Origin: a virus
DNA length: 64,000 nucleotides
Direction: 5' to 3' (one strand)
Virus record (IMG/VR): IMGVR_UViG_3300037424_001177
Span: 95,229 to 159,228 of that record
Shown: piece after piece, positions 1 to 64,000 of the stretch
Layout of the letters: every line of letters begins with the position of its first letter
Position numbering within the stretch: position 1 is the stretch's first letter
The notes under the pieces: generated by a model
Database searches by the model: none
The model's input: the letters and a program-made list of their open reading frames with translations, nothing else
Told to the model about the DNA's origin: nothing
Position numbers and translations under genes: made by a program

Positions 1-1
1 G

Positions 2-1384
2 TTGCCTCCGATCTATGATTTTGCGATCTCCGACTTTGGTTCGATGATCACCGATACGCCGGTCGACGCGATACTTGGAGAACCGATCGATGTTTCACGT
101 GGAGGGTTTCTCAACGATCCTCGTTTCGTGACATTTGGCTCCCAGAACGTCGCACAAGTGTCTGGCACGAACGTCACCGTCGACAACACGCTGCTGGCTC
201 TCGACGCGGTCACTGTCGAGCGTATTACTCCGAGCTTCACGACTGTGTGGGCAGGAGCACTGCCTCAATCGTTTCGAGCCCTCGACAATCTAACGCCAGT
301 TGGTCCTGGACCGACGGTAACGCAACGGCTCTACTGGCCGGACATTCGTCATTTGTACGACGATGTAGCAGTCGACGATCAAGTGGTCATCAACATCTTG
401 GAATCCTTTGCACAAGATACGATTTCGATGGTCGACCAGACGACAGTCCTCTCTTCGGGCGCAATTGTCGTTGAAGTAGAAGACGTCGTCAGCATTGTAG
501 ATAGTGTCGTCGCAGGGTTGACTTTGTTGGTTAGTGTCTCCGACACATTGTCCGTAACAGACACAGTCGCCGCTGGCCGGGAGATTGGGGCCACACTCAC
601 GGACACGATTGCGCTCACAGACACCGTGATCAGGGGCTTCGAGTACGACAGATCCAACAATGACACAGCAGTGGTTGTGGACTTTACGTGGACGCAGGCA
701 CCTGTTCAGTTGCACGACACAACGTTCAGTCCAGTCGGGTTGTGGCAGTTCCAGAATGACCTCACTGACAGTAGCGGCAACGGTTTCAGCCTAACTGTCG
801 AGACCGGTAGCGAGCGTTACACAGATATCTTCCCAGGGGTCCGCGGTTTCAAATTCGATGACTTGACGGGTCTAATTTACAACGTCGCGGAAGCAACGCT
901 TGCGATCACAGGGGATCTCACGATTGAGATGTTGTTGAATCTACAGGCTTACACGAGTCTTCGGAATTTGGTGAGCCACGCAGGTACTTTCGGTAGCGGG
1001 GCATCAGCTGACAATGCTTTCTACTGCATGCAGGTTTTGGACGCGACAGGAGAGTTTGGATACCTCCAAGAGTCTGGGTCAGGGGCAGACTCCGCCGTCA
1101 CGTACAGTACGGATCGTCCGCCTTTGAACAATCTGTGTCATCTGGCGTTAACTAGAATATCCCAGGTCATACGCCTCTACATTGACGGAGTTTTGATCGC
1201 TACGTCTGGGACGTTGACGACACCGGATGGTGGAACGAGTGGGCGTTTCCGTGTGGGTGTCTCGACGCAACGAGCCCCTGATTGCGATGTCGCGTCCTTA
1301 AAGGTGATCGCGTCCGGGTTGTCAGGACCGGACATCGTGTCCGAGTACAACAGAACACTTGGTCGATTCTACGGAGAGATTTGA
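2..1384 (+). CDS. Virion/tail-associated protein with C-terminal LamG/concanavalin A-like domain (5' end probably outside window)
   Basis: C-terminal ~220 aa has LamG pattern (GLWQF..DLTDSSGNG, LTIE, HLALTR, LYIDG); repetitive V/T/D-rich N-terminal stalk. Confidence 0.7.
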   Translation: MPPIYDFAISDFGSMITDTPVDAILGEPIDVSRGGFLNDPRFVTFGSQNVAQVSGTNVTVDNTLLALDAVTVERITPSFTTVWAGALPQSFRALDNLTPVGPGPTVTQRLYWPDIRHLYDDVAVDDQVVINILESFAQDTISMVDQTTVLSSGAIVVEVEDVVSIVDSVVAGLTLLVSVSDTLSVTDTVAAGREIGATLTDTIALTDTVIRGFEYDRSNNDTAVVVDFTWTQAPVQLHDTTFSPVGLWQFQNDLTDSSGNGFSLTVETGSERYTDIFPGVRGFKFDDLTGLIYNVAEATLAITGDLTIEMLLNLQAYTSLRNLVSHAGTFGSGASADNAFYCMQVLDATGEFGYLQESGSGADSAVTYSTDRPPLNNLCHLALTRISQVIRLYIDGVLIATSGTLTTPDGGTSGRFRVGVSTQRAPDCDVASLKVIASGLSGPDIVSEYNRTLGRFYGEI

Positions 1385-2083
1385 GTGGCCGGCGCAGTCA
1401 ATCTACACACAACGCTCCACAGTCCTGCGGGCCTGTGGCAGTTGCAAAACGATCTCCTCGACAGCTCAGGTAATGGGCTGACTTTGACAGCCATTGCAGG
1501 CACGGCGCGTTACACAGACATTTTCCCAGGAGTTCGTTGCTTGTTTTTGGATGCCTTAACGACTTTTGGGCGAAGTGCTTTCACAGCGTCCTTGAATATC
1601 TTGGGGGATCTGACGATTGAGTGCCTGCTCTACGTTATCACGAACAATGTGACTACTGGCGTTGTGTCACACGGCGCTTCTGGAGAGACGGAAGCGACGA
1701 ACTATTCTTATGCAACGCAGTTCACCACAACTACCTTCCAGTACCTTCACGAGTTCAGTGCAGGGACCAACCAAACATTGGTCACCACAAATTTACCGCC
1801 CCGCAGACTCTCTCATCTGGCTCTTGTCAGAGCGTCCAACGTTGTTCAGTTTTACTTAAACGGCCGTACATTTGGAGCTGCGTCTGGCACTCTTACAGCA
1901 CCAACGGGCAGTACGAGCGGTCGATTTCGAATTGGGGCTTCCGAGGGTTTAGGCACTCCTGGCGGTACAGGAGTGCCTAACATGATTTCATCCGTCAAGG
2001 TGATTGCAAGCGCTCTTACTGAGGCACAGATCAAGGCTGAATACAACCTGACATTGGGATCTTTTTTTGGGTTCGTAAACTGA
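1385..2083 (+). CDS. LamG/ConA-like domain tail protein (paralog 2)
   Basis: GLWQL..DSSGNG, HLALVR, FYLNG; clearly paralogous to neighbours; abuts upstream stop. Confidence 0.75.
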   Translation: MAGAVNLHTTLHSPAGLWQLQNDLLDSSGNGLTLTAIAGTARYTDIFPGVRCLFLDALTTFGRSAFTASLNILGDLTIECLLYVITNNVTTGVVSHGASGETEATNYSYATQFTTTTFQYLHEFSAGTNQTLVTTNLPPRRLSHLALVRASNVVQFYLNGRTFGAASGTLTAPTGSTSGRFRIGASEGLGTPGGTGVPNMISSVKVIASALTEAQIKAEYNLTLGSFFGFVN

Positions 2084-2095
2084 TTCGGTGGTCAT

Positions 2096-2779
2096 GTGGC
2101 GTTGATACAGAGACACGGCTTACACCACAACCCCGTTGGGTTGTGGCAGTTCGACGGGGACTTGAATGACAGTTCTGGAAATGGTTTTACGCTAACTGTT
2201 GAGTTTGGAGCAGTTCGTTACACCAATATCTTCCCTGGGATTCGGGCTCTTCTGATTATCAATCCTCTTGGATTGATTTACAACGTTGCTGAACCTGTGT
2301 TGCGGATTACAGGCAATCTTACGATCGAGATGTTGTTGCAACTGGCACCTGCGTATGAAACTGCAAAAGTGATTTGCTCACATGGCGCGGCTGGTGAGAC
2401 CGCTGAGACGAACTTTGCTTACCAAATCGACATGATGGCGGTGACGACGGCTAATATGGGTCTTTTCAGTGAGTCTGGGGCCGGTGTGAATGCCCTTTAT
2501 GCGATCACGCCACGGCCGCCTTTGGCGCTTTGCCATTTAGCCGTGACCAGGATCTCCAATGTTGTTCAGTTTTACTTGAACGGAAGAACATTGGGGGCTG
2601 CTTCGGGCACGCTTACCACTCCGACTGATAGTACCAGCGGTAGGTTCAGAGTCGGTACTACGTCGTCAGGATTCGCTCCTTCGAGCGTATTGTCTTCACT
2701 GAAAATCTTGAGTGCTGGGTTGACTTCTGCGCAAATTCTTGACGAGTTCAACCGCACTTTGGGGACCTTCAGCCCATGA
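2096..2779 (+). CDS. LamG/ConA-like domain tail protein (paralog 3)
   Basis: GLWQFDGDLNDSSGNG, HLAVTR, FYLNG. Confidence 0.75.
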   Translation: MALIQRHGLHHNPVGLWQFDGDLNDSSGNGFTLTVEFGAVRYTNIFPGIRALLIINPLGLIYNVAEPVLRITGNLTIEMLLQLAPAYETAKVICSHGAAGETAETNFAYQIDMMAVTTANMGLFSESGAGVNALYAITPRPPLALCHLAVTRISNVVQFYLNGRTLGAASGTLTTPTDSTSGRFRVGTTSSGFAPSSVLSSLKILSAGLTSAQILDEFNRTLGTFSP

Positions 2780-2829
2780 AGGGTGGTGTCTTGTTGCTTG
2801 AGACCAATTAAGCCTCTTATGCCCGACGC

Positions 2830-3489
2830 TTGCCAGAAGGTGAGGACGATTTGAAAGGCTCGGAAAGTCTTAGGGAACCGACGGAGCAAGTAGGGTTCTC
2901 GTTCGCGGTTCGAGCTGCGGATCAGGGTCCTCACATTCGTGGGGAAGTCTTTCTCTGTTTGCGTGACGGAGAGACTGGGGAGATCCAGGAGGAACGCCAC
3001 CTCGAAAACTTGGTTGTTCTGGACGCGTCGATTTTGCTAGCCCGTTTGGCCCGCGACAACCAAGAACCACCGCATGGCATTTTCGCTTTAGCCATCGGTA
3101 CTGGAGACACAGGTTGGGACCCAATGTCTCCGCCAGCACCGACCAATACGCAACGGGCTCTCTACGGTGAGATCACACGCAAGACCTTTGCGTCTGTCCA
3201 GTTCGTCGACGGGTCGGGTGCGCCTGTTGCTTACCCGACGCGAGTCGTGGACTTCAACACGATCTACACGGAGTCCGAAGCCGTGGGACCCTTGGTCGAG
3301 ATGGGGCTTATCGGAGGAAACATCTCGTCCAACATGTCCATACGGAACCCTGTGACACCTCCCAACGGCCCCTACGATCCGACGGTGGACCTCACAGCGT
3401 TCGAGACTTTATTCAATTTCCTCACGTTCGCAGTTGTGAACAAGCCCCCTACGTCAACGCTAGCGATCACGTGGCGCCTTTCATTCTGA
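2830..3489 (+). CDS. Phage tail-collar/baseplate-type structural protein
   Basis: NLVV...AIGTG...L.GEI.RK...E+GL...ITWRLSF pattern typical of tail-collar-fibre/baseplate proteins; start uncertain. Confidence 0.6.
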   Translation: MPEGEDDLKGSESLREPTEQVGFSFAVRAADQGPHIRGEVFLCLRDGETGEIQEERHLENLVVLDASILLARLARDNQEPPHGIFALAIGTGDTGWDPMSPPAPTNTQRALYGEITRKTFASVQFVDGSGAPVAYPTRVVDFNTIYTESEAVGPLVEMGLIGGNISSNMSIRNPVTPPNGPYDPTVDLTAFETLFNFLTFAVVNKPPTSTLAITWRLSF

Positions 3490-3501
3490 GTTTATACTTG
3501 C

Positions 3502-6129
3502 ATGGCAATCAAGGACTATGGGCCGGCCACGTCCGGGTATTTGGACCCTGCGGATCGTGCTTGGGAAACAGTCGTAATTCAGGCTGGAAAACCGATCCTT
3601 GATAAGGAACTCAACCTTGTACAAGATGTTGAGCAAGAAGCGGAGCTAGTCACCCGTCGCCGCTCCTTTCCTTCAGGGTGGATGTCGGACCAGTTTCTCA
3701 ATGTAACTCAATCCGGTCTCTTGAACGCGCTCGTTACGACAGCCAACACGATCCAGCTCGCGACACAGCGTGCGCACGTCAATGGCTGGCTTGTCCACGT
3801 TGCCGATACAGGCGATGCGACAGAGTTGAACGTTTTGAGTCTTGGTGCAGGACCTGTCGGTGCTGGGACCAAACGGACTGACCTCATCATTCTGGAGGTC
3901 TGGCGTCGTCTTATTCCTGCTGCTCCTACAGCGACCGGGAAGAGTCCAGCAGCGAGGATCTGGCGCTACGGAAACGTCAAGATCCCGTCGGCTAGCGACT
4001 TGGCGCTGAACTTCGCTGACGACATCTTGGACGGAGCTGTAGGGTCTGAAACCACGAAGCGCGTTCAGATCCAGTATCGACTCCGCGTCATCAGTGCAGT
4101 CGATCTGTTCACCTTTCCTAACGGTATCGACGATCCGACTGTCGTGGCTAACACTGTGCCGGCCACGGCTGCGGCTCCTGACGGAACGGCTACGATCTAC
4201 ACGTATACGAATCAGTCTTCGCTGGGCGACCCTGGTCTTTGGCGAACCGGCAATGGAGACCCAACCAACACACTAGGCACGGTCGACGGTTACATGTACG
4301 CGTTGCCTTTGTGCGCTGTGTTTCGACGCAACACGACGGCTTTTGCAAGAAACACAAACCACAACGGCGGTGTAGCGTTTCCTGGTCCTTCGGACCGTCC
4401 GGACAGTTTGTTCAGCGACAACATCGTTGCCAGGGACATTCTCGACTTGCGGTTTGGTACGTCGCCAACTGGTTGGGATCTGCAAGAGGTAGCGCAACGT
4501 AACTTGCACCTCTTGCTCGACAACCAAATCCAAACTGAGATTGGTGCAACGTTGTTGGGTGGGGGTCTTCACGGGCACACTGTCATGTGGGCCGATGAAA
4601 TCGGAGTGTCGAACGCGAACGGCGGTGACGGAACGACGACGGGTGACACCCCGGGCGCAGAATTCATTGGCGAGTTTGACGCCGTACGCCGAACATTTTC
4701 GGACCGCACGATCTACGAAACGATCGTTTTGAGGTTTACGCCGGCAGACGGCTCGGGCGGTGGCCCTAGCTGGGCGGACGGAGACACCATCACTATCTCG
4801 CCGTCTGCGCTGCCCATTTGGCCATACACAGCATTCAACTGGACAGCTTTTGCCCCATCCACGATTTCGTTCGTAGACATCGTCCGTGTTGCGTACCTTG
4901 GTGAATCATTGGGACAGAATTCCGTCAATGTTACGACGGACACAACGTCGCCTCGTTGGAGCATTGAGGGCCTCGGTAGTGTTCCACAGGGCGCTCTGAC
5001 GTTTCGGATTCACACAACGATCGGTGGGGCATCACCCATCTACATTTCGGTTCTCATCGCGTATCCGTCCGGAGCCGGCCTTTTTCGTACACCAACAGCT
5101 ATTTTTGCAAACAATGCTGTTCTTCCAACTTTGCAAGGTGTGTTCATCAACAACCCTGCACAACTTCCAGCTGGATCTCCGATTCTTTACAGTGCTCTCC
5201 AGATCCCGACTTTCAACACACCGAACCGTGAAGTGTCGTTGTCCTATACGACTGTTTCGCATTCTAGGACGTTCTTCTCGACTTCAACCACGACAACGAT
5301 CGCCCTGCCTGAGCGTGCAATCACAGGCACGGTTTCCATCTCACAAGCTCCGGGCGGTCCTTACGGTGGTTCCATCACGGTCTCGAGTGATGGGTACCTT
5401 CTGACATTGAGCCCTGCGGTTGGCGGGGGTGGCGTCACTGTCACCGTCACCTACCAGTCGATCCGTCCATTGCCGCAGAATGACGAGCAGCTGACCGTCT
5501 ACTACGAGGCGCGTTTGCCGCAAACAGTACGCGAAGCTCTGCTCGGTACGAGTTTGAGTTTGATCCCTCGACTGGTCACACAAGATGTCTACGCGTTGAC
5601 TGCGGGGAGTGGTAGTGATGGCCAAGGTTACCCGTTTCCGTCTGCGTACGTCCAATCAGGGGGCGTTTACCCGACATCCGGCGGCACGTTTACAGGGGAT
5701 CACGAACTTGACGGCGCTCTGCGTGTATCCGTAACCACGTTGTTTGCGGATACGGGTTTTCTACGTCTCCCTGCACACGTGCCCGTTGTTCCCTTGCCTG
5801 ACGACTTTGTGTTCAGCCGCGTCCCAGGGGATGTCGACGCAGAAGGACGTACCTTTTTCAAGGCTTTGACTAGCGCGTATAAGCCGTTGGGCGTCGCGCA
5901 GCCACTGAGCGACCCGAAGCGTCACAAGAACTTTTTGCCAATCCTTTGTGAGTTGTCCGTCGACACTCCGTTTGGGTTCAAGGGCGAACTTGTGCTGCTC
6001 TTGCTTACGAGATGGGCTTCTTTCGATGACGAAAACACGATCGCTTTCATGTCGAGTCTTGTATCGAACCGTTCGAGCGCCAGCGTGTACAAGCTCAAGG
6101 GACAACTGCTAGGCAATCGTAGGAGCTAG
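3502..6129 (+). CDS. Large baseplate wedge/tail structural protein (DUF4815-like N-terminus)
   Basis: N-terminal VVIQAGKPILDKELNLVQD motif; paralog of 8769..12824. Confidence 0.6.
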   Translation: MAIKDYGPATSGYLDPADRAWETVVIQAGKPILDKELNLVQDVEQEAELVTRRRSFPSGWMSDQFLNVTQSGLLNALVTTANTIQLATQRAHVNGWLVHVADTGDATELNVLSLGAGPVGAGTKRTDLIILEVWRRLIPAAPTATGKSPAARIWRYGNVKIPSASDLALNFADDILDGAVGSETTKRVQIQYRLRVISAVDLFTFPNGIDDPTVVANTVPATAAAPDGTATIYTYTNQSSLGDPGLWRTGNGDPTNTLGTVDGYMYALPLCAVFRRNTTAFARNTNHNGGVAFPGPSDRPDSLFSDNIVARDILDLRFGTSPTGWDLQEVAQRNLHLLLDNQIQTEIGATLLGGGLHGHTVMWADEIGVSNANGGDGTTTGDTPGAEFIGEFDAVRRTFSDRTIYETIVLRFTPADGSGGGPSWADGDTITISPSALPIWPYTAFNWTAFAPSTISFVDIVRVAYLGESLGQNSVNVTTDTTSPRWSIEGLGSVPQGALTFRIHTTIGGASPIYISVLIAYPSGAGLFRTPTAIFANNAVLPTLQGVFINNPAQLPAGSPILYSALQIPTFNTPNREVSLSYTTVSHSRTFFSTSTTTTIALPERAITGTVSISQAPGGPYGGSITVSSDGYLLTLSPAVGGGGVTVTVTYQSIRPLPQNDEQLTVYYEARLPQTVREALLGTSLSLIPRLVTQDVYALTAGSGSDGQGYPFPSAYVQSGGVYPTSGGTFTGDHELDGALRVSVTTLFADTGFLRLPAHVPVVPLPDDFVFSRVPGDVDAEGRTFFKALTSAYKPLGVAQPLSDPKRHKNFLPILCELSVDTPFGFKGELVLLLLTRWASFDDENTIAFMSSLVSNRSSASVYKLKGQLLGNRRS

Positions 6130-6131
6130 AG

Positions 6132-7913
6132 ATGCCGAGTACCGCTGACCCTAGTACTATTACGACCGGCCCTGGAAAGCTTCACAACGATGTTGTGAAC
6201 GCTGCGGCGGACTTGTACGCACAGACCAGCTCGGCTGTTCTAGGTGTATTGGTAGGCGTCCTCAATCAACCGTTGGCGGCCCCTAGTGTAACGGCCTCGT
6301 TTGCTTCAGGTTCTTCAGCTGACGCAACGCTGCTGTTGGTCAACACAACTTACGGGCCTTTCTACGTTGGGGATTCCGGTGGAGACCAATTGCAGGACCT
6401 GTTTCGTGTTGTCAATGCCGCTGACGACACAGAAATTTTTGATCCGGTCAGTCGAACTTACGTTGCAGTTACTGCCATTTCTCCAGCAGCAATTGGTGCG
6501 GGGTTCTTTGCAGCGAACTTGACGCTGACATTCACGCCCTCAATCCCACAGAACGTCACTTACAAGGTCTACTACGGAAAGCAAGCTTTGGTCGGTAGTT
6601 TGCCGATCGAGTTGGCAAGTCACCCAACGATACGTCGTTCGCCCGACCGTGTACGTTTTCCTGAGTACCTGCGTAGTGGTATTGCACCGACGGTCATCGT
6701 CAATACAGCAACAGATCTGGGTCTTTATTTAGACCCCTACAAATCACACTGGCGTGCCCATCTACGAGGCGCGACTGTGCACCCCACGACCGGCGCGTCC
6801 AGTGGCTCTACCGGATACGTCTACGTTGGACGAAAAAAGAACGTTGCTGACGCCAACGACCGAGGACTTGTCGGTCACCAAGCGGCCGGATTCCTAGCCG
6901 TCTACGAAAAAGACATCGCATCAGGAACTCTTGGCGGTGCAACTGCGTGGACTAGGGTCAATGCTTCTTCAGTTGGGACGGTTTCGGCAACTGATGAATT
7001 GGAGCTGGCGGCCTCAGACTACTGGTACCTTTCAGGACCGTTCCGCACGGCGGTCAGAGTGGGTGTTGATCTCGCTGAAATCACGTACACGACGGGCACC
7101 AAGATCGGAACAAGGGAAGTCTACATCATACGTTCCCTTGACCCCCTGAACTCGAGACAATGCTCCGTGAATGTGTTGGGCGGGGAGTCTTCAGGCTCTG
7201 CTGTGCTTCCGGATGTTGGGGAGTCCGTGAACATTCGTTGGATTCGCACAGGGTTCTTTGCTGGGGGTGACACGGATCAATTTGGGGACGCAGAAAATCG
7301 ACTAAATGGTTTCGGGCATTTGGTGCCAGGCGCCATAACCGCGACGCCGACTTCCGAGATTGCCCAAACCCCACCGTTCTGGTCAGCTGGAACGCTTGAC
7401 ACAGCTCGTGGGGGGACAAGCGATTGGAACTTGCGTGCTTTGGAGTGGGGCGCGTACACTGAGCAAGGGGCTGCCGTAACTGATCTCGGACGCAAGACCG
7501 TCAAAGGTGAGCTTTGGGGTGACGGATCTATTGAAAGTCGTGGAGGTCGAGTTCGAGGCCTCTTGAGCAGCCGATCACAATCTACGATTGCCATTGGCTC
7601 CACACAGACTCAGACTTTTGACCCGAGAGTCGTCAGCACGATCTATTTCGGGTTCACGGGCGCCAGCAGTTTTGTGCTGACGGTCGCTCTGGACGGGACG
7701 TACACTCCTGAGTTTGGGGACCGCATCACAATCTATGTTGCTTACAACGTCACCGCTGGTAGCTTCGGTGAGTTGTCGTCTGTTGTTTGGCCCTTAGACT
7801 TTCGGTTTTCCGGAACTGACGCCACAACGCCAAGTTCGGCAGGGACGGTGTTGAAGTTCGAGGCTCAGTACATACTTGAGTGGTTCTTGACGAGAACTGA
7901 TTACGGACCGTAA
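6132..7913 (+). CDS. Putative tail/fibre structural protein
   Basis: 593 aa, G/T/S/A-rich beta-type composition, inside structural operon. Confidence 0.5.
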   Translation: MPSTADPSTITTGPGKLHNDVVNAAADLYAQTSSAVLGVLVGVLNQPLAAPSVTASFASGSSADATLLLVNTTYGPFYVGDSGGDQLQDLFRVVNAADDTEIFDPVSRTYVAVTAISPAAIGAGFFAANLTLTFTPSIPQNVTYKVYYGKQALVGSLPIELASHPTIRRSPDRVRFPEYLRSGIAPTVIVNTATDLGLYLDPYKSHWRAHLRGATVHPTTGASSGSTGYVYVGRKKNVADANDRGLVGHQAAGFLAVYEKDIASGTLGGATAWTRVNASSVGTVSATDELELAASDYWYLSGPFRTAVRVGVDLAEITYTTGTKIGTREVYIIRSLDPLNSRQCSVNVLGGESSGSAVLPDVGESVNIRWIRTGFFAGGDTDQFGDAENRLNGFGHLVPGAITATPTSEIAQTPPFWSAGTLDTARGGTSDWNLRALEWGAYTEQGAAVTDLGRKTVKGELWGDGSIESRGGRVRGLLSSRSQSTIAIGSTQTQTFDPRVVSTIYFGFTGASSFVLTVALDGTYTPEFGDRITIYVAYNVTAGSFGELSSVVWPLDFRFSGTDATTPSSAGTVLKFEAQYILEWFLTRTDYGP

Positions 7914-7915
7914 CC

Positions 7916-8584
7916 ATGGGAACCATTTATCTCGTTGATGCACATTCCACGGTTCTCGGCACGTCGAGGATTCGCGATACTGTGAACTTGCAGAGTGGAG
8001 CGTTGAATTTGCGGGGCAGCTTTCCTGTCAATGTGCCGTTTGACGTTCCGGTTGATGGCGTGCCTTCAGACCTTACTGATCTGGTGACCAAGAAATACAC
8101 AGGTCTCTTGTCGTTGTACCCTGGCTACACGACCATCTTGTACGACGAGCAGATTGACGGCATTGGATGGGATGAGGCTACTTCAATCACACTCGGCAAT
8201 GGTATTGGCGGCTTCTTCATTGGTGAACGACAGACGACAGGGGTTGTGCCTGTTGGTTCAAGCGGGGACGGTCTTCTTGCCACTGATTTACACGTTCTTA
8301 CGTCGACCCCGACTTCGTGTATCGTGCGTTACGAAGCTTTCCGTTACGGACTCACGGATCCAATCAGCGGCATTGCGGCTCGTACCTACCAAGAGACGAT
8401 TGATTCAAATTTCCAAGTGTACGTTACGTTCAACAACGACCCAGATCCGTCTGCTTGGTTGTTGGTCACCAATGGTGCGATGTTGACCATACCGCTAGTA
8501 AATCAAGGAAATCAATTCAGGTTGTCATTGTTCAACGAAACAACTCAGAAGACGTGGTTGGGTTCATGGGCCTTGATTTACTAA
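7916..8584 (+). CDS. Putative structural protein
   Basis: 222-aa ORF tightly coupled within structural operon. Confidence 0.5.
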   Translation: MGTIYLVDAHSTVLGTSRIRDTVNLQSGALNLRGSFPVNVPFDVPVDGVPSDLTDLVTKKYTGLLSLYPGYTTILYDEQIDGIGWDEATSITLGNGIGGFFIGERQTTGVVPVGSSGDGLLATDLHVLTSTPTSCIVRYEAFRYGLTDPISGIAARTYQETIDSNFQVYVTFNNDPDPSAWLLVTNGAMLTIPLVNQGNQFRLSLFNETTQKTWLGSWALIY

Positions 8585-8768
8585 CTAAGCCGCCTTACTG
8601 GGGGTGGCCACAAAATTGGGCACCGCCTGTGGACAAGCTACACCCTGAGCGTGAAGTGTCTGAGTGGGATCTTTTCGTGTTGCGCCGTGAGATCCAGGAA
8701 ATATGTCGCAAGTTTAGAACCCAAAATCAAACCGGTGTTGAGGTTCATCGTATCGTGGAGATTGATCA

Positions 8769-11700
8769 GTGACTGATTACCTTGGACCTGGAGTTTCGAG
8801 AGTCCTCTCTGCAAAGCAGAGTGGCTTCAATACTGTGATTTGGCAGTCCGGAAAACCTCCGCTTGATGCGGAATACAATTTGATGCAGTCGATTTCAACG
8901 GAGGGTGAGAGAAATCTTGCGCTTCGAGCGGCGCCTAGCGGCTTTTTGGGAGACGCCGCAAACCCAATCGACTCGTTCGTGACGAACAGGATCTGGTCCA
9001 ATTGGTTCAAGTTTGGTCCACAGTTTGCCGGTGAGAAGCAAGCGATCATGTGGTCCAATGTCAACGGTTGGCTGATACCAGTGACAGGCACCTTGACAGG
9101 CACGCCTCCTGGGTCGCCCAATGACGCGGATACGTGGAACAGAATCACCCTTCCACCGCCACCTGCGAACACAGGGGACGCAAGGATCGACTTCGTGTTT
9201 CTGGAGGTTTGGCAGGCTCGCGTACCACCGAACCCTTCGACGCTCAACAAACCGGGTTCGTCAGCGCTCTACCGCTACGGCAATGTGGAAGGCGGATATA
9301 CCTTTCTAGCTGACGACTTGCAGGACCCTACGATCGGATTTGAAACCACGCAACGGGTCCAGTTGCAGTACCGGATTCGTGTTGTCTCCAACGTCGGTCT
9401 TGCGAGCTACCCTGACGGGTTTGATCCTGCAACCGTCAAAGGGCAGGGGGCGAGTGCGACGGCGACTAGCTTCGTCTTCACGAATATGCGGATCGAGCTT
9501 GGGGATGTTGGCCTCTGGCGTGCAGGTGATGGAACACAGAGCACGCTAGGCTCGGTCGACGGCTACACCTACGCGGTTCCTATCGCAGTTGTCTTTCGTC
9601 GAAATCGTGTTTCGTGGACGGGGGACCCTGGACAGAATCTGAACGGTGCCTTCGATCGCAATCCGACTGCTGTCGATCGGACAGGTTACAAGACGTTTTC
9701 TACAATCCCGTCGCTGGCGAGTGCGTTGACGAGTAGCGCCCTGACGCTGACTTTGGCGACAGTGGTCAACATACCGCTTCCGTTGACGCCAGCGACTCCT
9801 GTAGCCATTCAAATCGGTGACGAGATTCTGACCTACTCGTCCATTACAGGGACGACAATGACTCTCGCAGCCCGAGGACAGTTTGGGTCTTTGGCTGAGG
9901 CCCACGTATCAGGGTCGATAGTCACAGTGCTTTCAGGCCGACCTGATGGACTGTTTGCGGATCAAATCATCAAGGACGATATCCTGGATTTGCGACACTT
10001 GACTGGGCCATCGTTGGACTACGAGGCACTGTTGCGAGGAAACCTGGACCGTCTCCTGCGAGGTCGCCTCAGGGCAACGTGGAAGCGTACAGGTGGAGGT
10101 CCACAAGGTTCGTTCGTATTCTACCAAGACAAGATTTCGGCCTCTCCAGGAGCACTTGGAGTCACGAAGTTAGACGCACCTGACGGGATTCGACAAGTTT
10201 GGGGTGATCCCGTGCTTTTGCAGGCCGTTGTGATCCCTATCAATACACCTAGCACCACTACAGGTTCGGTTTCAATAGGCGGCACATTAGGCGCCCCATT
10301 TAGCAGTGTTGTATTGAATCATCCAGCCCCGGCCGCAGGCTTCCAAGTTGGGGACATAATCACGGTTCCTAAAAGCTTGTTCATAGGCTCACTGCCTGGA
10401 TCAGACGTTGACCAAATCACGCTTGTTGCGGTTCAATCGTACGTCAAGTTACGGTTCCTTGGCGAATCCGCCGATTTGTCGCTAGCGCAATACAGTGTTG
10501 CCAACAACGGGTCTGGCGACCTGCTCATTACTTTCACAGGGTCATTTGTCGTACGCACTGTTGGGGCATTCATCACGATGCATGTGTTGTACGGTGCCGG
10601 ACGCGGGCTTTCACGTCGACCTGACGCGATACATAGCCTTGCGTATTTGTCAGGCCATCCAGATATCCTGTTACAAATTCAAGGTCTCCCTGCCGACAAT
10701 CAAAGCTTGCGTACTACGTGGCTTGCGCAGTGGAGTCGGTACCGCAACGCCATGTTCAATGGAGGCCTGCCTTCGACCTGCGAATCGTACGCCGATCCGG
10801 GGAGCAAGACTGTTGTGTTGACTCCCTTTCGACGGATTCCGTACACAGCGGGTTCTGGTGGAACCCCGGCAAACTCTACTTTCAAAACGGCCCAAAAAAC
10901 AGCTGGAGCGACTCTTGGTGCTATGCCCGCTAACACGCCTGCGGGAGGCGTGAAATGGGTAGCCACAGATCCTCTTGCTTTGTTTTCGAATTATCTTGAT
11001 GTGTCCGCTGGCGGAAACATGGTTGTTGTCGTCCCTCGACGACTGCTCCCCGGTTGGGGTGAAGTGAGAGTCCCCATCTTACCAGTTGATTCAGGATCTT
11101 TCGCTCAAGGAATTAACTTCTGTATCGAAGCGAAAAAAGGATCTGCCCCGCTACCAGCTGTCGTCGCGAATTACGTACCGCAGACATCCGGTAGTGGTTC
11201 GGCGAGCTATCAAATATTTTCGACGACGGACAACTTCACTACGTTCACGTCCGCTGTGTACAACACGTCATTTATAGGCGTAGGAAACAAGATGGCGGGG
11301 ATGCGGTTTTTTACGGATGGCCGAGGTCTGGGACGTCAGGGATTAGAGTTACCACCTTTTTACGGTATTGCGCGGTTGTTCGCTGTGTATGAAGCGCAGG
11401 ACTACGGCACCAATAACAGTGCGTTTGATCCTACAACTCGTGAACCTTTGGTATCGGGAGGTGCAAAAAACCTCTTGCGTCAAAATTTCTCTGGTCCTAC
11501 ATTTTGGATTGAATCAGATGTTGACGGAGATCCAACGTTCATTTTGAACGCTGATGTGATCGACATTACGAAGAGTCCAAATCCTATTGCGTCGTTCAGT
11601 GCCGCAGACTATGTGATCGAGGCCTCAATCTTTGGGTGTGATCGTGGGTTTTTTGACTTCAACCAGGATGCACGCATCGTACTTAATCGTGGATGGATCC

Positions 11701-12824
11701 CCACTGATTTAAGCGCACAAGGTGCAGGAAAACATATTGTCAATCCTGTGTTCATTCTTCCTGGTGCGCCTCAAGTTGGAGACGAGATCGCGATCAACTA
11801 CAGCCGGACTCCGTACCAGGGAGATGTTTGGGGCAGCCAAAGCACCCAATCGGATCTTGGGTACAAGCCGGGAACACTCACGACAGCGATCCGCTACCAG
11901 CTGTTGAACACCGAGTTGACTTACTCGAACCTCACACGACCAAATCAAAAGGTTCTCGAGGTCCTGGCTAGTGTCAAATTCGTAACCACTCTCGGCACGG
12001 GACGGCTTTCAGGCGACGTCCCAGCCAACGACGAAGACGTTCGTGTGCCAGGATACGAGCCGTGGCTGATCCCGGCGACTGCCGTTGTTCCACGTGCAAC
12101 GCCAACCCCTGAGGCCCTGTCTACGTCTGAGAAAGGTCTCCCGATCGGAAACGATTACCTGGGGATGACCGAGCGACTCCCGTTGGGAGCGCTCTTTCGG
12201 GACAAGGACTTCCGGGGGAACTACATCGGAGACATTGGGCCGTTTTCGGTCGATTACAGTGCGCCTGGGATCCAAGCAGCTTCAGTTGCACCGGTCCAGA
12301 ATCTCGAATACGAAACCGTACCCGTCCACACAGGTTCGGTGACTGGCGGGAGTGCTGGGGAGACCGTGGTCCATGTGGACGGTAACGACGGCAACTACTC
12401 GGTCCTGACCAACTACCGCACCAATCGAGGCGGTAGCGCGTTTTCCGTGTTCGGGCACTCCGGTGGGGACGTGGGGGCGATCACCCCTCCCAGCGCCAGC
12501 CACACGACCTCTGGAGGGGTTTTGGCGGGTCTTGCTATGTTGGTTCGGAATGTGCCGACGAACGTTGGAGCCAACGAGGTGTCGGCGGGTGATGAGCTGT
12601 TGTTGCTCATTGCGACGACAGCACGACCTATGGACAGCGGGGCGGACAACATCAATGCCGTCCAGGTGAGTACGTCAGGTACGGGTGAGGGTTACGGGGC
12701 CGCCGATTTGTACCGGCTGACAGGTCACCCAATCACCAACAATCCGGCACGTTCAACGATTGACCCGTCGACAGTCGTACTGGCACGCGCCTCCGACTTG
12801 TTGTTGACTAACGAAGTGCTCTAG
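8769..12824 (+). CDS. Very large baseplate wedge/tail structural protein (DUF4815-like N-terminus)
   Basis: VIWQSGKPPLDAEYNLMQ; shares NGWL, LEVW, YGNV, ETT.RVQ.QYR.RV, G.VDGY.YA, RPD.LF.D blocks with 3502..6129. Confidence 0.65.
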   Translation: MTDYLGPGVSRVLSAKQSGFNTVIWQSGKPPLDAEYNLMQSISTEGERNLALRAAPSGFLGDAANPIDSFVTNRIWSNWFKFGPQFAGEKQAIMWSNVNGWLIPVTGTLTGTPPGSPNDADTWNRITLPPPPANTGDARIDFVFLEVWQARVPPNPSTLNKPGSSALYRYGNVEGGYTFLADDLQDPTIGFETTQRVQLQYRIRVVSNVGLASYPDGFDPATVKGQGASATATSFVFTNMRIELGDVGLWRAGDGTQSTLGSVDGYTYAVPIAVVFRRNRVSWTGDPGQNLNGAFDRNPTAVDRTGYKTFSTIPSLASALTSSALTLTLATVVNIPLPLTPATPVAIQIGDEILTYSSITGTTMTLAARGQFGSLAEAHVSGSIVTVLSGRPDGLFADQIIKDDILDLRHLTGPSLDYEALLRGNLDRLLRGRLRATWKRTGGGPQGSFVFYQDKISASPGALGVTKLDAPDGIRQVWGDPVLLQAVVIPINTPSTTTGSVSIGGTLGAPFSSVVLNHPAPAAGFQVGDIITVPKSLFIGSLPGSDVDQITLVAVQSYVKLRFLGESADLSLAQYSVANNGSGDLLITFTGSFVVRTVGAFITMHVLYGAGRGLSRRPDAIHSLAYLSGHPDILLQIQGLPADNQSLRTTWLAQWSRYRNAMFNGGLPSTCESYADPGSKTVVLTPFRRIPYTAGSGGTPANSTFKTAQKTAGATLGAMPANTPAGGVKWVATDPLALFSNYLDVSAGGNMVVVVPRRLLPGWGEVRVPILPVDSGSFAQGINFCIEAKKGSAPLPAVVANYVPQTSGSGSASYQIFSTTDNFTTFTSAVYNTSFIGVGNKMAGMRFFTDGRGLGRQGLELPPFYGIARLFAVYEAQDYGTNNSAFDPTTREPLVSGGAKNLLRQNFSGPTFWIESDVDGDPTFILNADVIDITKSPNPIASFSAADYVIEASIFGCDRGFFDFNQDARIVLNRGWIPTDLSAQGAGKHIVNPVFILPGAPQVGDEIAINYSRTPYQGDVWGSQSTQSDLGYKPGTLTTAIRYQLLNTELTYSNLTRPNQKVLEVLASVKFVTTLGTGRLSGDVPANDEDVRVPGYEPWLIPATAVVPRATPTPEALSTSEKGLPIGNDYLGMTERLPLGALFRDKDFRGNYIGDIGPFSVDYSAPGIQAASVAPVQNLEYETVPVHTGSVTGGSAGETVVHVDGNDGNYSVLTNYRTNRGGSAFSVFGHSGGDVGAITPPSASHTTSGGVLAGLAMLVRNVPTNVGANEVSAGDELLLLIATTARPMDSGADNINAVQVSTSGTGEGYGAADLYRLTGHPITNNPARSTIDPSTVVLARASDLLLTNEVL

Positions 12825-13456
12825 AGGTCACTCCAGTCCTTCTGGGGTGATCGTTGGTCTTTCCTGGTGTTGCGCAAGAACTGTTGTTTGTACGAGCCCA
12901 TGTAGCCGTCGGGTCGCTTGTGCTTTTGGTACTTCTTGTGCAAGAAGTTGATCATCGGAATTGTCTCTTCGTCGACGGATGACCAGATGTCGAACCAAAT
13001 CGTACTCCATTTTCGCTTGTACGGTTTCCATTCAGTAATGTCTGCGTGAACGAAGCCGAGTTTCCGTTGGGCGTCGGGCAACTTTTTGAGAACGTCTCCG
13101 ACAACACGAAGGACTTCAGCATCGGATTCGACGACGGTGACCGTGCGCACTGTTGGTTTTTGTAAGATCGCGACCGTAGTCATGCCGATTCCGAGTCCTG
13201 CGATGAGCACGTCGCCAAAGGCCTCCGACACAACTTGACGGTTTGCTAGTTGCTCAGCAGGTGAATCTTGTGCGAGCAACTTGGGCAGCAAGATCGCTGT
13301 ACGATAGAGGCGGCAACAACATGCCTTAGGGAATTTGACTTCCGTTCCTTTACCGTCAGGCGTGTCGATGTAGTGGGTTTCCTCGACCTCCTCGTGCTTG
13401 ATTTCTATGTGTCCACTGATGGTGGGGCGGAAAACGGAAATCATGGGAACGAACAT
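12821..13456 (-). CDS. SAM-dependent methyltransferase/spermidine-synthase-like protein
   Basis: VLIAGLGIG motif I, VTVVE, HAD, IWFDIW. Confidence 0.7.
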   Translation of the reverse strand: MFVPMISVFRPTISGHIEIKHEEVEETHYIDTPDGKGTEVKFPKACCCRLYRTAILLPKLLAQDSPAEQLANRQVVSEAFGDVLIAGLGIGMTTVAILQKPTVRTVTVVESDAEVLRVVGDVLKKLPDAQRKLGFVHADITEWKPYKRKWSTIWFDIWSSVDEETIPMINFLHKKYQKHKRPDGYMGSYKQQFLRNTRKDQRSPQKDWSDL

Positions 13457-13462
13457 TTTTGA

Positions 13463-13777
13463 TCAAACTCCGGTGAGTTCCTTGGCTACAGCTAACCAAG
13501 CGAGGCGTTCGTCGTCCAACACGAGGTATGGTTTGATTCCCACAGTGCGCCTGGCGATGATTTCCGGCTTTGTCAGATGCTTGCCTTGAAGGAACTCGTC
13601 GCTGACGCCTACGGTCGGGTGTGTGTCCGAAATGCTGAATGTCTTTTTGCATTCGAGGCACAGATGCTTCTTGTGTAGCCGCGTCAACCAGGGCCCTATG
13701 TCGAGGTGCCTTGCTTCACAAGATGGACAGAATATGGGGCAGGGATAGGGTGGAACGATGTCAGAAAGACCCGACAT
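13463..13777 (-). CDS. Small zinc-finger protein
   Basis: CPSC..H and H.CLEC; likely ATG at 13777, because the longer ORF-track version runs through repeat cassettes. Confidence 0.55.
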   Translation of the reverse strand: MSGLSDIVPPYPCPIFCPSCEARHLDIGPWLTRLHKKHLCLECKKTFSISDTHPTVGVSDEFLQGKHLTKPEIIARRTVGIKPYLVLDDERLAWLAVAKELTGV

Positions 13778-13790
13778 GAAGTCTACCCAC

Positions 13791-13850
13791 GTTTCAATTT
13801 TTATTGGCCATTCGAAGGATGACGGATAAAGCTTAACCACTTTTAGCACC
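13791..13850 (-). repeat. Degenerate copy of the promoter + CRISPR-like repeat cassette (A3)
   Basis: Minus strand TGCTAAAAG...CTTTATCCGTCATCCTTCGAATGGCCAATAAAAATTGAAAC. Confidence 0.6.
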
Positions 13851-13855
13851 TGTTT

Positions 13856-13876
13856 TTTCAATTTATCCGCTGTCCT
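13856..13876 (-). repeat. Partial repeat copy (A2), 3' 21 nt
   Basis: TTTCAATTTATCCGCTGTCCT identical to 13953-13973. Confidence 0.9.
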
Positions 13877-13877
13877 T

Positions 13878-13952
13878 GTCACCGGGGCCCGATAAAGCGT
13901 CTGAGGAGTCACCACGTCAGGACCGTCTATCCGATATTGGTACTCGTTCCAG
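13878..13952 (-). repeat. 75-bp diverged duplicate of the 3' end of the Cys-rich lipoprotein gene (spacer-like segment)
   Basis: 67/75 identical to 14052-14126, ungapped. Confidence 0.95.
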
Positions 13953-14032
13953 TTTCAATTTATCCGCTGTCCTAAGACCAACGGAAAGACCAATTTAGCA
14001 GAGTGGTCTTTCCGTTGCAAGTGTTGAACACT
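13952..14032 (-). CRISPR. Promoter + single CRISPR-like repeat cassette (A1), heading a mini-array
   Basis: TTGCAA(14020-14015)-17 nt-TAAATT(13997-13992) with TG extension, then CTTTCCGTTGGTCTTAGGACAGCGGATAAATTGAAAC (37 nt, hairpin + ATTGAAAC end). CRISPR nature is inferred. Confidence 0.6.
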
Positions 14033-16570
14033 CTAGAACGCCTGGTACGTAGTCACTGGGGCCCGATACAGCGTCTGAGGAGTCACCACGTCAGGACCGT
14101 CTACCTGATACGGGTATTGGTTCCAGTAGCCCCAGCTCAGCCAGTACACGTAGTCGTCGTCAGCGACATCGGCAATGACCGCGTAGGCTTGGTGCGAATA
14201 CCCTGTCCAATAGCCGCTCGTGAAGTTTCTCGTGTCCAGGTATTGATAGTTTGTGTAGATCAGGTCGCCTTTGCTGAACTGGTACTCGCTACCGACCCCG
14301 AGGCTTCCTGTGGTTTGAAAATGCAACAGATCGGCTGTCGCGTCCTCGGGGTAGGCGCCGAAGATGAAGTATTTGTTGTCGGAGGTCGCGATGATTTGGC
14401 CCGACTCCATTCTGATCAAGTCGACAGGCCAGTGCAGAGGTTGACCTGTAACAAGGAAACCATTTTCGTTGATGTATGTGGCGGAGAACGCTAACGAGGT
14501 CTCGTTTTCGATGGTTGACGGTATCGGCGAGGGGCCCGTCGTCGAGTGCTTCAACAACCCTGCGACGTAGGAAGGTTGGACGTTCCAGTAGTAGATGAAG
14601 TCTTCGTCGACGACAATTTTTGGTGGTATCCACCAAGTACCTGTGATTGCGAAGACGACTTCTCCGTACGACAGTGAATCAATTGGCGCACGGTAGAACG
14701 TCACGGTTCTGAACGGGTAGCCGATCGGATCGCAGCCATTGCCAACCCCGTAACACGGTCCTTCCTGGTCCTCGTTGTGCCAGTAAACGTGTGTCGAGTT
14801 CTTCGTGAGGCGCTGGACTAAGCGTCCACTATAGACTTGCGTGCAGTTGAGCGGATCTGGAATCGTTGTCGCGCAGCGTATGATTTCGGACGTATTGGCG
14901 CCGTTAGAGACTGATCCTTTGATGATGTACAGGTGTTGCCCAGCCGCTAATATGCCGCCGATGCCAGTGTTGATGTCGAAACTCGTGATGAGTTCGGACG
15001 CGCTTCCGTCCTTGGGCATTTTTCGAACAATGGCTTGATTTGCGTCGTAGTCGTATTCGGAGGTGTAGAGGTTGTTCTCGTCTTGGGTCAGACCTTGCCA
15101 TCCACTGCTCCCCCCACCTGGATGGACCGCAATCGGTTCGATCCCCGGGTACTCGCAGGTCCCGTTGAGGCATTGGCCGCCGTTGCACGCGAGCCCACAC
15201 ACGCCGCAGTTCGTGTCGTCGTTCTGGATGTTTGTTTCACATCCGGGAGCGGCCGTGCAGTCAGCGAAACCTTGGATGCAGGTGAAGCCGCATCCTTCGA
15301 CGGCGCCGACACAAATTGGATCAGCGTTCTCGGGTGTCGCCGTGCAAGCGTCGCCACACGACGTGCAGTTGGTCGAAGAGCCGAACGTGGTTTCACATCC
15401 TGGAGCAGCCGTACAGTCGGCGAAGCCAGTCACACAGGCGGTGCTACACACGCCAGCCCCTGAGCAGATTGGCGCCGTGTTCGGATCGACCGGACACGAG
15501 ACGATCGAGCCCCATTCTCCCGTAGCGTCGCAAGTCTCAGTCGCAGAGCCACTGCAACGCATCGTCCCTGGCTCACAGTTGCCCGTACAGGCTCCGTTCA
15601 GGCAGGCGTAGGGGCAAGTTGTCGTTGGCGGCTGCCAAGCCCCCTGGGTGTCACAAGATTCGATTCCGAGCCCGGAGCAACGTAGGTCTCCTGGCTCACA
15701 CGTCCCGGCACAGACGCCGTCACCGTCGCAAGCGAATTCACAGTCAGTGTCCGGGATCCATTCCCCGTTCGAGTCACAAACTTCGACGGTCGGCCCTCCG
15801 ACACATCGCTTGGTTCCGGGGATGCATTCCCCGGTACAGGAGGCCGTGCCCGATTCCTCTTTGCACACGAAGTCACAAATGTTGGTCTGGACAAATAGAC
15901 CTTGTCCGTCACACAAGGCAGTGATCAGGGTCATGGTCAGGTCGGGAACTTGTAGGCACGCGTTGGTCCCAGGCACACATACGCCTGTACATGCACCGTT
16001 TTCGCAGCCGAAGGGACATGATTCAGTAGACCATTGTCCGAAGGCGTCGCAGATCTCGTGTTCCCCTGTGTTGAGCGTACAGCGAGCGTCTTCGGGAACA
16101 CACTCACCGATGCATCCGAATTCGTTGTCACAGGCGAACGGACACGTTTCGGTTGGGATCCATTCCGAGCCGTCTTGGCGACAGGATTCGAACGCGGAGC
16201 CGTTGCACTGGGTCGTGCTTGGTTCGCAAAATGTCGTCGCAGGTGAGCCAGCTGTTCCTGTTCCTCCGATGCCAGTCACTCCTGCGCTTCCGCCAGGGGA
16301 GCTGCCACCAGATCCACCAGAACCGCCTAGGTTATCGGCACCCGCGTCTGGCTCAGGTGTGGTGACGGGATCCGTTCCACTTTGAGAGCCTCCAGAACTT
16401 GCGTTTATAGCGGGCTCGAGTTCGGGCGGAATAGGGGCGGAACCCGGTATGCCGATTTGCTTCGGCCCGTAGAGGCTTTCTCCGCAACCTGCGACAGCGA
16501 GCAAGATCGCGAATAATGTGCCAAATCTGGACGGGCAGGTCTTCCGGTTACCTTTGAAGTCGTGTACCAT
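14033..16570 (-). CDS. Cys-rich lipoprotein with Gly/Ser linker, tandem Cys repeats and C-terminal beta-propeller (myxobacterial type)
   Basis: Lipobox LAVAG-C; repeated CPFAC..G.C.G.C.PG..RC units; CETN...D..NCG.CG..C; C-terminal VYW/IYY blade motifs. Confidence 0.75.
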   Translation of the reverse strand: MVHDFKGNRKTCPSRFGTLFAILLAVAGCGESLYGPKQIGIPGSAPIPPELEPAINASSGGSQSGTDPVTTPEPDAGADNLGGSGGSGGSSPGGSAGVTGIGGTGTAGSPATTFCEPSTTQCNGSAFESCRQDGSEWIPTETCPFACDNEFGCIGECVPEDARCTLNTGEHEICDAFGQWSTESCPFGCENGACTGVCVPGTNACLQVPDLTMTLITALCDGQGLFVQTNICDFVCKEESGTASCTGECIPGTKRCVGGPTVEVCDSNGEWIPDTDCEFACDGDGVCAGTCEPGDLRCSGLGIESCDTQGAWQPPTTTCPYACLNGACTGNCEPGTMRCSGSATETCDATGEWGSIVSCPVDPNTAPICSGAGVCSTACVTGFADCTAAPGCETTFGSSTNCTSCGDACTATPENADPICVGAVEGCGFTCIQGFADCTAAPGCETNIQNDDTNCGVCGLACNGGQCLNGTCEYPGIEPIAVHPGGGSSGWQGLTQDENNLYTSEYDYDANQAIVRKMPKDGSASELITSFDINTGIGGILAAGQHLYIIKGSVSNGANTSEIIRCATTIPDPLNCTQVYSGRLVQRLTKNSTHVYWHNEDQEGPCYGVGNGCDPIGYPFRTVTFYRAPIDSLSYGEVVFAITGTWWIPPKIVVDEDFIYYWNVQPSYVAGLLKHSTTGPSPIPSTIENETSLAFSATYINENGFLVTGQPLHWPVDLIRMESGQIIATSDNKYFIFGAYPEDATADLLHFQTTGSLGVGSEYQFSKGDLIYTNYQYLDTRNFTSGYWTGYSHQAYAVIADVADDDYVYWLSWGYWNQYPYQVDGPDVVTPQTLYRAPVTTYQAF

Positions 16571-16626
16571 GACATAGCTAAATACGGTTGAGGGCCTTCA
16601 AAACTTGAAAATGAAAGTGTGAATTT

Positions 16627-17379
16627 GTGAGCAGAAAAGTCACAATCGGAGCAGCGTCCAAGACGGTCCCGATCAAACGAGGCGTGACGTTTGGTCACTG
16701 GACCGTAATGTCAGCACCGTATCGGCAAGGTCGCAAACCGTACGTCAAATGTCGTTGCGCTTGTGGCACACAACGAGGTGTCCAAGTTGACAGTTTGTGT
16801 GCAGGTCGCAGCAAGGGCTGTGGTTGTCGTTTAAGTGGACGCGGGCGTCCCGCACGACACGGTTTCGCCTGTAAAGGGAACCCTCAAAATAACACGTATC
16901 AGTCTTGGGCGCACATGCGTTATTTTGTTGAGAAGCGAGGAGTTCGAGTAGCCCCTCGGTGGCAAGTGTTCGAAGAATTCCTGGCGGACATGGGACCTTG
17001 CCCGGTTGGCAAGATGCTAGGGCGCTTACATCCGAGCCGGGGGTATCACGTCAATAATTGTGTGTGGACTCAACACGAACGATTCAACAATCGGAAGCGA
17101 ACGACTTTTTGGGTGACGTGGAAAGGGCGATCGCAAAGTCTGGCGGATCTCGCACGACTTGAAAACGTGAACTACGAAAAGTTGCGAGGTCGGCTGAGGA
17201 AGACATCGATTGAAGCCCTGCGAGAAATTGTTCAGCAGTTGAGAGCGGAAGGATCTACTTACGTTCCCTACATCGACCGCCGTCCTGGACGTCGTCGCCC
17301 CAAATCATGGCGTCATGAAATTCGAGGGGACGAACGACGATCAATGCCTGTCGGTGTTCCAGTTTTGGATGTCGCGTAG
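16627..17379 (+). CDS. Free-standing HNH-type homing-endonuclease-like protein
   Basis: G.WTV..CRCACG, SKGCGC, TY.SW.HM, RW..FEEFLADMG.CP, RGY...NCVW: common phage HNH/AP2 family layout. Confidence 0.7.
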   Translation: MSRKVTIGAASKTVPIKRGVTFGHWTVMSAPYRQGRKPYVKCRCACGTQRGVQVDSLCAGRSKGCGCRLSGRGRPARHGFACKGNPQNNTYQSWAHMRYFVEKRGVRVAPRWQVFEEFLADMGPCPVGKMLGRLHPSRGYHVNNCVWTQHERFNNRKRTTFWVTWKGRSQSLADLARLENVNYEKLRGRLRKTSIEALREIVQQLRAEGSTYVPYIDRRPGRRRPKSWRHEIRGDERRSMPVGVPVLDVA

Positions 17380-17421
17380 CACCATAGGACTGCGCCCATT
17401 TTTCAGTTACTACGGCGGCAA

Positions 17422-17688
17422 ATGGCGGGAAACTCTGAAACTCCCGCAGTGGTCTACACGGTAGCTGCTGGCGCTTCTGTTGACAAGTATAAGACCTGGC
17501 TGAAGTCGATGTTGCGTGACAAGAAGACGGTCTCACAGTGGTCAAGGGACGTTTTGTCCGCTGCTCGTGTTCACGCGGCCACACGTACAGATGAGACTCT
17601 TCGGCTTTTGGGTGATGCTGCTTGTGCAGAGGCCCCTATCGCACACTCCTCTGTCGATACTTGGCTGGAGGACTTTGGGTTTATCTGA
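17422..17688 (+). CDS. Hypothetical protein
   Basis: ATG-start ORF co-oriented with neighbours. Confidence 0.5.
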   Translation: MAGNSETPAVVYTVAAGASVDKYKTWLKSMLRDKKTVSQWSRDVLSAARVHAATRTDETLRLLGDAACAEAPIAHSSVDTWLEDFGFI

Positions 17689-17712
17689 TTTTGTTTATCA
17701 CCACAGTTGTGT

Positions 17713-17913
17713 ATGGCAGCGCGAACACTGACCTACCTCGATATTCCACCTAATCGCCGACAAGCGATGGCGGTGAAACATCACGCGAAGCTCTTGGAAC
17801 GTTTGGCGGATCCAAGTAACACGCTAAGTCAAGCTCAGGAGCTAGTACAACAGTTGACGCGCCTCAACCAGTGGGCAAATGGTGTGTTGCCGGTTCCAGC
17901 TTCGGAGAATTGA
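17713..17913 (+). CDS. Hypothetical protein
   Basis: Short ORF coupled to next gene. Confidence 0.45.
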   Translation: MAARTLTYLDIPPNRRQAMAVKHHAKLLERLADPSNTLSQAQELVQQLTRLNQWANGVLPVPASEN

Positions 17914-17914
17914 C

Positions 17915-18334
17915 ATGGATGATGTAGTCTCTCAGTTTCTGAGTCGCGGAACCGCGATCATTGCGGTTTCTGTTGTCATATTTGTGTTCTTCACTCGACG
18001 CCTTGTCGAGATCGCATTTCCCTCTCTGAAGCCTCTTGCACGTGAAATGGATCACGGGCCCATGTACACGAGTCGGGGTTCCCTGTTATGGAACCAAGTC
18101 GGGCTCTACGCACTACCTGTCATTGCAGGCGCTCTGTTCGGGATGTTCGTCAAAGAGCCTGCCATTTACGGCGGGACCGAGATCACTACGACCTCTGGTC
18201 GCATCTTTTACGCAATGGTGGTCGGGTGGTTCTCCGACTTCTTGTACGAGGTCGTGCAGAAAACGCTGTACAAGAGTACGGGTATTGCGCTACCAGATCC
18301 AACTCCCAGTGTCCCCCCAACCGAACGAAACTAA
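17915..18334 (+). CDS. Membrane protein, holin-like
   Basis: About three hydrophobic segments in 139 aa; GGAG upstream of ATG. Confidence 0.5.
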   Translation: MDDVVSQFLSRGTAIIAVSVVIFVFFTRRLVEIAFPSLKPLAREMDHGPMYTSRGSLLWNQVGLYALPVIAGALFGMFVKEPAIYGGTEITTTSGRIFYAMVVGWFSDFLYEVVQKTLYKSTGIALPDPTPSVPPTERN

Positions 18335-18827
18335 GGCTCAGAAGGTCTGGGCCTGGATCCGTCGTTGGATCCTTGCACCGTTACCTGCGCTCTTGCTCGT
18401 CATTGGGGCGATCGTCCTGGTCATGTTGGGCGTCAAGAACTTGCAAATCGGTGGTCTCTTGGCCCGTTTGCTTGGCAGGTCCGGTAGCGACAAGAAAGCC
18501 GTCGACGTTGCCAACACTATACCGAAGGACCGTGTCGACAAGGACGGTAAGTTGATACCCATTGGGGTGCCTGATGAGCACGGGATCACGCAAGCCAAGG
18601 TAGTGGCGATTGAGCCCCCAGGTTTATTTTCGAACCCGAAACAAGTAACAATCAAAGCGGAAGACGGCACCAAGCACGTCGTTGATCTGCCTACAGGTGT
18701 CAGGGCGCGAGATGTCGACAAGGTCGTGATCGTGAAGCCTGAAATTTTCGCAGTGACCGTTACCGACTCTTCGAAGGTTCCGAAGAAGACTGTGGACGAT
18801 CTTCTGAAGCGATACGGCGGCAGCTGA
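18309..18827 (+). CDS. Single-pass membrane protein
   Basis: N-terminal TM (ILAPLPALLLVIGAIVLVMLGV); GTG start inferred. Confidence 0.5.
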   Translation: MSPQPNETKAQKVWAWIRRWILAPLPALLLVIGAIVLVMLGVKNLQIGGLLARLLGRSGSDKKAVDVANTIPKDRVDKDGKLIPIGVPDEHGITQAKVVAIEPPGLFSNPKQVTIKAEDGTKHVVDLPTGVRARDVDKVVIVKPEIFAVTVTDSSKVPKKTVDDLLKRYGGS

Positions 18828-18866
18828 CGTTCGGTGTTGTGATCATCGTCCTAGGTGGAGGCCTGG

Positions 18867-19466
18867 ATGTTGATTCGCACATTGTCTTTTTTGTTGGCGT
18901 TCGGATTCGTACGGACATCGTACGGCGCTGAGTGTGACGCGGGTTCGACTTGTGTCGCGGAGCCAGATTTGCACACGATGATCGAGATCGTTCGTGAGAA
19001 GCAGTGTCTCAGTCAAACCGTTCCAACTTTTGAACTCGACCCTGTGATCATCACAGTGGACCGAGCCGGGAGGATCTTTTACTCGACGAAAGGTCCTCAG
19101 CCGTACAAGCTGCGAATGAAGTGGTGTGTGTACGACATCGAAGCCCAGGGCAAACTCAATGTCGTCGCTGCCGTGCAGGAGCCACCCTGGATTGGGTTTC
19201 GGTTTCGTCCCAAAGCGTACTTGGGCGCGTTGCTTGCTGAGCCACTCCAAGAAGGACGCAGGTTTCGGGATGCCTGGGATGCAGGCGCCATGATTGACGT
19301 GTTTTACGTACGAGACTTCAATCTCAATGCACACATTGGATTTCGAGCCGTTGGTTTAGGCCTCGGTGTTGATCTGGTCAAGAACTTTGGAGTTTACGTA
19401 GGCTACGCCTACGGTTGGACGGCGAAACACAATCCTGAAGCTGCTGTGTGGTTCGCGTTTTTCTGA
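18867..19466 (+). CDS. Secreted protein with outer-membrane beta-strand-like C-terminus
   Basis: GGAGG RBS, signal peptide, alternating aromatic strands, terminal F. Confidence 0.5.
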   Translation: MLIRTLSFLLAFGFVRTSYGAECDAGSTCVAEPDLHTMIEIVREKQCLSQTVPTFELDPVIITVDRAGRIFYSTKGPQPYKLRMKWCVYDIEAQGKLNVVAAVQEPPWIGFRFRPKAYLGALLAEPLQEGRRFRDAWDAGAMIDVFYVRDFNLNAHIGFRAVGLGLGVDLVKNFGVYVGYAYGWTAKHNPEAAVWFAFF

Positions 19467-19478
19467 TCTTGGTGTTAC

Positions 19479-19829
19479 GTGAAGCCGATCGTGATCATTG
19501 AATCACCTTACGGTTCAGGCTCCGGACCAAATGGCCGGGCGACGCAAAAGGACCTTGCGCGCAACAAGGAATATTTGGAGCGTGCCATACGAGATTCACT
19601 TCTTCGTGGAGAAGCGCCGTTTGCTTCTCATCGGATGTATCCTGGAGCGCTAGATGACCACATACCCGAAGAACGAAAGCTCGGAATAGAGGTCGGTTTG
19701 GTGTTCTACGAAGTCGCGGACATGGTAGCTGTCTACACGGATTACGGGATCACTGAAGGTATGAAGAAGGGGATTGAGCACGCCAAGATCAATTACTTGG
19801 GGATTGAGTACAGAAACCTCAACGACTGA
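19479..19829 (+). CDS. Nucleoside deoxyribosyltransferase-like (DUF4406-type) protein
   Basis: VIIESPY, GEAPFASH, GI+EGM..GIE motifs. Confidence 0.6.
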   Translation: MKPIVIIESPYGSGSGPNGRATQKDLARNKEYLERAIRDSLLRGEAPFASHRMYPGALDDHIPEERKLGIEVGLVFYEVADMVAVYTDYGITEGMKKGIEHAKINYLGIEYRNLND

Positions 19830-21610
19830 TGGAGGCCCCGACTAAATCGAACCCGTTGCTGGAGAAGCTGCGGGTTATCAGGTCTCGAAAAGACTTGAAG
19901 CCATTGCCGCCGACGCCTCTGTTGAAAACGGAGATTCGAGGACTCGACGGAGAGTTGACACCGCTTCAGATCCGGTACTACCAGATCCAAGCTATCCTCA
20001 CCATGCTCGCGATGAAGCGCATGGTGCTTGGTGATGATACTGGGATCGGGAAGACGTTTGAAACTTTAGCGACACTTTGTTATCTGTGGGGGAAGCACCC
20101 AAATACAAAAGTCGTGGTCGTCGCACCGAAGAGTGCGCTTCGCCAGTGGGCGAGTGAGATCGCCAAATTCACACAAGGTGTCAAGTCCTTCGTCGTCGCG
20201 GATCAAAAGATCAAAGACAAGCCACCGGCTGAAGCGCGCCGCCTAGTTTACGAGGAATGGCTTCGAACAGACCAGTCTGTTCTCATCTTGAGTTACAAGA
20301 CGCTGATCATCGACTGGAACTACGACGGCTATCGACCGTTGTTGCCTGGTACGGCACGCCCCGATCCCAAGCAACCTGTGATACCAGGAATGCTCGATCG
20401 ACTTTTCAAGTCTTCCGGTCCGAACCTTGTCCTCATTTACGACGAGTGCACAGCATTCAAGGAGACCCGCACGAAGACGTGGGAGATTTGCCGATACGCT
20501 GCGCAGTCAGCTGATCGTGTGTACGGCCTCACCGCAACCTTGCTCAAAAATCGCCTCTTCGAGGGGTACGGTATTTACAAGGTCATCGTGCCTACTTTAT
20601 TCCGCACGAAGACCGGTTTCATGAAGGACTTCTGTTACGTCGAGTTGTTGGAGGTGCAGCGTGGTAGAAAGATCCCAATCATCAAGGGTTACAAGAATCT
20701 AGACCAGTTTCGACGGACGATCGAACCTGTCTACCTCGGTCGGGCTAAGCATACGGTCACGACTGACCTTCCTGTCCTCACTACTCGGGAGTTTTTGATC
20801 GAGCTCAATCGCGCTGAACGGATCAAGTACCAGGAGGCGTTGCGAGGCTTGATTGAACTTGGCGACGGCGATTTGAAGTCCTTCAGTGAGACCAAGGCTT
20901 TGACCAGCCTCATTTACTGTCAACAGGTTGTGAACTCCCTCGCACTGCTGAAGTTTCAAGAAGGCGACGACGTAGGAGATTTCAGCGATGTTTTGAGCGG
21001 GGACACCGCTAAGGTTGGCAGTTTGAGCAGCAAGGAAGCCGCTCTGATCGATCTTTTGACGGATGAGTTGGATGGGGCCAAGGTCATCGTCTACACGCGT
21101 TTCGCGAGCCACACCACGCGGTTGTGTGAGATCTTAGCAAAGCACAAAATCAGGGCCGTAAAAATCACAGGGGCTGAAAACACACGACAGCGTGATGAGG
21201 CGCAAGCTGCGTTTCAAGACCTGAAGTCCGACGTGCGTGTTGTCGTGATCACGAACGCGGGTTCTGAAGCCATCAACCTGCAAGCTGGGGCAGCTCTCAT
21301 TTACTTCGACATGCCGTGGTCGTGGGGGGACTTCGTTCAGATCCTAGGACGCATGGTCCGGATCGGATCCCCTCACCGCGGTGTCTTAGTGTACTTGTTC
21401 TTGGCTGAGCTGGACGGTGAGGGCAAAGCCAGGAAGACGATCGACCATCACGTACTGACCTTGTTGCGAAAGAAGAAGCGCTTGATCGAACAAGTTCTGT
21501 CGGCAGACAAAGTGGGAGCGATCGAACTGGAGAAGGACAAAGATGGCAGTACCCGCGACTTATTCCGTCTGATGAGAGAGTCACAGAAGGTCGTGAGGGG
21601 AGAAGTCTAG
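19829..21610 (+). CDS. SNF2-family helicase/ATPase
   Basis: DDTGIGKT, DEC, GLTAT, GSEAINLQ, Q..GR..RIG. Confidence 0.9.
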   Translation: MEAPTKSNPLLEKLRVIRSRKDLKPLPPTPLLKTEIRGLDGELTPLQIRYYQIQAILTMLAMKRMVLGDDTGIGKTFETLATLCYLWGKHPNTKVVVVAPKSALRQWASEIAKFTQGVKSFVVADQKIKDKPPAEARRLVYEEWLRTDQSVLILSYKTLIIDWNYDGYRPLLPGTARPDPKQPVIPGMLDRLFKSSGPNLVLIYDECTAFKETRTKTWEICRYAAQSADRVYGLTATLLKNRLFEGYGIYKVIVPTLFRTKTGFMKDFCYVELLEVQRGRKIPIIKGYKNLDQFRRTIEPVYLGRAKHTVTTDLPVLTTREFLIELNRAERIKYQEALRGLIELGDGDLKSFSETKALTSLIYCQQVVNSLALLKFQEGDDVGDFSDVLSGDTAKVGSLSSKEAALIDLLTDELDGAKVIVYTRFASHTTRLCEILAKHKIRAVKITGAENTRQRDEAQAAFQDLKSDVRVVVITNAGSEAINLQAGAALIYFDMPWSWGDFVQILGRMVRIGSPHRGVLVYLFLAELDGEGKARKTIDHHVLTLLRKKKRLIEQVLSADKVGAIELEKDKDGSTRDLFRLMRESQKVVRGEV

Positions 21611-22480
21611 TTGTCTTGCGATCGTTGTGGCTTGACGCCTTATGATGGGTGTAAGGACGGGGAAATCTCGGTCAACGACATCACAGTACGTCGCTGCCCG
21701 AACATCTGTGTCCGCGAAGCCGTTGATTCCATCCATCGGCGTTTGGGCTCTGAAATAGCCTCTGCTGCTAATATTTTGGAGAGTCCATTCTATCGACCGC
21801 GTAAAGACGAGTCAGCAACATCTGAGGTCGACTGCACAACAAAAAACGTTCGTATCCGAGGCACAACTTGGTCCGAATTCCTTCCTCATCTCAAGTTAGT
21901 GTTGGTTTGTCATCCGACACTGACTTTCAAGATAGTTGACGACGGCCGTTTGCGTGACGTGTTCGTCGGAGGAGAAGCCTACAGGTCGACGGCTGTTTCA
22001 AAGCGTGACCAGCGTGAAACACATAACGTGATCCGAGAGTTGGTAGGACAGGAATTCGGTTTGGTCATTCTTCGTCTAGGACATCTTGGTTGGAGGAACG
22101 TGGCCGCGAGCGGTGTCCTAGAAGAGGCTCTCAAAATCCGTGAAACAGACAATCAGCCTACGTGGGTATTTGAGTCCTGTGACCCGGCTTACGTGTGGAA
22201 ACATTCACACAGTATTGAGGTGGAGTCCTACATTGAGTCCCGTTACGAAGAGGTGCATTTGACTTCTGAATTGGGCGTGGAAGTCGCGTCTGGCGATATC
22301 GGTCTTGATTCACCGGAGACCTCGGAAGACTTGTTTGTGGATGTGGAGACCGCGCCGGTTGAACATTCGTCTTTCGTGCCGGAAACGGCTCAAGGCAGTT
22401 TCGGGGAACCCTCTGACGAGAGCGACAGGTTGGATGTTATGTTGGGCGGAGGTTCGAAACGTCCTAAGTACAGACGTTGA
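21611..22480 (+). CDS. Replication-associated protein (possible degenerate helicase loader)
   Basis: N-terminal Cys cluster, position directly before DnaB; no intact Walker A. Confidence 0.4.
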   Translation: MSCDRCGLTPYDGCKDGEISVNDITVRRCPNICVREAVDSIHRRLGSEIASAANILESPFYRPRKDESATSEVDCTTKNVRIRGTTWSEFLPHLKLVLVCHPTLTFKIVDDGRLRDVFVGGEAYRSTAVSKRDQRETHNVIRELVGQEFGLVILRLGHLGWRNVAASGVLEEALKIRETDNQPTWVFESCDPAYVWKHSHSIEVESYIESRYEEVHLTSELGVEVASGDIGLDSPETSEDLFVDVETAPVEHSSFVPETAQGSFGEPSDESDRLDVMLGGGSKRPKYRR

Positions 22481-22486
22481 TCCACT

Positions 22487-23959
22487 ATGTCCAAACGGCT
22501 TTTACGTGGCATCATCGATTTCGGTGATGCCAAGCTCACGATCGAGCAAATAGACGGCAACTATCGTCGTCTATTGAGGTCAGGGTTTGAGTGGTACAAC
22601 CCTGATGAGACCAAGATCTGGACCTACGTACAAGAGTACGTTCAACAGAATCTTGAACCTCCGGACTGGGCGTCGATACGCGACTACTTCGAGCGAAATA
22701 ATGAAATAACGGTTGTCGAAAAACTTGCCGACATCAAAACAGTCGAAGCCTACACTCGCAGTAACTACGGCACGCTGCTCAAAACGCTACGTGAGGAGCA
22801 GGCCCAAAACAAGGTTCGAAAACTGCTACGCGATGTCGAAGAGATCATCACGAAGGGGCGCGTCGAAGGCAAGACACAGCTGAAAGGTGTCACACATGCC
22901 CTACAGTACTTCAACCAACACATCTACGAGGAGGTCCCTCGAGACCACAATATTCAAATTGAAGGGGACATCGTACACGATACAGAGCGTGTGTGGGCAG
23001 AGTACCAAGATGCCAAGTCACAAAAAGACAAGGCTTATGGGAAATTCACAGGCATTGATCACATTGACAAAACCTGCCACGGTATCAAGAAAGGCGAACT
23101 GTGGGTTCACGCTGCCGCGACCGGCGAATTGAAATCTTCATTTGCGATCAATTGGTGCTATAACCTGGCGACACGCTATCGCACACACAGCTTGTACGTC
23201 AGCCTTGAAATGCGATACGAGCATTTGCGGCGTCTCTTGGCGGTGATGCACACGTCCAATGGGAAGTTTGTGGCTCAGGGGCGCCAACCCCTGGACTATC
23301 GCAAGGTGCGCGACGGGGAGCTGACCAAAGAGGAAGAAGCCTTCTACAAAGAAGCTCTGCACGATCTCGAGAACAATCCTGAATACCACAAGATTCGGGT
23401 TTACTCACCTGATCGGAAAGTCGGTATCGATGACATTCGTGTGTACGCGGAGTCCGTCCATCGATCGATGGATGTAGGTCTATTAGTTGTCGATCATAGC
23501 GGTCTTGTCAAAGCCGCTCGGGCACACAAGGACTACACCGTTGAGCACAACACGGTAATCGTTGACGCTAAGCTTCTTGCACTACACTTCAATGGTGGAA
23601 CTGGCTTACCGGTTTTGCTGTTGCATCAGATCAACCGCCAGGGCAAGGACGCAGCGGACAAGCAGGAGGGGACTGAGAAGGAGGGCGTGTATCGGTTCAG
23701 CAATCTAAGTTACGCAAATGAAGCAGAACGCTCCGCTGACTACGTGACGACGTCGTATTTGTGTGACTCCTTGCGGGCCGCAGGAGAGACCATTTTTTGC
23801 AATCTGAAGAATCGTGACAACGACTTGTTCAGCAAGGTGAAGGTGAAGGTCGACTTCGCGAACGCTCGAAGGTTGCGTAACCTGGAAGGTCAGGAATCCT
23901 TCAACAACAAGGAGCTGACCAAAGAGGATTTGCGCCTGTTGAACGAGGCTGGACTGTGA
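22487..23959 (+). CDS. dnaB: Replicative DnaB-like helicase
   Basis: TGI..ID...GIKKGEL, AATGELKS, VSLEM, LVVDH, QINR, ERSAD. Confidence 0.85.
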   Translation: MSKRLLRGIIDFGDAKLTIEQIDGNYRRLLRSGFEWYNPDETKIWTYVQEYVQQNLEPPDWASIRDYFERNNEITVVEKLADIKTVEAYTRSNYGTLLKTLREEQAQNKVRKLLRDVEEIITKGRVEGKTQLKGVTHALQYFNQHIYEEVPRDHNIQIEGDIVHDTERVWAEYQDAKSQKDKAYGKFTGIDHIDKTCHGIKKGELWVHAAATGELKSSFAINWCYNLATRYRTHSLYVSLEMRYEHLRRLLAVMHTSNGKFVAQGRQPLDYRKVRDGELTKEEEAFYKEALHDLENNPEYHKIRVYSPDRKVGIDDIRVYAESVHRSMDVGLLVVDHSGLVKAARAHKDYTVEHNTVIVDAKLLALHFNGGTGLPVLLLHQINRQGKDAADKQEGTEKEGVYRFSNLSYANEAERSADYVTTSYLCDSLRAAGETIFCNLKNRDNDLFSKVKVKVDFANARRLRNLEGQESFNNKELTKEDLRLLNEAGL

Positions 23960-24576
23960 GTGACGAGCTTCGCGCGTGGTACAAACAACGGGTTGCGAAA
24001 ATTCACGACCAGGTGTCTGTGCACAGCGTTCTACGCCAACACGGCATTAAGCTTTCAAGCCACGACAAGGAAGAGCAAATTTCTTGCCCCTTTCATGGCA
24101 AGGACGAGAAGCCGAGTGCTCGAGTCTACCTTTCGTCTTCAGGGGGACCCAGCGGAGCCTGGTGTTTCGTCTGTCGCGAGCGTTGGGATGTCATTGCTCT
24201 TTGGCGAAAGTTCAACGACTCAGAGCAACCATTCGGGAAAACTCTTTCGGAAATTGAGCGCGCCTACCAGATCACGACGCCTCCAGTTCCTGAAGGTGTT
24301 GATGTCGTAAAAGAGGTTTCTGATCGTCGACACGAGTCGTGGTCAGAGTTTCAGGAGCAAGTAGAGACTAGGTTGCGCAGCACGCGAGACGATTTTCTTC
24401 GGGCCGACAACTTCAAGAGCTACGCCGCTGCGGGCATCGTATTGGATCGCATCGATTACGCGGTTCGACACGGAACTTTGAGCTACGAGGAAGCCAAAAA
24501 ATCTCTCAACGCTTTGCTGAACAAGATCGGTGAGAGAGTTCGTCATGGCCCGGCAAGTCAAAATCCCGACACATGA
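23956..24576 (+). CDS. CHC2 zinc-finger protein (primase Zn-binding domain only)
   Basis: CPFH.KDEKPS...WCFVC...DVI. Confidence 0.8.
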   Translation: MSDELRAWYKQRVAKIHDQVSVHSVLRQHGIKLSSHDKEEQISCPFHGKDEKPSARVYLSSSGGPSGAWCFVCRERWDVIALWRKFNDSEQPFGKTLSEIERAYQITTPPVPEGVDVVKEVSDRRHESWSEFQEQVETRLRSTRDDFLRADNFKSYAAAGIVLDRIDYAVRHGTLSYEEAKKSLNALLNKIGERVRHGPASQNPDT

Positions 24577-24973
24577 GCGAGGCGAAATCTCAGCGTTGTT
24601 GGTTCAGTCCCACAACGGTATTTGGGAGTCAGAGTGGGATTCATTGCGTGGGACTATCTACGAAGGCTTGGTCACCAAGGTCGATTTTGAAATCTTAGAG
24701 CAAGCTCTTCAGGGGTGGAGTCGCCCCTTGTCAGAGGCCCTCGGTTTGCCGCCAGTCGGATCGATCAAAAAGTTACCTATTGAAGCGAAACAGTGCTCAC
24801 AAAAACAAACCTGTCCGTTTCACGACAAGCATTGCCAAGCTGAGCATCGACAACGCCCGCCATGTTACATGCCCGGCGGTGTTGTAGGAGACGTGCAGGA
24901 GACATTGACGCGGGCTCTCGACCTCTGGAAGCTAGACGTCTACATTTTGGTGGTCGAACGCGATGGCATCTGA
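24545..24973 (+). CDS. Hypothetical Cys-containing protein
   Basis: ORF overlapping both neighbours in replication operon. Confidence 0.55.
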   Translation: MARQVKIPTHERGEISALLVQSHNGIWESEWDSLRGTIYEGLVTKVDFEILEQALQGWSRPLSEALGLPPVGSIKKLPIEAKQCSQKQTCPFHDKHCQAEHRQRPPCYMPGGVVGDVQETLTRALDLWKLDVYILVVERDGI

Positions 24974-27887
24974 AGACGACGACCTCTTGAGTTTTTTGGG
25001 ACTCGTCGAAACTCCCAAAAAATCCGAACCAAAAAAGGCAATGACTCCTATTGCGGTGGGAGGTAACGCCGAAGCATTTCTAGCGTTGCAGAACGACATT
25101 GCGGACAAGGTCAAAGAAACTTCTCTACGTAAACGGTGGATGAAGTTTCATCGTTTCACTTTGGTGAAGACGGTCGAGGAAGTTCGTGCTTTGGTAGACC
25201 GTGCGCTAGCACATGGCCGCTGTTCCCTGGATCTTGAAACTGGAGGATTCGACAACCGCATTGACTACGTCGACGGGCGTCCGAGAACCAAACATCAAAT
25301 TGTAGGGTACGCCATTTCAGTTCGCGGACACGGACACTACATTCCGGTGCGTCACCACTACGACGCCAATTACGAGGAGCGTGACCCAAACGTTCCTGTT
25401 GAGTCCGTGGAGCAAGAGATCACACGACTTTGCCGAGCATCCCAACCTGTCTTGACTCCGGAAGGGTTAGCCGACGATCCGTTAGGATCAAAGGCAATAC
25501 AAGAACCTGGAAAGGTCATCGTCTATTTCGCCAATGCCAAGTTCGACCAGGAGTTTCTGTACCCTGTTACCGGCATCGACTTCTGGCATCCGTCGAGCTT
25601 TGAAGACGCGGAGCTTGCGATTTATGCTGTGCACTCTGACGCTGATCTCGGCTTGAAGGACAACGCTCTACGGTTTCTCAAGATCAAAGACCCTGAGACG
25701 AAGGAATACGTCCCGTATGAGATGATCAACTACGACGAGCTGTTTCCTCCCAACACGCCTCGTAGGGAGCGCAAGATTGCCACGCGCTATCCTGACGACG
25801 ACAGTGACATCGTCGTCTACGGCTGCTCGGATGCTATTTGCACCGAATTGCTTTGCGAGCATCGCAAGACGGATTGGGAACACACGCAGCCCGGTCTGGA
25901 GTATGATTATCGGGAGGTCGTCAGCGCTGTCATCGAGTCCAAGTACACGTTCACGTATCGTCTGGAGAAACAGACTGTACAGGTGATTCGTGTCATGGAG
26001 CGAAACCGCTCCAAGATTGATCGGGCAGAAATCCAAAGACTGTTAACTGAGGCTGAGGCCGAACTAGCGACGTTACTGACGGAAATACGAAAGGTTGGGA
26101 TAGCGCGTGACAGGACCTTGTTCGCGGAACTGAACCCAGGATCGCCGAAGCAATTGTCGGATTTCTTGTTCTCGGAAAGAGGACTTGATCTAAAACCGAA
26201 ACCGAATTTCACGGAGGCTAAGCAGCAATACGAGACCAACGCCAAGGTCCTCGAGAAGCTCGGTGACGCCCCAGGGGCCTCTAAGGTCCTGACCGACATC
26301 ATCAAGTACAAGCAAATCGACAAGATCAAGGGCACCTATCTACAGGGGATGTTGGATACGTGTGATGACCAGGACCAACTGAGGTACAAGTTCAATCAGT
26401 TGGGGGCCATCACAGGTCGATTTACTGCACCCCAAGGTGATACTAGCGACGGCTACGCGGGAATCCCAATTCAGGGGATCCCTGTTCGAGACGATCCCAA
26501 AAAACCCAAGGTCGCACATTCGCTGCGGCGAGCCTTCATCGCACGTGACGGCTACACCTTGGTGAAGTGCGACTACTCAGGGCAAGAGCTTCGAATTTCC
26601 ACCAATCTGTCTGGCGAGGACGTGTGGATCAATGAGTTTTTGCACGGCACTGGCGATATCCATACGATCACAGCCAAGAACATCTTCGGTCCACACATCA
26701 CCAAGAAAGATGAAGTCGAGCGAGACAAAGGCAAGCGCGTCAACTTCTCCATCTTGTATGGAGGTGGGATCAAGGCTGTTCAACGGAACGCAGGATGTGC
26801 GGAGCATGACGCTGCTCGCTGGATCGAACAGTTCCTAGCGGGGGTGCCCAAGATAGAGCAATGGATCAAGAAGCAACACGCGTTTGTCAAAGCCAACAAG
26901 GGTGTCTATTCGGCATTCCGTCGTTGGATTGAGGTTCCTGGTGCGGCCATCAAAGAGGGGGATCTTTCGTGTCAACGGTGTGGGCACTGTTTTACCCCGA
27001 AGAAAGCTGAGACAGAACCTTGTTCAAATTGCGGAGAGAAAATACGTCTAGCCGTAATTGACAAGAAAGAAGCCTGGTCAAGAAAGGGCTCAGCCGAACG
27101 CGAGTCCGTTAACTACCCTGTGCAGGCCACAGGAGCTGACATCATGAAAGTTGCTTTGGTGCTCCTCACTAAAGCATTTCGCAAGCTCAATTGGGACCGG
27201 TATTACGATCAGAATTGGAACCAACTCGGAGACGACCGGGTTCGTATGATTCTGACAGTGCACGACGAAATCGTGTTCGAGATCAAGCATCAACATTTGA
27301 TGGAGGTGATTCCTGTCGTCATTGAGCTCATGGAATATCCGAGTCAGCTGCTACAATGGAAAGTCCCTTTAGTTGTCGATGTCTCACTGGGCCTGAACTG
27401 GGGCAGCAAGATCGCGTGGGACAAGGTGATTTCCAAGAAGACCCCTGTGCCAGAGTGGCTGGTGGAGTTCGTGACTCCAGACGCTTTGCCTGAGAAGATA
27501 CCAGCCGGTCTACCACTGGTCCCGACGATTTCGTCAACTGCGACGACTTTTACTCCGCCTGCTGCTTCTGTCTCGACGGTTCGTGCCGCGTCGCCGGTAG
27601 ACCCCTTGCCAAAGACCGCGACAAATGGTATCCAAAAACCAGTCGCGAAAAAAATTGCTCGATTCGTACTGTGCCAGACGTACCTCACAGAAGCTTCTGT
27701 GAGACTGACCTATGAGGCGGTGGCTGGATCGCTCCAACCTGGAGGGGATGTGTTATTGTGTCTGGTCGATCAGCACGATAACGTGCTGATCGACCCTTTG
27801 GAGAAACCGATACCGATTGACCCTGTATGTTTTGGTCACAAGATGGCGGATCGCGGGTTGGGTCCTGTAACTTACGTGCTGACTTGA
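24963..27887 (+). CDS. polA: Family A DNA polymerase with 3'-5' exonuclease
   Basis: ExoI DLETGG; TGRF; motif A CDYSGQELR; motif B KRVNFSILYG; motif C TVHDEI. Confidence 0.93.
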   Translation: MASEDDDLLSFLGLVETPKKSEPKKAMTPIAVGGNAEAFLALQNDIADKVKETSLRKRWMKFHRFTLVKTVEEVRALVDRALAHGRCSLDLETGGFDNRIDYVDGRPRTKHQIVGYAISVRGHGHYIPVRHHYDANYEERDPNVPVESVEQEITRLCRASQPVLTPEGLADDPLGSKAIQEPGKVIVYFANAKFDQEFLYPVTGIDFWHPSSFEDAELAIYAVHSDADLGLKDNALRFLKIKDPETKEYVPYEMINYDELFPPNTPRRERKIATRYPDDDSDIVVYGCSDAICTELLCEHRKTDWEHTQPGLEYDYREVVSAVIESKYTFTYRLEKQTVQVIRVMERNRSKIDRAEIQRLLTEAEAELATLLTEIRKVGIARDRTLFAELNPGSPKQLSDFLFSERGLDLKPKPNFTEAKQQYETNAKVLEKLGDAPGASKVLTDIIKYKQIDKIKGTYLQGMLDTCDDQDQLRYKFNQLGAITGRFTAPQGDTSDGYAGIPIQGIPVRDDPKKPKVAHSLRRAFIARDGYTLVKCDYSGQELRISTNLSGEDVWINEFLHGTGDIHTITAKNIFGPHITKKDEVERDKGKRVNFSILYGGGIKAVQRNAGCAEHDAARWIEQFLAGVPKIEQWIKKQHAFVKANKGVYSAFRRWIEVPGAAIKEGDLSCQRCGHCFTPKKAETEPCSNCGEKIRLAVIDKKEAWSRKGSAERESVNYPVQATGADIMKVALVLLTKAFRKLNWDRYYDQNWNQLGDDRVRMILTVHDEIVFEIKHQHLMEVIPVVIELMEYPSQLLQWKVPLVVDVSLGLNWGSKIAWDKVISKKTPVPEWLVEFVTPDALPEKIPAGLPLVPTISSTATTFTPPAASVSTVRAASPVDPLPKTATNGIQKPVAKKIARFVLCQTYLTEASVRLTYEAVAGSLQPGGDVLLCLVDQHDNVLIDPLEKPIPIDPVCFGHKMADRGLGPVTYVLT

Positions 27888-27895
27888 CGCCATGG

Positions 27896-27981
27896 TTTCA
27901 ATTTATCCCCCATCTAACGAAGACGACGGAAAACTCAACTTAGCAGAAGTAATCTTTCGTCACAAGCAACTCCTTACTTTC
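27896..27981 (-). mobile_element. Promoter + single CRISPR-like repeat cassette (B), 11-bp flanking duplication
   Basis: TGACGCCATGG at 27885-27895 and 27982-27992; TTGTGA-17 nt-TAAGTT; TTCCGTCGTCTTCGTTAGATGGGGGATAAATTGAAAC. Confidence 0.75.
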
Positions 27982-27988
27982 TGACGCC

Positions 27989-28513
27989 ATGGCGAAGCAA
28001 GACTACCTCCGGCTCTGCAACGACCACAATGTCTCTCACGAGGACTTCACGTTGCAGTTCTGTTCTCGTTGTCAGCAGGCGGAGTGCTCTCGCAGTCAGC
28101 ATGGAAGATCCAGATTTGATCAGCGCGTCCTCTCCTGGGAGAGTCGTCTCTTTACGGGGGTGTCTCGCATGTCCCAAGACGACAGCCGGTACTCTGAAAT
28201 CACGGCCAAGCATTTTGTCGAGGTCGAGCAGCCCAGATCAGAGTGGGTGGATCCTAGGGAAGTCCCTTCCACGACGACTATCTCGATTCCTGCGCCCAAT
28301 GTACATACTGACGTTTCGGAACCTGAACCGGTTGTACAGGTGACCGACCTTGACCCGGTTGCACGGATCCCCAGTTACAACACACCTGTGCGCCAAGGCC
28401 AAATGATCGGCACGCCGATAACAACGCCGAGCGTCAAGGCTGATCCGTGGGAAGCCCCAATCAAGAGCAATGAGCGGATTGTGAAGCCTGGAGCCAAGAT
28501 TAGGTTTCAGTGA
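27989..28513 (+). CDS. Hypothetical protein with N-terminal Cys motif
   Basis: C..F...FCSRC...EC.RS; ATG lies in the duplicated 11-mer. Confidence 0.6.
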   Translation: MAKQDYLRLCNDHNVSHEDFTLQFCSRCQQAECSRSQHGRSRFDQRVLSWESRLFTGVSRMSQDDSRYSEITAKHFVEVEQPRSEWVDPREVPSTTTISIPAPNVHTDVSEPEPVVQVTDLDPVARIPSYNTPVRQGQMIGTPITTPSVKADPWEAPIKSNERIVKPGAKIRFQ

Positions 28514-28538
28514 TTCGGTGTTTCGTAAAATCGGCCTC

Positions 28539-30188
28539 ATGACCACTAGCTTGTCAGCGGATTTGGACTTCCACCGATGTGCGGGAAACCGGTTCCTCTA
28601 CTACGTGACGGACGAAGAAGATCGTTTCCTGTTAGACCTCGGGAAACTCTTCAAGGATAGGCCTGAGCTAGTCAATCTCTATTCTCCGGCGATGGGTCTC
28701 GTCAACTTGGTGTCAGCGCTCAAAAGTTGGCATGATCCGACGATCAAGGCTGAGCCGACCACAAAGGACGCGGACAAGGCTCTCAGAAAGATCCGCCCTT
28801 TGGTTCAGGAGGAGTGTTGCTGGGTATTCACCGATCCTGAGCGGCTGTTTCGAGATGCCCTAATTGTTCGGCTGATCCTGGATCTCATTCACGTTTGCAA
28901 CCACGCACCGAAGGTTGGTGTGACAGTGATCTTTCTTGGGCCAAGGATCACGATCCCGGCCTCTTTGGAAAGGTACCTTCAAGTCGTTCGTGATCCGGGG
29001 ATCAGCAAGCGGCGACTGGAAAACCTCGTGGGTCGCATCTGTCGAGAGTACAAGGTCGAACCACCTGCGGATCTTTCTTTGTTTCGCGACATGTCGACGT
29101 ACGAGATCCGTTCCGCCATTGGACAAAGCGCTGCTTCTACGGTACCTGAGTCACGTGTTGATCCGCAATACGTGACTCAGCTGAAGAGTCGCCGCCTTCT
29201 GGCGACTGGACTTGTGACGTTGGTCAAAGACGTTGCGTCTTTGGATGATTTAGGCGGAGCCGATCGGTTCAAGTCGTGGGCTCAGGATCAGAAAGCAACC
29301 TGGTCGCCTGAAGGACAGAAACAAAGACTTGTTCCGCCTCGCGGGTTGATCCTGCTTGGCTTCTGGGGGTGTGGCAAAAGCCTATCTGCGCGTGCTCTTG
29401 CAGGATGTTGGCAACTTCCCCTGTTCGAACTCGATTTCGGACGTCTAAGAGAACGAGGTCTTGGGGACTCTGAAGGTAACGTTCGCAAGGCAATTGATAT
29501 TCTGGAAGCGTCTGCGCCTGCTTTGGTTTGGATCGATGAAGCCGAAAGAAACCTGTCAGGTGACCCGTCATCGACGTACAGTGATGCAGGTACTACCTCG
29601 CGTATGCATGCTCGGTTCGCTACCTGGCTACAAGAGACTAAAGCCTCGCTGTGCTTCGTATTCACTGTCAACAACATGGCTGCCCTTCCTGTTGCTTTCG
29701 TTCGACGCAGTAATGAGCGGTTTTTCTTTGGTCCGCCAACTCCTGCTGAGTGTTTGGAGATCCTGAAGATCCATCTTCGCAAACATACATCTTCGAAGCT
29801 CACGAACATAGAATGCAGCGAACTGATGCAGGCTGCACACGGCCTTGTCGGTAGTGAAATCGAGCAATCGATCAACGACGCCTTGTTGCAGTCCTACCTA
29901 AAGCAGTCCTACCTCATTTATGAGGTAGGAGTGGCGTTGACCAACAGACCAAGGCTGCTACGCGCCTTTTCTCGTGAGGCTGAGGCACTGCACGATTGGA
30001 TCGGGTACGATCCGATTGCAAGAGACGGCGTTCGAGCCAGATACGCGTCGTCGCTAGAAGGAGACAGTAATGGATCAATTGTCGAAAGAACCACCGATAC
30101 GATCCCTTGCGATGACTGTCCGGCCGATTCCTCCGGATTTGTTGGCAGCCCGATTGATACTCAAGGCGCGTCCGGACCTTCTGTATGA
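28539..30188 (+). CDS. AAA+ ATPase (Ycf46-like)
   Basis: DLGG, Walker A GFWGCGKS, G.SE.N+R, Walker B VWIDE, TVN. Confidence 0.85.
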   Translation: MTTSLSADLDFHRCAGNRFLYYVTDEEDRFLLDLGKLFKDRPELVNLYSPAMGLVNLVSALKSWHDPTIKAEPTTKDADKALRKIRPLVQEECCWVFTDPERLFRDALIVRLILDLIHVCNHAPKVGVTVIFLGPRITIPASLERYLQVVRDPGISKRRLENLVGRICREYKVEPPADLSLFRDMSTYEIRSAIGQSAASTVPESRVDPQYVTQLKSRRLLATGLVTLVKDVASLDDLGGADRFKSWAQDQKATWSPEGQKQRLVPPRGLILLGFWGCGKSLSARALAGCWQLPLFELDFGRLRERGLGDSEGNVRKAIDILEASAPALVWIDEAERNLSGDPSSTYSDAGTTSRMHARFATWLQETKASLCFVFTVNNMAALPVAFVRRSNERFFFGPPTPAECLEILKIHLRKHTSSKLTNIECSELMQAAHGLVGSEIEQSINDALLQSYLKQSYLIYEVGVALTNRPRLLRAFSREAEALHDWIGYDPIARDGVRARYASSLEGDSNGSIVERTTDTIPCDDCPADSSGFVGSPIDTQGASGPSV

Positions 30189-31170
30189 AGCCGCGGCCAA
30201 ATCACTTGAACAGCTCACGACCGAAATACACGAACGTCTGAAGCTGTGTGAGGACATTCACGATCCTCAAATCACAGCTCAGTACTTAGCCGAAGAAGTT
30301 TTGCAGGCCGGCGATCGGATCATCCTCTCGTCAACCGAGACAGGTTACGCAATCGGGGCACTAGATCCGTCCTGTCTCGAGGAACAGCCTCGAGTCATGC
30401 GTGAGGACGGTAGGCTCGGAATCGGGCTTCCGAGGCTGAAACCAGAGGTAGAGGCAGCCCTCACCCTCTGGTTCTCTGAGCGGGGGCGGGAGAAGGAGGC
30501 GATTGACTTATTTTCCGCCCGTCTTGGAATTTCTGCTCTCGACACCAGCCTACTCGTGCTCTCGAGGTCTGGTCGACAAGCTATCGCCACAGCCATTGGA
30601 CAGTTGGACCCGACTACCCTCCTAGACTCCGCCAGAGGCATTTTGAGGGAGTTCTGGTCTAGACTCCAACCGGTAACGACGGAGCCTGACACAATGCCTT
30701 CTGTGAGCGGCCAGACCGTCTCCGGCACGGATATCGGGATCAGCGACTTACGTGGCTTGTCTGTCGTGCACCAGCACGCGTCCAACACACGGGCCAGCTT
30801 AGCTGCTGGTGTGTTGCGGGAGATGGCGCGTTTGATCTCGGGCATATCTGGCAAACCTCACGTAAGTTCGGATTCCGGCCCCGGATTCTGGATTGCTCCG
30901 CCGGAAGCGGTTGGAGCCTTGCTACAGAAAAATCCGCTGAACCGTGTATTGCCGGTAGTTGGCGCGAAAACTGTCTCGCTTTCCCCGAGTGCAGGCCGTG
31001 TGAAGATCGATTCCTACTCGGTATCTTCCAGAGAGTCCGGCGGTTCTTGGTCGGTTTACGCCAGAGTCCATTGGCGGGTTTGGTTACACGGGCCTACTTC
31101 TGTACGCGCCTATCTATTGGATGTTGACCCGGATACGCAAGTGGTTCACAGCTCGCCGTTTGAGACGTGA
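30070..31170 (+). CDS. Hypothetical protein
   Basis: 366-aa ORF in operon. Confidence 0.55.
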   Translation: MDQLSKEPPIRSLAMTVRPIPPDLLAARLILKARPDLLYEAAAKSLEQLTTEIHERLKLCEDIHDPQITAQYLAEEVLQAGDRIILSSTETGYAIGALDPSCLEEQPRVMREDGRLGIGLPRLKPEVEAALTLWFSERGREKEAIDLFSARLGISALDTSLLVLSRSGRQAIATAIGQLDPTTLLDSARGILREFWSRLQPVTTEPDTMPSVSGQTVSGTDIGISDLRGLSVVHQHASNTRASLAAGVLREMARLISGISGKPHVSSDSGPGFWIAPPEAVGALLQKNPLNRVLPVVGAKTVSLSPSAGRVKIDSYSVSSRESGGSWSVYARVHWRVWLHGPTSVRAYLLDVDPDTQVVHSSPFET

Positions 31171-31549
31171 GAACGCAGTGACTTACGCGGCTGTCGAGAT
31201 CAGGTCTTACGAAACACCACACAAGGTGGTGGAGCACATTATGATACACGCCGCTAACGCGGAACAGCGATTCCTAGGGTTGTACGTTTACGGAATCACT
31301 TCGCTGTCGACGACCAATTTCGTGCGTTTCCGTTCCGACGTTTCGCTTGACGTTTTGGAAACTATGCTTCACCAAGAGGGTCGCGCGATCATTGTGTGGA
31401 AAGATGATCACTACGAGGTCAAGTACCGCGACAGTATTAGGCCCAAGCAAGTCCCAACGTATGTGATGCTAGCGGCGGAAACACCCATCACGCATCGACG
31501 GTACAAAGGCCCAAAAATCAAGACTTGGGAGCAGCAATTTCTTCTGTGA
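31121..31549 (+). CDS. Hypothetical protein
   Basis: ORF in operon; start uncertain. Confidence 0.45.
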   Translation: MLTRIRKWFTARRLRRENAVTYAAVEIRSYETPHKVVEHIMIHAANAEQRFLGLYVYGITSLSTTNFVRFRSDVSLDVLETMLHQEGRAIIVWKDDHYEVKYRDSIRPKQVPTYVMLAAETPITHRRYKGPKIKTWEQQFLL

Positions 31550-31552
31550 CTC

Positions 31553-32299
31553 TTATGGGATGTCTGCTGTCACAACACACGGCTGGTTCCACTTCAGTCC
31601 CCGACAGGAGACTTGTCCTTCTGGGCTGACGATGCAGATCCCGCCGTGCCCAAAGTCATTGTTCTGCTCGAGTCCGTAGCGATTCGAGACGAGAAGCCAC
31701 ACCTTGTTGTTCTTGGCAAACCGGATCCAACTGACCGCAGGAAAGCCTCCCTTGCCAAAGTTGGAACTGAAACAAACGATGTCGGCGTCACCCTTTTCGT
31801 AGAAGCTATCCACGTCGTCAGATCTGTCTCGGATATCTCGACAGATCAACGTTCCGACTCTTCGCTCACAAAATTCGAGAATGGAAGGCGGTTCCGATCC
31901 CTCCGTTGCCCAAAGGTAGTCATTGGCCCACATATTGGCCTTCCGGTACACACACCAGAGATTCGGCGTGATCAAGACCTGGCTGTTGTAGAGCTTGTGC
32001 GTCCCAGGATCTCGTTCTGGGGTGCCGTAAGCGATAGCGACTTCATAGCGGTGGCAGATCTCTTTGAAAATCGCCATGGAGCTTGAGGTCTCAGGTCCGG
32101 ACAAGTCCTCCGCAAATCTAGCTGCATGTTCGTAGTCCATGAAGCTGTAGCCTGTTGTGCACAGTTCAGGCAACGTGATGAGCCTTGCACCTTCACGGAT
32201 GGCTTGAGTAACCAACTGGACAGCTGTCGTGAGATTCCGGCTCGATCGTTCGAAGGCCGGCGCAAACTGGACGGCCGCAACGCGGAGACTTGCTGTCAC
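31553..32299 (-). CDS. Carbon-nitrogen hydrolase (nitrilase superfamily)
   Basis: RVAAVQF, LPEL..TGY, YNS, YRK, LICRD: E-K-C triad. Confidence 0.88.
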   Translation of the reverse strand: MTASLRVAAVQFAPAFERSSRNLTTAVQLVTQAIREGARLITLPELCTTGYSFMDYEHAARFAEDLSGPETSSSMAIFKEICHRYEVAIAYGTPERDPGTHKLYNSQVLITPNLWCVYRKANMWANDYLWATEGSEPPSILEFCERRVGTLICRDIRDRSDDVDSFYEKGDADIVCFSSNFGKGGFPAVSWIRFAKNNKVWLLVSNRYGLEQNNDFGHGGICIVSPEGQVSCRGLKWNQPCVVTADIP

Positions 32300-32329
32300 A
32301 TTGAGCGTGTGTTATGAGAGGATCCACCC

Positions 32330-32740
32330 ATGTCGCTACCCACGCTCGAAGACTGCAACACGTTACCTACGCTTGAAGACTCGATCCCAACTGATTGTTG
32401 CCTTCCTGAAGAAGACCCAGGTCCTCAGCCGACGAAGTGTGACCTGGACCGCAACAACAACGTCTGGGTCGAAGGGATAGCCCCCGACGGCACTGGGGGG
32501 ATTTGCACTCTCGACAATCTGTGTGACGATACGATCGTCTTCATTTTGCAGAGGGACGAGCACGCGAGAGAAGATCTTTTACGTGTGACAAGCGACGCAC
32601 ATTTGCGAACACTCGCCGCAACGACCCCGCGTCTCCCAACGACGTATCAAGGGGATGAGGAGATGGCCCAGATAAACCAAATGCCTGCGAGCATTCCGTT
32701 CTATACAGCATTTCGCGGACAACCGCCGTTTGCGCAATGA
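32330..32740 (+). CDS. Hypothetical acidic protein
   Basis: GAGG RBS; short N-terminal repeat LPTLED x2. Confidence 0.55.
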   Translation: MSLPTLEDCNTLPTLEDSIPTDCCLPEEDPGPQPTKCDLDRNNNVWVEGIAPDGTGGICTLDNLCDDTIVFILQRDEHAREDLLRVTSDAHLRTLAATTPRLPTTYQGDEEMAQINQMPASIPFYTAFRGQPPFAQ

Positions 32741-33813
32741 TCGACAAGAATCGACTACAAGACGTCAGACGCATCATTACACACGCGTACTGTTCGGACG
32801 GGGTAGCGTCTGCCATGATCCTCCTCGACGCGTTGCCTGAAGCGACAGTGGAGTTCGTTCAGTACGGTACAAAACAGCACAAAGAACTCGAGGCCACGCC
32901 CAACACGATCTTTTGCGACTTCTCTCCGCCTAGGGATCGTATCGATGAGTTTTTGGCGCCTGTAGAACGCTTCGTGGAAGCAGGGCTGGGGAAATTCGTT
33001 CCAGAAACCCCAGGAGTTTCTGGAGCTAGTCTTGCCTACGCGGACGTTTGGATGCCCCTCCACGTTTCTGAGCCTGGGTCTTCGTTGAGTCCGTTCTTTG
33101 CTGCACGCCTGGCAGTGCTCGCTGCGACCTACGACACTTGGCAAACAGACAGCCAAGACTGGAGTGCAGCCTGTGATGTGGCTGAATGCTTGAGATTCTG
33201 GCCGTGGGCGTATATCGAAGATAAAGTCAAAAAAAAGACGCTGACATGGGGGGATCTGTTCGAGGTCGGGCCTCATCTCAGCAAACTGTCAGATTCGGAC
33301 TCTGCGACACTGGCCAAAAACGCTTTTCGCTTCACCAGCAAACGAGGACGACGGGTCGCCATCATCCCAACGACAGGTGCCAAGTTAAACAAGGTGGCAC
33401 ATCACGATCAAGGCAATGCAGATCTCGTCATAGGCTTCAAATACAGTGTCGAACCGGACTCCGTAACGCAAATCTGCTCATGCCGGACCAAAGCAGATTT
33501 CGATTGTCACGCGTTCGCACTTGCCATGGGCGGTGGAGGCCACACCAAAGCCGCAGGGTTTTCAATACCTGTGGATGTAACCCATAAAGACCCGATAACT
33601 GTCATCCGACGCATGTTGGGACTCTACGAAGAAATTGAAGACCTGTGGAAGTCCAAGATCAAAGAACCGTACTTCACAGAAAATTACCCAAGACCACAGC
33701 AAGCTTTCGCACACCTGCTACTAGAGCAGATGCCGGGACTCCGGAATGCACCAGAAGTGCTCAAACTGTTTTTCCCAGGGGGAACTCCCGATCCAAGTCA
33801 CCAGAACAAATGA
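32737..33813 (+). CDS. DHH/DHHA1-family phosphoesterase-like protein (DHH motif missing)
   Basis: H..C.DG, DFS, SGA.L, D.W, GGGH.KAAGF. Confidence 0.7.
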   Translation: MIDKNRLQDVRRIITHAYCSDGVASAMILLDALPEATVEFVQYGTKQHKELEATPNTIFCDFSPPRDRIDEFLAPVERFVEAGLGKFVPETPGVSGASLAYADVWMPLHVSEPGSSLSPFFAARLAVLAATYDTWQTDSQDWSAACDVAECLRFWPWAYIEDKVKKKTLTWGDLFEVGPHLSKLSDSDSATLAKNAFRFTSKRGRRVAIIPTTGAKLNKVAHHDQGNADLVIGFKYSVEPDSVTQICSCRTKADFDCHAFALAMGGGGHTKAAGFSIPVDVTHKDPITVIRRMLGLYEEIEDLWKSKIKEPYFTENYPRPQQAFAHLLLEQMPGLRNAPEVLKLFFPGGTPDPSHQNK

Positions 33814-33951
33814 TAGAGAGACGGCGGAGCACCCGATCTGTCTTTCCCTGTTGCAGTGCTTCTTGCAACATCCTTTGCCGAGGATCATTGGTCTTGCGGG
33901 CACGCTCGAGTGCTTGTCGAGCGAGACGGTTCCAATCAATGCTTCGTGTCA

Positions 33952-34257
33952 TCAGTTGCTGTTCCTCCGCATCAATTTGTAGAGTTTGTCTCGGTATGCG
34001 TTGGCGTGCTCCTCGGGCTTAGAAACACCCATTGCTGTCACGAGCTTTTGGAAGTGGTTTGTGAAAAACTGTATCCCGGTCACAGGATCAGACATGACAC
34101 GCCAACAGGGCTGACAATAAATGAAACTGGCGGGCGGCGTCATGCCCGTGGATTTTTTGAGGTACACTTGTTCGTCGTACGTGAGATTGACGACGCGGGC
34201 TTCAGGTCCTCGACAAGCCCGCAGACAGATGCAACACTGATCGAGGTCATGATTCAT
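33952..34257 (-). CDS. Small Cys-motif protein
   Basis: CCIC...YCQPC; coupled to neighbours. Confidence 0.5.
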   Translation of the reverse strand: MNHDLDQCCICLRACRGPEARVVNLTYDEQVYLKKSTGMTPPASFIYCQPCWRVMSDPVTGIQFFTNHFQKLVTAMGVSKPEEHANAYRDKLYKLMRRNSN

Positions 34258-34753
34258 GGGAATGGCGATTGTCTGCGATCAAAAGAGCTGCTGCAAGCGG
34301 CAGCCTCGTCGAGATGTTCTGGTAATTCCCAGCATCAGTTTCTAGCTTCTCAAGCTTCTCGAGGATTTCGCGCTTTGGTATCAAGCCAGGACCGAGAACC
34401 GTCGGTTCACAGTCCCGTCGATCGCGTGAGAATGTGACGGCGCATTGAAAGGGCCGTTTTGGGTAGACAGTACAAAGATCGTTACCGTCCAGTAGGGGAC
34501 ACTGAATCTCTGCTAACAGCCAGACCTCGAAACTCAAACCAGCAGTGAGCTTCGAGACCTGTTCAAGACTGGTCTTCAATTCCGCTGTCCAGAGCCTTCT
34601 GCTACGCAGAAACTCGTAGATCTCGTCAGCTTCGTCAAGCGTGACGATGACAGGGTGACTACAACACGCGGAGCAGCTTCTTCGGCAATCTACGCGTGTT
34701 GTACGTCGGACGCTCTCTCCATACTCAGCCGCGAGTGTGAGTCGCCTTTTCAT
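34247..34753 (-). CDS. YkgJ-family CxxxCxxCC putative Fe-S/Zn protein
   Basis: CRRSCSACC...CPLL...C.VY..RP..C. Confidence 0.8.
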   Translation of the reverse strand: MKRRLTLAAEYGESVRRTTRVDCRRSCSACCSHPVIVTLDEADEIYEFLRSRRLWTAELKTSLEQVSKLTAGLSFEVWLLAEIQCPLLDGNDLCTVYPKRPFQCAVTFSRDRRDCEPTVLGPGLIPKREILEKLEKLETDAGNYQNISTRLPLAAALLIADNRHSHES

Positions 34754-34868
34754 ACAGCGTAAGGATCATCTTTCGCTGGTTCTTCCCCGCCACCGACGCC
34801 CCACATAGACATCGCTTCGTCGATTGTGAGGGGCGTCGGTTTGGGTTCTAGATCGGTGGATGGCAGGG

Positions 34869-35468
34869 TTACGCCTCCGCCGACCTCGCCCCTTTTTTTG
34901 CTTGATAGACTCCGTGCGAGACCTTGGTGAACAGGTCTTCTCGCTTCGACAAAAGAAAGCTCACGTAGTTACGCGGGTTGCTAGCCGTGACCTTGTTGCC
35001 CTGTCTTGCAAGAGCCTCGAGGACATCCGTGGCTTTCATGGGCTTGTTGCCCTCAGCCAACATGGCTTGCACCATCAGGTTGTACAACGCTCCCGGTTTC
35101 TTCTTTGAGTGACCATTCGTTTCAGGATCGACTGCGCGCTTTCGACCTGGAGTTTTTGACGTAGCGGACCCTGCAATATCGGACAGCTTGCGACCACGTT
35201 TGCGACCGTCTGGTTTCGCTACAACTGAAGGCGCTGCCGCTACGGCCTTTGTTTTTGGCCTTCCGGGACCACGTTTGACAGCTTCTCCGCTTTCTGAGGC
35301 GTCAGGGGAAGCAGTTGCTATCGCGCTCCCGATCTTTTTTCGTCCGCGACGTTGGACAGGCTTTGCTTCTTGTGAGGCTTCTTGGCTTGCTGTCGCAGAC
35401 GAACCGGTGAAACGTCTCAACAATTCGTCTACGATTGCGACTGCGAGTTTTTCATGACCTTTCGACAT
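34869..35468 (-). CDS. Basic nucleoid-type DNA-binding protein (AT-hook-like motifs + C-terminal winged helix)
   Basis: RRGRKK, KRGPGRPK, RKRGRK, PGRKR; C-terminal L.E...PM...+L..L...F.KV.HGVY. Confidence 0.6.
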   Translation of the reverse strand: MSKGHEKLAVAIVDELLRRFTGSSATASQEASQEAKPVQRRGRKKIGSAIATASPDASESGEAVKRGPGRPKTKAVAAAPSVVAKPDGRKRGRKLSDIAGSATSKTPGRKRAVDPETNGHSKKKPGALYNLMVQAMLAEGNKPMKATDVLEALARQGNKVTASNPRNYVSFLLSKREDLFTKVSHGVYQAKKGARSAEA

Positions 35469-35498
35469 TTATTTTCTCTTCCCTGGAACTCCAGGGAG

Positions 35499-35535
35499 TT
35501 TCGGACCGCGTTCGAGTCTTGAACGCGGTCCGAAA
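35499..35535. repeat. Perfect 15-bp inverted repeat
   Basis: TTTCGGACCGCGTTC-7 nt-GAACGCGGTCCGAAA between Ku and the DNA-binding gene. Confidence 0.85.
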
Positions 35536-35558
35536 AATAGACATGTTGTCGTCAGGTG

Positions 35559-36446
35559 TCAAGTCGTACGCGCGTGTGATTTTGATTTTTTGGTTGATTT
35601 AGGTTTGTTGGTGTTCTTGTCATGAGACGATGAGGAGCCGTTGATTTTTTCAGACGGTGTCCCGTTTGCGAGTTTCGGGGTATTTTGCGCCGAACCTTCG
35701 AGGCTTCGTTTGAGCGCTTCGAAAAGGTCGAGAATTGCGGGTTGTCCGGAGGCTTGGGGGATTTCGATTTCACGACCGGCGACTTTGGCGTCGACAAGTC
35801 GCATCAGCGCCGCAGTGTACTCGTCTGTGTACTGACTGATGTCGGAGGATGGTTTTGTCAGGCGCTCTACGAGTTGGTTGGCCAAGTCACGTTCAGCTGG
35901 TGAGATTTCGACCTTGGCGGCCTTGACCTCCTCGAAGTCCCGTACTTCACTTGAGTAAAAGAGCACCTGGAGTGCTAGCCCGCCACGATAGGCTCGGACG
36001 GTGACCAGGTGTTGCTTGCTGCGGTTGGTCCATCTGGCGATTGCTTGCACGGCCTGTACTGCCAAGGTTTCCGCGAGTAATGTGTAGCCCTTGTCTCCGC
36101 CCTTGTCAGGACTGAGGTAGTAGGTCTTCTCAGTCTGTACGAAGTCCACGTGTCCAATGGGCACGAACTCCAAGATCTCGACAACCTGGTTGGCCTTGGT
36201 CTCGAGCGACGCAAGCTCTTCTTTGGTGATTCGGACGAACTGTCCCTTGCTGACTTCGTAACCGCGATCCAACTCACTGTGTTCGACAGGTAGGTTTGTT
36301 TCCGCGTCGAGCATCGGTTGTTTGACGCGGTGCCCGTCCTTGGTGAGCATGTTGAGGTGTGGTCGATCGTCCGAGGCCGAGACGTAAAATTTGACGGGGA
36401 TCGAGACGAGGCCGAATGTGATTGAGGATGATGCAAAAGCGCGCAT
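35559..36446 (-). CDS. ku: Ku DNA end-binding protein
   Basis: I.FGLVSIPVK, RGYE.SKG.+V.+T.EEL, EFV, YYL.PD, D.Y, +DL.EALKRSL. Confidence 0.92.
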   Translation of the reverse strand: MRAFASSSITFGLVSIPVKFYVSASDDRPHLNMLTKDGHRVKQPMLDAETNLPVEHSELDRGYEVSKGQFVRITKEELASLETKANQVVEILEFVPIGHVDFVQTEKTYYLSPDKGGDKGYTLLAETLAVQAVQAIARWTNRSKQHLVTVRAYRGGLALQVLFYSSEVRDFEEVKAAKVEISPAERDLANQLVERLTKPSSDISQYTDEYTAALMRLVDAKVAGREIEIPQASGQPAILDLFEALKRSLEGSAQNTPKLANGTPSEKINGSSSSHDKNTNKPKSTKKSKSHARTT

Positions 36447-36473
36447 TGGTGGGTTCTTTCGTGTTTGGGATTT

Positions 36474-36878
36474 TCAGAGGTATTTGGGTTGAAGCGGTAG
36501 AACGTAGGTCCACCAATATTTTGACTCGATGTAGGCGTCCATGCCCGTACCTGTGAGGTGGACCGCAAAGAGGGGAAAGCCTATCACAGGTCCTTTGAAG
36601 CGCAGCAGTGCACCACAAGTAAAGCGGGTGTCTGTCATGGCGACGAGCTTGCCCGCTTCTTCGTTGAAAATGAACTCGTTGGTCACGGCAACGACCCCGG
36701 AGTCAATCCTCGGTCCTTGGTCGCCGTAACTGTTCCAAGCCAGTTTGGCGAGGTCGTACAACTCGACGTATCGGCGTGCAGAGTAGGTTTGTGACAAGAA
36801 CCCTGGAGGTCGGCTGATGTCGATTTCGCTAGCGAGGAGCATGAACTCCCGAAAGTTCGGGAAGCGTGAAGTGTCCAT
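36474..36878 (-). CDS. Hypothetical protein
   Basis: ATG at 36878 coupled to upstream stop. Confidence 0.45.
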   Translation of the reverse strand: MDTSRFPNFREFMLLASEIDISRPPGFLSQTYSARRYVELYDLAKLAWNSYGDQGPRIDSGVVAVTNEFIFNEEAGKLVAMTDTRFTCGALLRFKGPVIGFPLFAVHLTGTGMDAYIESKYWWTYVLPLQPKYL

Positions 36879-36882
36879 CAAC

Positions 36883-37326
36883 TTAACGCCTTTCGCCAGT
36901 AATGGGGTCAAAGATCGGGGGAGGAGGTCTCGGACTGATGCGTGCGAAGTTCTCACGTGCATCAGACTCGTCCTGAAATATGCAGCAGCCACCAACAGCA
37001 AGTCCGTCGTCAGTCACACCCAAACGGACACACCAAACATTGCGTTGGCGCCTCGGTCTCCCACAGAGCAACCTGTCGCGACTTAGCCAGGATCTCCCAT
37101 CGACGGTAACCGCGATGAGTTCAAAGTCGTCGTTTGGCTCCGGCTGGAAACGAGCTCGTCTGGTAGCGCGCTCTTCATTCCGTATTTTAGCTCGTTGTTC
37201 CGCTTCGCCGATATCGCAGTACGACTCAAAAGCGTGTCCGCCCTTCTCTGTGTGAAATACACAATATAGCCCAGTTTCTTCGTCCAAGTCAGCGTAGTAC
37301 TCGCCAGTGTGGTGTGTATTTTCCAT
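36883..37326 (-). CDS. Hypothetical protein
   Basis: 147-aa ATG ORF. Confidence 0.5.
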   Translation of the reverse strand: MENTHHTGEYYADLDEETGLYCVFHTEKGGHAFESYCDIGEAEQRAKIRNEERATRRARFQPEPNDDFELIAVTVDGRSWLSRDRLLCGRPRRQRNVWCVRLGVTDDGLAVGGCCIFQDESDARENFARISPRPPPPIFDPITGERR

Positions 37327-37461
37327 TTTCGTGGGCTCCTGTACTTCTTACTACCCTTCAATTCCCAGTCGGCGAATACGCCTGATCTTACTACGAATCA
37401 CGAGGTCTCAAAATCGAGTGAAATCGTTAGCGGCGTTTCTTCCTATTGTTTCGCTTTGATA

Positions 37462-39123
37462 GTGACCTCTTCTGCTCGCGTTGCGGCCCGGTACAAGTCC
37501 AAAAAGGAGCTGGATACCGGAACGGTCGTCTATCAGTACTCGGAGCGACAGATCGCGCGTCGAAACAACGAAAAGGCAGCGCGACTCGAGAAATTGCGCG
37601 GTAAAATCAAAGGCTTACGAAGCCAGGTACGGAAGGATCTGAAGTCGAGTGATCCTGATACGGCTCTGACTTCACTGGCCGTGGCTTTGATAGACCACAC
37701 TTTTGAGCGTGTCGGGAATGCGACAAGTGCCGACGACGGGCATGTGGGCGTCACCGGGTGGCAGAAGAGTCACATCAGCTTTGGCCGCAACAAGGCGACG
37801 ATCAAGTACGTCGGGAAGTCGGGCGTCAAACAGAAGAAGATCGTGAGCGACAAAGCTATTCTGGCCGCTCTCCGAGACGCTTACGAGGGCTGTGACGAGG
37901 ATTCGATTTTCTGTCACGGCTCCGGCAAGATCACTGCCAGTCACGTCAACGCGTACCTCAAGAAGTTCGAGATCACAGCGAAAGATTTACGCGGATTTCA
38001 TGCAAACCGCCGGATGCAAGATGAACTCCGCACAGTTCGTTCAAAAAGTGGCGAACTGTCGGAAGACAAGAAGAAGCGGGATGCACAGCTCAAGAAGGAG
38101 TTCGAACACGCACTTGATGAGACAGCTAAAGCTGTCGGTCACGAAGCGGCGACTCTGAAGTCTATGTACTTGGTTCCGGGGCTCGAGGAGACGTTCCTCA
38201 AAGACGGGTCTGTCTATTCCAAGATGAAGTTGGCAGAACTCGTGATGCGGTTCGCAGGTTTGACCGATTCGGACAAGCGTGTTGTTGACGCGTTCATCAA
38301 GAAAGAGACCGCAGATGGCCGGATGCTTTCGACAGACGGACATTCATTGTACAAGTCTGGAATGGGCAGTGAAAAGGTCGCTGTTTGGCGCGGCAACAAG
38401 ATCGCTATCGTGTCGACTGAGTCCGCCAAAAGTGACGAGGTGATTCTGCGCTACCTAGTCAAGGTTGGCGGGAAGAGCCTCATCACGTGGGCCTATGATC
38501 GACCGGGCTTCGAGAAGTCATTGCATTTCGAAACCGGTAGCGACTCCGTCGCTCGGGGCCAGCACGATGGGTGGATTTCCGTTTGGATTCCTGGCCGCGA
38601 TGAGCGTGTTGGTTGGCTCAGCTGGTCACTCTACCAAGGTCGCTACCAAATCAAAATGGTTCATGTGGAACCTGAGTTTCGCCGATCCGGAATTGCGACG
38701 GCTCTTTACAGAAAACTCTTCCGCGACGAGCACATCACCAAAAACGATTTGGACCCTACATGGCAGACAGATGAGGGACAAGCTTTACGCCGCTCACCGT
38801 TGAGTGCTACACAACGAGTGGTGGCTCGCTACCTCAACGCCAAAAAGACGCCGTCGCAGATGTCGGCGGGAGAAATCAACCGCGAACTCGACCGACTAGA
38901 TCGAGCACATTCGAAGCTCATATCCCAATTCATTGAGGCCGGACGTGGCCACGAAAGATCTTCGGAGACGATGACCAAGAGTGACCCTCTTGCACGTGCC
39001 TACCAAGAAAGCACTGACCGTTTTCGAGCTTTGAGGAACGAGATCGAAAGACGTATGGGTCCTGGTGCTACGTCACGGTTGCCCAGAGGCTTTGGACCGA
39101 TTCGCGGATTGTCAGGAGCTTGA
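37462..39123 (+). CDS. Polyvalent protein: type IB topoisomerase + unknown domain + GNAT-like domain + small helical domain
   Basis: ERVGN, YVGKSG, TAKDLR, GH, SMY (TopIB pentad); VHVEPEFRRSGIATALY (GNAT motif A); GTG start inferred. Confidence 0.8.
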   Translation: MTSSARVAARYKSKKELDTGTVVYQYSERQIARRNNEKAARLEKLRGKIKGLRSQVRKDLKSSDPDTALTSLAVALIDHTFERVGNATSADDGHVGVTGWQKSHISFGRNKATIKYVGKSGVKQKKIVSDKAILAALRDAYEGCDEDSIFCHGSGKITASHVNAYLKKFEITAKDLRGFHANRRMQDELRTVRSKSGELSEDKKKRDAQLKKEFEHALDETAKAVGHEAATLKSMYLVPGLEETFLKDGSVYSKMKLAELVMRFAGLTDSDKRVVDAFIKKETADGRMLSTDGHSLYKSGMGSEKVAVWRGNKIAIVSTESAKSDEVILRYLVKVGGKSLITWAYDRPGFEKSLHFETGSDSVARGQHDGWISVWIPGRDERVGWLSWSLYQGRYQIKMVHVEPEFRRSGIATALYRKLFRDEHITKNDLDPTWQTDEGQALRRSPLSATQRVVARYLNAKKTPSQMSAGEINRELDRLDRAHSKLISQFIEAGRGHERSSETMTKSDPLARAYQESTDRFRALRNEIERRMGPGATSRLPRGFGPIRGLSGA

Positions 39124-39124
39124 A

Positions 39125-40342
39125 ATGGGCGTGACAACGTCTGCGCGCAAAGTCCTTGCCCGGTACAAACTTGCGCTTGCTGGCGTCATCACGAAACGCG
39201 AAATCGATCAGTGGCGAAAAGACCTACGCCAGATGACCAAGATTTACAAATCGGTCAATCCGGACGATTTGGAGACGTGGCAAGAAGCTAGGAAGTTGTT
39301 CCAAGCTTTTCGGGATAACTACAGCAAGTGGGTCTACAAGACTGTACTCCCTAAAGTCTCGAAGGATGAAGAAACGTATTTACATAGGACGGTAGCCAAG
39401 GAAGCGTGGGATGCATACCTCGCTATCGACACCAGCCAGCTTTTTCCTACAACGTGGGATGCGGAGGGACGTACACAAATTGCCGCCCCTTGGCAGTTGA
39501 AGAGTGTCCAAGATCGCAACATTCAAAAATACCAACGAGCCTTCAGCCGTGCCTTCAAAGCTTTGGAGGAATACGTTGATTCTCGTCAAGGGGAGATTAC
39601 ACGTCACCAAGATGAAGAGTATCAAATTTCTGGAATGCATGTCTCGGTTTCAGGGTACGGGCGCACCGAGTCTGACGCAGAAGATGATCTTGAGAGGTAT
39701 TTGAGGTCACTCAAAGACTATGCGGTTCGAATTTCGAAAGCCGGATTTCGTGACGCTGTTGCAGGCTTGCACGTCGTCGTCTCCTTTGAATCCAAAGAAT
39801 CGTTGACCAACGCAATCTATCAACCGGGTTCGGATACGATGACGGTTTACCCTTTGGGTCTCGCTGGGAGCCAGCACGGAACTTTTGTCCACGAAGTTGG
39901 TCACCGATATTGGTTCAGACGGATGACTCAACAGGCACGCGCCCATTGGATCGACGTGATGGATCGTCGAGGCGCCAAGCTTGAAAAGACTGATGTCGAC
40001 GCCTTCTATGCCTTCATCCAGAAAACCGAGAAAAATGGCTTCTACCCCGACGACCGCGAACTGGAAGCAATGATCGGACGTCTCCCAATTTCTGAAATCG
40101 ACAAGGCCAAGTACCGCGACCTTTCGGGCGTTTCACTCTATGTCCTGAAGGAGCGTCCTAGCGACTATCGTCGGGCGCTGGACGGACAGGTCGGAGACGT
40201 TGTACCTCTCGAGGACGTTTCTGAGTACGCCACCTCTGGGGGCCCTATCGAGGCTTTCGCCGAGGTGTTTCGTGTCTATGTCAACGCTGGCCCAGAGACT
40301 TTAGGTCCTTTCACGCGTGAGCTTTTCCAAACAGTCGTGTAG
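39125..40342 (+). CDS. Zincin-like metallopeptidase domain protein with N-terminal tag
   Basis: HEVGH and distal SEYA....EAFAE. Confidence 0.7.
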   Translation: MGVTTSARKVLARYKLALAGVITKREIDQWRKDLRQMTKIYKSVNPDDLETWQEARKLFQAFRDNYSKWVYKTVLPKVSKDEETYLHRTVAKEAWDAYLAIDTSQLFPTTWDAEGRTQIAAPWQLKSVQDRNIQKYQRAFSRAFKALEEYVDSRQGEITRHQDEEYQISGMHVSVSGYGRTESDAEDDLERYLRSLKDYAVRISKAGFRDAVAGLHVVVSFESKESLTNAIYQPGSDTMTVYPLGLAGSQHGTFVHEVGHRYWFRRMTQQARAHWIDVMDRRGAKLEKTDVDAFYAFIQKTEKNGFYPDDRELEAMIGRLPISEIDKAKYRDLSGVSLYVLKERPSDYRRALDGQVGDVVPLEDVSEYATSGGPIEAFAEVFRVYVNAGPETLGPFTRELFQTVV

Positions 40343-40391
40343 ACACAACTAACACTAATCCTGTTTTTGAATCCTACGAGAGAGCCTGACC

Positions 40392-41633
40392 ATGCCGGAA
40401 CTACACCAGATCAATCTGCGGAGCCCCAGTTACCTACAGGCAGCGCTCAATTGGCGGTTCGCCGGTCATTTGGACTTTGGAGCTGAGACTGTCGGTATTG
40501 ACGGTTCAGACCTAAGACGCGGCACCGTCTTTGTGGGAGCTGGACGGCGTCTCGTTCGAGTTATGTTTCGTGGTGAGGGTAACAAGGGGTTGGCCATAAG
40601 TGGTGGCACTTTCACAGATGCCACTAGCTATCTCAATACGCTGTGTCGTTTCAACGAGGCGACGATCTTTCCGACGAAAACAACCGGTGCCATCACGTAC
40701 ACCCATGTGTCTTCCGCACACTACTACAACAGCTCTTTGTGGGTACTTGGAAAAAGCTCAGTGTCGGTCCCTCGCATTATGGCTTTGCCTTACAGCGCTG
40801 ACATACCAACAGGAAGCTCGGATAACTGGATTGCGCCTCCACCCGGACACGCAATTACAAGCGGAGTGGCTCTTGCCTTACGTAGGACTGCCAATGTCTT
40901 CTATTATTTGGTGAACAACAACACAGGCGCAACAGCTACTATTTACAGCGCCCCAGCTTCGTCGGCAACCGCAGGCTTCACCTCTATCACGACAACGCCG
41001 ATTCCAAGTTTTGAAGTCGTCAACTACCAAATCGATGACACAGGTACGGTCCAGATGGCGGGTACGTCATTTGGTGCAACGTATCGTTCTTTGGATGGAG
41101 GCGTCACTTGGTCTGCCATGGCGCTTTTCTTGGCTCCCTCACCATTTGTGGAGATTCAGTACTCGTCGATGTTCAACCGATGGATCATGGGATCCGATGC
41201 TGATGGGGAGGAACAGTACTACTCCGACGATAGCGGTGCCTCATGGACTACGTGCCGCGTGTTGGACCCTCTTGGCCCAACGATAGCTACGACGCCTGTA
41301 GGGCTGGCTTTCAACGTCATCGAGAAAGTTGATCCTGAAGGGCAAATCATGCTGGGCATGTACGGTACACCGCCACAGGTTTTCATCAGTCGCAATGGGG
41401 GACGCCTCTGGCAGTTCCTAACTTCCTTGACTGCTCCCTTTTTCGATCAATCAGACTATCCGTTCACGGACAACGACTCGAATCCGAATCCCGTCTCGTT
41501 GTTGAATGACGGGTCTCGAATTCACGCCTACTATCCGGGCGTGAACGACCCAGCTGTATTCGCAAGTGATGCCTACGCCATACCTGCGTACGGAGCCACA
41601 AACCCCGTCGATCCTCGTATGTGGTTGCCTTAA
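40392..41633 (+). CDS. BNR/Asp-box beta-propeller protein (putative receptor-binding)
   Basis: SLDGGVTW, SDDSGASW, SRNGGRLW Asp-boxes. Confidence 0.7.
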   Translation: MPELHQINLRSPSYLQAALNWRFAGHLDFGAETVGIDGSDLRRGTVFVGAGRRLVRVMFRGEGNKGLAISGGTFTDATSYLNTLCRFNEATIFPTKTTGAITYTHVSSAHYYNSSLWVLGKSSVSVPRIMALPYSADIPTGSSDNWIAPPPGHAITSGVALALRRTANVFYYLVNNNTGATATIYSAPASSATAGFTSITTTPIPSFEVVNYQIDDTGTVQMAGTSFGATYRSLDGGVTWSAMALFLAPSPFVEIQYSSMFNRWIMGSDADGEEQYYSDDSGASWTTCRVLDPLGPTIATTPVGLAFNVIEKVDPEGQIMLGMYGTPPQVFISRNGGRLWQFLTSLTAPFFDQSDYPFTDNDSNPNPVSLLNDGSRIHAYYPGVNDPAVFASDAYAIPAYGATNPVDPRMWLP

Positions 41634-41642
41634 GGGCGACGG

Positions 41643-42863
41643 CTAGAAGTTGTAGAACAACTCCGAGCGCGGCTGACCCACTTGTACGTTTCCGAAGTCG
41701 TATGTCGGCATGGCGAACTTCACAGAACCGGACAAGAAGACACCGTATTGGTTCCACACAGCGAATCCGTCTCTCCAAGGTTTGATCCCACGAAGATGGT
41801 ATGAACTGCCGTTGACAGGGTTACCAAATGCCGAGAAGTTCCATCGTCTGCCTGCGTTTACAGTCCAAAGAGCGCCGCGCACGAACAGGTCGCCAGAAAG
41901 CCCCTTAGTGTTTGCTGCTAGACAGAACACGGGACCATTTGCAGCTAAGAGCCTTCCGCGATCCACACCTGTCGGCTCAATGATGTCTGCGTAGGTTGCC
42001 GCAGCTGCTCCAGGTATGACAGTCCAGTTCAGGCCGTCTGGTGAAACTGCCATCTGCAAAGATCCGTCCAGTAGTAGGAACTGATTCCAGACGGAATTCC
42101 AAGCAACTTGATATGTATCCCAACTGAAAAAACTGCTCGAGAACTCAGAAGGCAGAGTGACAGACGACCAAGTTGTCCCGTTGTCTGTCGACCTGAGAAT
42201 GGAACCCAACAGACTGCCTGTGGCCAAAACGGTTTGGCCACTGTGGGTGGGTATGATGTGAAAGATGTGGCTTGCATTCCAAGCGGCAGGCACTGTTCGC
42301 AGTGACCAAGACGACCCACCGTTGTCACTCGTAGCGATACGACTCGTGGTGACTCCGGTTCCGTGCACACCAGCTAAAATGCGACCCGGAAAAACGTATC
42401 GAGATAGGGCCAGGGCTGAAAGTCCATGCGATGTTGGTGCGACGTTTGTGATTGCCGAAAATGTGGTAGAGTTGCTGGTGCGGTAAACATCCTGACTCCC
42501 GTGCAATACGGCGAGTGACACTCCCTGGTATTCACCGAGCACAGTTAGAGTGTTTGTACCTCCTCCTGCGAAGGCTGAAATCTCTGGCAAGATATGCCAG
42601 GCACTGGATGCTGTGAATCCGGCGTCGACATTCCAGCCTCCTCCGTCCCCGCCGATGATGATTTCTGCACCAAACGTGTTACCGAATCGTCCCGCCAACA
42701 AGATCTCGTGAGCTGGATAAACGAAGGAATCGTCAGCGATGTTTACGATGTACGGTGACAGGGTTTCGACCGGGAATGTCTGTCCACCGAAAGACTGAAA
42801 CCGCCAGTGTGCCATTGCACCGCTGATGATGCCGTCTGAGACTAAGGTTTTGAAACGTGCCAT
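41643..42863 (-). CDS. BNR/Asp-box beta-propeller protein (putative receptor-binding)
   Basis: SDNGGSSW, STDNGTTW, SPDGLNW, TVNAGRRW. Confidence 0.7.
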   Translation of the reverse strand: MARFKTLVSDGIISGAMAHWRFQSFGGQTFPVETLSPYIVNIADDSFVYPAHEILLAGRFGNTFGAEIIIGGDGGGWNVDAGFTASSAWHILPEISAFAGGGTNTLTVLGEYQGVSLAVLHGSQDVYRTSNSTTFSAITNVAPTSHGLSALALSRYVFPGRILAGVHGTGVTTSRIATSDNGGSSWSLRTVPAAWNASHIFHIIPTHSGQTVLATGSLLGSILRSTDNGTTWSSVTLPSEFSSSFFSWDTYQVAWNSVWNQFLLLDGSLQMAVSPDGLNWTVIPGAAAATYADIIEPTGVDRGRLLAANGPVFCLAANTKGLSGDLFVRGALWTVNAGRRWNFSAFGNPVNGSSYHLRGIKPWRDGFAVWNQYGVFLSGSVKFAMPTYDFGNVQVGQPRSELFYNF

Positions 42864-42903
42864 CCTTCAGTTCCTAGACACCTGCGGAGGGTAGCGGGAG
42901 AGA

Positions 42904-43380
42904 TCATTTCGCGGGCGTGACAGGAACCGGGCAAGGCTCCACCTTCAACATCGAGCAGAGCTTGTCCGCTTGAGCGCCGAGAGTGATAGCCTGTTCCCGG
43001 ATGGCAGGCACAGCATCGGTGATTTTGGTGACGGTTGGACAGACGTCGTTCATGAGCGTTCGGATCGTCTTGTCGTCTTGTTTGAACAGCGGGAGGATGG
43101 CGCAGGCTGTCTGCACGAGGGCACCAGCGGCGATGGCCGCCTCACCGGACTGGGTGATAGACTTGACCATTCCTTGGACCTTGGCACAGCCGCCGGGCTG
43201 TTTCAGGGCTTCTGAGGCCTCCTGGAAGGTCGTCTTGGCGGATTCGACCAAGGCTGTCGTAGTGGCGACGCCGTTGGTCACCGTGTCCCGAAGGTTATTG
43301 AGGTCTTCTGGCGTCGGAGTGCGTTCGCAACCGAAGACGAGAGTGGATACGACACAAAGAGCGATTAGATTTTTCATCAT
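42904..43380 (-). CDS. Helical lipoprotein
   Basis: MMKN-hydrophobic-LVFG-C lipobox. Confidence 0.65.
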   Translation of the reverse strand: MMKNLIALCVVSTLVFGCERTPTPEDLNNLRDTVTNGVATTTALVESAKTTFQEASEALKQPGGCAKVQGMVKSITQSGEAAIAAGALVQTACAILPLFKQDDKTIRTLMNDVCPTVTKITDAVPAIREQAITLGAQADKLCSMLKVEPCPVPVTPAK

Positions 43381-43440
43381 GGGCTTCACCTGACAGGGGC
43401 GAGGCCACAAGAGCTTTCACTGGGGGGAAGGCTTGCTCGG

Positions 43441-43809
43441 CTAAACGTTGGTCCACTTTTTCAGTGTTTCGGCAAACACGCGACCATTTGGACTGCTGGT
43501 TTGGACGATGCCTACTGGGTCCTCAGGAACCAGTAGTAAGTCGATTTCCACCTTGAGCCACGCTGCGAAGAGTTTCAAGGGACCTTCTGTGAATTGCTTG
43601 TGAACTTCGAGGAGGACTTCGAGCCGGACTGAACTCCGCTTGTCTGACACAGCCGCTTTGTATCGTGAAGCCGCAAGAGTCTTGTCAACAGGTGTTCCAA
43701 CAAGGTCGGATTTACGACGTGCGCGATACCTCAGCCAAGTCTTGGGCCGCAATCCAGTTGCCCAGATATTCAGATGACTGTCGGCGTAGGAGGGCATTTT
43801 CATGTTCAA
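43441..43809 (-). CDS. Hypothetical protein
   Basis: 122-aa ORF; start uncertain. Confidence 0.4.
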   Translation of the reverse strand: MNMKMPSYADSHLNIWATGLRPKTWLRYRARRKSDLVGTPVDKTLAASRYKAAVSDKRSSVRLEVLLEVHKQFTEGPLKLFAAWLKVEIDLLLVPEDPVGIVQTSSPNGRVFAETLKKWTNV

Positions 43810-43862
43810 GGTTTGCGATACGTTCCTCGAGTTGTAGGTTTCTCGCTCTCAGCGTCTTGATC

Positions 43863-43933
43863 TTGTCTTCTTCCACGCAGGCATGATAGCTTACCTGTTC
43901 CGACAACTCAAATGGCTGCGAATAAATTGAAAC
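43863..43933 (+). repeat. Degenerate promoter + CRISPR-like repeat cassette (D)
   Basis: TTGTCT-18 nt-(TGa)TAGCTT then GTTCCGACAACTCAAATGGCTGCGAATAAATTGAAAC. Confidence 0.6.
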
Positions 43934-44472
43934 AATGGGGGACACTCTCGGAGAAACAACTCCAAATCTTGCGACCGTATCTCCGAGGTCGTGTCGTACA
44001 CGACCTCGGAGCCGGCAACTTGGCTCTCGCCAACGTCTTGCTGGACCATGGCGCCAAGAGAGTCATCGCGATCGATGAAAAGCAACCTCGTCCGCCGAAC
44101 GACAATGCACGGATCGAATTCGTACGTACGAAGTTTGAGAACTACAAAGCCAACATCAGGACGGCGTTCGTGTCTTGGCCGACTAACACTGTGTACTGGC
44201 CCGACCACAACACACAGCCGGCACTCGTGCATTTGATCAGTTGTGCGAGTAGGATCATCTACTTGGGCAAAAACACGAGCGGCGTGTTGTGTGGAACCCC
44301 TGCCTTGTATAGGTTCCTGTCGAAACGGGAAGTCCTGGAACACTGGCCGGAGGACGCCAACACGCTTGTCGTCTACGGACCGACAAGCGTGGACTCTATA
44401 GACAGACCCCTACTCCTTGTCGAGCGCGCGGGTATCGACCACACAAGAGTCTACCATTCCGATTTTACTTGA
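43912..44472 (+). CDS. SAM-dependent methyltransferase-fold protein
   Basis: VHDLGAG, VIAID, FVSWP, IYLG. Confidence 0.6.
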   Translation: MAANKLKQWGTLSEKQLQILRPYLRGRVVHDLGAGNLALANVLLDHGAKRVIAIDEKQPRPPNDNARIEFVRTKFENYKANIRTAFVSWPTNTVYWPDHNTQPALVHLISCASRIIYLGKNTSGVLCGTPALYRFLSKREVLEHWPEDANTLVVYGPTSVDSIDRPLLLVERAGIDHTRVYHSDFT

Positions 44473-44507
44473 CGGGCTAGGTAGTCCCTGTCAGGATTCG
44501 ATCCATC

Positions 44508-44750
44508 ATGCCTCGTGAACTGTGGCCCACACCAGCGGTGACCTACCTTGACGGTCCCAGGAAACCGCTCGCGGACCTTCGAGCGTCAGATGTCCCGCGT
44601 GGTCTTGATAGCGATACCGTCATCACGTTGTCTGCTGAGGCGTTTACGACAGTAATGGGACTCATCGAAAATCCCCCGCAGCCAAGTCAACGCCTACGAG
44701 AAGCAGCGAAGCGGCATATGAATTCGGAGACGTATTGTCGAGGCGGCTGA
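44508..44750 (+). CDS. DUF1778/TacA-like antitoxin C-terminal fragment
   Basis: ITLSAEAF..+..++ENPP.PS.RLR.A resembles DUF1778 C-terminus. Confidence 0.55.
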   Translation: MPRELWPTPAVTYLDGPRKPLADLRASDVPRGLDSDTVITLSAEAFTTVMGLIENPPQPSQRLREAAKRHMNSETYCRGG

Positions 44751-44778
44751 GAAAGAACTCACCAAACTTTGTTCTTTG

Positions 44779-44808
44779 AAGCCGCCCGGGACCCCCGAGG
44801 CGGCTTTT
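44779..44808 (+). terminator. Intrinsic terminator-like hairpin
   Basis: AAGCCGCC...GGCGGCTT followed by short T run. Confidence 0.55.
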
Positions 44809-44817
44809 GACATTTCT

Positions 44818-44900
44818 GGGTCCGGGGTTCGTCGTCGGAACGCGACTCACGCTGTAAACGTGGGGCCATTGGCTAAGAAGTTCAACTCTTCACGGACCCA
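44818..44900 (+). tRNA. trnY: tRNA-Tyr(GTA)
   Basis: GGGTCCG/CGGACCC acceptor, loop CTGTAAA, variable arm, GTTCAA; atypical D arm. Confidence 0.75.
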
Positions 44901-44962
44901 CAAAGAAAGACACGATCATGAAAACAGTGAAACACAAGCCCGTGAAGGCGGGCACAACGAAT

Positions 44963-45034
44963 GGAGGTGTAGCTAAATGGTAATGCAACGTGCTTTTAAC
45001 ACGTAGATTGCAGGTTCGAGCCCTGTCACCTCCA
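44963..45034 (+). tRNA. trnK: tRNA-Lys(TTT)
   Basis: Cloverleaf, loop CTTTTAA. Confidence 0.9.
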
Positions 45035-45040
45035 CTTGAT

Positions 45041-45113
45041 GGGTTGCTAACTCAACAGGTAGAGTAGCAGGTTCTTAACCTGAAAGTTCCGAGTTCGATT
45101 CTCGGGCAGCCCA
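45041..45113 (+). tRNA. trnK: tRNA-Lys(CTT)
   Basis: Cloverleaf, loop TTCTTAA. Confidence 0.9.
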
Positions 45114-45122
45114 CAGTTCGTA

Positions 45123-45196
45123 TTCCAGGATCGGCTAATTGGTAGGCCACGTCGCTCTGAACGACGGAACGCTGGTTCGATTCCAGCTCCTGGAAC
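45123..45196 (+). tRNA. trnQ: tRNA-Gln(CTG)
   Basis: Cloverleaf, loop CTCTGAA. Confidence 0.88.
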
Positions 45197-45312
45197 TGAG
45201 ACTTCAGGTCTCTTCAAAAGTCCTTTCGAGGACCTTGCTTTTTGACAATTCGTGTTTTTTCACTCGTGTGGCAGATCGGTGCCCACCCAGGTACCGATCT
45301 GCCCACAAACTT

Positions 45313-45388
45313 GTCCCATTAGTCTAGTGGCTCAGGACGCTGCCTTCTCAAGGCGGTAGCGACGGTTCGAATCCGTCATGGGACGCCA
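45313..45388 (+). tRNA. trnE: tRNA-Glu(CTC)
   Basis: Cloverleaf, loop TTCTCAA, CCA end. Confidence 0.92.
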
Positions 45389-45389
45389 T

Positions 45390-45473
45390 TGTAGGGTCGC
45401 GTAACGGTAGCGCACTCGGCTGTTAACCGAGCGAGGAAAACCTCATTTGCAGGTTCGAGTCCTGCCCCTACAG
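45390..45473 (+). tRNA. trnN: tRNA-Asn(GTT) with long variable arm
   Basis: Loop CTGTTAA; extra GAGG-AAAA-CCTC arm. Confidence 0.85.
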
Positions 45474-45917
45474 CTAGACCTTGCCCTTCTTCCAAACGAG
45501 TTTTTGTGCCGCCTCCCGAATGATGCGGAGCGTTGTGTCAGCTTGCTCTATCCGACCGTCGGACCGGAGTTCTTGCTCGGCCCGTTTCAAGTAGTTGACT
45601 TGGGCTTGAGCCAGCTTGGCCCGAACGTTAGCTCCTGAGTCATCCGTTCTGATTTGTGTTTCCTGCAAAATGCTCTTGGGCAGGACAGTGACGACCGTGT
45701 CGTACTTTTTGAGAACGGTTTCAAGCTGCGGCATTTCGTAGGCTACGAGATCCAAATTCTCCCCGAACCCTCGTGTAGTCGGGATGATCGATCCGTCGGC
45801 CGTTTCCTCGATTCTCCACTTAGTTTTGTTCCAGAGGAGCGAGAACCTACTTCCGTTGACTGCGTTGTCCCAACGAGCTGTTTTATAGCGCTGAACGACG
45901 CGGGCCGGGCTGTCCAT
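45474..45917 (-). CDS. Hypothetical protein with RVxxRY N-terminal tag
   Basis: MDSPARVVQRYKTA; AAGGAAG RBS. Confidence 0.6.
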   Translation of the reverse strand: MDSPARVVQRYKTARWDNAVNGSRFSLLWNKTKWRIEETADGSIIPTTRGFGENLDLVAYEMPQLETVLKKYDTVVTVLPKSILQETQIRTDDSGANVRAKLAQAQVNYLKRAEQELRSDGRIEQADTTLRIIREAAQKLVWKKGKV

Positions 45918-45944
45918 ACTTCCTTGGTTTTGACAAGTATTTTC

Positions 45945-46020
45945 GCGGGTGTCACCTCAATGGCGAGGTCGTTGCCTTCCAAGCAAATGTCGGCCGGTTC
46001 GATTCCGGTCACCCGCTCCA
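45945..46020 (+). tRNA. trnG: tRNA-Gly(TCC)
   Basis: Loop CTTCCAA, TCCA end. Confidence 0.9.
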
Positions 46021-46096
46021 AAATGTAAAATATTGACTTGATCGTGTTTTGGATCGTAGGTTTCCATTTTGGGGAAAACCAAATGAGATACCACAC

Positions 46097-47353
46097 ATGA
46101 AAACCATCCAAATCACACTCGCCGTCGCCCTACTTTTTGCGTGCTCAGGCGCACCTAACCAACGAGTCCCACAAGATGTCGAGGTGGTCACACAGGCACT
46201 CAGCGACTACGCTATCACTGCCACGGTGATCGACAATCCTGCGGCCGGGCTCACACGGACCAAGCACACCGTCCAGCAGGGGACAGATCCTCTGAACGTG
46301 TTTGGCGTGACCCGCGTCAAGTCTTCGTACTCACACAAGCCGGTCATTCTTCACGGACCATTTGGATACGACTACCGATGGTACGAGCTCACAGAGACGA
46401 CCAACTACCGGAAGTCCTTTCTAGGCTCCCTCGCGACGTTAGGGTTCGATGTTTGGGTGATCGACGACAGGTTGTCGAAGCAAGCCCCAGGGACTTGCGA
46501 AGTCACTGGTTGCCTAGCGATGGGCGACTGGACTGTGCAGACTAGGGTCGACGACGCAGAGTTCGTGAGAGGCCTTGTTCTTGGTGCCTACGGCTTGAAC
46601 CAGAAGGTCGTGATCGGGGGCTACGTCGGTGGCGCCATGTTCGCACAAGCGACCGTCAACGCGTTCCCTGACCACTACGCGGGCTTGTTCCTTTGGGAGG
46701 GCTCGATGGTGGCGGATTCCGCCCAACAGGCGTTCTCGGCACCCAACTGTGGGCTCCTACAGTTCGTCACCTCTCTCGGGATCTACTCTGATCCGACTCC
46801 CCAAATCTTCGCGTTACTGTTCCAACTGAAGCAAGCTGACCCAACAGGGATCTCGCCAGTGCCTGGGATCCCTGGACTTGAGTTCCTAGCTGCCAAACTC
46901 GCTGAGCTGGGGATCGTGAACGCGACGAATGATCAGGTCTTCTACGTGGTCAGCACGCAACATTTGAACAATCCCAACTGGCCGACGCCAAGCTTTCACT
47001 TCCTCGCCGGTGACTCAACCGGTGTCGACTTCGCTTCAGAGCCTCGCTACCTCAAGATTGGTGGCATCGTGGACGCCTATGCCAGCCTGACCACAATCCG
47101 GGACATCACGTGCGGCCTGGCAGGCGATACGACGTACACGGACAACCTAGCGGCCTTCGAGGGCAAAGTCTTGGCGCTTGGTGCGCATGGCGGGTTCGGT
47201 GCTGAGCTTGAGTTCACGGAAGCCGCTTACGAAAACGCGGACTACGACGTGTTCGTGAACGAGGACTTCGGCGAGAGCGATCGCTTCTTCAATCCACATC
47301 GCTTCTTGCTCGCAGACGTTCCCTTTGCTATTTGGGCATCGACAGTTTTTTAA
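46097..47353 (+). CDS. Alpha/beta-hydrolase-fold lipoprotein
   Basis: Lipobox LLFA-C; ILHG, GFDVW.ID.R; elbow reads GYVGG. Confidence 0.65.
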   Translation: MKTIQITLAVALLFACSGAPNQRVPQDVEVVTQALSDYAITATVIDNPAAGLTRTKHTVQQGTDPLNVFGVTRVKSSYSHKPVILHGPFGYDYRWYELTETTNYRKSFLGSLATLGFDVWVIDDRLSKQAPGTCEVTGCLAMGDWTVQTRVDDAEFVRGLVLGAYGLNQKVVIGGYVGGAMFAQATVNAFPDHYAGLFLWEGSMVADSAQQAFSAPNCGLLQFVTSLGIYSDPTPQIFALLFQLKQADPTGISPVPGIPGLEFLAAKLAELGIVNATNDQVFYVVSTQHLNNPNWPTPSFHFLAGDSTGVDFASEPRYLKIGGIVDAYASLTTIRDITCGLAGDTTYTDNLAAFEGKVLALGAHGGFGAELEFTEAAYENADYDVFVNEDFGESDRFFNPHRFLLADVPFAIWASTVF

Positions 47354-47406
47354 CCGTCAGACGTTGAGAGGCTACCAGGTTGCCCTACCGTTAGGGCTAA
47401 TTGACC

Positions 47407-47865
47407 CTAGTCGACGATCCCCATCAGGAAAGCTTCCTCTTCCGACTCCTCGACAACAATCACAGGCTGAGTGTTTGGGATCCCATAGTCCAGGGTCCCA
47501 GCTCTCAGCTCCGTGAGGAGCTGAATTCTCCCCATGTGGTTGCCGAGAAGATCTCGGATTCGCCGCGCCTCAGGCGTTCCGCGTTCGAGGGCATTCTCTT
47601 TGGCTACTTTAGTCAACATCACCCAAGTCGTGGCAGGACCGTCCCCGTCGGCTGTCGTGAATCCCACGTCTCGGTCCTTGACTGAATTGATGGGAAGAAA
47701 GCACTCTTTGGGTCCGAGCCTGTGCTGACGCACAGCTTCCAGAAGCTCGAAAATGTTGTCGTATTTCAATTTTATCCGCCACCCAATGAAGGCGATGGAA
47801 AACAACTTAGCAGAAGGAATCTTGTGTCACAAGTGTTCTCACTCGAAAATGTTGTCGTAGATCAT
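47407..47865 (-). CDS. Hypothetical protein interrupted after codon 8 by cassette C (may restart at an in-frame TTG in the cassette)
   Basis: Removing cassette plus one duplication gives MIYDNIFELLEAV..., with ATG 1 nt after the upstream gene's TAG. Confidence 0.6.
47764..47841 (-). mobile_element. Promoter + single CRISPR-like repeat cassette (C), 18-bp flanking duplication
   Basis: CTCGAAAATGTTGTCGTA at 47746-47763 and 47842-47859; TTGTGA-17 nt-TAAGTT; TTCCATCGCCTTCATTGGGTGGCGGATAAAATTGAAA. Confidence 0.78.
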
Positions 47866-47866
47866 C

Positions 47867-48175
47867 CTAGCGTGGGCCCGGTAGCTTAGGCGCCTTCCGA
47901 GAGTAGTCGCGAGTGTCTTGGGCCGACCAAGTCTGGTTAACGATGCCCGCAGCGTGGTAGAGAGCTGAGGATACCCTCATTTCTTGACCCATCTTTTCCG
48001 CAGCGGTTCCAAGACTCCAAACCGCTGAAAACAAGAGACGCTTCGGGTTGCCGCTACCTTTAGCGATCCTCTTGAGAGCTTCGATCGCCGCTTGAATGTC
48101 TTCGACAGCTTCGGCCGACGGCTTCGCGGCCTCTTTCAAGGAGCGGAACCGGGCTACGACTCGTTTGGCTTCCAT
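47867..48175 (-). CDS. Small protein with RVxxRF tag
   Basis: MEAKRVVARFRSLKEAA; GAGGT RBS. Confidence 0.65.
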   Translation of the reverse strand: MEAKRVVARFRSLKEAAKPSAEAVEDIQAAIEALKRIAKGSGNPKRLLFSAVWSLGTAAEKMGQEMRVSSALYHAAGIVNQTWSAQDTRDYSRKAPKLPGPR

Positions 48176-48477
48176 GTCTTTAGTACCTCAAAATGTCCCA
48201 TCAGATCTTCTTCGCGTACCAGTAGGCCTTCACAAAGTCCCCGAGGTCGGAGCCACTCCACAGCAGATTGCCACTCGGTGCGCGGGGTGTAGAACCTGGG
48301 TCCCTTCGCGCTGACCACAACCGTCGTGTTTTTCTCGCCCTTCAAAATCTCGTCGTTCGAATTCAAGCCGTAACCGTACACAGCTAATTGTTTTTCAGCC
48401 AAGGCCATTTTTTGGGGAGCCAGCTTGGTAGCGGCAACCAATGCCTGAAATCGGGCTACGACTCGTTTGGCTTCCAT
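48154..48477 (-). CDS. Small protein with RVxxRF tag
   Basis: MEAKRVVARFQALVAA; first 26 nt identical to next gene. Confidence 0.6.
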   Translation of the reverse strand: MEAKRVVARFQALVAATKLAPQKMALAEKQLAVYGYGLNSNDEILKGEKNTTVVVSAKGPRFYTPRTEWQSAVEWLRPRGLCEGLLVREEDLMGHFEVLKTWKPNES

Positions 48478-48479
48478 AC

Positions 48480-49079
48480 CTAGCACTTCCGATAAACACT
48501 ATGGACGAGGCCCTCAAGCATCGACGCCTTGAAGTCTGCGTTCCGGACAAGTATGGAGGTCTTTTCTGGGTGAGCGGCATCGAATCGCACGTAGTCGCCT
48601 TCCTTGCGGTAGTACCTGACGCTGATCTCATCACCAACGCGTAAGCAAACCAAGCACCCAGAAGTAATGAAGGCACCGCGTCGTTGAACGAGCAAATAGT
48701 CTCCATCTAGAATCCCTGATCTTTCGAGTGCGTCTCCGCGCATCAGGAACCCGACGACAGGCTTGTTGATCATTGAGGAACTGACTTGGATAGTATCGAC
48801 AACGTTCCCTTCTTCGAAAGTTCGCGAATAAACTTTGACCGTTTGAGTTTCCGACACTGTGGTGCTTTCAATGAGCTTGATCCCGCGACTCGCGCCTTGA
48901 CGTGTACGCTGGATGTGGCCTTTGCGTTCGAGTGCGTCCAGGTGTTGACTGATGCCGTGCGTGGAGTGTAAATCTAAAGCGACACAAAGTTCTCGCAGGG
49001 AAGGCGGGTAACCGAATTCCCTGATACGATCCCGAACGACGTTCAGGACCATTTCTTGTCGCCTGGTGAGTCCGATCAT
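48480..49079 (-). CDS. lexA: LexA-family repressor lacking autocleavage residues
   Basis: LT.RQ, GYPPS.REL, HL.ALERKG.I, SRGI; S24-like domain GDAL/GI.DGD. Confidence 0.85.
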   Translation of the reverse strand: MIGLTRRQEMVLNVVRDRIREFGYPPSLRELCVALDLHSTHGISQHLDALERKGHIQRTRQGASRGIKLIESTTVSETQTVKVYSRTFEEGNVVDTIQVSSSMINKPVVGFLMRGDALERSGILDGDYLLVQRRGAFITSGCLVCLRVGDEISVRYYRKEGDYVRFDAAHPEKTSILVRNADFKASMLEGLVHSVYRKC

Positions 49080-49113
49080 GCGATATCGTCAGGTGTAACA
49101 CCGTGTTTCAAAT

Positions 49114-49184
49114 GCTGCGTGACGCGATTGGATCGCGACCTCTCTGTCTAAGAGGCGAAACGGGTTCGATTCCCGTACGCAGCG
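49114..49184 (+). tRNA. trnD: tRNA-Asp(GTC)
   Basis: Loop CTGTCTA, GTTCGA. Confidence 0.82.
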
Positions 49185-49186
49185 CC

Positions 49187-49279
49187 GGCCTAGGATCCCG
49201 GGGTGGCGACCGGGTGTGATATTGCTGACGTGCGCACGGTAGGCAGTAGAGCAGGGCGTAGAAGCTACGCAGGGCCACA
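49187..49279 (+). ncRNA. Putative structured, tRNA-sized RNA
   Basis: Closing GGCC/GGCC stem plus three hairpins; no canonical tRNA motifs. Confidence 0.35.
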
Positions 49280-49384
49280 ATATTTTACGTGATTCCCAGG
49301 TTTTGGGAGCAAAAACAGGAGGTATCTATGATGTTGATGATTTTCTGAATACCGGCCCTTGGGGGAGGGCCCCGGTCGGTGTAA

Positions 49385-49792
49385 GTGGCGTACATGCTCA
49401 CAACAGCTGACCAGTTGGTACTGCACGGACTAGGAGACTACGTTCTCCAAAGCCAGTGGATGGCGAACGAGAAGTCAAAACAATCACTCGTAGCCTTCGT
49501 GCACGCGCTCACCTACACGTTGCCGTTCTTTTTGGTGAGCCAGAATCCGTCGGCACTTTTTGCGATCTGCGGCACACACTTCGTGATCGATCGATGGCGC
49601 CTCGCCAAGTACGTGTGTTGGACCAAAAACTTCTTGGCACCACCGGGCTCCAATCGCCCTTGGTCTGAGTGTCGCAGTACGGGCTACCCAGACGACAGCC
49701 CTCCTTGGTTGAGTGTGTGGTTGTTCATCATTGCAGACAACCTCATGCACGTGGTGTGTAACGGACTGGCTCTCAAGTATCTCAACTTTTAG
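49385..49792 (+). CDS. DUF3307-family membrane protein
   Basis: H.LGDYVLQS.WMA..K, HAL.Y, THFVID, DN.MH. Confidence 0.8.
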   Translation: MAYMLTTADQLVLHGLGDYVLQSQWMANEKSKQSLVAFVHALTYTLPFFLVSQNPSALFAICGTHFVIDRWRLAKYVCWTKNFLAPPGSNRPWSECRSTGYPDDSPPWLSVWLFIIADNLMHVVCNGLALKYLNF

Positions 49793-49861
49793 AGGTGAGG
49801 CTAAGGTAGCCGGGGAGCCTCCAAAACTCCTGCCGAGACGGTTCAATTCCGTCCACCTCTG
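49791..49861 (+). tRNA. trnW: tRNA-Trp(CCA)
   Basis: Loop CTCCAAA, GTTCAA. Confidence 0.8.
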
Positions 49862-49862
49862 C

Positions 49863-50093
49863 TTAGGGACACAACTCCAATCTTTTGGCACAAGACAGGT
49901 CTTCGTTGTGCGGACCTTCACACACGTCTTGTAAACGGTACTTGAATTGTTCTGCTCGTACAACACAGCGCACGTCGACCTTGTCTTCTTGGGCTCGGTA
50001 GGTGTGGATGCAATAGGCCACAATGCCGGCATCGGCAAGGAGGACGAGGCCCCACAACATGAGCGTCAGGGTCTTTGGGCTGACAATGGGCAT
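49863..50093 (-). CDS. Small membrane-anchored Cys protein
   Basis: N-terminal TM, Cys-rich tail. Confidence 0.4.
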   Translation of the reverse strand: MPIVSPKTLTLMLWGLVLLADAGIVAYCIHTYRAQEDKVDVRCVVRAEQFKYRLQDVCEGPHNEDLSCAKRLELCP

Positions 50094-50115
50094 GACAAAT
50101 TGTAGCACAAGTTTC

Positions 50116-50188
50116 GGTGCTCGACGGTCGGGTTGACCTGATTCGTCTGATAAGCGGATCGTGCAGAGTTCAAGTCTCTGGAGCACTA
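50116..50188 (+). tRNA. trnI: tRNA-Ile(GAT)
   Basis: Loop CTGATAA, GTTCAA; atypical D arm. Confidence 0.75.
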
Positions 50189-50227
50189 CTACTGGAGGTC
50201 ATCGCCTTGCCGCCACGCACTGTCTAC

Positions 50228-50614
50228 TTACAGTTTCACGAGTCCGTCGAGCATCTGCCGAGTCGAAATCTCGTTTCGCCAGTATTGAAGCAAGATCACC
50301 CTGTTCAAGTTGACGAAGTCGATGACCTGCTTTTTCAGCTTGCCGGGAAGAGTGCCGATAACCCTCGGAGGTTTTGTGATCGTGACCGAAGCCGCGTCCG
50401 ACAACCCCTCTTTGGTGATTTTCGTGCCCGGAATGATCTTGACCCTAGGACCGTGCTGACTCTTGGTTCCGACAAACTCACCGGAGGATACCCAAATAAC
50501 CGCATCCGCCACGCCGGTGTCAACCGGAGGAAGGTTGGACATCGCTTCGAGCAGGAATCGAGCGACGATCTTCTTAGGGTTGGGCTTACTTTGTACTGGT
50601 TTCTTGGCGGCCAT
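50228..50614 (-). CDS. DUF4160-like protein with KIxxRF tag
   Basis: KKIVARFLLEA then MSNL...TG...IWVS...HGPRVK...F+.LN...+L.YW. Confidence 0.6.
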   Translation of the reverse strand: MAAKKPVQSKPNPKKIVARFLLEAMSNLPPVDTGVADAVIWVSSGEFVGTKSQHGPRVKIIPGTKITKEGLSDAASVTITKPPRVIGTLPGKLKKQVIDFVNLNRVILLQYWRNEISTRQMLDGLVKL

Positions 50615-50677
50615 CGCGTCCTTGTAGGATCACACACTTTGAGCTGGTGAGCTAGCTCATTTTCATCTTCTCTCAGT

Positions 50678-51418
50678 TCACGTGGACGACGTGTCGGGAT
50701 GGTAGAAATCTCCAAGAGCCTGCAAGTAGATGTCGTGGTGCTCTGTGTCGAGTAACGCCTTGTCGTAGAATGTGATGCTCGCAACGTCGGCTTTCAAGAA
50801 GTTACCCATACCCCAAGGCCAACCACAGGATGCGCCGACACGAAAGTGTCCGTATTCGCCACCTGTTGGCGTCGCAGTGATGTGGTCGATCCAGTTGTCA
50901 CATGTAACGAGCTTGCCATTCACGTAGAAGTTGTTGATCTCTACTCCCGGTTTGTTCGGCCACATGCTGCGTGTCCAACCGAGTACGCAAGGCAGCGACG
51001 GCAAGATGGTTTTAGCCTTGGTAATTGAGTTGGTCCCCATCCCGTATTCAACGAACATCCCCAATTCGTTTTGGCCGACTTCAAAATGGTATTGTGTATT
51101 GGTCGCCTCGACTTCGCCGAGACCTGCGTGTGACACCAGGCACTGTTTGCGAGACCGATTGTGGTTTTTGATCAGACAAGCGAACGCACAGTTTGTTGCC
51201 CGATTCAAATCCGGGATCATGTTCGGGATCCAGAGACATGTGTCCCCGCCAAACCTAAACCAAGTGATCCCGCCGTCGTCGACGTATTGTTCTTTTCCGG
51301 TCTCGACTACGAGGTCTCTTGGTAGGTCTTTACGTCGACCACTAGTATCGACAAGTGATCCGTTCAGGACGTTGAGCACAGGCTCGTGACTGTTGTCGAT
51401 GTAGCGAATTCGACCCAC
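50678..51418 (-). CDS. Divergent LamG-like paralog
   Basis: L.DTSG, LVVETG.E.Y, LVSHAG.GE.EATN..Y, FYVNG, TPTGG..G.FRVG shared with the genes at 1-2779. Confidence 0.65.
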   Translation of the reverse strand: MGRIRYIDNSHEPVLNVLNGSLVDTSGRRKDLPRDLVVETGKEQYVDDGGITWFRFGGDTCLWIPNMIPDLNRATNCAFACLIKNHNRSRKQCLVSHAGLGEVEATNTQYHFEVGQNELGMFVEYGMGTNSITKAKTILPSLPCVLGWTRSMWPNKPGVEINNFYVNGKLVTCDNWIDHITATPTGGEYGHFRVGASCGWPWGMGNFLKADVASITFYDKALLDTEHHDIYLQALGDFYHPDTSST

Positions 51419-51450
51419 CGCCGCATTTTAACACAACTAATGACAGCGTG

Positions 51451-51891
51451 TCAAACCGTTGTGTCCATGCTCTTTTCGAATTCGGAAACGAACGTTTTCA
51501 ACTCCGAAACGGTTTTTCGTAGACCGCGCTCGTCTTTTTTCTTGATCACACCTTCAATCTTGGAAGCGATATTTTCCAAGTCACGTTTCAACAGCGGTGC
51601 ATCGGCTTGAAGTGCTTCCCAGTCAGGTTCAGTGAACGCAGAGGTTCGATCATAACTGTACATTTTGCGGACCCTTTCTACCGGCCTCAAATCCCTGATT
51701 AGTAGCCAGCGGTGGGTGCCCGAGACGTGAAGTCCTCTTGACTTAGCCTCTACAGTTATCTGATTTATCTGCTCTTTTGTGTACCCGTCAACGTCTATTG
51801 TTACTTCGCTCTTTCCTGGCTTCACGCTGTCTAAAATCCGGTCCAAGAGTGTGACCTGTCTTCCTCCGCCCGCGGCGTTGATTTGCGTCAT
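51451..51891 (-). CDS. Fused pair of small proteins; second starts at 51663 with MYSYDR tag
   Basis: Near-identical leaders TAGAAAGG(A/G)TC(T/C)GCAAAATG precede both ATGs, in frame. Confidence 0.55.
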   Translation of the reverse strand: MTQINAAGGGRQVTLLDRILDSVKPGKSEVTIDVDGYTKEQINQITVEAKSRGLHVSGTHRWLLIRDLRPVERVRKMYSYDRTSAFTEPDWEALQADAPLLKRDLENIASKIEGVIKKKDERGLRKTVSELKTFVSEFEKSMDTTV

Positions 51892-51936
51892 TTTGCAGAT
51901 CCTTTCTACTGAGGGTCTAGCCAATAACAAATTTTT

Positions 51937-52011
51937 CGGGGATAAGGCTCAAGGTGGGCCACTAGTCTTGGGAACTAGCGTCGGCGGGTTCGATTCCCGC
52001 ATCCCCGACCA
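51937..52011 (+). tRNA. trnP: tRNA-Pro(TGG)
   Basis: Loop CTTGGGA, ACCA end. Confidence 0.9.
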
Positions 52012-52019
52012 ACACCTTT

Positions 52020-52095
52020 GCCGGCGTAGCACTCTAGGGAGCGCACTTGCCTCGTAAGCAAGACCAGATCGGTTCGAATCCGTTCGCCGGCTCCA
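52020..52095 (+). tRNA. trnT: tRNA-Thr(CGT)
   Basis: Loop CTCGTAA, TCCA end. Confidence 0.9.
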
Positions 52096-52097
52096 CT

Positions 52098-52176
52098 GCT
52101 CCGTTCGTCTACGTTGGTTTAGGACAACTGCCCTTTCAAGGCGGAGAAGCGGGATCGTCGCCCGCACGGAGCACCA
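52098..52176 (+). tRNA. trnE: tRNA-Glu(TTC)
   Basis: Loop CTTTCAA, ACCA end; T-loop ATCGTCG. Confidence 0.85.
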
Positions 52177-52187
52177 AACATTTTCTT

Positions 52188-52263
52188 GGGGCCGTAGCTC
52201 AAATGGGAGAGCACTTGTCTTGCACACAAGGGGTTGAGAGTTCGAGTCTCTCCGGTTCCACCA
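52188..52263 (+). tRNA. trnA: tRNA-Ala(TGC)
   Basis: Loop CTTGCAC, G3:U70, ACCA. Confidence 0.92.
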
Positions 52264-52265
52264 AT

Positions 52266-52338
52266 GCCCCTGTAGCGCAATGGATAGCGCAGCACGCTTC
52301 GAACGTGTAGGTTGGGAGTTCGAGTCTCTCCAGGGGCG
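52266..52338 (+). tRNA. trnR: tRNA-Arg(TCG)
   Basis: Loop CTTCGAA. Confidence 0.9.
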
Positions 52339-52343
52339 CTTTA

Positions 52344-52430
52344 GTCGCTGTGGCGGAATTTGGCAGACGCACTTGCCTTAGAAGCAAGCGCCCTTGTGGT
52401 GTGGAGGTTCAAGTCCTCTCAGCGACACCA
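52344..52430 (+). tRNA. trnL: tRNA-Leu(TAG)
   Basis: Loop CTTAGAA, variable arm, ACCA. Confidence 0.92.
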
Positions 52431-52434
52431 ACTT

Positions 52435-52510
52435 TGCGGGGTAGGCTGACTGGTGAGGCACCGGTCCTACAAACCGGCTTAGGTTGGGGTTCGATTCCCA
52501 CACCCCGTAC
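52435..52510 (+). tRNA. trnV: tRNA-Val(TAC), atypical
   Basis: Loop CCTACAA (C33), C discriminator. Confidence 0.65.
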
Positions 52511-52583
52511 GAGCCTGATCCATCCGGTCGGTGGGCGCGATCTGCAAAATCGTGTGCACTGGGTTCAACTCCCAGCAGGCTCT
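52511..52583 (+). tRNA. trnC: tRNA-Cys(GCA)
   Basis: Loop CTGCAAA, U discriminator. Confidence 0.8.
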
Positions 52584-52832
52584 CTAGTTCTTTGGCGGCC
52601 TCAGGTCCTCGACTTTGGTCAAGGGTCCAATAAACTTCTTCATCGTTTCTTGGAGATCGTCTTCCGACTCTTTTGCAAACAGTAGGACGGAAGGCCCTCC
52701 TTCGATACCCAATTGTGTTCGTGTGTCGATTTTGATGGGTTGGTCCTCGAGCAGCTTCTCACAATTCATGCGAGACAGTCCGAGGATAATCAATGTCTGC
52801 CCATCGTCAGTACCCGCAACAGCTTTGATCAT
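52584..52832 (-). CDS. Hypothetical protein
   Basis: 82-aa ATG ORF between tRNAs. Confidence 0.5.
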   Translation of the reverse strand: MIKAVAGTDDGQTLIILGLSRMNCEKLLEDQPIKIDTRTQLGIEGGPSVLLFAKESEDDLQETMKKFIGPLTKVEDLRPPKN

Positions 52833-52854
52833 GTCGACTATCGTACGTCTTTCC

Positions 52855-52970
52855 GCCCTCGTAGCACAACTGGATTGTGCACCCGGCTACCCTTCCTTCA
52901 ATTCCCGCCCGGTTTCTACTGTTACTTGTCCGGACAATCAACAAAAATCTGTACTCCGAGGGGGACACCA
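52855..52970 (+). pseudogene. Disrupted tRNA-Arg(ACG)
   Basis: Good 5' half GCCCTCGTAGCACAACTGGATTGTGCACCCGGCTAC stops in the anticodon; CGAGGG..ACCA about 65 nt later. Confidence 0.55.
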
Positions 52971-52991
52971 AATCTTGGTGTCATTGTCGGC

Positions 52992-53312
52992 ATGGCCGAA
53001 ACTGCCCTCACGCTACCGGATCGTGAAGAGATGCTTGCACGTCTACTGAAGATCAACGATCTATCGCATTTTCGGCAGTATCTTTATCCACGGTTGTTGA
53101 CAAGTGCCGGTAAACAAATAACGGCTCCAAGCGGTGTCGCCATGATGTTGGTACTTGCTATGTACGACTACGTGAAAGAGTGTGGATTACCGTCTATCGC
53201 GACCCGTGCGTTGTACTTGCAGGCTCCTGTGTTTGTCGATGCGCTAGTCAGTGACGTTGAGCTAATCAACGCAACAAAAGAGTTTCTCAGGGAAGCTCTT
53301 AGACGAAACTAG
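52992..53312 (+). CDS. Hypothetical protein
   Basis: ATG at 52992 inferred. Confidence 0.45.
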   Translation: MAETALTLPDREEMLARLLKINDLSHFRQYLYPRLLTSAGKQITAPSGVAMMLVLAMYDYVKECGLPSIATRALYLQAPVFVDALVSDVELINATKEFLREALRRN

Positions 53313-53790
53313 GACCCGGTCCTTACGTCGGGTTTTCCGAGTCAGGTCAGAGCATCACAACTGGTTCTCCGGAGAGAAGGCGCGGAGCGCTCCGGGGAGT
53401 CTCGTTGGAAGTTGCGGTGTTCCTGGTACGACGCGGGTTGACAGTTACCGTGCCTGAGCAAGCTGTCGTCGGCGAACAAACCCGCTGCCTCGTGGTGGTT
53501 CTTGAGCTTTGGGTTTGTTGTAGGAAGGGCGGCCTGGTCCCTTGCCAAAACCAGGCACGTATAGCAAAGTGGAAAGTCGAAATGGTGAAGCATCGCAGGA
53601 TCACTAACAAGCCGCTGACGGCGGCAAGGAGATCCTGTGCACCACAAACGCAAGAAACGAAAAAACGCTCGAGGCGGTTGTCTGTTTTGTAAGCCTCACA
53701 AGGCAACCGGGTCGAAAGACTCGTGGAATCATCAGACGAGACAAGAACAACGGTCTCGTGTCTCAATGAGCGAACAGCTCAAGGTCTTTT

Positions 53791-53870
53791 GGAGAGGTGG
53801 CTAATGGTGGCAAACCGTTTTGAAAACGGTCGCGGTAATTCCGTAGCGGGTTCGATTCCTGTCCTCTCCG
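53791..53870 (+). tRNA. trnS: tRNA-Ser(TGA)
   Basis: Loop TTTGAAA, variable arm, G discriminator. Confidence 0.85.
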
Positions 53871-53880
53871 CAAAATTAAT

Positions 53881-53966
53881 GGAGGTTGATGATCACTGGG
53901 TGATCCGCAGTTCGCTAAACTGATGGCACTTTCGGGTGTGGCGTTCGATTCGTCCGACCTCCGCCA
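53881..53966 (+). tRNA. trnS: tRNA-Ser(GCT)
   Basis: Loop TCGCTAA (C33), variable arm, GCCA. Confidence 0.8.
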
Positions 53967-53972
53967 ATTTTT

Positions 53973-54046
53973 TGGGGTGTCGTCTAAAGGTAGGACGGCT
54001 GGCTTTGGACCAGTTGATCCAGGTTCGATCCCTGGTGCCCCAACCA
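53973..54046 (+). tRNA. trnQ: tRNA-Gln(TTG)
   Basis: Loop CTTTGGA, ACCA. Confidence 0.9.
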
Positions 54047-54048
54047 AT

Positions 54049-54119
54049 GGCGAGCTTGGTCCAGGGAGGACCAGTGCTTTCATACGGCGCCGGAGAGGGT
54101 TCGAGTCCCTCGCTCGCTA
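54049..54119 (+). tRNA. trnM: tRNA-Met(CAT) (Met or Ile2)
   Basis: Loop TTCATAC, GTTCGA. Confidence 0.8.
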
Positions 54120-54125
54120 CAATGT

Positions 54126-54440
54126 TCAGTTGTCGTCGATGTTCACGAATGCTGTGATCTTGAGGCTCTTCAACCCATCATTCTGGGCCCGTAGGATGAC
54201 CGTTCCGGAGCCGACACCGTTGCTCTTTTCGGTGTCTTTGCCGGCCAACTTGTAGAAGAAGTCCACGTGAACAGTGTCGCGGTGTGTAGTGGCCGGTCTG
54301 AACACCAAAGACCCCTTCTCGAGTTCGTAGTGCTTGGCACACATCTTCTCAACTTGTTCGGTCGTGAGATCCAGGCTGAACTTGTTGAAGATTTGAACTT
54401 TGTCCACAGCCGCAGTCTTGCGTCGGTCGTAGGAATACAT
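54126..54440 (-). CDS. Small protein with MYSYDR tag
   Basis: MYSYDRRKTAA; ATG at 54440. Confidence 0.55.
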   Translation of the reverse strand: MYSYDRRKTAAVDKVQIFNKFSLDLTTEQVEKMCAKHYELEKGSLVFRPATTHRDTVHVDFFYKLAGKDTEKSNGVGSGTVILRAQNDGLKSLKITAFVNIDDN

Positions 54441-54475
54441 AAGCCTTGTCTCTTGAAGGGCCACAAATGAATTTT

Positions 54476-54552
54476 GTCCCAGCAGCACGACTGGACCGTG
54501 CGGCGAGCTTCTAACTCGACGGCTGGTGGTTCGAATCCATCCTGGGACGCCA
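54476..54552 (+). tRNA. trnR: tRNA-Arg(TCT)
   Basis: Loop CTTCTAA, GCCA. Confidence 0.88.
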
Positions 54553-54560
54553 AATGATCT

Positions 54561-54636
54561 GGACTGTGAGCTAGTACGGTTATAGCAGGCTGCTGAAAAC
54601 GGCCAGAACCCCGTTCGACTCGGGGACAGTCCACCA
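54561..54636 (+). tRNA. trnF: tRNA-Phe(GAA)
   Basis: Loop CTGAAAA, ACCA. Confidence 0.88.
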
Positions 54637-54642
54637 ATTTAT

Positions 54643-54719
54643 GGTGAGCGTAGCCTTCTGGTGAGGGCACTTGGATGTGGCCCAAGTTTAGGCGGGTTCA
54701 ATTCCCGTCGCTCACCCCA
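54643..54719 (+). tRNA. trnH: tRNA-His(GTG)
   Basis: G-1, loop ATGTGGC, CCCA end. Confidence 0.88.
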
Positions 54720-55072
54720 ATTCCTAATTCTCGAAAGACTCGGGCTAGCAGCTCGTTTTTGTCGAACGGTTTTGTGATCCAACAACTCTCCAGAGACTTG
54801 TCACTGGCGGCGTAGCCCGATATGTAGAGGACTTTCACGTTGGGGATCAATTTCTTGGCTTCCTCTGCTAGTGTCAAGCCACTCATGTCTTGCAGTGACC
54901 AATCGAGCAGCATGAGCTTGATGGACTCGCCCAAGTGGCTTCTGATTAGTTTGAGCGCGGCCTCACCACTCTTTGCCGTCACGATCTTGTAGTCGTCACA
55001 AGACAGACTCTTCACCAGAGCACGAAGCAAGAATTGTTCGTCGTCGACGATTAGCACAACAGTGGTCGTCAC
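54698..55072 (-). CDS. Stand-alone response-regulator receiver domain
   Basis: LIVDDE, LLDW.L..MSG, ISGY, TKPF; GTG start inferred. Confidence 0.85.
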   Translation of the reverse strand: MTTTVVLIVDDEQFLLRALVKSLSCDDYKIVTAKSGEAALKLIRSHLGESIKLMLLDWSLQDMSGLTLAEEAKKLIPNVKVLYISGYAASDKSLESCWITKPFDKNELLARVFRELGIGVSDGN

Positions 55073-55121
55073 AGCTAGGTCGGCACACAAGTCCTTTCTT
55101 TTTATCGAAACGCCACCTGTC

Positions 55122-56351
55122 GTGACAGATATCATCGCTGCCATCGTAATCCGGTACAAGCGTGGGGACGCAATCGCTGACCCAACGCAACTGTCCAACA
55201 CGATAGGTCAGCATCTCAACGACTTCGCCAAGTTGGAGCGGGATGCACAGAAACTCCAGCAACTGGCTTCCAAGATCAAAGCCATCCGTGCACGAGACCC
55301 CGAATCTGAGGAGCAGAAGCCTTTTTGGAATGAAATTTACTCGATGGAGCCTGTTTTCAGGGAGATGCTCAGGGCTTCGGCTTTCCACTACTACGCTCAG
55401 TTTCGCGATATTTGGGACCTTGCGCTTGCTATTCTTCAACAGTTCAATCTGCCTACGCCTCTTCGTCGAAAAATCGAGCAGATGAGTCGATACTGGGCTT
55501 CCAAACAAAAGCCAAAAAACATCCGGTTGCGTGGCAGCCCTCTCGACCAATACGACGCAGCAGCCGCTAACTATTTGAGTCAGCTGTCCGAGATTCGCGG
55601 CCAGCACGCAACGATCCTTGAAGCTTTGTCCAAGGGCAAGCCCATAGACGAGTCTCACAAGATCAAGGCCGGACCGTTCTCTCTAGTCAACACAGGTGGA
55701 TTCAAAGAATCCGTCATGTTGGAAGCAGCGGACACGGTTCAGAAGGCTGCGACCTTGCTCACGAGCAAGGGTTTTGGCAAGGTTTGCTACGGTGATGTTC
55801 TCGTCAGCCGCAAGGTAGGCAAAAGCAATGTGCTCGCTTTCTACTTAGGATCCAAAGACGAGTTCTTCGTTCGTGCGGGAATCCGAATGAGCGTTGACTC
55901 TGTGCAAACCGTACTTCACGAACTCTTTCATCGTTTGCACCGGAAGTTCTTGTCTGGGAAGGATCAAAAGATCAAGGAGCTTTACCGAAAATGTAGTCAA
56001 GCTTCAGAAAGCGTCGAGGATGCTAAGCGCGATCGTTTGCCCATACCGTCAATAGGTGACGAGGTCAAGTACAAGGGGGAGACGCTCGTGGTCAAAACGG
56101 TCGACTACAGGTCTCGTGCCGTACATCTTGTCGTGAAGGGTGAACCCAAATTCATACTCAAGATTCCCATTGAAACCTACGCGGAGAACTACCTAGGTGT
56201 CCAAAAAACTGTTGTTGACACTTCAGGGTTCGTCACCTCGTATGCCCGCACGGGCGGCCCTGATGAGAACTTCGCAGAGATGGGGTCTTTTTACTGTTTG
56301 AACAAACTGTCGGAGGAACAGGTAGCCAACTTTGAGGAGGTCCTGACCTGA
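55122..56351 (+). CDS. Zincin-like metallopeptidase domain protein with N-terminal tag
   Basis: HELFH and TSYARTGGPDENFAE; paralog of 39125..40342. Confidence 0.7.
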   Translation: MTDIIAAIVIRYKRGDAIADPTQLSNTIGQHLNDFAKLERDAQKLQQLASKIKAIRARDPESEEQKPFWNEIYSMEPVFREMLRASAFHYYAQFRDIWDLALAILQQFNLPTPLRRKIEQMSRYWASKQKPKNIRLRGSPLDQYDAAAANYLSQLSEIRGQHATILEALSKGKPIDESHKIKAGPFSLVNTGGFKESVMLEAADTVQKAATLLTSKGFGKVCYGDVLVSRKVGKSNVLAFYLGSKDEFFVRAGIRMSVDSVQTVLHELFHRLHRKFLSGKDQKIKELYRKCSQASESVEDAKRDRLPIPSIGDEVKYKGETLVVKTVDYRSRAVHLVVKGEPKFILKIPIETYAENYLGVQKTVVDTSGFVTSYARTGGPDENFAEMGSFYCLNKLSEEQVANFEEVLT

Positions 56352-56452
56352 TTTTTATTGCTCGTAGGATCGAGTGATAGTAGGGATCGGGTTGACTGGG
56401 AACTGAAGGAAGTAGTAGCGAATGGTCCTCTAAAACCGAAAGGAGGATCGTC

Positions 56453-57040
56453 ATGTCCTACGCACAAACACTAGTACTGAACCAGCACTACCGGCCACAC
56501 GAGATCGTTGATTGGAAAGACGCCGTCACCAAGATGTTCAAGGGGACTGTCACAGTCCTCGCACAGTATGACGAAGTCCTTGCCCACATTGATCGACAGA
56601 CGCTTCGTACTTTTCCGGAGTTGAGACGTGCTCTCAGTCAAGTGATTGGGACCGACGCTGAAAGCCTCGTGATCAAGGTTCCTGCGGTTGCCGTCTTGCG
56701 CCGCAAGGTTCAAGCGATGAAGTCGGGGATCAAATTTTCGAAAATCAACGTCTTTCAACGTGATGGTTGGCGTTGTTCGTACTGCGACAAGAAGCTTCCG
56801 ATGTCGGAGTTGAACTACGACCACGTCGTGCCGCGATCGAAGGGCGGAAAAACTGAGTGGTGCAACATTGTAACTGCGTGTCGCGCGTGCAATGAGAAGA
56901 AGGCCGACCTGTCGTTGGAGGAGTCGGGAATGACACTTCTTGTCGTTCCTCACCGGCCTCGAGTTCTGCCTCTTCACGGGCCTCGTGTCGATATCAGGAG
57001 TGCCCCGCTTGAATGGCACCCGTACATTGAAGCCGCTTGA
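56453..57040 (+). CDS. HNH endonuclease (McrA-like HNH family)
   Basis: AGGAGG RBS; TLVLN, RDG..CSYC, DHVVPRSKGG...W.NIV.AC..CN.KK. Confidence 0.88.
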   Translation: MSYAQTLVLNQHYRPHEIVDWKDAVTKMFKGTVTVLAQYDEVLAHIDRQTLRTFPELRRALSQVIGTDAESLVIKVPAVAVLRRKVQAMKSGIKFSKINVFQRDGWRCSYCDKKLPMSELNYDHVVPRSKGGKTEWCNIVTACRACNEKKADLSLEESGMTLLVVPHRPRVLPLHGPRVDIRSAPLEWHPYIEAA

Positions 57041-57070
57041 GGTTCTCTTGCTCTCCAAGCAACACACAAC

Positions 57071-57508
57071 TCAACGTGTTGCTTGGAGAGCATCCTCAGC
57101 AATGACATTGACGCGTTTCCAAAAGTTCGCCGTGTCTACGGCTTCGAGGCCTTGCTTGAGTCTTCTCAAACCGTAATCGCGTTTGACAGTGTTCTCCGCG
57201 TAGCGTCGGTAGCTTCGATCGCTTTCTTTGATCTCTGTTACGGCTTCAGCAAAAGCTTTGGACCGGTCTTTGAACCCTCGAATAGGATGAAGAATTGCAA
57301 CAACAAGTTCACTGCCTATGAGTCGGTTGACTTCACCTTCCCAGTGAGAAACCCATTTGGTCTGGCCGTTTTTCTTGGCGAGTGTTGCTTTGTAGTGCTC
57401 GACAATCGCGCCCGTTAAGTGCGATTCAATCTTGTTTTTGAAGTCGTCACGCTTGTAGGCCATCGCGGTCAAGTAGCGCTTCGCGATCCTTTGGGACGCC
57501 TTAGACAT
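57071..57508 (-). CDS. Helical (DUF29-like) protein with RIxxRY tag
   Basis: MSKASQRIAKRYLTA then MAY...IESHL...EH.K...HW..E. Confidence 0.55.
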   Translation of the reverse strand: MSKASQRIAKRYLTAMAYKRDDFKNKIESHLTGAIVEHYKATLAKKNGQTKWVSHWEGEVNRLIGSELVVAILHPIRGFKDRSKAFAEAVTEIKESDRSYRRYAENTVKRDYGLRRLKQGLEAVDTANFWKRVNVIAEDALQATR

Positions 57509-57604
57509 GATTTCAGTTTACCTCTGTGGCCTCAAGGTGTCAAACTGTGATGAAAAACCCGATACCAACACCAGAAGATCCCTTTATGAGGTGTCTGAAT
57601 CAGG

Positions 57605-58336
57605 ATGTCTTTTTCCTCCTGGCTTGGCACTTTTAACAAGAGTCAGTTCGATCGATTTCTCAATTTCGCTCGAAGCCAGCTGCCACTCATCGACGGGCGG
57701 ATCCAGCACCTAGATGCTGAACTGAGAAGAGTCGGTCGGATCACATTCCAGTACAAGAACGGGATCTCGCAAGGTTACTCTGCGGATCCGACCGATTCCT
57801 ACCTTGGGAAGCTGTTTCAGACTTACTTGGTACTGGGTGGCAACCCGAATGTTGATCTCAGGATCCGTCTCTTTGAAGACCCTGTCTTTCTTGTCAGGGG
57901 CACGGAGACGGTCTCAGCGCAGTACATGAGCAATGGGGAGGTGGTCGGTGCAAAAGGCCTCTCTGACGCCCCTACAGGTGCTTTGGTACGCCAAGCCAGA
58001 TCCTGGCTTGAACCTACGTTGGACTACCGGTTCGACGCTCTAGAGCGCAAGATTCGACGAGCAACCGATTATGCCGACCAGTTGAATCTGGAGAAGTCCA
58101 ACTTACTGACGATTCGGGAGGCGGTCTCGACGACCAATTCGCTCGAGAACGTGGCGCAACAGATCCAACAGTTTATTTCCGATCCCAATTACAGGGCCAT
58201 CTTCGACGATCACGGGGCCGATCCGTTGGGTCAAACGGTCTACGCGCCCTTCAGCTCATACGACTCTGGACCTGGCCGAACCAATGAGTCGGCCCAACGA
58301 CAGAACACAGGCTTTGTTCCTCCGAGTAGTACATGA
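57605..58336 (+). CDS. Putative structural protein
   Basis: First gene of baseplate operon, coupled to next. Confidence 0.55.
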   Translation: MSFSSWLGTFNKSQFDRFLNFARSQLPLIDGRIQHLDAELRRVGRITFQYKNGISQGYSADPTDSYLGKLFQTYLVLGGNPNVDLRIRLFEDPVFLVRGTETVSAQYMSNGEVVGAKGLSDAPTGALVRQARSWLEPTLDYRFDALERKIRRATDYADQLNLEKSNLLTIREAVSTTNSLENVAQQIQQFISDPNYRAIFDDHGADPLGQTVYAPFSSYDSGPGRTNESAQRQNTGFVPPSST

Positions 58337-59472
58337 GCTACGATCGGGCCATTGAGCAAGTTTGTCCTCACGGAGTTGTCGAGGAGCCCTTGTTTCTGTC
58401 GTCGGACCGTCAAACGGTTCGACCTCTACGACCAATTGCGAGTTCGAGGTCCGTTCGCGTTCGAGTCAATGGGGAAGCGGAAGCAAATCCGACCGGGCTA
58501 TTTACGGCGGCAACTGCTTCTGGCTCGATCTCTGGCCCCTTTCAGATCCAAGGCGGCGTCAACGACACCCTCGTCGTCAAGATCAACGGCGGATCCGAGC
58601 AGACATTGTCGGCGCCTTCAGGCAACCGTGTCTCGTCACAACAAGTCATAGATGTCTTGAACACACAGATTCGCGACGCCTACTTCGTGATCGCGCCACA
58701 TCAGCGGCTTAGACTCTTGACTGCACGAGACGGGGAGTCCTCCACAATCTTCGTGAAGACGACGGGTAGTACTTTAGCCGCGACCGTCGGACTTTACACG
58801 AATCGGTTTTGGCGCGGGAAAACCATCATACCTGCTTGGACGTTGGTCAACGATCCCAATACCTTGAGTGATCGACCCACACGACTTGTGATCTTCGACG
58901 AACCGCTACAGGGCTATCGCGATTACGTCGAACTCGATTACATCACGATCAGAGAAGAGTGTCGACGTTGTGGCGGACTCGGAGTTGAAAATGATTGGAG
59001 ATACGATTCATCCGGAGAGATCGTTACTCTCGTCAACGAAGACCTACTGTTGCAAGAGTTCACCAAAGCTCTTTGGACCGTCCAAGGATCCAACGTTTTT
59101 CACACGTGGTACGGCACACGGATCACTGAAAGCGTAGGACGAAAGCAAACAGGGCTCATTCAAAACCTCATCGTCTCTGACATACACGAATCATTTCGTC
59201 GATGGCAGAGCATCAAGCGACAACAAGAAGAGAACGTCGGGCAAATCGTGACGGACGAGGAATACCCGTTCCGTCTTCTCTCTGTGACGCTCGAACAAAG
59301 CGACGAAGATCCGACCGTCATCATGATCAACTCTGTCGTTCAAAATCGTTCGCAGAAGCCCATACAGCTTTCTCGTGGAATACGTGCCCCTCTACCGGTT
59401 GATCTACTTGGATCCACACAACAGCGAGAGCTTGTTCAAGCGTCCCTACCCAACTACCAACTCGTCAGCTAA
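58333..59472 (+). CDS. Baseplate protein with C-terminal gp25/GPW-like domain
   Basis: L.Q...K.L.T..GSN.FH.WYG pattern; precedes baseplate J. Confidence 0.7.
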   Translation: MSYDRAIEQVCPHGVVEEPLFLSSDRQTVRPLRPIASSRSVRVRVNGEAEANPTGLFTAATASGSISGPFQIQGGVNDTLVVKINGGSEQTLSAPSGNRVSSQQVIDVLNTQIRDAYFVIAPHQRLRLLTARDGESSTIFVKTTGSTLAATVGLYTNRFWRGKTIIPAWTLVNDPNTLSDRPTRLVIFDEPLQGYRDYVELDYITIREECRRCGGLGVENDWRYDSSGEIVTLVNEDLLLQEFTKALWTVQGSNVFHTWYGTRITESVGRKQTGLIQNLIVSDIHESFRRWQSIKRQQEENVGQIVTDEEYPFRLLSVTLEQSDEDPTVIMINSVVQNRSQKPIQLSRGIRAPLPVDLLGSTQQRELVQASLPNYQLVS

Positions 59473-59475
59473 CCT

Positions 59476-62400
59476 ATGGCCACAGCTCCGCAGATCGCGC
59501 TCAGAGACGGTACAGGGTACACCCAGGAGCTGATCCTCTCGACCAATCTCGAGGCCATCAGCTTGACTGGCACGATCGACATCAACACTGTCGACGTTCA
59601 GGTCTCAGTCAACGGGGGTGCGTTCATTTCGGATTCGACTCTCATTTTTTTGAACGGTTTGAATTTTGAAGTACCGAACCCATCATCTTTGCCGGACGGC
59701 CTACCGCTAGCACTTGGACAGAATACGATTGCGTTGAGGTCCATCGACATCGTAGGTGGAGTTTCGGCGGCTTCGGTTGCCAGAATCACGCGTGTGTCTC
59801 AGGCAGGGAATTTGGATCTCCTGATCCCAACAGGTGTGCGTGTTCGTCGATCAAGGGATGCCGTCAACATCTTGGCCGAGAAGCCTGATTTGTCGACTTT
59901 GACAGGGCCTATCGACAACCCACAGAACTTTGAGTTTCGCGGGTTCAATTTCTATGCTTCTACGGCTCCCGCAGGCACGACAGGATACTTCAAGATCAAT
60001 AATCAGCCGGTTACGGTGGAGTCAACGGAGTTCGAAGAAGACACACAAGATCTTCCCAGCACGTCTTACAATGCGGTTTTCGCTTCTCTCGAGAACACCC
60101 TACGGATTCGTGTCACGCAGGAAGACGAGTTTGGAGCGGAGATTGGTCAGGTCATCGACTCAACGGTTGCTGTTATTTCATACGGCGGAGACTTGAAGTT
60201 CACAGGACAGTTCGAGACTCGAGCACTGACTGAGTTCATTACCTTTCAGCACGTTCGCGGTACAGGACTCAACGCGGATCAGTTCCTGGACGTCGATGTA
60301 ACGTCCCCGCTCTACTACGTCGTCACAGGGATCTATTTTGATCCCCTCCAGGGCTCCGAATTCGAGTCTCCATACAGCCAAGAGGTTTTGGGGACGCCGC
60401 TTACCATCGATACTGCGATTCGCGATCTACCTGGTAGGACACAAATCCAAGTCGTGCTCGATTACGTTGCAGCCATACAACGTGTCAATCGAGAGATTTC
60501 CCTGGTTCCGGGATCTGTTACACGTGACGTCGACATCGATCCATTTTCGAGCGAGATCGAACGTGTCTGGTTCATTGTCGACTTCGTCCATCGATCAAGC
60601 AGTTTTCTCACGTTGCTAGCCATCGACGACGCCGACGGCGACGGTACATCAGATCCAGTCTCGGGCAGCGCCTACAAGACAGCGCTTCGTGCAGCGCTAG
60701 GTCTCCGCTCGGACACAGCAGTCCAAACACTCATCGACACTCAGTTCGACAAGTTGGCCGCCAACTTCCAGCGAACGAGACTTCCAGGACGTCCTTCTGT
60801 TGGGCAAGTTGTGTTCTTCACAGCGACACGTCCAGCAACTGACGTCACCATACCGTCTGGTACAATCGTCTCGACCAATGCGGATACAGAGAATGGTCTT
60901 CCGGCTGTTCGGTTTCTGTCCGGCGGTACTTTCGTACTTCCTGCCGCTCAAGCCGACGCCTTTTACAACTTCACGACTCGAAGGTATGAAATAACTGTTG
61001 ACGTTGTTGCGGAGAGTCCGGGTTCGAATGGCAATCGTCCCGCTGGTCCATCTGGCATTGTCAACATCGGTTCTTCCGTATCTGGCGGCCTCAGTGTCGT
61101 TCAAAATGAACGCACCGTCTTCGGCACGGATGTGGAGAGCAATGCAGACCTGGCAGCTCGCGCCATGCTCGGCTTCGTCTCTGTCGATACAGGCACAGAA
61201 GGTGGGTACGCGGCCACGGCAGCGAAACAGATCGGCGTCATAAAAACCAAGATCGTGAAGTCCGGCGACCCCCTGATGATGCGGGACTTCGACGAAATCC
61301 GAATGAAACACATCGGTGGAAAGGTCGATGTTTGGATTCAAGGCTTACGTGAACGCACAGTCACTGAGAACTTCTCGTTCACGTTCGAGATCGCAAGAGA
61401 TGTTCGCTGTCAAATCATCGATGCTGTGAATCTCATTTTCAGGGTCCTCGACAGTCGAGTCACACCAACGACGCCGATCATTGAAATCCTCAACAACCCA
61501 GTTCAGAGTCTCGGTGTTCGGAATGCGACCGTTGGTGCCGACTATGACCTCACGGGCGTCACGCTGATCGACTACCAAACGTTCCAAGTCAACAACCTGA
61601 TCCCGCAGCCTGCTACAGCACTCGACGACATTGTCATCGCGGACTATCGGTTCCGATCCGTGAACCAATTCCGGTTTACGCTGCAACCTGTTCGTCGGGT
61701 CGTCTCCGTTGTAGGAGAGGCTTCAGGAGCACTCAACATCACGACAGGGTTTACACTCTTCAAGACGGACGACCCGTTGCTCGACGGTGAGTCGACCATC
61801 GCGAACGACTACCTAGTCATCAACCAAATCTTGGGCGTTCCGAGTGGCGCCATCATTACAGTCAACGACGAGCAACACATTCTGATCGGATTCTTTGAAG
61901 AGCCCCTCCTCAGCATTGGAATCAACACGGCAACGGTTCGAGTCTTCGACGAAACTCGGACTATCGAATACCTTGGCCCATCCTCACCAACCCCTGACTT
62001 CGACATCTTGGCGGGAACAGCAACGACGCCAGCTAAGATCGTGCGGACCAACCCGAGCACCATCGTGAGTGGCCAGACAGTGTCCGTCGACTACGATCAT
62101 GACGAGAACTTCACAGTGACTTACGTGATCAACGACTTGTTGCAGCAGATGCAGCGGTCTTTGGACACACAACGCCACGTCACTGCCGACGTTCTCGCAA
62201 AACAAGCGATCCAGAACGAGGTCGACATTGAAACGACCGTACAACTCAAGAATGGAGCAGCACGTGCGAAAGTCGACCCCGCAACTCGTGACGCCGTCAG
62301 TCTCGAGCTAAACCAACATCTCATTGGACAAGGAACGGCTCAGAGCGACATCATCAACGCCGTTGATTCAACCCCTGGCGTCGACTTTCAAGTCGTGCCT

Positions 62401-62931
62401 CTTGCCAGAATGGGGTATGCGGAGGGTTCCAGAAGAATCCGAGAAGCCATTACGAATACCAATCAGCGTGTGCAGTCTCTCGACATTGGAGGCAACCGTG
62501 TCTACGTGCTGTCGAGTGCCTTGGAGTATCCTACGACCGACGGAGGAGGACTCCAGACTGAGCACCGTGGAGTCTTTCAGGATGACGTCGCCATGGGGCT
62601 CAGTGACACACTAGCGAACGTTGGGTTAGTCCATCGACAAGCATACATCGTTGGCGCGGGAGGCGCTGTAATCGCCGGCTACAGCGACGACGCCACTTTG
62701 ATAGTTGCCGGGTTCGTCACAGCAGCCGACATCTCAGAGGAGCGCCTTAGAAGGACAGCTAATCGCGTCTTTTTGAGTCTCTCAGCTAGCGGGATCCCGC
62801 CCGACAGTCCTACTGATCACCAGTACAGAGTCAGCTACATCGTTCGGATCGACATCGGCCCACACGATATCGAGGCTCAACAGGTGGAGTTCCTTGAACT
62901 CGGCAATTTGACGCTCACACTCCGGAGTTGA
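59476..62931 (+). CDS. Baseplate J-like wedge protein
   Basis: PGSVTRD, D.LA.N....R, G.V.F, IPSGT.V, A..PG..GN, G.D.ES+ADL..R, GG.VD+W. Confidence 0.85.
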   Translation: MATAPQIALRDGTGYTQELILSTNLEAISLTGTIDINTVDVQVSVNGGAFISDSTLIFLNGLNFEVPNPSSLPDGLPLALGQNTIALRSIDIVGGVSAASVARITRVSQAGNLDLLIPTGVRVRRSRDAVNILAEKPDLSTLTGPIDNPQNFEFRGFNFYASTAPAGTTGYFKINNQPVTVESTEFEEDTQDLPSTSYNAVFASLENTLRIRVTQEDEFGAEIGQVIDSTVAVISYGGDLKFTGQFETRALTEFITFQHVRGTGLNADQFLDVDVTSPLYYVVTGIYFDPLQGSEFESPYSQEVLGTPLTIDTAIRDLPGRTQIQVVLDYVAAIQRVNREISLVPGSVTRDVDIDPFSSEIERVWFIVDFVHRSSSFLTLLAIDDADGDGTSDPVSGSAYKTALRAALGLRSDTAVQTLIDTQFDKLAANFQRTRLPGRPSVGQVVFFTATRPATDVTIPSGTIVSTNADTENGLPAVRFLSGGTFVLPAAQADAFYNFTTRRYEITVDVVAESPGSNGNRPAGPSGIVNIGSSVSGGLSVVQNERTVFGTDVESNADLAARAMLGFVSVDTGTEGGYAATAAKQIGVIKTKIVKSGDPLMMRDFDEIRMKHIGGKVDVWIQGLRERTVTENFSFTFEIARDVRCQIIDAVNLIFRVLDSRVTPTTPIIEILNNPVQSLGVRNATVGADYDLTGVTLIDYQTFQVNNLIPQPATALDDIVIADYRFRSVNQFRFTLQPVRRVVSVVGEASGALNITTGFTLFKTDDPLLDGESTIANDYLVINQILGVPSGAIITVNDEQHILIGFFEEPLLSIGINTATVRVFDETRTIEYLGPSSPTPDFDILAGTATTPAKIVRTNPSTIVSGQTVSVDYDHDENFTVTYVINDLLQQMQRSLDTQRHVTADVLAKQAIQNEVDIETTVQLKNGAARAKVDPATRDAVSLELNQHLIGQGTAQSDIINAVDSTPGVDFQVVPLARMGYAEGSRRIREAITNTNQRVQSLDIGGNRVYVLSSALEYPTTDGGGLQTEHRGVFQDDVAMGLSDTLANVGLVHRQAYIVGAGGAVIAGYSDDATLIVAGFVTAADISEERLRRTANRVFLSLSASGIPPDSPTDHQYRVSYIVRIDIGPHDIEAQQVEFLELGNLTLTLRS

Positions 62932-62940
62932 AGACAAGTT

Positions 62941-63750
62941 TTGGCGCGCTTCACCCTGGATCCCAACCGTGTAAACTACAATGTAGTTCGACGCGGTAAA
63001 GAGTACAACCTGAGGTTGTTACAAAGATCTCAGGCGGTATTTTCTGCGTTACTCGACCTATTGCCCAGCAATTACGTTTCGGCGATTCAGGGACCGAATT
63101 ACACGAATGAGCTCAAGGCCGTTGCTGTCGAGATCGCGCGAATCGAGCTTGCACTAGAAGACGTTGATACAGATCGGGACTACACGAAAACGAGGAGCGA
63201 GTTCCTCTACAGCATGATCGGGTACCTCGTTTTCCTCAACAACCAACTGCCTCCAATCGAGTTCGACGATCAGGCTTTCCGTACCTTTCTGCTGAACTTG
63301 ATCCGGATCTATTTTCAGGGCTCCGTGCCCAAGTCAATGGCGGACGCGACAGCACTCTTCATCCAAGAAGACTTCACGATCCTTGAGAACTTCCTTTTGG
63401 TTCGTGCCGGCGCATCAGGCCTCGACATCTCGGACCAATTCGGGTTTCAGATCAACATCGAGTTGACGAGCGGGTTCCCTCCAGAAATCTTTGATCTTCA
63501 GTCGAGCCTGCGAATCATTCTTGACGTCATCCGGCCCGCACACACGTTGTTTCAGATCCGGTTCATTTTCCGTGATGATTACCGGCCCAACGATCCGATC
63601 AATCGGATCCTCGACACAATGAAGTGGAAGCTGTCCACGTACTACTACGAGGATTACCGATCGTACTGGGACGGCGTCCAGGACCGTGACCGACTCGGCA
63701 AAAAAACCAACCGGCAGATTGTTGGTGAAGATCACTCAGCTGATTTTTGA
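62941..63750 (+). CDS. Baseplate/tail protein I-like wedge subunit
   Basis: LP..Y, D..+R.+L......+.G, ++.PAH; follows baseplate J. Confidence 0.65.
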   Translation: MARFTLDPNRVNYNVVRRGKEYNLRLLQRSQAVFSALLDLLPSNYVSAIQGPNYTNELKAVAVEIARIELALEDVDTDRDYTKTRSEFLYSMIGYLVFLNNQLPPIEFDDQAFRTFLLNLIRIYFQGSVPKSMADATALFIQEDFTILENFLLVRAGASGLDISDQFGFQINIELTSGFPPEIFDLQSSLRIILDVIRPAHTLFQIRFIFRDDYRPNDPINRILDTMKWKLSTYYYEDYRSYWDGVQDRDRLGKKTNRQIVGEDHSADF

Positions 63751-63762
63751 CTGCGCACGCAG

Positions 63763-63999
63763 TTACCGAATTTCCCAATGAATCCCGCAACCATTTTCGT
63801 CAGTTGTCACCCACAAGAACCCGTCCTTGTAAGTCCACTGCCACACGTTATTGTGGTCGGAATTGGTGCCGACTTCAGGTTTTTGGCCCAGCTCAGACAT
63901 TAGGTTTGTAACTATTTGCTCGGGATCGAGGCATTGCCAAATGTGCGCGACTTCTTTGATGATGTCCTTCTTGTACGCGAAGACTAGGTGGTGTTTTCG
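63763..63999 (-). CDS. 3' part of a hypothetical gene entering from the right edge
   Basis: Open frame RKHHLVFAYKKD...IHWEIR-stop read manually. Confidence 0.45.
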   Translation of the reverse strand, partial: RKHHLVFAYKKDIIKEVAHIWQCLDPEQIVTNLMSELGQKPEVGTNSDHNNVWQWTYKDGFLWVTTDENGCGIHWEIR

Positions 64000-64000
64000 G

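Follow-up and report, generated by a model that had tools for sequence, protein, structure and literature searches.

The window analysed here, 64,000 nucleotides long, is the final 64 kb of a 159-kb fragment from an uncultured huge phage with a genome of about 300 kb. It carries several copies of a unit of about 80 bases, in which a promoter-like motif precedes a hairpin shaped like a single CRISPR repeat. The 159-kb fragment contains five full copies of this cassette and a relative phage of about 90% identity contains three, one being common to both; decayed remnants are present besides the full copies. Three full copies lie in the window, all on the minus strand: c1 (13952..14032), c2 (27896..27981, 86 bp) and c3 (47764..47841, 78 bp). 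A sequence profile built from the full copies recovers full cassettes at E values of 1e-16 to 4e-21 (c1, 1.9e-17; c2, 3.7e-21; c3, 1.4e-17), and the copies lie where a first-pass annotation of this DNA had placed them. Outside the window, two further full cassettes are found at genome positions 75641-75724 and 7124-7203 and a degenerate copy at 30981-31020, all on the minus strand. A covariance-model scan over 461 kb of the two phages revealed no additional copies. The seven full cassettes share a single genome orientation, whatever the local gene direction.

The cassette c1 begins directly after the stop codon of an 845-aa gene (14033-16570). Next to it lies a duplicated copy of the 3' end of this gene, termed X' (13877..13951, minus strand), that is 89% identical to 14052-14127; the flank duplication as a whole is a 76-nt stretch (13878-13953 versus 14052-14127) of 89% identity. 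X' has the allele seen in the relative phage, and the 845-aa gene's own end is diverged. A partial cassette follows that consists of the 3' arm and tail only (13856..13876, minus strand; covariance-model E 0.44) and is identical at 21/21 positions to the 3' end of c1 (13953-13973). Beyond it is a decayed, older cassette that still shows a hairpin and a tail along with a degenerate -10 region (13791..13850, minus strand; covariance-model E 9e-5); 13 nt separate its end from the probable ATG (13777-13775) of the gene downstream. The remnants claimed earlier at 13856-13876 and 13791-13835 are thus real. A CRISPR mini-array at this 13.8-kb locus was considered and rejected: the second repeat comprises the 3' 21 nt only. 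The intervening segment within 13856-14032 is a 76-nt copy of the neighbouring gene's end, and spacers of the genuine array in the relative are mostly 30-39 nt. All cassettes outside this locus are single.

The cassette c2 sits between the stop codon of the DNA polymerase gene and the ATG of the next gene (174 aa). It is flanked by an exact duplication of 11 bp (TGACGCCATGG), the right-hand copy of which (27885..27895, plus strand) contains the polymerase stop and the left-hand copy (27982..27992, plus strand) the ATG of the 174-aa gene; the relative has a single-copy empty site (L001, about 8925-8945). Together with c5, c2 forms the pair of most similar and apparently youngest copies. Both are antisense to both flanking genes, according to third-codon-position substitution bias, and have no open reading frame to drive, so they are not simply gene promoters. 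A different arrangement is seen at c3, which is inserted after codon 8 of a 132-aa gene with an exact 18-bp duplication. The downstream copy of this duplication (47746..47763, minus strand) now forms codons 3-8 of the gene, and the upstream copy (47842..47859, minus strand) is part of the orphaned original start (ATG 47865-47863), which now reads into a TGA across the boundary of duplication and cassette (47842-47840). The cassette tail gives the gene an in-frame TTG-AAA start (TTG at 47770-47768). This start is cassette-derived in both phages, the relative retaining only that part of the cassette (L008). In the 7124 copy and in the relative's copy L018:158-214 the tail reads GGAG, 8 nt and ATG. 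Judged by these gene starts, the tail has been co-opted as a translation start at some sites.

We show here that cassette copies spread to new sites with target duplications of 10-19 bp, that they are polymorphic between close relatives and that they decay via 5' deletion. c2 and c5 have clean empty sites in the relative phage, and two of the relative's copies are absent from this fragment. The first-pass annotation had called the unit apparently mobile and proposed a search of relatives for empty sites; such alleles are found, and with the target duplications they demonstrate insertion. The 11-bp and 18-bp flanking duplications that it described are exact, and its diverged one is the 76-nt stretch at c1. 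Target duplications measure 10-11 bp, 18 bp and about 19 bp and are therefore not of fixed length, and microhomology is seen at the junctions of c3 (GAG) and c5 (GAAA). Searches with Cas7c, the DNA polymerase and the 174-aa neighbour yielded only one close relative among the collections; a contig that is syntenic but distant, from a crustacean metagenome, carries no cassette.

The first-pass annotation recognised no cas or transposase gene in the window, and no tested cas family (Cas6, RAMP, Cas1, Cas5d), Y1 transposase or reverse transcriptase was found in the 159-kb record; the relative, however, encodes a type I-C variant, described below. Y1 transposases, the only family covered by the transposase search, and reverse transcriptases are missing from either phage record. 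Spread by reverse transcriptase was therefore rejected, as was an IS200/IS605-type origin, given the missing Y1 transposase and the target duplications. Integron attC sites were also discarded because the core sites do not fit. Like MITEs and other non-autonomous elements, the cassettes are short, non-coding, multi-copy, insertion-polymorphic and flanked by direct duplications; however, their ends are not inverted repeats, the duplication length varies as given above and the tested transposase families are absent. Since no transposase or reverse transcriptase was found, our guess is that insertion might occur by illegitimate or template-switch recombination filtered by selection.

The layout common to c1, c2 and c3 is as first described: TTGnnn, 17 nt and TAARTT (in c1 TTGCAA, 17 nt and TAAATT), then TTTCC-stem-loop-GGA(T/G)AAATTGAAA. 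All full copies have a conserved TGCTARRTT, resembling an extended -10 element, 5-8 nt before the hairpin, and in most copies a -35-like TTG lies 17 nt upstream of the -10-like motif. The spacing of the -10-like motif to the hairpin is kept in all seven full copies, even where the remaining upstream part has been replaced; in a sigma-70 scan the promoter-like motif scores below the standard threshold. Hairpin and tail span 36-41 nt, with 36 nt in the compact copies such as c1, where they end in ATTGAAAC. Every copy folds into a hairpin (folding z -1.8 to -5.3) followed by 9-11 unpaired nt that end in ATTGAAAC or ATTGAAAT. Of the earlier claim that the stems differ while pairing is kept, the folding stands, but compensatory covariation is weak (2/9 pairs). 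Hairpin and tail are the conserved core of all copies (57-84% pairwise identity), and the promoter part (30-95%) shows conservation within subgroups only. Variation falls in the apex, with stem base and tail conserved, a pattern also seen in the 33 array repeats of the relative. Folding also indicates that the hairpin sequesters GGAG. No T run follows the hairpin, and a terminator scan found no terminator at the cassettes. One copy is 100% conserved between both phages within a block that is 96% identical.

The cassette might be a selfish or structural DNA palindrome without RNA product. It could then be copied, as a hairpin-forming element, through template switching during replication, or act as a signal at the DNA level, and its promoter-like and handle-like motifs would be incidental. 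The single orientation of seven copies (two-sided P about 0.016) would fit strand-specific, single-strand or replication-linked copying, and the variable duplication lengths and the microhomologies would fit template switching, as would the lack of a transposase among the Y1 family tested. We regard such a palindrome as improbable, because a -10-like motif that keeps its distance from the hairpin in each of the seven full copies points to selection on transcription, and the copy that is fully conserved in a less conserved block also speaks against it.

Small intergenic units of promoter and stem-loop that end in the ribosome-binding site and start of the next gene are known from T4-type phages as PeSLs; they are concentrated at indel junctions between close relatives and have been termed mobile regulatory cassettes (PMC2839356; PMC4122927). 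By analogy, the cassette could be a phage promoter with a stabilising 5' hairpin and a ribosome-binding/start region, spread through recombination at gene boundaries, and its CRISPR resemblance would be coincidental. The order of elements in T4-type PeSLs, namely upstream stop, -35, -10, stem-loop, Shine-Dalgarno and start (PMC2839356), recurs here, the copies are located at boundaries of genes and at the junctions of indels that distinguish the two phages, the tail supplies the gene starts described above, and where the relative's copy g174 has its empty site, a gene start is preceded by a related -10 motif. However, this start-proximal layout holds for c3, the relative's L018:158-214 and possibly c1, and fails for the antisense c2 and c5. 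PeSLs always face their gene, whereas the full cassettes keep one genome orientation regardless of gene direction, and it is the hairpin, not the promoter, that is conserved. The GGAG would be hidden in the stem. PeSL stem-loops act as terminators and vary in position within the promoter, whereas cassettes have neither a T run nor a predicted terminator. PeSLs also spread when their copies undergo homologous exchange (mini-circles), have not been described with target duplications and number about 50 per genome compared to about 5-8 cassettes here. A PeSL-like unit is in our view the main rival explanation, though less likely than not. If the cassettes were only promoter/leader units, they would carry the PeSL concept beyond T4-type phages into a huge phage unrelated to them and add insertion with target duplication and in-frame start-codon donation.

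The likeness to CRISPR repeats is one of architecture. In line with the first-pass annotation, hairpin and tail have the shape of a type I/III repeat, with 36-41 nt, a GC-rich stem and 9-11 unpaired nt ending in ATTGAAAC. [quoted passage not shown] The cassette agrees with a type I-C repeat in architecture and in the last 8 nt, and 8/11 handle positions equal those of a Xanthomonas I-C repeat (PMC8916207). Repeat length varies from 36 to 41 nt among cassettes, unlike in a real array. Comparison with known repeats, as had been suggested, brought no cas-linked array with the cassette repeat: neither 185,579 species genomes nor JGI metagenomes contained a match to the conserved pattern, and in IMG/VR the strict pattern matches only the relative phage. 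A 16-nt tail pattern hit about 100 IMG/VR loci, all of which were set aside as chance coding matches (Met-Ala-Glu/Asp-Lys-Leu-Lys N-termini) without hairpin. With Rfam, at gathering and permissive thresholds, only tRNAs and CRISPR-DR2 (E = 3.7) match, which is uninformative since Rfam also misses the genuine array of the relative. Arrays ending in AAATTGAAAC occur at at least 120 loci, and among the matches listed is a Poribacteria MAG array adjoining cas10. Its 31-nt repeat has the first six and the last twelve bases of the cassette with a hairpin between, and the array strand could be either. The reverse complement of the cassette ends in ACGGAAAC, which we take to be handle-like from its likeness to type III-A repeat sequences. 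Because of this second end and the ambiguous Poribacteria strand, the CRISPR-like look may partly reflect a generic GTTTC...GAAAC palindrome.

The relative phage encodes Cas5c (L012:2668-3333), Cas8c, Cas7c and a helicase beside its array of 33 repeats. This is exactly the gene set of the type I-C variant described in huge phages, which has Cas5-Cas8-Cas7 and a helicase instead of Cas3 and is devoid of Cas1/Cas2 (PMC7162821). Thus, hijacking of a host system is not the sole option. The cassette hairpin has the general I-C repeat build, yet the array repeat differs from it in stem base (CAGG...CCTG) and tail (ATGATTTCAAC), the tails being equal at 6/11 positions, so processing of the cassette by the phage Cas5c is not implied. 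The cassettes furthermore are solitary and dispersed and have their own promoter-like motif. Spacers of the array have no significant match in either phage.

Our favoured reading, to which we give slightly less than an even chance, is that the cassette is a mobile solitary-repeat (SRU/Racr-like) RNA unit, the tail of which is sometimes co-opted as translation start. An RNA element would be the selected core of a small non-autonomous mobile unit. The promoter-like motif is placed such that transcription would start at the foot of the hairpin, and the product would resemble a type I-C repeat, in which a GC-rich stem with a variable apex is preceded by a short 5' tail and followed by about 11 unpaired nt that end in AUUGAAAC. 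A Cas protein that recognises repeats may bind such an RNA and perhaps cleave it; candidates are the Cas5c of a type I-C system in the host and that of the variant encoded by the phage lineage itself. The RNA would most likely serve as a decoy or an unconventional guide. We prefer this reading because the compact 36-nt copies with their handle-like ends are built as type I/III repeats, because hairpin and tail rather than the promoter are the conserved core, because conserved stem base and tail with a variable apex mirror the relative's array, and because the lineage encodes Cas proteins beside that array. It is further suggested by the Poribacteria repeat, by c2 and c5, which have no gene to drive, and by the mobility seen in empty sites, absent copies and exact duplications. 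Against it stand the missing cas-linked array with a cassette repeat, the different repeat of the relative's own array, the marginal Rfam match, the variable length together with subthreshold promoter motif and weak covariation, and the tail that reads GGAG, spacer and ATG/TTG at several sites and supplies the start at 47770.

Viral solitary repeats directly after a promoter and away from cas genes have been described, and a type I-C Racr works (PMC10651486), which adds to our preference. Like RacrIC1 and RacrIF1 (PMC10651486), the cassettes are phage-borne single repeat-like hairpins with a handle-like tail, a predicted promoter-like motif just upstream and no cas families in the 159-kb record. 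Several cassettes per genome would also fit the dose-dependent inhibition shown for a type I-F Racr (PMC10651486). In contrast to Racrs, which are defined by close similarity to host repeats, the cassettes have no known cognate host repeat, are multi-copy, mobile with target duplications and variable in length and apex, and sit in a phage lineage with its own type I-C variant system and a different repeat. CreA/CreR and viral Cracr RNAs, which occur in phages and reprogram Cas effectors without cleavage (bioRxiv 10.1101/2024.10.29.618823), are comparable as degenerate repeat-derived RNAs outside normal arrays. In these RNAs, however, a short pseudo-spacer matches a defined promoter and there are usually two repeat-like elements; no such target match was identified for the cassettes. 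More tentatively, a CRISPR-repeat-derived small-RNA gene could have turned into a protein-free mobile element of which each copy feeds a Cas complex, be it a host type I-C/III complex or the phage's nuclease-less I-C variant, as decoy or flank guide. Acting as a guide, it could allow a carrier phage to shut down the immunity of its host or to keep out relatives that have no cassette. The solitary CRISPR repeats known from phages are static and occur as single loci; a family whose members multiply in a genome, vary between close relatives and leave target duplications would mean that RNA anti-CRISPRs or rogue guides can act as mobile DNA. Such mobile repeats would also be linked to a lineage of phages that maintains a nuclease-less type I-C system of its own, the repeat of which is distinct, raising the question of how phage and host CRISPR machinery are insulated.

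The first-pass annotation had gone further and proposed that each insertion makes the flank a crRNA spacer, such that a Cas complex of the host, or now conceivably of the phage, attacks cassette-free alleles of co-infecting relatives. The carrier would be protected by the adjoining repeat, and the outcome would be a protein-free homing or exclusion element. Empty alleles in a co-circulating relative, which the flank would match fully, and Cas proteins in the lineage agree with this, as do c2 and c5, whose would-be guides run antisense to two transcribed genes, one for the DNA polymerase and one of 129 aa. Type III systems require no PAM and mark self by pairing between tag and target flank. 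But a match to the empty allele follows from the logic of any insertion, since the flank always stays in place. A second repeat that could set the crRNA 3' end is lacking, except the partial one at 13856-13876 after a 76-nt segment, guides of c1 and c3 would have the same sense as the mRNA, leaving 2/5 copies antisense, and type III genes are missing from either phage record. The triplets before the would-be protospacers in the empty alleles (CGA, ATC, non-TTN) are not the type I-C PAMs TTN/CTC (PMC8916207). Homing would moreover account for spread at a single locus but for neither the target duplications nor the transposition to new loci. We consider flank-guided homing very improbable; the cassette is probably a mobile CRISPR-related small-RNA gene and not a self-guiding homing device.

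A degenerate copy had also been claimed at 43863..43933 (c4). It is doubtful at a sequence-profile E of 4.1 and may be a domesticated remnant or a chance match; it lies on the plus strand, opposite to the full cassettes, and a 186-aa open reading frame (start 43912) shares its first seven codons with the tail.

The cassettes, mobile units of about 80 bp with a promoter-like motif, a single CRISPR-repeat-like hairpin and an unpaired tail, are insertions. They were compared within the lineage between two genomes, which is all that the collections searched contain, and no close relative was found among deposited phages. The 159,228-bp virus record, whose bases 95,229-159,228 make up the window, aligns end to end, in reversed direction, to 110-275 kb of G001, an IMG/VR phage of 301,550 bp that has direct terminal repeats (80-97% identity). 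Thus, the genome that the window samples is that of a huge phage, about 300 kb in size, of which the record is a fragment. A sequence profile made from the full copies, which score with E-values of 5e-16 to 4e-21, picks out five full cassettes here, all on the minus strand: c1 (window 13952-14032), c2 (window 27896-27981), c3 (window 47764-47841), c5 (genome 75641-75724) and a copy at genome 7124-7203. Three are found in G001 (174206-174284, 271782-271866 and 268450-268529, the last an identical orthologue of the genome 7124 copy), all on the plus strand, so that their relative orientation agrees with that of the copies in this record. When the 461 kb of both phages were scanned with a covariance model, no new cassettes came up. 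The first-pass annotation gave correct coordinates for its three clear copies and for the remnants; its degenerate copy c4 (window 43863-43933) is doubtful, reaching only E = 4 with the profile and overlapping the first codons of a 186-aa ORF. Further weaker members are the two remnants at 13.8 kb of the window, genome 30981-31020 (orthologue G001 245394-245437), G001 300549-300585 and, on the opposite strand, G001 120158-120214. The hairpin and tail at genome 30981-31020 and its orthologue lie within a 264-aa ORF, and two tail changes in G001 (AA to GG) are matched by 5'-side changes that give a longer stem. Around c4, about 780 bp of window 43441-44472 correspond to about 95 bp in G001 (126115-126210), an indel that takes in c4 and the start of the 186-aa ORF with its DLGAG motif typical of methyltransferases. 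A mini-array was rejected for the 13.8-kb locus, which is a nested mosaic from duplication, deletion and allelic exchange and consists of a full cassette, 76 nt duplicated from the 3' end of the neighbouring gene in a G001-like allele, a 21-nt perfect copy of the cassette 3' end and an older decayed cassette.

The empty sites expected in relatives by the first-pass annotation exist: G001 is cassette-free at the polymerase junction that holds c2 and at the site at genome 75.6 kb. At the c2 site, the 10-11 flanking bases occur only once in G001, with nothing inserted. The duplication here is exact (27885-27895 equals 27982-27992), and excision of c2 restores a stop, four bases and the ATG at the DNA polymerase junction. 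At genome 75.6 kb the target of about 17-19 bp, now diverged, flanks the cassette on either side. Two G001 cassettes, those at 174.2 kb and 271.8 kb, are absent from this record. At 47.8 kb, c3 is flanked by an exact 18-bp duplication; G001 retains only the 3' arm and tail at this site, with the junction to the gene at the identical base, and therefore this insertion is older than the split of the phages and its 5' half was deleted later. An identity of 95% between the upstream parts of c2 and the 75.6-kb copy suggests recent copying. The target duplications have no fixed length, the cassette ends are not inverted repeats, and neither phage record holds a reverse transcriptase or a Y1 transposase. 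Gain and precise loss through the duplications cannot be separated with two genomes. A distant syntenic relative, a 34,949-bp crustacean metagenome contig (45% identity in the polymerase-adjacent gene), has no cassette at its polymerase junction; its DnaB-like and ClpX-like genes carry inteins with LAGLIDADG domains.

Hairpin and tail are 57-84% identical among all cassette pairs, whereas identity of the upstream part ranges from 30 to 95%, with conservation within subgroups only. Upstream, all full copies have in common only a -10-like TGCTARRTT, placed a few bases ahead of the hairpin, and four copies have TTGnnn exactly 17 nt upstream of it. The motif scores below the threshold of a plain sigma-70 scan, and we therefore only infer promoter activity. 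Every hairpin gives a good fold (-11 to -20 kcal/mol, z -1.8 to -5.3), and 83% of the cells in the model-fitted alignment pair, compared to 35-60% when partners are slid; compensatory changes occur in only two of nine pairs and shuffling controls were not decisive. Conservation lies in the stem base and tail; the apex differs between copies in sequence as well as in length (36-41 nt overall). In the plus-strand genes that flank c2 and the 75.6-kb copy on either side, substitutions between the phages fall on third codon positions; hence, both cassettes are directed antisense into the ends of real genes, and neither has an ORF of its own to serve. c1 and c3 run in the direction of the neighbouring genes. 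c3 interrupts a 132-aa gene after codon 8, and its tail supplies an in-frame TTG-AAA in place of the first two codons, just the part that G001 retains. Irrespective of the direction of the surrounding genes, the seven distinct full copies all point the same way in the genome (two-sided P ~0.016), and this orientation does not track the GC-skew turning point near 44 kb. A promoter/leader cassette like the promoter-early stem-loop (PeSL) units of T4-type phages (PMC2839356) would explain the gene-boundary positions, the tail read as GGAG-spacer-start and the donated start codon. It leaves unexplained the two antisense copies, the uniform orientation and the conserved hairpin beside an interchangeable promoter-like part, and we regard it as rather unlikely. 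A solitary-repeat RNA gene would account for these three points. Viral solitary repeat units (SRU/Racr) usually occur at a distance from cas genes, with a promoter immediately before them (PMC10651486), and the cassette hairpins likewise directly follow a promoter-like motif and are remote from cas genes. We tentatively favor a mobile SRU/Racr-like RNA cassette, at times co-opted for translation initiation; it ranks first because of the points it explains and stays somewhat short of an even chance because it lacks its key proof, a host or phage array whose repeat matches.

The absence of cas genes stated by the first-pass annotation holds for the window and the whole 159-kb record, but not for the lineage. 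In a part of G001 that the 159-kb fragment does not cover (L012:2668-10870, outside the window), Cas5c, Cas8c, Cas7c and a 793-aa helicase with no detected HD domain are followed by an array of 33 repeats with spacers of mostly 30-39 nt; no Cas1, Cas6 or RAMP was found in G001. This is the type I-C variant described for huge phages, which likewise has a helicase instead of Cas3 (PMC7162821). A Cas5c 80% identical to that of G001 is found on another metagenome contig. The 36-nt array repeat consists of a stem and an 11-nt tail, ATGATTTCAAC. Ten of its first 11 copies are identical and the other has a single change, while older copies keep stem base and tail and vary in the apex with pairing kept. 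The spacers match neither phage. The cassettes have the same build and variation pattern, however with a different stem and a tail that ends ATTGAAAC. Many type I and III repeats have ATTGAAAC as their canonical handle motif (PMC8482600), and the cassette tail equals the Xanthomonas type I-C handle (PMC8916207) at 8 of 11 positions. The cassette thus stands nearer to canonical type I-C than to the array of G001 itself. The strict pattern of conserved stem base plus tail recovered zero arrays in 185,579 species genomes or JGI metagenomes. A scan for arrays with repeats ending AAATTGAAAC gave at least 120 loci, and among the matches listed is a cas10-linked array in a Poribacteria MAG, whose 31-nt repeat has the first six and last twelve bases of the cassette around a GC hairpin and may be transcribed from either strand. 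The reverse complement of the cassette ends ACGGAAAC, likewise handle-like and presumably similar to type III-A handles, and the CRISPR likeness may in part reflect the GTTTC...GAAAC symmetry that such repeats generally show. Read forward, the hairpin has the unpaired tail behind it, like real repeats; read in reverse, handle and stem would overlap. Homing, in which the flank beside each cassette would guide a CRISPR complex against cassette-free alleles, is possible and without specific support. The match between flank and empty allele holds by construction, none of the triplets before the would-be protospacers in the empty alleles is a type I-C PAM (CGA, ATC and a non-TTN triplet), and there is no second repeat. 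Guides antisense to mRNA, as a PAM-free type III system would need, would come from only two copies, and type III genes are absent from both phage records.

At genome 71498 (minus strand; orthologue G001 204235), both phages have the same TGCTAGGTT motif followed by a different short hairpin that lacks the ATTGAAAC tail, which may be a related promoter-hairpin unit. Two bases past the tail of the 7124 cassette, a strong sigma-70-like promoter (10/12, with TG; L256:196-223, genome ~7095-7122, minus strand) precedes a GC-rich hairpin, a tandem promoter arrangement with this cassette. The gene content of the window includes a family A DNA polymerase and 21 tRNA genes, the latter on the plus strand at 44963-54719 in several clusters with small minus-strand ORFs between them; c3 lies inside this region. 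In window 1-2800, three paralogous ORFs, each about 230 aa long, follow one another in tandem every 700 bp or so (repeat family D1/D2/D6, 65-76% identity). Two large ORFs of 875 and 1351 aa (window 3502-6129 and 8769-12824) have several 60-nt segments in common at about 75% identity and are probably paralogous structural or fibre genes.

Follow-up and report, generated by a model that had tools for sequence, protein, structure and literature searches.

A dispersed promoter-like hairpin cassette and a probable local duplication scar beside a lipoprotein gene of an uncultured huge phage

The analysed window, a stretch of 64,000 nucleotides from a metagenomic virus record (IMG/VR IMGVR_UViG_3300037424_001177), carries on its minus strand a gene for a predicted lipoprotein of 845 aa with a lipobox signal peptide and Cys-rich repeats (14033..16570, stop codon at 14033-14035), followed on the same strand by a gene for a zinc-ribbon-like protein with the motif CPxxCPSC...CLEC (13463..13861). 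Comparison with Pfam and PHROGs returned no family for the lipoprotein gene, and among the neighbouring genes only a 211-aa methyltransferase-like gene received a name. A search for relatives in IMG/VR yielded one related phage, G001, a contig of 301,550 bp, while JGI metagenomes yielded none by protein or by a 28-base pattern, and a collection of 5.8 billion proteins returned only the window's own protein; all readings of polarity and order given below are accordingly readings against G001 alone. The zinc-ribbon protein is 86% identical to its G001 counterpart and the lipoprotein 67% identical to its homologue across the last 388 aa.

A repeat search of the window revealed a 76-nt direct repeat at the end of the lipoprotein gene (13878-13953 versus 14052-14127, 89% identity), in line with the coordinates and the 67/75 match of the initial annotation. 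The resident member, A (14052..14127, minus strand), was delimited by the repeat search and a three-sequence comparison and codes for ...WNQYPYQVDGPDVVTPQTLYRAPV(T). The displaced member, A' (13878..13953, minus strand), which had been described as a spacer, is a copy of the 3' end of the gene that differs from A at 8 sites (67/75 identical) and from the G001 allele at 5. Counted from the C of 13952/14126, the mismatches lie at positions 8, 10, 15, 16, 21, 23, 58 and 70, the first six being the sites reported before as 7, 9, 14, 15, 20 and 22 and here counted one base later; six of the eight fall inside 16 nt (p = 0.017, permutation). The peptides read from the two members were likewise confirmed, with WNEYQYRIDG in the copy versus WNQYPYQVDG in the gene, as was the synonymous character of the two distal differences, which affect a Leu and a Pro codon.

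Upstream of the displaced copy lies a cassette, E1 (13952..14028, minus strand), that was identified from a profile search (nhmmer, E = 7.8e-19), an alignment of 7 copies and RNA folds. It comprises a -35-like TTGCAA (14020-14015), a 17-nt spacer, TGC-TAAATT (14000-13992), a hairpin at approximately 13984-13964, a GGNGGA-type box and TTG-AAA (13958-13953). The promoter announced for this position is thus present as promoter-like boxes (14020-13992), but these remain below the threshold of a simple consensus scan, with 8/12 matches against 9 required. E1 furthermore contains a perfect 14-bp inverted repeat (14004-14017 / 13979-13992) that shares bases with both the promoter spacer and the hairpin's 5' arm. 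A 13-codon frame opening at the E1 TTG runs out of frame through the copy and stops at a TGA (13917..13958, minus strand).

The displaced copy is flanked by an exact 21-nt repeat (13856-13876 = 13953-13973), for which no further match with up to 3 mismatches was found in the window and none in 100 shuffles. Its distal unit, R2 (13856..13876, minus strand), is a re-copied cassette tail in which the hairpin's 3' arm is followed by the GGNGGA-type box and TTG-AAA; folding of R2 with the adjoining sequence or the end of the copy gave no cassette-like hairpin (z = -0.55). The 21 nt of R2 lie within the size range of the flank duplications of other cassettes, and an extension of the duplication past R2 into the gene tail was rejected on a non-significant local alignment (p ~0.25-0.3). 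As to the third degenerate repeat proposed earlier, a weak cassette resemblance ending in ATTGAAAC does exist at about 13791-13832 (minus strand), but it falls within what is probably coding sequence of the zinc-ribbon gene, where it codes for ...KIETWVDF in alignment with the G001 protein, and the cassette profile gives no match there.

Motif and profile searches of the 159-kb record revealed that what had been taken for a CRISPR repeat is the 3' end of a cassette of ~80 nt, present in five full copies and several partial ones. The common layout is TTGYRA, 17 nt, TGC-TAARTT, a hairpin with covarying stem, a GGNGGA box and TTG-AAA, and the cassette ends in ATTGAAAC, 12 nt past the hairpin. All copies share the hairpin, although their inner stems differ; the consensus fold retains 9 pairs and includes a compensatory change in one. 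The promoter-like arrangement of TTGYRA, 17 nt and TGC-TAARTT is kept in four of the five full copies of this genome; its promoter activity is a prediction. As the TGC-TAARTT box is nearly confined to cassettes, its use as a general promoter of the phage was ruled out. No terminator-like site or U-tract was found after the cassette hairpin. Some copies carry additional hairpins upstream. All five full copies share one genome orientation regardless of the strand of the neighbouring genes, and two of them sit between genes of the opposite strand, where a role as promoter and start codon makes little sense.

Comparison with G001 revealed turnover of cassette copies between close relatives, with a duplicated target left at their flanks. 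G001 lacks four of the five full cassettes at the matching sites, and two of its own cassettes are missing from this genome. Three cassettes missing in G001 (at ~27896 and ~47764 of the window and at genome position 75642) are bordered by duplications of 11, 18 and ~19 nt, respectively. The first of these (27895..27974, minus strand) lies between two plus-strand ORFs of 974 and 174 aa and has an 11-nt direct duplication at its borders (27885-27895 and 27982-27992), the site being empty in G001. The second (47765..47841, minus strand) is bordered by a direct duplication of 18 nt (47746-47763 and 47842-47859), and the corresponding G001 site holds only a tail-like remnant. A transposon or MITE was rejected, as the flank duplications vary in length (11, 18, ~19 nt) and the aligned ends, inspected by eye, show no terminal inverted repeats.

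In all three cases in which cassette and following gene share a strand, the cassette TTG opens a long ORF (120 aa, 132 aa and 181 aa), and for two of these three ORFs homology to the orthologue extends to the cassette-derived start. The 120-aa ORF starts at the TTG at 47769-47767, and its G001 orthologue is 89% identical and uses the same TTG. At the focal junction, the TTG of R2 (13861-13859) is in frame with the zinc-ribbon gene and opens the 132-aa ORF. Homology to the G001 protein begins 8 residues upstream of an ATG at 13776, and the gene probably starts at the R2 TTG or at either of two GTG codons that follow closely in the same frame. The threefold occurrence of an in-frame TTG with a long ORF fits an mRNA leader, and judging from these reading frames the cassette TTG may serve as the start codon of a following gene on the same strand.

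In G001 the focal locus contains neither the cassette nor the copy, and a decayed cassette 3' of its lipoprotein gene found no significant support (p = 0.81, no profile match). The homologous G001 gene ends in WNEYQYQIDG... and agrees with A' at 6/8 of the sites at which A and A' differ, including five of the six clustered ones, which identifies the resident gene as the diverged side. Between A' and the G001 gene, 70/75 nt are identical, with no mismatch in the 20 nt directly 3' of the cassette tail, so that the proposal of the initial annotation that the copy represents a relative's allele held. The same comparison supplies the allele it called for, one closer to the copy than the resident gene in a phage lacking the cassette at this locus (70/75 versus 67/75), but the match is not perfect over the full length. 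Branch lengths in the three-sequence comparison were 6 for A, 2 for A' and 3 for G001, and five of the six changes on the A branch fall at positions 8-23. The C-terminal half of the lipoprotein is variable between the two phages, with nucleotide identity per 100 nt ranging from 48 to 93%, and given this range the QYPYQV patch is not unusually diverged for the gene. In the alignment with G001 the patch forms an island with identical sequence on both sides. No donor for it was found elsewhere in this genome or in G001, and searches of IMG/VR, the JGI metagenomes and the protein collection gave no QYPYQV donor allele.

On balance, we lean towards reading the structure as a local duplication scar beside one mobile promoter-hairpin-start-codon cassette, in which the copy retains an older allele. 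The locus would then be an intergenic junction from the lipoprotein gene to the zinc-ribbon gene that holds one full cassette, made up of a sigma-70-like promoter, a stem-loop with which the transcript would begin, a GGNGGA box resembling a Shine-Dalgarno sequence, and TTG-AAA. A piece of 97 nt would have been joined to the 3' edge of this cassette, composed of 76 nt from the 3' end of the upstream gene, whose source lies 174 nt away, and the last 21 nt of the cassette. Template switching or illegitimate recombination as the phage replicated would be the most likely source of the duplication, perhaps involving co-infecting relatives. R2 would resupply a ribosome-binding box and an in-frame TTG to the zinc-ribbon gene; the insertion would therefore only extend the leader and be tolerated. 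The non-coding copy would subsequently have changed little and kept the older allele WNEYQY.IDG, as in G001, and the patch in the resident gene would have changed after the duplication. Several observations count against this reading: the clustering of mismatches next to the cassette tail together with the perfect 20-nt match to G001, as a targeting model would predict; the ATTGAAAC end and hairpin build resembling type I-C repeats in a lineage whose relative G001 has Cas5d, Cas8c and Cas7; the promoter-like boxes that stay below the scan threshold and are nearly confined to cassettes; and the single orientation of all five full copies, two of them between opposite-strand genes.

The same anatomy could alternatively have another, in our view unlikely, origin, in which a co-infecting relative contributed gene end, stop codon and E1 through two crossovers, one homologous and the other illegitimate, and the recipient's own gene end was displaced to become the copy. 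The difference between A and A' (10.7%) is close to what separates the two genomes as a whole (88-92% identity to G001). An import would also suit the clustering of changes on the A branch and the mosaic make-up of the gene, in which conserved and strongly diverged stretches occur together. However, a further event would be needed to account for the 21-nt tail and to remove the recipient's gene tail with its stop codon; the failure to find a QYPYQV donor in the three collections and the island character of the patch also argue against it.

The initial annotation had interpreted the locus as a mini-array whose resident target may have escaped through changes in the seed region, and this interpretation was not supported: the presumed repeat is the tail of a dispersed cassette, R2 does not fold, the third unit is coding and the insert is 75 nt long. 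Rather than two or more full-length direct repeats, two units share only 21 nt, and the insert of 75-76 nt contrasts with the 35-38-nt spacers between the 36-nt units of the G001 array. The insert does match a related virus (G001), as a viral spacer might, but a copy merely keeping the older allele would be expected to give the same site pattern, and targeting is not needed to explain it. Virus-borne mini-CRISPR arrays (Medvedeva et al. 2019, PMC6858448) resemble the locus in their repeat-insert-repeat order near a predicted promoter and in an insert closer to a close relative than to the resident genome; the locus differs from them in that the second repeat is a 21-nt fragment without hairpin, in its 75-nt insert, and in a repeat that matches no array repeat found and belongs to a dispersed family of ~80-nt elements with a predicted promoter and start codon of their own.

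In its hairpin and in a 12-nt tail that ends in ATTGAAAC, a canonical crRNA handle, the cassette is built like a type I-C repeat. In type I-C systems crRNA is processed by Cas5 (PMC10651486), and G001 encodes Cas5d, Csd1 (Cas8c), Cas7, a helicase and a type I-C array without cas1/2/4. Like the cassette, the repeats of this array have a stem-loop with a single-stranded tail of 11-12 nt that ends in ..AAC, and their hairpin sequence likewise covaries between units; the cassettes differ in being scattered singly, each with its own promoter-like box. It is therefore conceivable, though we regard it as quite improbable, that each cassette is a guide-RNA unit, i.e. a promoter-driven solitary repeat of type I-C build cut by a Cas5d of phage or host before the ATTGAAAC handle, the 75-nt flank guiding Cascade to relatives with the WNEYQY allele while six proximal mismatches spare the resident gene. 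This would agree with the perfect match of the first 20 nt of the copy to G001, where the resident gene is mismatched at positions 8, 10, 15, 16, 21 and 23, with upstream self-matches of the other cassettes that are too short to be targets (10-19 nt), and with the uniform orientation of all full copies whatever the strand of their neighbours. Against it, the cassette RNA would be sense to the mRNA of the gene, leaving DNA targeting as the one workable mode, the cassette stem is unrelated to that of the G001 repeat and the tail agrees at only ~7-8/12 positions, no Cas5d, Cas6, RAMP or Cas1 was found in this phage record (~one third complete), the unit bounding the flank on its 3' side (R2) has no hairpin, the insert is, at 75 nt, twice as long as type I-C spacers are, the bases preceding the would-be targets show no common PAM, no spacer of the G001 array matches this phage, and the TTG in frame with long ORFs three times fits an mRNA leader. 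A broader version, in which self-spreading, promoter-driven solitary repeats of this build are cut at ATTGAAAC and turn any downstream flank into a guide, so that the 75-nt copy arms a phage- or host-encoded Cascade against relatives with the older allele and the six mismatches protect the resident gene, appears just as doubtful to us.

Similarly improbable is a function as RNA anti-CRISPR (Racr) or solitary repeat unit, by which highly expressed decoys mimic the host repeat and soak up Cas5 and Cas7, the flanks and the 75-nt copy being by-products of insertion. Like such units (Camara-Wilpert et al. 2023, PMC10651486), the cassette has a promoter, here predicted, directly before a single hairpin-plus-handle in a viral genome and away from cas genes; it ends in the canonical ATTGAAAC handle, and several copies would raise the dose. 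Racrs are, however, defined by likeness to a host or phage repeat, and for the cassette only the architecture resembles type I-C. Rfam CRISPR repeat families gave no cassette match even at E up to 10, the 120 GTDB matches listed were all single and taxonomically scattered with no multi-match stretch among them, and a search of IMG/VR gave no array with cassette-like repeats or tails, the matches there being AT-rich prophage coding sequence. The inner stem varies freely between copies, which would be unexpected for a mimic of one host repeat, the tail is predicted to double as a translation start, and the in-frame TTG starts again point to an mRNA leader.

A fusion of two strain variants into a false tandem structure is extremely unlikely, since, although the record is metagenome-assembled and a short-k assembly graph might be misled by an exact 21-nt repeat, the joints at either end of the copy (tail-copy and copy-tail) are novel and cannot be made by strain variation alone, other cassettes show comparable flank duplications, and the empty sites are clean in an independent assembly. 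A diversity-generating retroelement was rejected as well, with no RVT_1 match in either phage and only 3/8 differences at adenines of the copy.

The closest described analogue of the cassette appears to be the PeSL (promoter-early stem-loop), a mobile regulatory cassette of T4-type phages that has been linked to indels between close relatives (Arbiol et al. 2010, PMC2839356; Comeau et al. 2014, PMC4122927). Both are small, dispersed and mostly intergenic, combine a sigma-70-like promoter with 17-nt spacer (predicted here) and a conserved stem-loop, and occur at indels separating closely related large phages; PeSLs are thought to act via the phage's own recombination. In the cassette the stem-loop follows the -10 box, would form the start of the transcript and has no U-tract behind it, whereas the loop of PeSLs is of the terminator type and lies upstream. 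A ribosome-binding box and a predicted TTG start codon come next in the cassette. Its flanks carry target duplications of 10-19 nt, a feature for which a word search of PMC2839356 and PMC4122927 gave no report, and its carrier is an uncultured huge phage rather than a T4-type phage. The unit would be a portable expression cassette of a huge phage that unites a predicted promoter, a 5' hairpin, a ribosome-binding box and a start codon.

With the CRISPR mini-array, a tempting false positive is removed. In its place, the comparison points to a cassette that, within a lineage of huge phages, moves between sites, leaves duplication scars and would rewrite the first codons of genes. One of these scars probably froze an older allele of a fast-changing lipoprotein gene and thereby offers a rare internal record of which side has changed. 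As its tail is identical to a canonical crRNA handle and the close relative G001 has a type I-C module that lacks cas1/2, the cassette family is a good test case for regulatory cassettes versus solitary CRISPR repeats, two possibilities that sequence alone cannot separate. If the guide reading were true, a phage without cas1/2 would gain guides via cassette insertion or duplication.

The 845-aa lipoprotein ORF lies on the minus strand (16570-14033) and closes with a TAG stop at 14035-14033. Downstream of it come a predicted promoter-like element (TTGCAA, 17 nt, TGC-TAAATT; 14020-13992), then a hairpin, then a tail with a terminal TTG-AAA-C (tail end 13958-13952). Behind this cassette lies a 75-nt copy of the gene's 3' end, which repeats 14126-14052 with eight mismatches. 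One extra A comes next, and then the final 21 nt of the tail recur without a change (13876-13856). Comparison of the two gene ends showed that the sequence facts of the initial annotation were correct: the positions of the mismatches, both peptides and the synonymous nature of the two distal changes were all confirmed. Six of the eight mismatches were found to lie inside 16 nt (permutation, p = 0.017).

Without the 97 nt at 13953-13857, the cassette would abut AAA-CAG-GTG..., with its TTG in the frame of the downstream zinc-ribbon ORF, and the second tail copy now stands in exactly this context. The added sequence comprises 76 nt copied from 174 nt upstream and the repeated last 21 nt of the cassette, and thus constitutes an insert with a 21-nt flanking duplication, near the size of the 10-19-nt duplications at other cassette sites; a longer duplication extending past the second tail received no support from the alignment. 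The cassette's own TTG now opens a 13-codon frame closed by TGA, and the cassette hairpin cannot form at the second tail. The addition probably represents a scar from template switching or illegitimate recombination, which would have been tolerated because the duplicated tail keeps the start of the zinc-ribbon gene.

The window covers the final 64 kb of an IMG/VR virus record of 159 kb whose completeness is estimated at about one third, and the window's 21 tRNA genes in three plus-strand clusters (44963-54719) are consistent with a very large phage genome. A motif search of the record retrieved 12 occurrences of the conserved tail motif, eight of them in one kind of context and all of these on the minus strand, while a profile built from five copies of the cassette recovered five full units of approximately 80 nt (window 13952-14028, 27895-27974 and 47765-47841; genome 75641-75723 and 7125-7189), together with a 3' half-unit and the 21-nt fragment. 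Common to the aligned units are a -35-like TTGYRA (in four of five copies), 17 nt of spacer, TGC-TAARTT, the bases TTTCCGT, a loop that varies, and GGNGGA followed by AAATTGAAA(C/T). Every copy adopts the same hairpin fold with an inner stem that differs from copy to copy, and nine pairs are kept in the consensus fold, one with a compensatory change. As these blocks and the hairpin are common to five dispersed units, the 37-nt sequence initially annotated as a full repeat is the 3' half of a dispersed cassette and not an array unit. A 3' half of the cassette (G000:C1:30982-31020, locus L141), consisting of hairpin and tail without the promoter box, lies antisense within a 264-aa plus-strand ORF. 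In addition, a cassette-type TGC-TAGGTTGGG box followed by a different hairpin occurs in both this record and the only relative found (G000:C1:71490, G001:C1:204235); it may represent a related promoter joined to a different leader.

This relative, G001 (IMG/VR contig 3300036760_000522, 301,550 bp, terminal repeats), shares 87-92% identity in the flanking DNA and allowed a site-by-site comparison. For the cassette at window 27896, the G001 flanks abut with a 10-nt overlap, the 87-nt unit is absent and an exact 11-nt flank duplication is present. This cassette (27885-27992) lies exactly between the stop of a 974-aa plus-strand ORF and the ATG of the next plus-strand gene, antisense to the 974-aa gene and pointing into it; both genes stay intact since the duplication carries the stop of the first and the ATG of the second. 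At window 47764, G001 lacks about 77 nt, retaining only a tail-like ribosome-binding box and TTG, and the exact 18-nt flank duplication reproduces codons 3-8 of the 120-aa gene downstream, into which the cassette was inserted after codon 8 (47746-47859). The upstream remnant there reads ATG and eight codons before a TGA within the cassette, and the gene now begins MK.. from the cassette TTG-AAA, while its G001 orthologue begins MR.. from the tail-like remnant. The cassette at genome 75642 corresponds to 106 nt missing from G001 and is flanked by a diverged duplication of about 19 nt; conversely, two cassettes of G001 (at 271.8 kb and at 174.2 kb) are missing from the matching sites of the present phage, and the one at genome 7125 is common to both. 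As a rule, then, cassettes of this family are short insertions with 10-19 nt of duplicated target sequence at their flanks. A TnpB/Cas12f-like TNB domain (PF07282, 82 bits) in a 390-aa open frame outside the window (G000:C1:38632-38829) is likewise absent from G001 and may therefore represent an IS200/IS605-type insertion.

The G001 lipoprotein homologue ends WNEYQYQIDGPDVVTPQTLYRAPVTTYQVF and has no cassette downstream; a 64-codon ORF separates it from the zinc-ribbon gene. This hydrophobic ORF (L007, 4286-4480), probably a small membrane protein, is absent from the window, where cassette and copy occupy its place. Of the eight sites that distinguish copy from gene, six (8, 10, 15, 16, 23, 58) have the copy's base in G001 and two (21, 70) the gene's, and G001 shows three private changes. 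The copy, whose first 20 nt are identical to G001, differs from it at 5/75 sites and the gene at 9/75, which bears out the earlier prediction that the putative spacer would match a relative's allele better than the resident gene. On this pattern, it is the resident gene that has diverged in a patch, and the copy that holds an older or relative-like allele. The pattern does not require targeting, as was proposed with escape in a seed region: it would also result if a non-coding copy predated the change in the patch, the C-terminal half of the gene varies in general between this phage and G001 (48-93% identity per 100 nt), and six changes versus two are no significant excess (binomial, about 0.15). 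The resident end may have changed in place, or recombination may have substituted a third allele for it; no donor was found in IMG/VR, JGI metagenomes, the protein collection or either genome.

The mini-array originally proposed is not upheld, given a partial second unit, a spacer of twice the normal length and a repeat that is part of a dispersed cassette. Two CRISPR-like readings were nevertheless retained after weighing the evidence: that the cassette is a guide-RNA unit, which we consider very unlikely, or an RNA anti-CRISPR or solitary repeat, to which we assign an equally slight probability. In viruses, solitary repeats that directly follow a promoter form a described class, with some members acting as RNA anti-CRISPRs (PMC10651486), and the last 8 nt of the cassette tail equal the canonical handle ATTGAAAC. 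Moreover, G001 encodes a type I-C interference module (Cas5d, Csd1/Cas8c, Cas7 and a 793-aa helicase, without cas1/2/4; 2668-10900 of L144, G001:C1:1-20000). Behind it stand 11 identical repeats of 36 nt with spacers of 35-38 nt, and then at least 16 more units with differing, covarying hairpins, a constant 14-nt tail and irregular spacing (30-205 nt). The cassette has this build too, a hairpin and a tail, which in its case is 12 nt long. However, its stem and tail differ from those of the G001 array, none of the CRISPR repeat families in Rfam gives a match even with E values up to 10 allowed, and no array of cassette-like units was found in IMG/VR or among the 120 GTDB matches listed. Cas6, RAMP, Cas1 and Cas5d were not found in the record, whose coverage leaves out the part with the G001 cas locus, and no G001 array spacer matches the record. 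A solitary unit of the array type, with hairpin and the array's tail, occurs in G001 on the other side of the terminal repeat, some 5 kb away from the cas genes and on the opposite strand (G001:C1:298021, minus; L158).

The nearest described elements are the PeSL promoter and stem-loop cassettes of T4-type phages, which mark indels between close relatives (PMC2839356, PMC4122927), as do the present cassettes. Unlike PeSLs, these have their parts in a different order, a built-in ribosome-binding box and start codon, and flank duplications. The promoter-like motif fails a simple promoter scan, and its -10-type box is nearly confined to the cassettes. Two full copies stand antisense between plus-strand genes and look like passengers. 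In all three cases with a same-strand downstream gene, the cassette TTG is in frame with a long ORF, namely 120 aa at 47769 (89% identity to its G001 orthologue, starting at the same TTG), 132 aa at 13861 and 181 aa from a degenerate plus-strand copy near 43927. Homology of the zinc-ribbon protein to its G001 orthologue (86% identity) already begins eight residues before the ATG at 13776. Translation must therefore start further upstream, at the TTG of the second tail or either of two GTG codons just after; the third degenerate repeat of the initial annotation hence falls inside probable coding sequence. From these sequence features, we infer a role of the cassette as a portable expression unit with predicted promoter activity and a predicted TTG start.

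Follow-up and report, generated by a model that had tools for sequence, protein, structure and literature searches.

A small mobile non-coding cassette inserted at the stop/start junction behind the DNA polymerase gene of a huge phage

Introduction

Downstream of a family A DNA polymerase gene (polA) in an IMG/VR virus record, an 86-bp unit is framed on both sides by the same 11-bp sequence, TGACGCCATGG, in which a stop and a start codon are contained. How could such a unit come to be placed between two genes without damage to either of them, and what may it do there? An earlier note on this DNA described it as a cassette inserted exactly at the stop/start junction and firing antisense into polA, and considered it a harmless landing site of the kind favoured by homing elements, or a source of non-cleaving repression through a 10-11-nt match beside the promoter. 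Here we followed this cassette, copy B of a family, in a 64-kb stretch (the window, 64,000 nucleotides), in the whole 159-kb contig to which it belongs and in a collinear sister phage, G001, of 301.5 kb, whose polA is about 95% identical.

Results

The 11-mer TGACGCCATGG is found on the plus strand at 27885-27895 and 27982-27992, on either side of the 86-bp unit, and these are its only exact copies in the window (n=2); with up to one mismatch allowed there are 4 matches, against 1.29 expected. Between them lies cassette B (27896-27981, minus strand), which is non-coding. The polymerase gene (24963-27887, plus strand; 974 aa, PF00476, E 4e-74) ends at the TGA of the left copy (27885-27887), in which a duplicated ATG (27892-27894) follows, while the right copy holds a duplicated TGA (27982-27984) and the ATG (27989-27991) that starts the downstream gene (27989-28513, plus strand; 174 aa). 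Coordinates and open reading frames agree with the earlier claim that both genes stay intact. The downstream gene matched no Pfam family, and it has no Shine-Dalgarno sequence in this phage or in the sister phage.

In the sister phage the same junction is uninterrupted and reads ...CTGACT TGA CGCC ATG TCG AAG... Because only one copy of the 11-mer is present there, the cassette with its duplication represents a 97-bp insertion relative to the empty site. The empty TGA-CGCC-ATG junction confirms that the insertion took place exactly between stop and start, and the polA-downstream gap of this relative is 4 nt, not an intergenic region of similar length, which leaves the earlier account of the insertion standing. 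Comparison of the two sequences demonstrates that cassette B landed in this junction after the split from the sister phage, with duplication of 11 bp. No close polA relative and no similar DNA were found among GenBank phages.

The duplication spans exactly stop to start, and a 30-codon frame (27892-27984, plus strand) runs through the cassette and opens at the duplicated ATG, which is separated by 4 nt from the polA stop; it closes at the duplicated TGA, and a further 4 nt on the next ATG follows. Copy D has an analogous ORF of 34 codons. We suggest that the duplication and the open frame together relay coupling from polA to the downstream gene, and that translational coupling is probably preserved by this relay ORF, a function which we infer from the arrangement of the codons. 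Only insertion products in which the whole stop-to-start module was duplicated would then have survived, as we propose, the downstream gene being dependent on coupled translation.

Cassette B is a member of a dispersed family with five copies (A-E) in the 159-kb contig and more in the sister phage; the copies are single, and no array of the cassette unit is present in either phage. Presence differs in both directions, B and D being absent from G001, and F and G from the present genome. Copies B and D (the latter at genome position 75642) are 90% identical. Copy E with its flanks, about 260 bp, is near-identical between the genomes (one 2-nt indel, 0 substitutions), against a divergence of about 8% elsewhere. 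All of B, D, F and G are situated at stop/start junctions of co-directional genes and run antisense to the gene upstream of them, whose 3' end they face, and one orientation is shared by 7/7 copies that keep some part of the promoter, regardless of the local genes.

The flanking repeats measure 11 bp at B, 18 bp at C, about 15 bp at D, about 16 bp at F and 76 bp at A, and filler bases occur between tail and flank at D and F. The cassette has no terminal inverted repeats, its ends (TTTCAATTT... and ...CTTACTTTC) being not inverted. The motif TC(A/G)|CC, common to the targets of B, D and F, was first weighed as a target motif or PAM; we now think that it may be a 2-3-nt microhomology with the cassette end AAACC. 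Pattern scans of IMG/VR for the cassette gave chance matches in coding DNA or none, a stem-plus-tail pattern matched only G001 in the same database, and scans of JGI metagenomes returned nothing relevant to the cassette. We conclude that the cassette is a real small mobile element. Cassette B is best explained as one of its recent copies, the element being non-coding, non-autonomous and still on the move in this lineage of huge phages.

Each of the seven copies with some promoter part has the same minus-strand layout, TTGTGA-17 nt-TGcTAAGTT, followed by a hairpin unit of roughly 40 nt that ends in AAATTGAAA(C). In cassette B the -35-like hexamer TTGTGA is at 27960-27965 (minus strand; TTGTGA or TTGCAA is kept in copies A-D), and the extended -10-like TGcTAAGTT, 17 nt past it, is at 27937-27945 (minus strand); all full copies contain TGCTA[AG][AG]TTG. 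The box was below the threshold of a stricter sigma-70 scan and was not called as a promoter. Directly behind it, at 27896-27936 (minus strand), comes the hairpin unit (RNA GAGUUUUCCGUCG...GGGGGAUAAAUUGAAA), consisting of a stem and an 11-nt tail ending in AUUGAAA(C). It has no U-run, and a terminator scan of the region called no minus-strand terminator.

The fold energy of the hairpin is -20.9 kcal/mol for the minus strand versus -8.7 for the plus strand. Over the 10 copies compared, 91% of the helix is paired, versus 35-54% in slid controls, and 4 helix pairs show compensatory change; the hairpin of copy B carries a G-G mismatch. A U-G pair is present in nine of the ten copies and a G-U pair in 6/10, and such pairs fit a minus-sense RNA only, which supports the antisense direction. 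The direction given in the earlier note is supported both by the strand of the promoter-like box and by these pairs. As far as sequence comparison can tell, the conserved part of the cassette is established to be a minus-strand, RNA-level hairpin directly behind a promoter-like box. An Rfam scan of the region matched no family, and is uninformative in that it also missed the genuine CRISPR array of G001.

That array belongs to a type I-C variant locus of the sister phage, with genes for Cas5d, Csd1, Cas7 and a helicase; the Cas6 and Cas1 families had no match in either phage record. The architecture (an array, no Cas1/Cas6) matches the type I-C variant CRISPR-Cas of huge phages (Al-Shayeb et al. 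2020, PMC7162821), but this is the genomic context of G001 and not of the cassette, since the 11-nt tail of the array repeat is ATGATTTCAAC and that of the cassette KAAATTGAAAC. In stem as well as in tail, the own repeat of G001 shows no similarity to the cassette hairpin. The geometry of the hairpin is nevertheless that of type I-C repeats as given in PMC10651486, namely a stem and then an 11-nt tail ending in ATTGAAAC or ATTGAAAT. Beyond the 8-nt tail, the similarity to one real I-C repeat is weak and varies with the copy: z was 4 in G and in C, about 1 in B and negative in D.

Arrays with the cassette repeat tail were absent from the metagenome and viral scans, and an array search in 185,579 species genomes had, among the matches listed, only AT-rich chance matches or unrelated tandem repeats. 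In the supplement of the Racr paper (PMC10651486) none of the repeats has AAATTGAAAC, and this sample is not among the entries. The spacers of G001 have no targets in either phage, and no cognate Cas partner was identified for the cassette hairpin; the neighbours of Cas7 did not point to a host. The sequence downstream of copy E, taken as a possible 'spacer', had a best match of 16/17, which is at chance level, and was rejected.

Discussion

We propose that the cassette is inserted by illegitimate recombination or template switching and not by a transposase. Unrelated insertions in these genomes also carry flanking repeats of about 11-15 bp: the same kind of repeat accompanies a TnpB element of 1.2 kb, placed where a stop and a start codon overlap, and a 90-bp insert, and an 8.6-kb MmeI island in G001 has an exact 11-bp repeat and 9-bp inverted ends. 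Direct flanking repeats, several copies and presence/absence polymorphism, together with the inverted ends and 11-bp repeat of the island, could also be read as signs of a MITE whose transposase is supplied in trans, by another part of the phage genome or by the host. We hold this for extremely improbable, as the cassette lacks terminal inverted repeats, its duplications vary in length from 11 to 76 bp and come with filler bases, it is unlike the ends of the TnpB element, and no transposase was present in the 8 ORFs scanned (the TnpB ORF and 7 of the 8.6-kb island). Correia elements of Neisseria are MITEs with promoter activity, in which inverted repeats form the termini and the target duplication is a fixed TA. 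Like the cassette, they are dispersed non-coding repeats of about 100 bp between genes that can fire promoters into their neighbours, whereas the cassette has neither terminal inverted repeats nor a fixed TA duplication. A role of the cassette as guide RNA of TnpB was rejected, there being no similarity to the TnpB element, its ends included.

The product of the cassette would be a short RNA with a solitary repeat unit at its beginning, similar in shape to the CRISPR repeats of type I-C, and it would most likely act as a decoy or ligand for type I-C Cas5/Cascade, in a Racr-like manner, probably that of the host. Its antisense run into the 3' end of polA would be a by-product of the fixed orientation and not a means of polA regulation; the same orientation at every site, whatever the neighbour gene, implies that polA is not special. 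A moving non-autonomous element, transposase-free insertion, a coupling relay, an I-C-repeat-like decoy RNA and incidental antisense to polA make up a joint explanation to which we give, tentatively, a little less than an even chance.

The nearest comparison for such a decoy would be viral solitary repeat units (SRUs) and RNA anti-CRISPRs (Racr), RacrIC1 included (Camara-Wilpert et al. 2023, PMC10651486; Faure et al. 2019), which have in common with the cassette a single, non-array, repeat-like hairpin on a virus. A promoter directly upstream is described for SRUs; the cassette hairpin stands directly behind a putative promoter, the box that fell below the sigma-70 threshold. Unlike them, the cassette has no known cognate array, shows weak sequence similarity past the tail and, as far as checked, is not adjoined by acr genes. 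It is also multi-copy, dispersed, polymorphic and flanked by target duplications; SRUs are not described as mobile, while the cassette family is.

A reading with no link to CRISPR at all takes the cassette for a portable expression unit, in which a promoter is followed by a 5' UTR hairpin hiding a Shine-Dalgarno-like GGCGGA and a TTG-AAA start, copy B being misplaced and functionless. The tail TTG is a real start codon in copies C, C' and A': in C a real gene continues in frame from the TTG-AAA, and the sister phage starts this gene at the same TTG, while A' opens a 132-aa ORF. Judged from these codons, a translation leader fits the tail better than a CRISPR repeat would, and the hairpin does pair UCCGUC with GGCGGA. 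Nevertheless, only 1/7 copies keeping some promoter part has an ORF behind the TTG (6/7 are without a long one), the ORF of E, which is the best-conserved copy, is 3 codons long, no more than 3-4 nt separate GGAG or GGAT from the TTG, and B, D, F and G face the 3' end of the gene upstream, in antisense. A precedent for mobile units of promoter and stem-loop exists in the promoter-early stem-loop cassettes (PeSLs) known from T4-type phages (Arbiol et al. 2010, PMC2839356; Comeau et al. 2014, PMC4122927), which are likewise small and dispersed in a large phage and, like the cassette, account for differences between close relatives. The stem-loop of PeSLs is a terminator, however, whereas the cassette hairpin is downstream of the promoter-like box; PeSLs are recombination sites that shuffle ORFan genes, whereas B and D are bare cassettes moving alone without a gene; and the PeSL paper mentions no target duplications such as flank the cassette. 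We regard such an expression unit as rather unlikely, at roughly one chance in four.

The resemblance to I-C repeats also invites readings in which the flank of the landing site is what matters. The canonical I-C PAM is TTC. In the empty allele CGA stands directly 5' of the would-be protospacer, with TTC 2 nt out of register, and the upstream repeat copy has no TTC in register either. This speaks against a single-guide weapon or homing drive, in which the hairpin would serve as repeat handle and the flank as guide, sending Cascade to siblings with an empty polA junction. In its widest form, promoter and solitary I-C-like repeat would make each cassette a self-propagating one-guide CRISPR unit, its guide being whatever adjoins the landing site: phage or host Cascade would attack empty-site siblings, and would thus exclude them or drive the cassette in by recombinational repair, with fixed orientation and gene-junction landing as parts of the cycle. 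The sister phage's variant I-C system and the polymorphism of the family between siblings are in line with it, but the repeats of G001 differ in stem and tail, a guide would be bounded by neither a terminator nor a second repeat, and filler bases intervene between tail and flank in D and F. We find such units very unlikely, in the narrow and in the wide form.

Equally small is the chance that the cassette is an antisense regulator of polA or of itself, its RNA pairing with the last polA codons or its 11-nt repeat giving CreA-like non-cleaving repression. Orientation and strandedness of the hairpin do point into polA, and the duplicated 11-mer adjoins the -35-like box, but the sister phage manages without the cassette, no PAM is in register, and the insertion itself explains the 11-mer. 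CreA and CreR are reportedly crRNA-like regulators in cas loci with a PAM-flanked seed match of 10-11 nt. They share with the cassette a degenerate repeat and a short partial match near a promoter; the cassette differs in having no PAM in register and no known cognate Cascade. Non-cleaving repression by the 10-11-nt match, as suggested in the earlier note, is unsupported in view of the missing Cas partner, the different repeat of G001 and the register of TTC. Its suggestion of a homing-element landing site is unsupported as well, given that a nuclease gene and site specificity are both lacking: the 86 bp are non-coding, the neighbours are polA and an unannotated 174-aa ORF, members of the family sit at unrelated sites, and insertions of other kinds in these genomes have similar flanking repeats.

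If the hairpin of the moving cassette is a CRISPR-repeat mimic, these would be the first solitary repeat units to increase in number and change place inside the genome of a virus. A true mimic would also offer RNA anti-CRISPRs a route to higher or lower dosage, and would supply new guide-like RNAs to a phage lineage which carries its own type I-C variant system. In its plain reading, the locus is a clean natural example of insertion tolerance in a gene-dense huge phage, where the whole stop-to-start module was duplicated and an open frame kept, so that coupling is probably preserved. The stop-to-start signature of insertion is seen also at the unrelated TnpB insertion.

Insertion at the polA junction

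The gene for a family A DNA polymerase (polA; 24963-27887, + strand; PF00476, E 4e-74) ends with a TGA stop at 27885-27887, and the next gene on the same strand starts with the ATG at 27989. The 11-mer TGACGCCATGG lies at 27885-27895 and again at 27982-27992, with no other exact copies in the window, and the 86 bases between the two, cassette B, are non-coding. The feature is real: the repeat copies, the 86-bp unit and its place at the stop/start junction, as described in the earlier note, proved base-exact on checking.

The window spans bases 95229-159228 of an IMG/VR virus record that is 159 kb long (CheckV completeness 33%) and is collinear with a sister phage, G001 (IMGVR_UViG_3300036760_000522; 301,550 bp, with terminal repeats), at a nucleotide identity of ~80-96%, the C-terminal half of polA being ~95% identical in protein sequence. 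The orthologous junction of G001 reads ...CTGACT TGA CGCC ATG TCG AAG..., and because it is uninterrupted, the ancestral arrangement would be a stop, 4 nt and a start. Relative to it the window carries 97 extra bases (86 + 11); the spacer of this relative is thus 4 nt, and not one of similar length lacking the duplication. We infer, by parsimony over two genomes, that cassette B was gained here and not lost from G001. It is 90% identical to copy D, likewise absent from G001.

A family of cassettes

This contig carries five copies, every one of them + strand in the written orientation: E (genome position 7125), D (genome position 75642), and A, B and C (window positions 13953, 27896 and 47764). 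A profile search added tail-only remnants and the copies of G001, of which F (271,792) and G (174,239, with a decayed promoter part) occur in that phage only. Copy E is common to both genomes, and since D belongs to this genome only and F and G to G001 only, each of two close genomes has cassettes that the other lacks. The copies keeping some promoter part, G in its decayed state included, share one genome orientation (7/7; two-sided chance ~0.016 by our own arithmetic). Four copies (B, D, F and G) lie where the stop of one gene meets the start of the next, both genes running in the same direction and opposite to the cassette; the genes that A and C face are on the strand of the cassette itself. 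Searches of IMG/VR, GenBank phages and JGI metagenomes found, at the stringencies applied, no member beyond these two phages. The cassette is of a kind related to viral solitary repeat units or to mobile promoter/stem-loop cassettes; new relative to these are its presence in several copies, its continuing movement and the junction duplications that accompany its insertion.

The ~260 bp of non-coding sequence around copy E (genome 7040-7300, locus L004; G001 268350-268620) is near-identical in the two phages, with one 2-nt indel and no substitutions, the genomes diverging by ~8% overall outside this stretch, and a strong hairpin with a 9-bp stem follows the hairpin unit of E by ~30 nt. Copy E may be the master copy that is functional, or a gene for a small RNA. 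The 76-bp repeat to the left of cassette A (13878-13953 against 14052-14127) involves the 3' end of an 845-aa gene and has 5 differences from the G001 allele versus 8 from this genome's own copy.

Predicted minus-sense RNA

On the minus strand, copies A-D have in common, in this order, TTGTGA or TTGCAA, 17 nt, TGcTAAGTT or TGcTAAATT, and a unit of ~40 nt ending in GGCGGA(T/G)AAATTGAAA(C/T). The box matches the sigma-70 hexamers at 4/6 and 3/6 positions, with a TG extension, and is promoter-like by prediction; a simple sigma-70 scan called no promoter at the cassette, and no intrinsic terminator was called downstream of B on this strand. The main helix of the unit is paired at 91% across ten copies versus 35-54% when the partners are slid, and four of its pairs show changes on both sides. 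One helix position is U-G in 9/10 copies and another G-U in 6/10, pairs nonexistent on the complementary strand, and for B the minus strand folds at -20.9 kcal/mol versus -8.7 for the plus strand. These results independently support the prediction of a functional minus-sense RNA, antisense to polA at B, and with it the antisense strand call made from sequence alone.

What the hairpin unit resembles

The best single reading, which we nevertheless keep short of an even chance, is a solitary CRISPR-repeat-like unit. Exactly 11 nt, KAAATTGAAAC, follow the stem, and Cas5d leaves a handle of 11 nt. The last 8 nt of the cassette tail are ATTGAAAC/T, the same ending as type I-C repeats have in the supplementary list of Camara-Wilpert et al. 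(PMC10651486). G001 itself carries a CRISPR-Cas locus (2668-10900; loci L022 and L163) of the same kind as the "type I-C variant" described for huge phages (PMC7162821): genes for Cas5d (E 3e-15), Csd1/Cas8c, Cas7 (E 5e-56) and a 793-aa helicase, with no match to Cas1 or Cas6 in this phage, and then an array of ~2.4 kb, in which 11 near-identical 36-nt repeats precede ~17 repeats with covarying stems. The 11-nt tail ATGATTTCAAC is constant across these repeats, behind the stems, and the array spacers have no match in either phage. A solitary repeat of this type (stem + GATGATTTCAAC) lies at 298031 of G001, on the minus strand, far from the array and near the genome end.

The CRISPR-like reading stays below an even chance because the unit is unlike G001's own repeat, because, once the tail for which we had selected is removed, it resembles one real I-C repeat only modestly (z of ~4 for G and C, ~1 for B and <0 for D; ~0.7% of random 30-mers reach scores this high), and because no array with the cassette tail was found among the matches listed in species genomes or in the metagenome and viral scans. 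A competing reading takes the unit as a translation leader, whose tail TTG would serve as start codon. At C a real gene is read in the frame of this TTG, and in G001 that gene begins at the same TTG; however, an ORF stands behind the TTG in only 1/7 copies keeping some promoter part, four copies are antisense to their neighbouring genes, and the reading frame behind E, the most conserved copy, has three codons.

Insertion and its tolerance

The cassette has no inverted ends. Its flanking duplications measure 11 bp at B, 18 bp at C, ~15 bp at D, ~16 bp at F and 76 bp at A, with filler bases between cassette and duplication in D and F. Genome-wide comparison of the two phages revealed the same signature at unrelated insertions. 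One is a 1.2-kb TnpB-only element (384 aa, OrfB_IS605 and Cas12f1-like TNB, PF01385 and PF07282) outside the window at genome 37747-38952 (L168:248-1402), absent from G001 and lying in a stop/start overlap, ATGAAATGA, of which there is a copy on each side. Another, absent from this genome, is an 8.6-kb island of G001 (152898-161555, L167) encoding a 1172-aa MmeI-like restriction-modification enzyme, with an exact 11-bp direct repeat, CCGAGTCGTGG, on each side, 9-bp inverted ends, CTTTGCCTG, and no transposase among the seven ORFs scanned; a third, 90 bp long, is bounded by imperfect repeats of 15 bp. Hence the duplication does not mark a cassette-specific transposase; it fits insertion by illegitimate recombination or template switching, with selection acting afterwards.

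A 128-bp derivative of the TnpB element (genome 44662-44789) has ~40 bp of its left end in common and a similar right end, and a remnant, GGATGATC, upstream of cassette C matches the first bases of the TnpB element. At the point where the duplication begins, the unoccupied alleles of B, D and F share TC(A/G) and then CC, perhaps as microhomology with the AAACC at the end of the cassette, perhaps as a preferred target; those of B and D also have TTC 1-2 nt upstream.

The duplicated segment at B spans exactly stop to start. A + strand frame of 30 codons (27892-27984) runs from the left-copy ATG across the whole cassette to the TGA of the right copy, leaving 4 nt up to the true start, and D has the same arrangement with 34 codons (L002:1492-1596, + strand), so that in both recent junction insertions an open frame leads from the adjoining upstream stop to the duplicated one. 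In neither phage does the gene after polA have a Shine-Dalgarno sequence, for which reason it may depend on termination-reinitiation, and only insertions relaying the coupling would then survive. Such a relay would explain why the insertion is tolerated; it is suggestive, not proven, because an open in-register frame has a chance of ~8% per site by our estimate.

The relay would give content to the "harmless landing site" proposed in the earlier note, while homing, the other half of that proposal, finds no positive support: there is no nuclease and no site specificity, and unrelated inserts share the flanking signature. Nor do the other suggested roles. TTC is the canonical I-C PAM, and were the flank a guide, CGA would stand directly 5' of the protospacer in the empty allele, with TTC 2 nt out of register, as it also is at the upstream repeat copy. 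Against regulation of polA stand two facts: G001 manages without a cassette there, and the copies are oriented alike at all sites.

Other features of the window

The window also holds 21 tRNA genes, clustered in several blocks on the + strand (44963-54719). Within this region the window has a 273-bp insert that G001 lacks, bounded by exact repeats of 26 bp (48110-48175 and 48412-48477), which encode an N-terminus, MEAKRVVAR..., common to neighbouring minus-strand genes; it looks like a gene gain through recombination at this common N-terminal tag.

Follow-up and report, generated by a model that had tools for sequence, protein, structure and literature searches.

The window, a 64,000-nucleotide stretch of a 159-kb virus record (G000), encodes between 37.4 and 57.5 kb seven proteins with the short N-terminal tag core R/K-V/I-(A/V/L)-x-R-Y/F and an eighth with a weak variant (A-I-V-I-R-Y) (Table 1). 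The consensus extends over approximately 9-14 residues and consists of small residues followed by R-V/I-A/V-x-R-Y/F-(L/K/R)-x-(A/L). The eight peptides quoted in a preliminary description of this DNA are all encoded at the start codons given there and seven of them match the strict core used for scoring, R/K-V/I-(V/I/L/A/M)-x-R-Y/F; a ninth copy, equally matching the strict core, is located near the C-terminus of the TopoIB-GNAT protein. A Shine-Dalgarno-like purine run occurs 4-13 nt 5' of the tag-including start codon in six of the eight genes, the two lacking it being those with a GTG start (37462 and 55122). All tagged genes of the window reside in a tRNA-rich accessory region outside the head module. 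Sigma-70-like promoters were found at 10 sites compared with 9.7 expected, none of them before a tagged gene, and no obvious common late motif was seen in the upstream regions of these genes. Affiliation of the tag with a mobile promoter-hairpin cassette was rejected. The cassette has no match apart from itself and a single further known copy, and is never located upstream of a tagged gene.

Table 1. Tagged genes of the window with their start codons and the positions of the tag cores
Gene product	Gene position	Strand	Start codon	Tag core	Pfam match (E-value)
TopoIB - unknown domain - GNAT protein	37462..39123	+	GTG	37477-37494 (N-terminal); 38815-38832 (then helical tail)	Topoisom_I (1.7e-23); GNAT (7.7e-05)
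Zincin-like protein 1 (HExxH)	39125..40342	+	ATG	39149-39166 (N-terminal)	
147-aa protein	45474..45917	-	ATG	45885-45902 (N-terminal)	
102-aa protein	47867..48175	-	ATG	48146-48163 (N-terminal)	
107-aa protein (p110)	48154..48477	-	ATG	48448-48465 (N-terminal)	
128-aa protein (p128)	50228..50614	-	ATG	50555-50572 (after variable basic pre-tag)	
Zincin-like protein 2 (HExxH)	55122..56351	+	GTG	55140-55157 (weak variant)	Peptidase_Mx1 (weak)
145-aa protein (p145), large phage family	57071..57508	-	ATG	57473-57490 (N-terminal)	

Comparison with G001, a complete relative of 301.5 kb (source sample IMG 3300036760), delineates the tagged genes further. The TopoIB-GNAT protein is 93% identical to its G001 orthologue, with an extra insert of approximately 60 residues in the protein of the window; as the orthologue ends 25 residues past the second tag, the second copy is a C-terminal tag. 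The two zincin-like proteins share solely the C-terminal third-ligand motif. The first is absent from a close relative at the same site and found no match in Pfam and PDB sequence searches, and the second has a G001 orthologue (80% identical) which keeps the weak N-terminal variant. With respect to the cargo labels proposed previously, TopoIB was upheld by Pfam and the zincins possess the HExxH motif with one weak Pfam match, while the DUF4160-like and DUF29-like assignments did not find a counterpart in Pfam. A homologue of the 147-aa protein was not found in G001, and the G001 orthologue of the 102-aa protein is located directly after a LexA-like gene. The p110 cargo constitutes a 302-nt indel compared with G001, situated between direct repeats of approximately 29 nt that encode the tag; exact 26-nt copies are present at 48452-48477 and 48150-48175, and in a blastn comparison a single 29-nt stretch of G001 was aligned with both flanks. 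The tag is kept in the p128 orthologue (alignment A1), and three G001 paralogues of p128 vary in the tag and in the linker (2-10 residues), the cargo core thereafter being the same; a PDB search gave no significant match for the p128 cargo fold. The p145 profile search recovered 282 cluster representatives. The tag core of p145 directly precedes an invariant Met (alignment A2), and among 133 representatives scored, four possess the strict core, 19 start at the Met and many have related basic-aliphatic leaders. Many leaders of other family members end in a T4-like manner, with Leu-Leu-x-Glu before the Met, and L159, the only p145-family locus recovered, contains no further gene with a leader of this type. 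Since the tag of p145 replaces a leader that most members have in other forms, the resemblance may be partly family-intrinsic.

The motif is a real, modular and portable peptide on unrelated cargo. In the proteome of the 159-kb record (182 crudely called genes) the strict core was observed 8 times compared with 0.39 expected from 2000 residue shuffles (maximum 3), with all copies falling within the region between 37.4 and 57.5 kb; for the first 25 residues the shuffles predict 0.04 motifs, and the motif is therefore more frequent than in shuffled controls, N-termini included. The tag copies are encoded by different codons, and selection hence acts on the peptide. The assertion that the cargoes are unrelated was equally borne out, as a BLASTP comparison of 16 tagged proteins from this phage and a close relative, performed without the first 28 residues, revealed no similarity at E<=0.01 with the exception of one paralogue pair. 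Furthermore, different tag variants and linkers are found on paralogues.

The tag had been described as an N-terminal signal, a view to which the seven strict N-terminal copies conform but which is too narrow with respect to its restriction to this end. Within five tag-bearing genomes, 25 of 39 core motifs are located at most 30 residues from a protein end compared with one of nine in the reversed-motif control. C-terminal tags are present 5-16 residues before the stop in G001 and at the same distance in 20 of 26 stand-alone 2H-phosphoesterases (a widespread Acb1/LigT-like family), and copies at domain junctions occur in LR745208.1 and G006. AlphaFold models place the tag outside the folded cores; in p128, residues 1-23 have a pLDDT <50 and the fold begins from approximately residue 25, and in another model a terminal helix with a pLDDT of 67-69 follows a core of >90. 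By itself, the tag is predicted to be disordered or a short amphipathic helix.

The tag was found in one clade of 300-450-kb phages, with 9-13 copies in the complete genome of G001 and 3-5 in that of G009; Tunturi_5 (308 kb), the only cultured relative, has none. In the relatives, a sigma-region-4 protein and a J-domain protein are among the tagged cargo. Tags were also revealed on three head/packaging proteins of G006, a 380-kb relative: the post-portal protein and a small basic protein encoded upstream of TerL have canonical tags, and the product of a TopoIB gene directly after TerL has a variant. TopoIB is likewise a neighbour of TerL in L002 and LR745208.1. Atlas look-ups gave no usable result for p145 and the small protein encoded before TerL. 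On the other hand, the tag is lacking in the major capsid protein (G000 64607-65491), the portal and the protease of the phage analysed here, as well as in its post-portal protein unlike the G006 orthologue; these absences, together with the accessory location of the tagged genes of the window, count against a role of the tag in head loading. Two proteins of 391 and 207 aa are encoded between the genes for protease and capsid protein, and one of 198 aa before TerL.

A further indication of the function of the tag comes from the cargo. Homologues of the tagged 2H phosphoesterases are found inside open reading frames of 927-3115 aa on mid-sized phage contigs. One of these frames also has a TopoIB core at its start, and the polyvalent-protein domain LPD1 is present in a second; the giant proteins with homologues of the tagged 2H enzyme and of TopoIB measure 1950-3115 aa. 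Iyer et al. (2017, PMC5512222) list zincin metallopeptidases (MPTase), GNAT and 2H domains among the modules typically found in polyvalent proteins that are injected. The overlap with the tagged cargo covers zincin peptidase, GNAT, 2H phosphoesterase and TopoIB. Whereas the polyvalent modules are joined tag-free in one polypeptide, those of the phage analysed here are encoded separately or as small fusions, and every one has a tag of its own. The tag core is absent from the giant 2H/TopoIB proteins (approximately 12,000 residues of polyvalent proteins). The N-terminal segment of TopoIB is partly conserved in one polyvalent protein that lacks the strict core. The tagged proteins are not polyvalent proteins themselves; with 88-553 residues and at most three domains, they have domain families in common only.

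Taken together, the best single guess for the destination of the tag, with a probability of about 45%, is the phage head. The tag would be a portable docking peptide recognized by one shared receptor in the assembling head, with the cargo injected together with the DNA. We infer a single reader, the head destination and the injection; head loading is favoured on the basis of the overlap of the cargo with polyvalent proteins in combination with the three tagged head/packaging proteins. Unrelated effector-type proteins have acquired the tag in the course of evolution, at one end or the other and now and then at a junction of domains, and the tag would most likely be read by a single shared receptor, most likely a head-assembly component, for example the prohead core, the interior of the shell or the portal/packaging complex. 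The TopoIB-GNAT protein, the zincins, the Acb1-like 2H phosphoesterase and the small basic proteins would be packed in the head to enter the host with the DNA, as would the sigma-region-4 and J-domain proteins of the relatives. For separate genes, the tag would take the part that covalent concatenation plays in polyvalent proteins. Somewhat more tentatively, the tag can be regarded as a sequence-readable zip code for virion cargo: this clade of huge phages would have split what is one polyvalent protein in smaller phages into separately tagged genes, with the tag DNA as a recombination joint for the swapping of cargo.

The capsid targeting sequence (CTS) of phage T4, a peptide of approximately 10 residues present on the unrelated internal proteins IPI-III and Alt, is sufficient for prohead loading and injection; it is strictly N-terminal, its consensus ends with hydrophobic-x-Glu and the gp21 protease cuts at a defined site. 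In common with the CTS, the tag is a short peptide shared by unrelated proteins of one phage, among them host-modifying enzymes and small basic proteins. A sequence likeness does not exist, though, as the tag is basic-aliphatic-aromatic without a conserved Glu in 27 terminal tags and is also found C-terminally and at junctions; furthermore, loading has been shown in T4 and would be a conjecture for the tag. The proposed cleavage after Ala is not supported as a conserved feature. Ala is found three residues past the aromatic residue in only 10 of the 27 terminal tags, and in p128 the presumed junction between the tag Ala and the Met of the cargo turned out to be an E-A-M within the conserved cargo core, after the variable linkers. 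Among the 27 terminal tags no conserved protease site adjoins the tag, in contrast to the T4 signal, which counts against head loading. The head protease has no Pfam match and phrog_18299 as its only match, and neither G000 nor G001 yielded a match to the T4 gp21 family (Peptidase_S77, PF03420) that exceeded the cut-off. The capsid zip-code of the preliminary description is consequently retained in part: portability, cargo families typical of polyvalent proteins and the head tags of G006 speak for it, while its confinement to the N-terminus and a conserved cleavage after Ala are not supported. Encapsulins provide another precedent for short terminal peptides that load unrelated enzymes, as their cargo-loading peptides, located N- or C-terminally depending on the family, bind the interior of an HK97-fold shell. 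The consensus is different, however, and encapsulins are bacterial compartments rather than virions; binding of the tag to the HK97-type capsid would be a conjecture.

Docking on some common hub other than the head and ClpX, with host RNA polymerase, the ribosome, the membrane, DnaK or an unrecognised phage scaffold or compartment as candidates, is unlikely, but would account for the same structural facts as head loading, namely the enrichment, the use of either end and the position outside the fold. The location of the tagged genes of the window outside structural modules and the cytoplasm-acting sigma-region-4 and J-domain proteins among the cargo of the relatives would be in its favour; however, the analysis did not point to any particular hub, and this reading leaves unexplained why the cargo overlaps with polyvalent modules and why tags occur in the head module of G006.

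Distinctly unlikely is a tether to the N-terminal zinc-binding domain of ClpX, of the host or, in larger relatives, of the phage itself, with timed degradation, remodelling or unfolding and translocation as the outcome. The SspB tail, with the core L-R-V-V, is located C-terminally and the UmuD tether N-terminally. Similarly, the tag resides on a flexible segment at a protein end, is usable at either end, where it would dock a protein to one hub, and has a partly similar R-V-V core, with G006 tags often reading L-R-V-A/V. G003, G004, G005 and G006 encode ClpX at full length, with the N-terminal part of the model covered, and in G006 the ClpX gene is directly followed by two tagged genes, one for a J-domain protein, an arrangement that equally counts against head loading. 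However, the aromatic residue and the second Arg lie outside the ClpX-binding motif and this phage mostly lacks the key Leu of SspB; in the window the Arg is preceded by A, Q, K or S, and Leu occupies this place in only three of 27 terminal tags, all from G006. ClpP is present in only one of the four ClpX-bearing relatives, approximately 10 unrelated enzymes are implausible as adaptors, and substrates need a degron, of which none was seen. As the complete tag-bearing genomes G001 and G009 lack both ClpX and ClpP, a phage-encoded ClpX reader is not required and phage ClpX/ClpP as an obligate reader in this lineage was dismissed; G000 and LR745208.1 lack ClpX as well, Tunturi_5 has no phage ClpX, and host ClpX is a possible reader.

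Least probable is the absence of any common reader, with independent terminal amphipathic helices that are family-intrinsic or support solubility, an over-read likeness and copies disseminated in part through recombination at short DNA identities: the leaders before the Met in most of the 133 p145 representatives, the TopoIB segment in the polyvalent protein and the 26-29-nt repeat around p110, which makes tags copyable at the DNA level, would agree with it, but the chance expectation per proteome, the lack of enrichment of the reversed motif at protein ends, the recurrence of one six-residue core, encoded by varying codons, at both ends of unrelated folds and the absence of the core from Tunturi_5 and the polyvalent proteins argue against it.

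A literature search did not find a paper describing this motif, and if its reader were ClpX or another hub, the tag would still define a phage network built on a new short linear motif. If head loading is true, a small position-independent peptide to load foreign proteins into large capsids would be at hand, and many tagged genes as opposed to one polyvalent protein would represent a second evolutionary route to co-delivery. Furthermore, the injected protein arsenal of uncultured huge phages would become predictable from sequence, with a counter-defence set consisting of the TopoIB-GNAT protein, zincins, the Acb1-like phosphoesterase and the sigma-like factor readable from the genome alone. 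Such an arsenal would be the first wave against bacterial defences, in which the Acb1-like enzyme would destroy cyclic-nucleotide alarm signals on arrival.

The motif recurring near the ends of many unrelated proteins of this phage is, with a probability of about 85%, a real and portable terminal docking peptide. All eight peptides quoted in the preliminary description were recovered at the start codons assigned to them; seven match R/K-V/I-(V/I/L/A/M)-x-R-Y/F, taken as the strict core, the one at 55122 is weaker, though retained in the orthologue, and a ninth strict copy lies inside the TopoIB-GNAT protein. Against the eight motifs observed, the expectation from 2000 shuffles of every protein in a crudely called set of 182 was 0.39 per proteome and 0.04 for the first 25 residues. 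A Shine-Dalgarno-like run precedes the tag-including start codon in six of the eight tagged genes (exceptions: the GTG-start genes at 37462 and 55122), and as codons vary between copies, the conserved entity is the peptide. The cargoes had been described as unrelated and indeed, with the exception of one paralogue pair, show no mutual BLASTP similarity. The consensus of 27 terminal copies from four genomes consists of small residues at -3 and -2 followed by R-(V20/I7)-(A16/V11)-(A/T/S)-R-(Y17/F10)-(L/R/A/K)-x-(A10/L5); with alanine three residues after the aromatic in only 10 of the 27, the proposed defined cleavage after this residue finds no support. AlphaFold models predict that the tag sits outside protein folds: pLDDT stays <50 over residues 1-23 of the 128-aa protein, whose domain begins at residue ~25, while in the 2H phosphoesterase a core scoring >90 is followed by the tag as a terminal helix (residues 171-186, pLDDT 67-69).

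The 159,228-bp IMG/VR record, of which the window is the final 64 kb, has an estimated completeness of 33% (CheckV); genes are our own longest-ORF calls. The head genes lie upstream of the window (see table), and baseplate genes are also present within it. Directly 3' of the portal gene, a 5-hmdU DNA kinase (PF18723, E 2.3e-97) is encoded, so thymidine is probably hypermodified in this phage. The closest relative, G001 (IMGVR_UViG_3300036760_000522; 301,550 bp, ~93% identical), is a closed assembly as judged from a 127-bp terminal overlap. More distant are LR745208.1 (485 kb, TerL identity 42%) and, at a TerL identity of 27%, Tunturi_5 (309 kb), a cultured phage of Acidobacteriota.

Coordinates of features in the window, the whole record and relatives
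Feature	Sequence	Position	Strand	Remark
Ku homologue	window	35559-36446	(-)	
Ninth strict copy	window	38815-38832		
tRNA genes	window	44963-54719		21, clustered, interleaved with tagged genes
Exact 26-nt direct repeat	window	48150-48175, 48452-48477		tag-coding
107-aa gene	window	48154-48477		
LexA-like gene	window	48480-49079	(-)	
Receiver-domain-like gene	window	54698-55201	(-)	assigned by eye
Second motif	window	51451-51663	(-)	
Second motif	window	54126-54440	(-)	
Second motif	record	70090-70398	(+)	
Second motif	G001	129258, 129679, 205451, 56937		
Small TerL-upstream protein	record	51001-51369		
TerL	record	51929-53953		
Portal	record	56191-58029		
5-hmdU DNA kinase	record	58026-59126		
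311-aa post-portal protein	record	59159-60094		
Head protease	record	61208-62629		
Major capsid protein	record	64607-65491		
2H phosphoesterase	G001	37156-38040	(-)	C-terminal tag; Asn-Ala-Pro-Ser-Lys-Pro domain in N-terminal ~100 residues
410-aa protein	G001	75767-76999		C-terminal tag
TopoIB-GNAT protein	G001			C-terminal (second) tag 25 residues before protein end
Tandem tag-like motifs	LR745208.1	462951-464315, 64700-65779		
2602-aa protein	L085	2885-10693		

Although described as N-terminal, the tag is not restricted to that end, since C-terminal copies occur in G001 (three strict copies besides five N-terminal ones) and in the 2H phosphoesterase family. As the TopoIB-GNAT protein of G001 ends 25 residues past its second tag, the seemingly internal copy of the window protein, beyond which an extra insert of ~60 residues follows, is a C-terminal tag. 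In 20 of 26 stand-alone 2H phosphoesterases (Pfam 2_5_RNA_ligase2, LigT, Acb1), the protein ends with the tag, attached through a short linker and followed by a 3-14-residue tail; two-domain members end in a Trp-containing tag variant. In five tag-bearing genomes, 25/39 core motifs lie ≤30 residues from a protein end versus 1/9 for the reversed motif. The two-domain enzymes share an N-terminal ~90-residue domain with a conserved Asn-Ala-Pro-Ser-Lys-Pro (proteins P0069-P0086) with huge-phage zincin-like proteins; these zincin-like proteins, of 420-458 aa, have a possible tag variant, (V/I)-(V/L)-Asp-Arg-Phe-Glu, 5-6 residues before their C-terminus. In LR745208.1, two proteins start with tandem tag-like motifs (Leu-Val-Asp-Arg-Tyr, then a second copy), hinting at avidity for an oligomeric receptor. 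A second N-terminal motif, Met-(x)-Tyr-Ser/Asp/Thr-Tyr-Asp-Arg-Arg/Thr, is found at the start of at least three small proteins here and of five in G001, where two copies take the place of zincin 1 in the syntenic position; the motif may serve as another address tag.

Portability is illustrated by the 128-aa family, in which the tag is retained in close orthologues and three G001 paralogues join differing tag variants by 2-10-residue linkers to one conserved core. In the 145-aa family (282 cluster representatives), the core begins with an invariant Met preceded by the tag in huge-phage members and by different leaders in others, one cargo core bearing different leaders according to phage group; 19 of 133 members begin right at this Met. 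Part of this tag may originate in a family-intrinsic leader. Another recurrent leader, Leu-Arg-Arg-Arg-Tyr-Gly-His/Tyr, precedes the Met in representatives P0123, P0135, P0140, P0164 and P0186. The 107-aa gene corresponds to a 302-nt indel, missing from G001 and bounded by a tag-coding direct repeat (~29 nt by G001 alignment). Gain or loss of this gene therefore came about through recombination of stretches that encode the tag, and tag DNA can serve as a joint for gene gain and loss. The mobile promoter cassette of this genome has no part in tag portability.

The putative receptor, or reader, is tentatively placed in the head, at somewhat below even odds. In G006, a 380-kb relative with an 81% identical capsid protein, canonical tags occur on a small basic protein upstream of TerL and, behind a conserved charged N-terminal segment, on the orthologue of the 311-aa post-portal protein, and TopoIB, with a variant tag, lies directly 3' of TerL, which it also adjoins in L002 and LR745208.1. 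Head-module tags and this TopoIB position favour, circumstantially, a head-related reader. In the phage studied here, only a shifted variant is seen on the small protein upstream of TerL, and the post-portal protein is untagged; a T4-type head protease is unsupported. No tags were found in Tunturi_5, the sole cultured relative. Some other hub is an unlikely reader. Slightly less probable still is ClpX or another unfoldase: ClpX is encoded by G003-G006, with two tagged genes beside it in G006, whereas neither ClpX (TIGR00382, PF06689) nor ClpP (PF00574) was found in the 159-kb record or complete G001, nor ClpX in LR745208.1 or Tunturi_5. Complete G009 (393 kb) has 3-5 tags, yet neither protein, and only G003 among the ClpX-bearing genomes encodes ClpP. 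Phage-encoded ClpX is therefore dispensable as reader; host ClpX is possible. That the copies lack a common reader altogether is the least probable explanation.

Among the cargoes named previously, TopoIB (fused to GNAT) was confirmed and the two zincins have HExxH, with one weak Pfam hit between them; Pfam does not bear out the DUF4160 and DUF29 labels. An Acb1/LigT-like 2H phosphoesterase and several small uncharacterised proteins are also tagged, as are a J-domain and a sigma-70 region-4 protein in relatives. The 2H domain recurs within 927-3115-aa ORFs of mid-sized phage contigs; one, on the 53.6-kb viral contig L085, is a 2602-aa polyvalent-type protein starting with a TopoIB catalytic core and including a poly(A)-polymerase-type nucleotidyltransferase head domain, and another bears "large polyvalent protein-associated domain 1". 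The tag core was not found in these giant 2H-containing proteins. According to Iyer et al. 2017 (PMC5512222), polyvalent proteins, which undergo packaging and injection together with the DNA, typically include zincin MPTase, GNAT and 2H modules. On this basis, the tagged set looks like an unbundled polyvalent protein.
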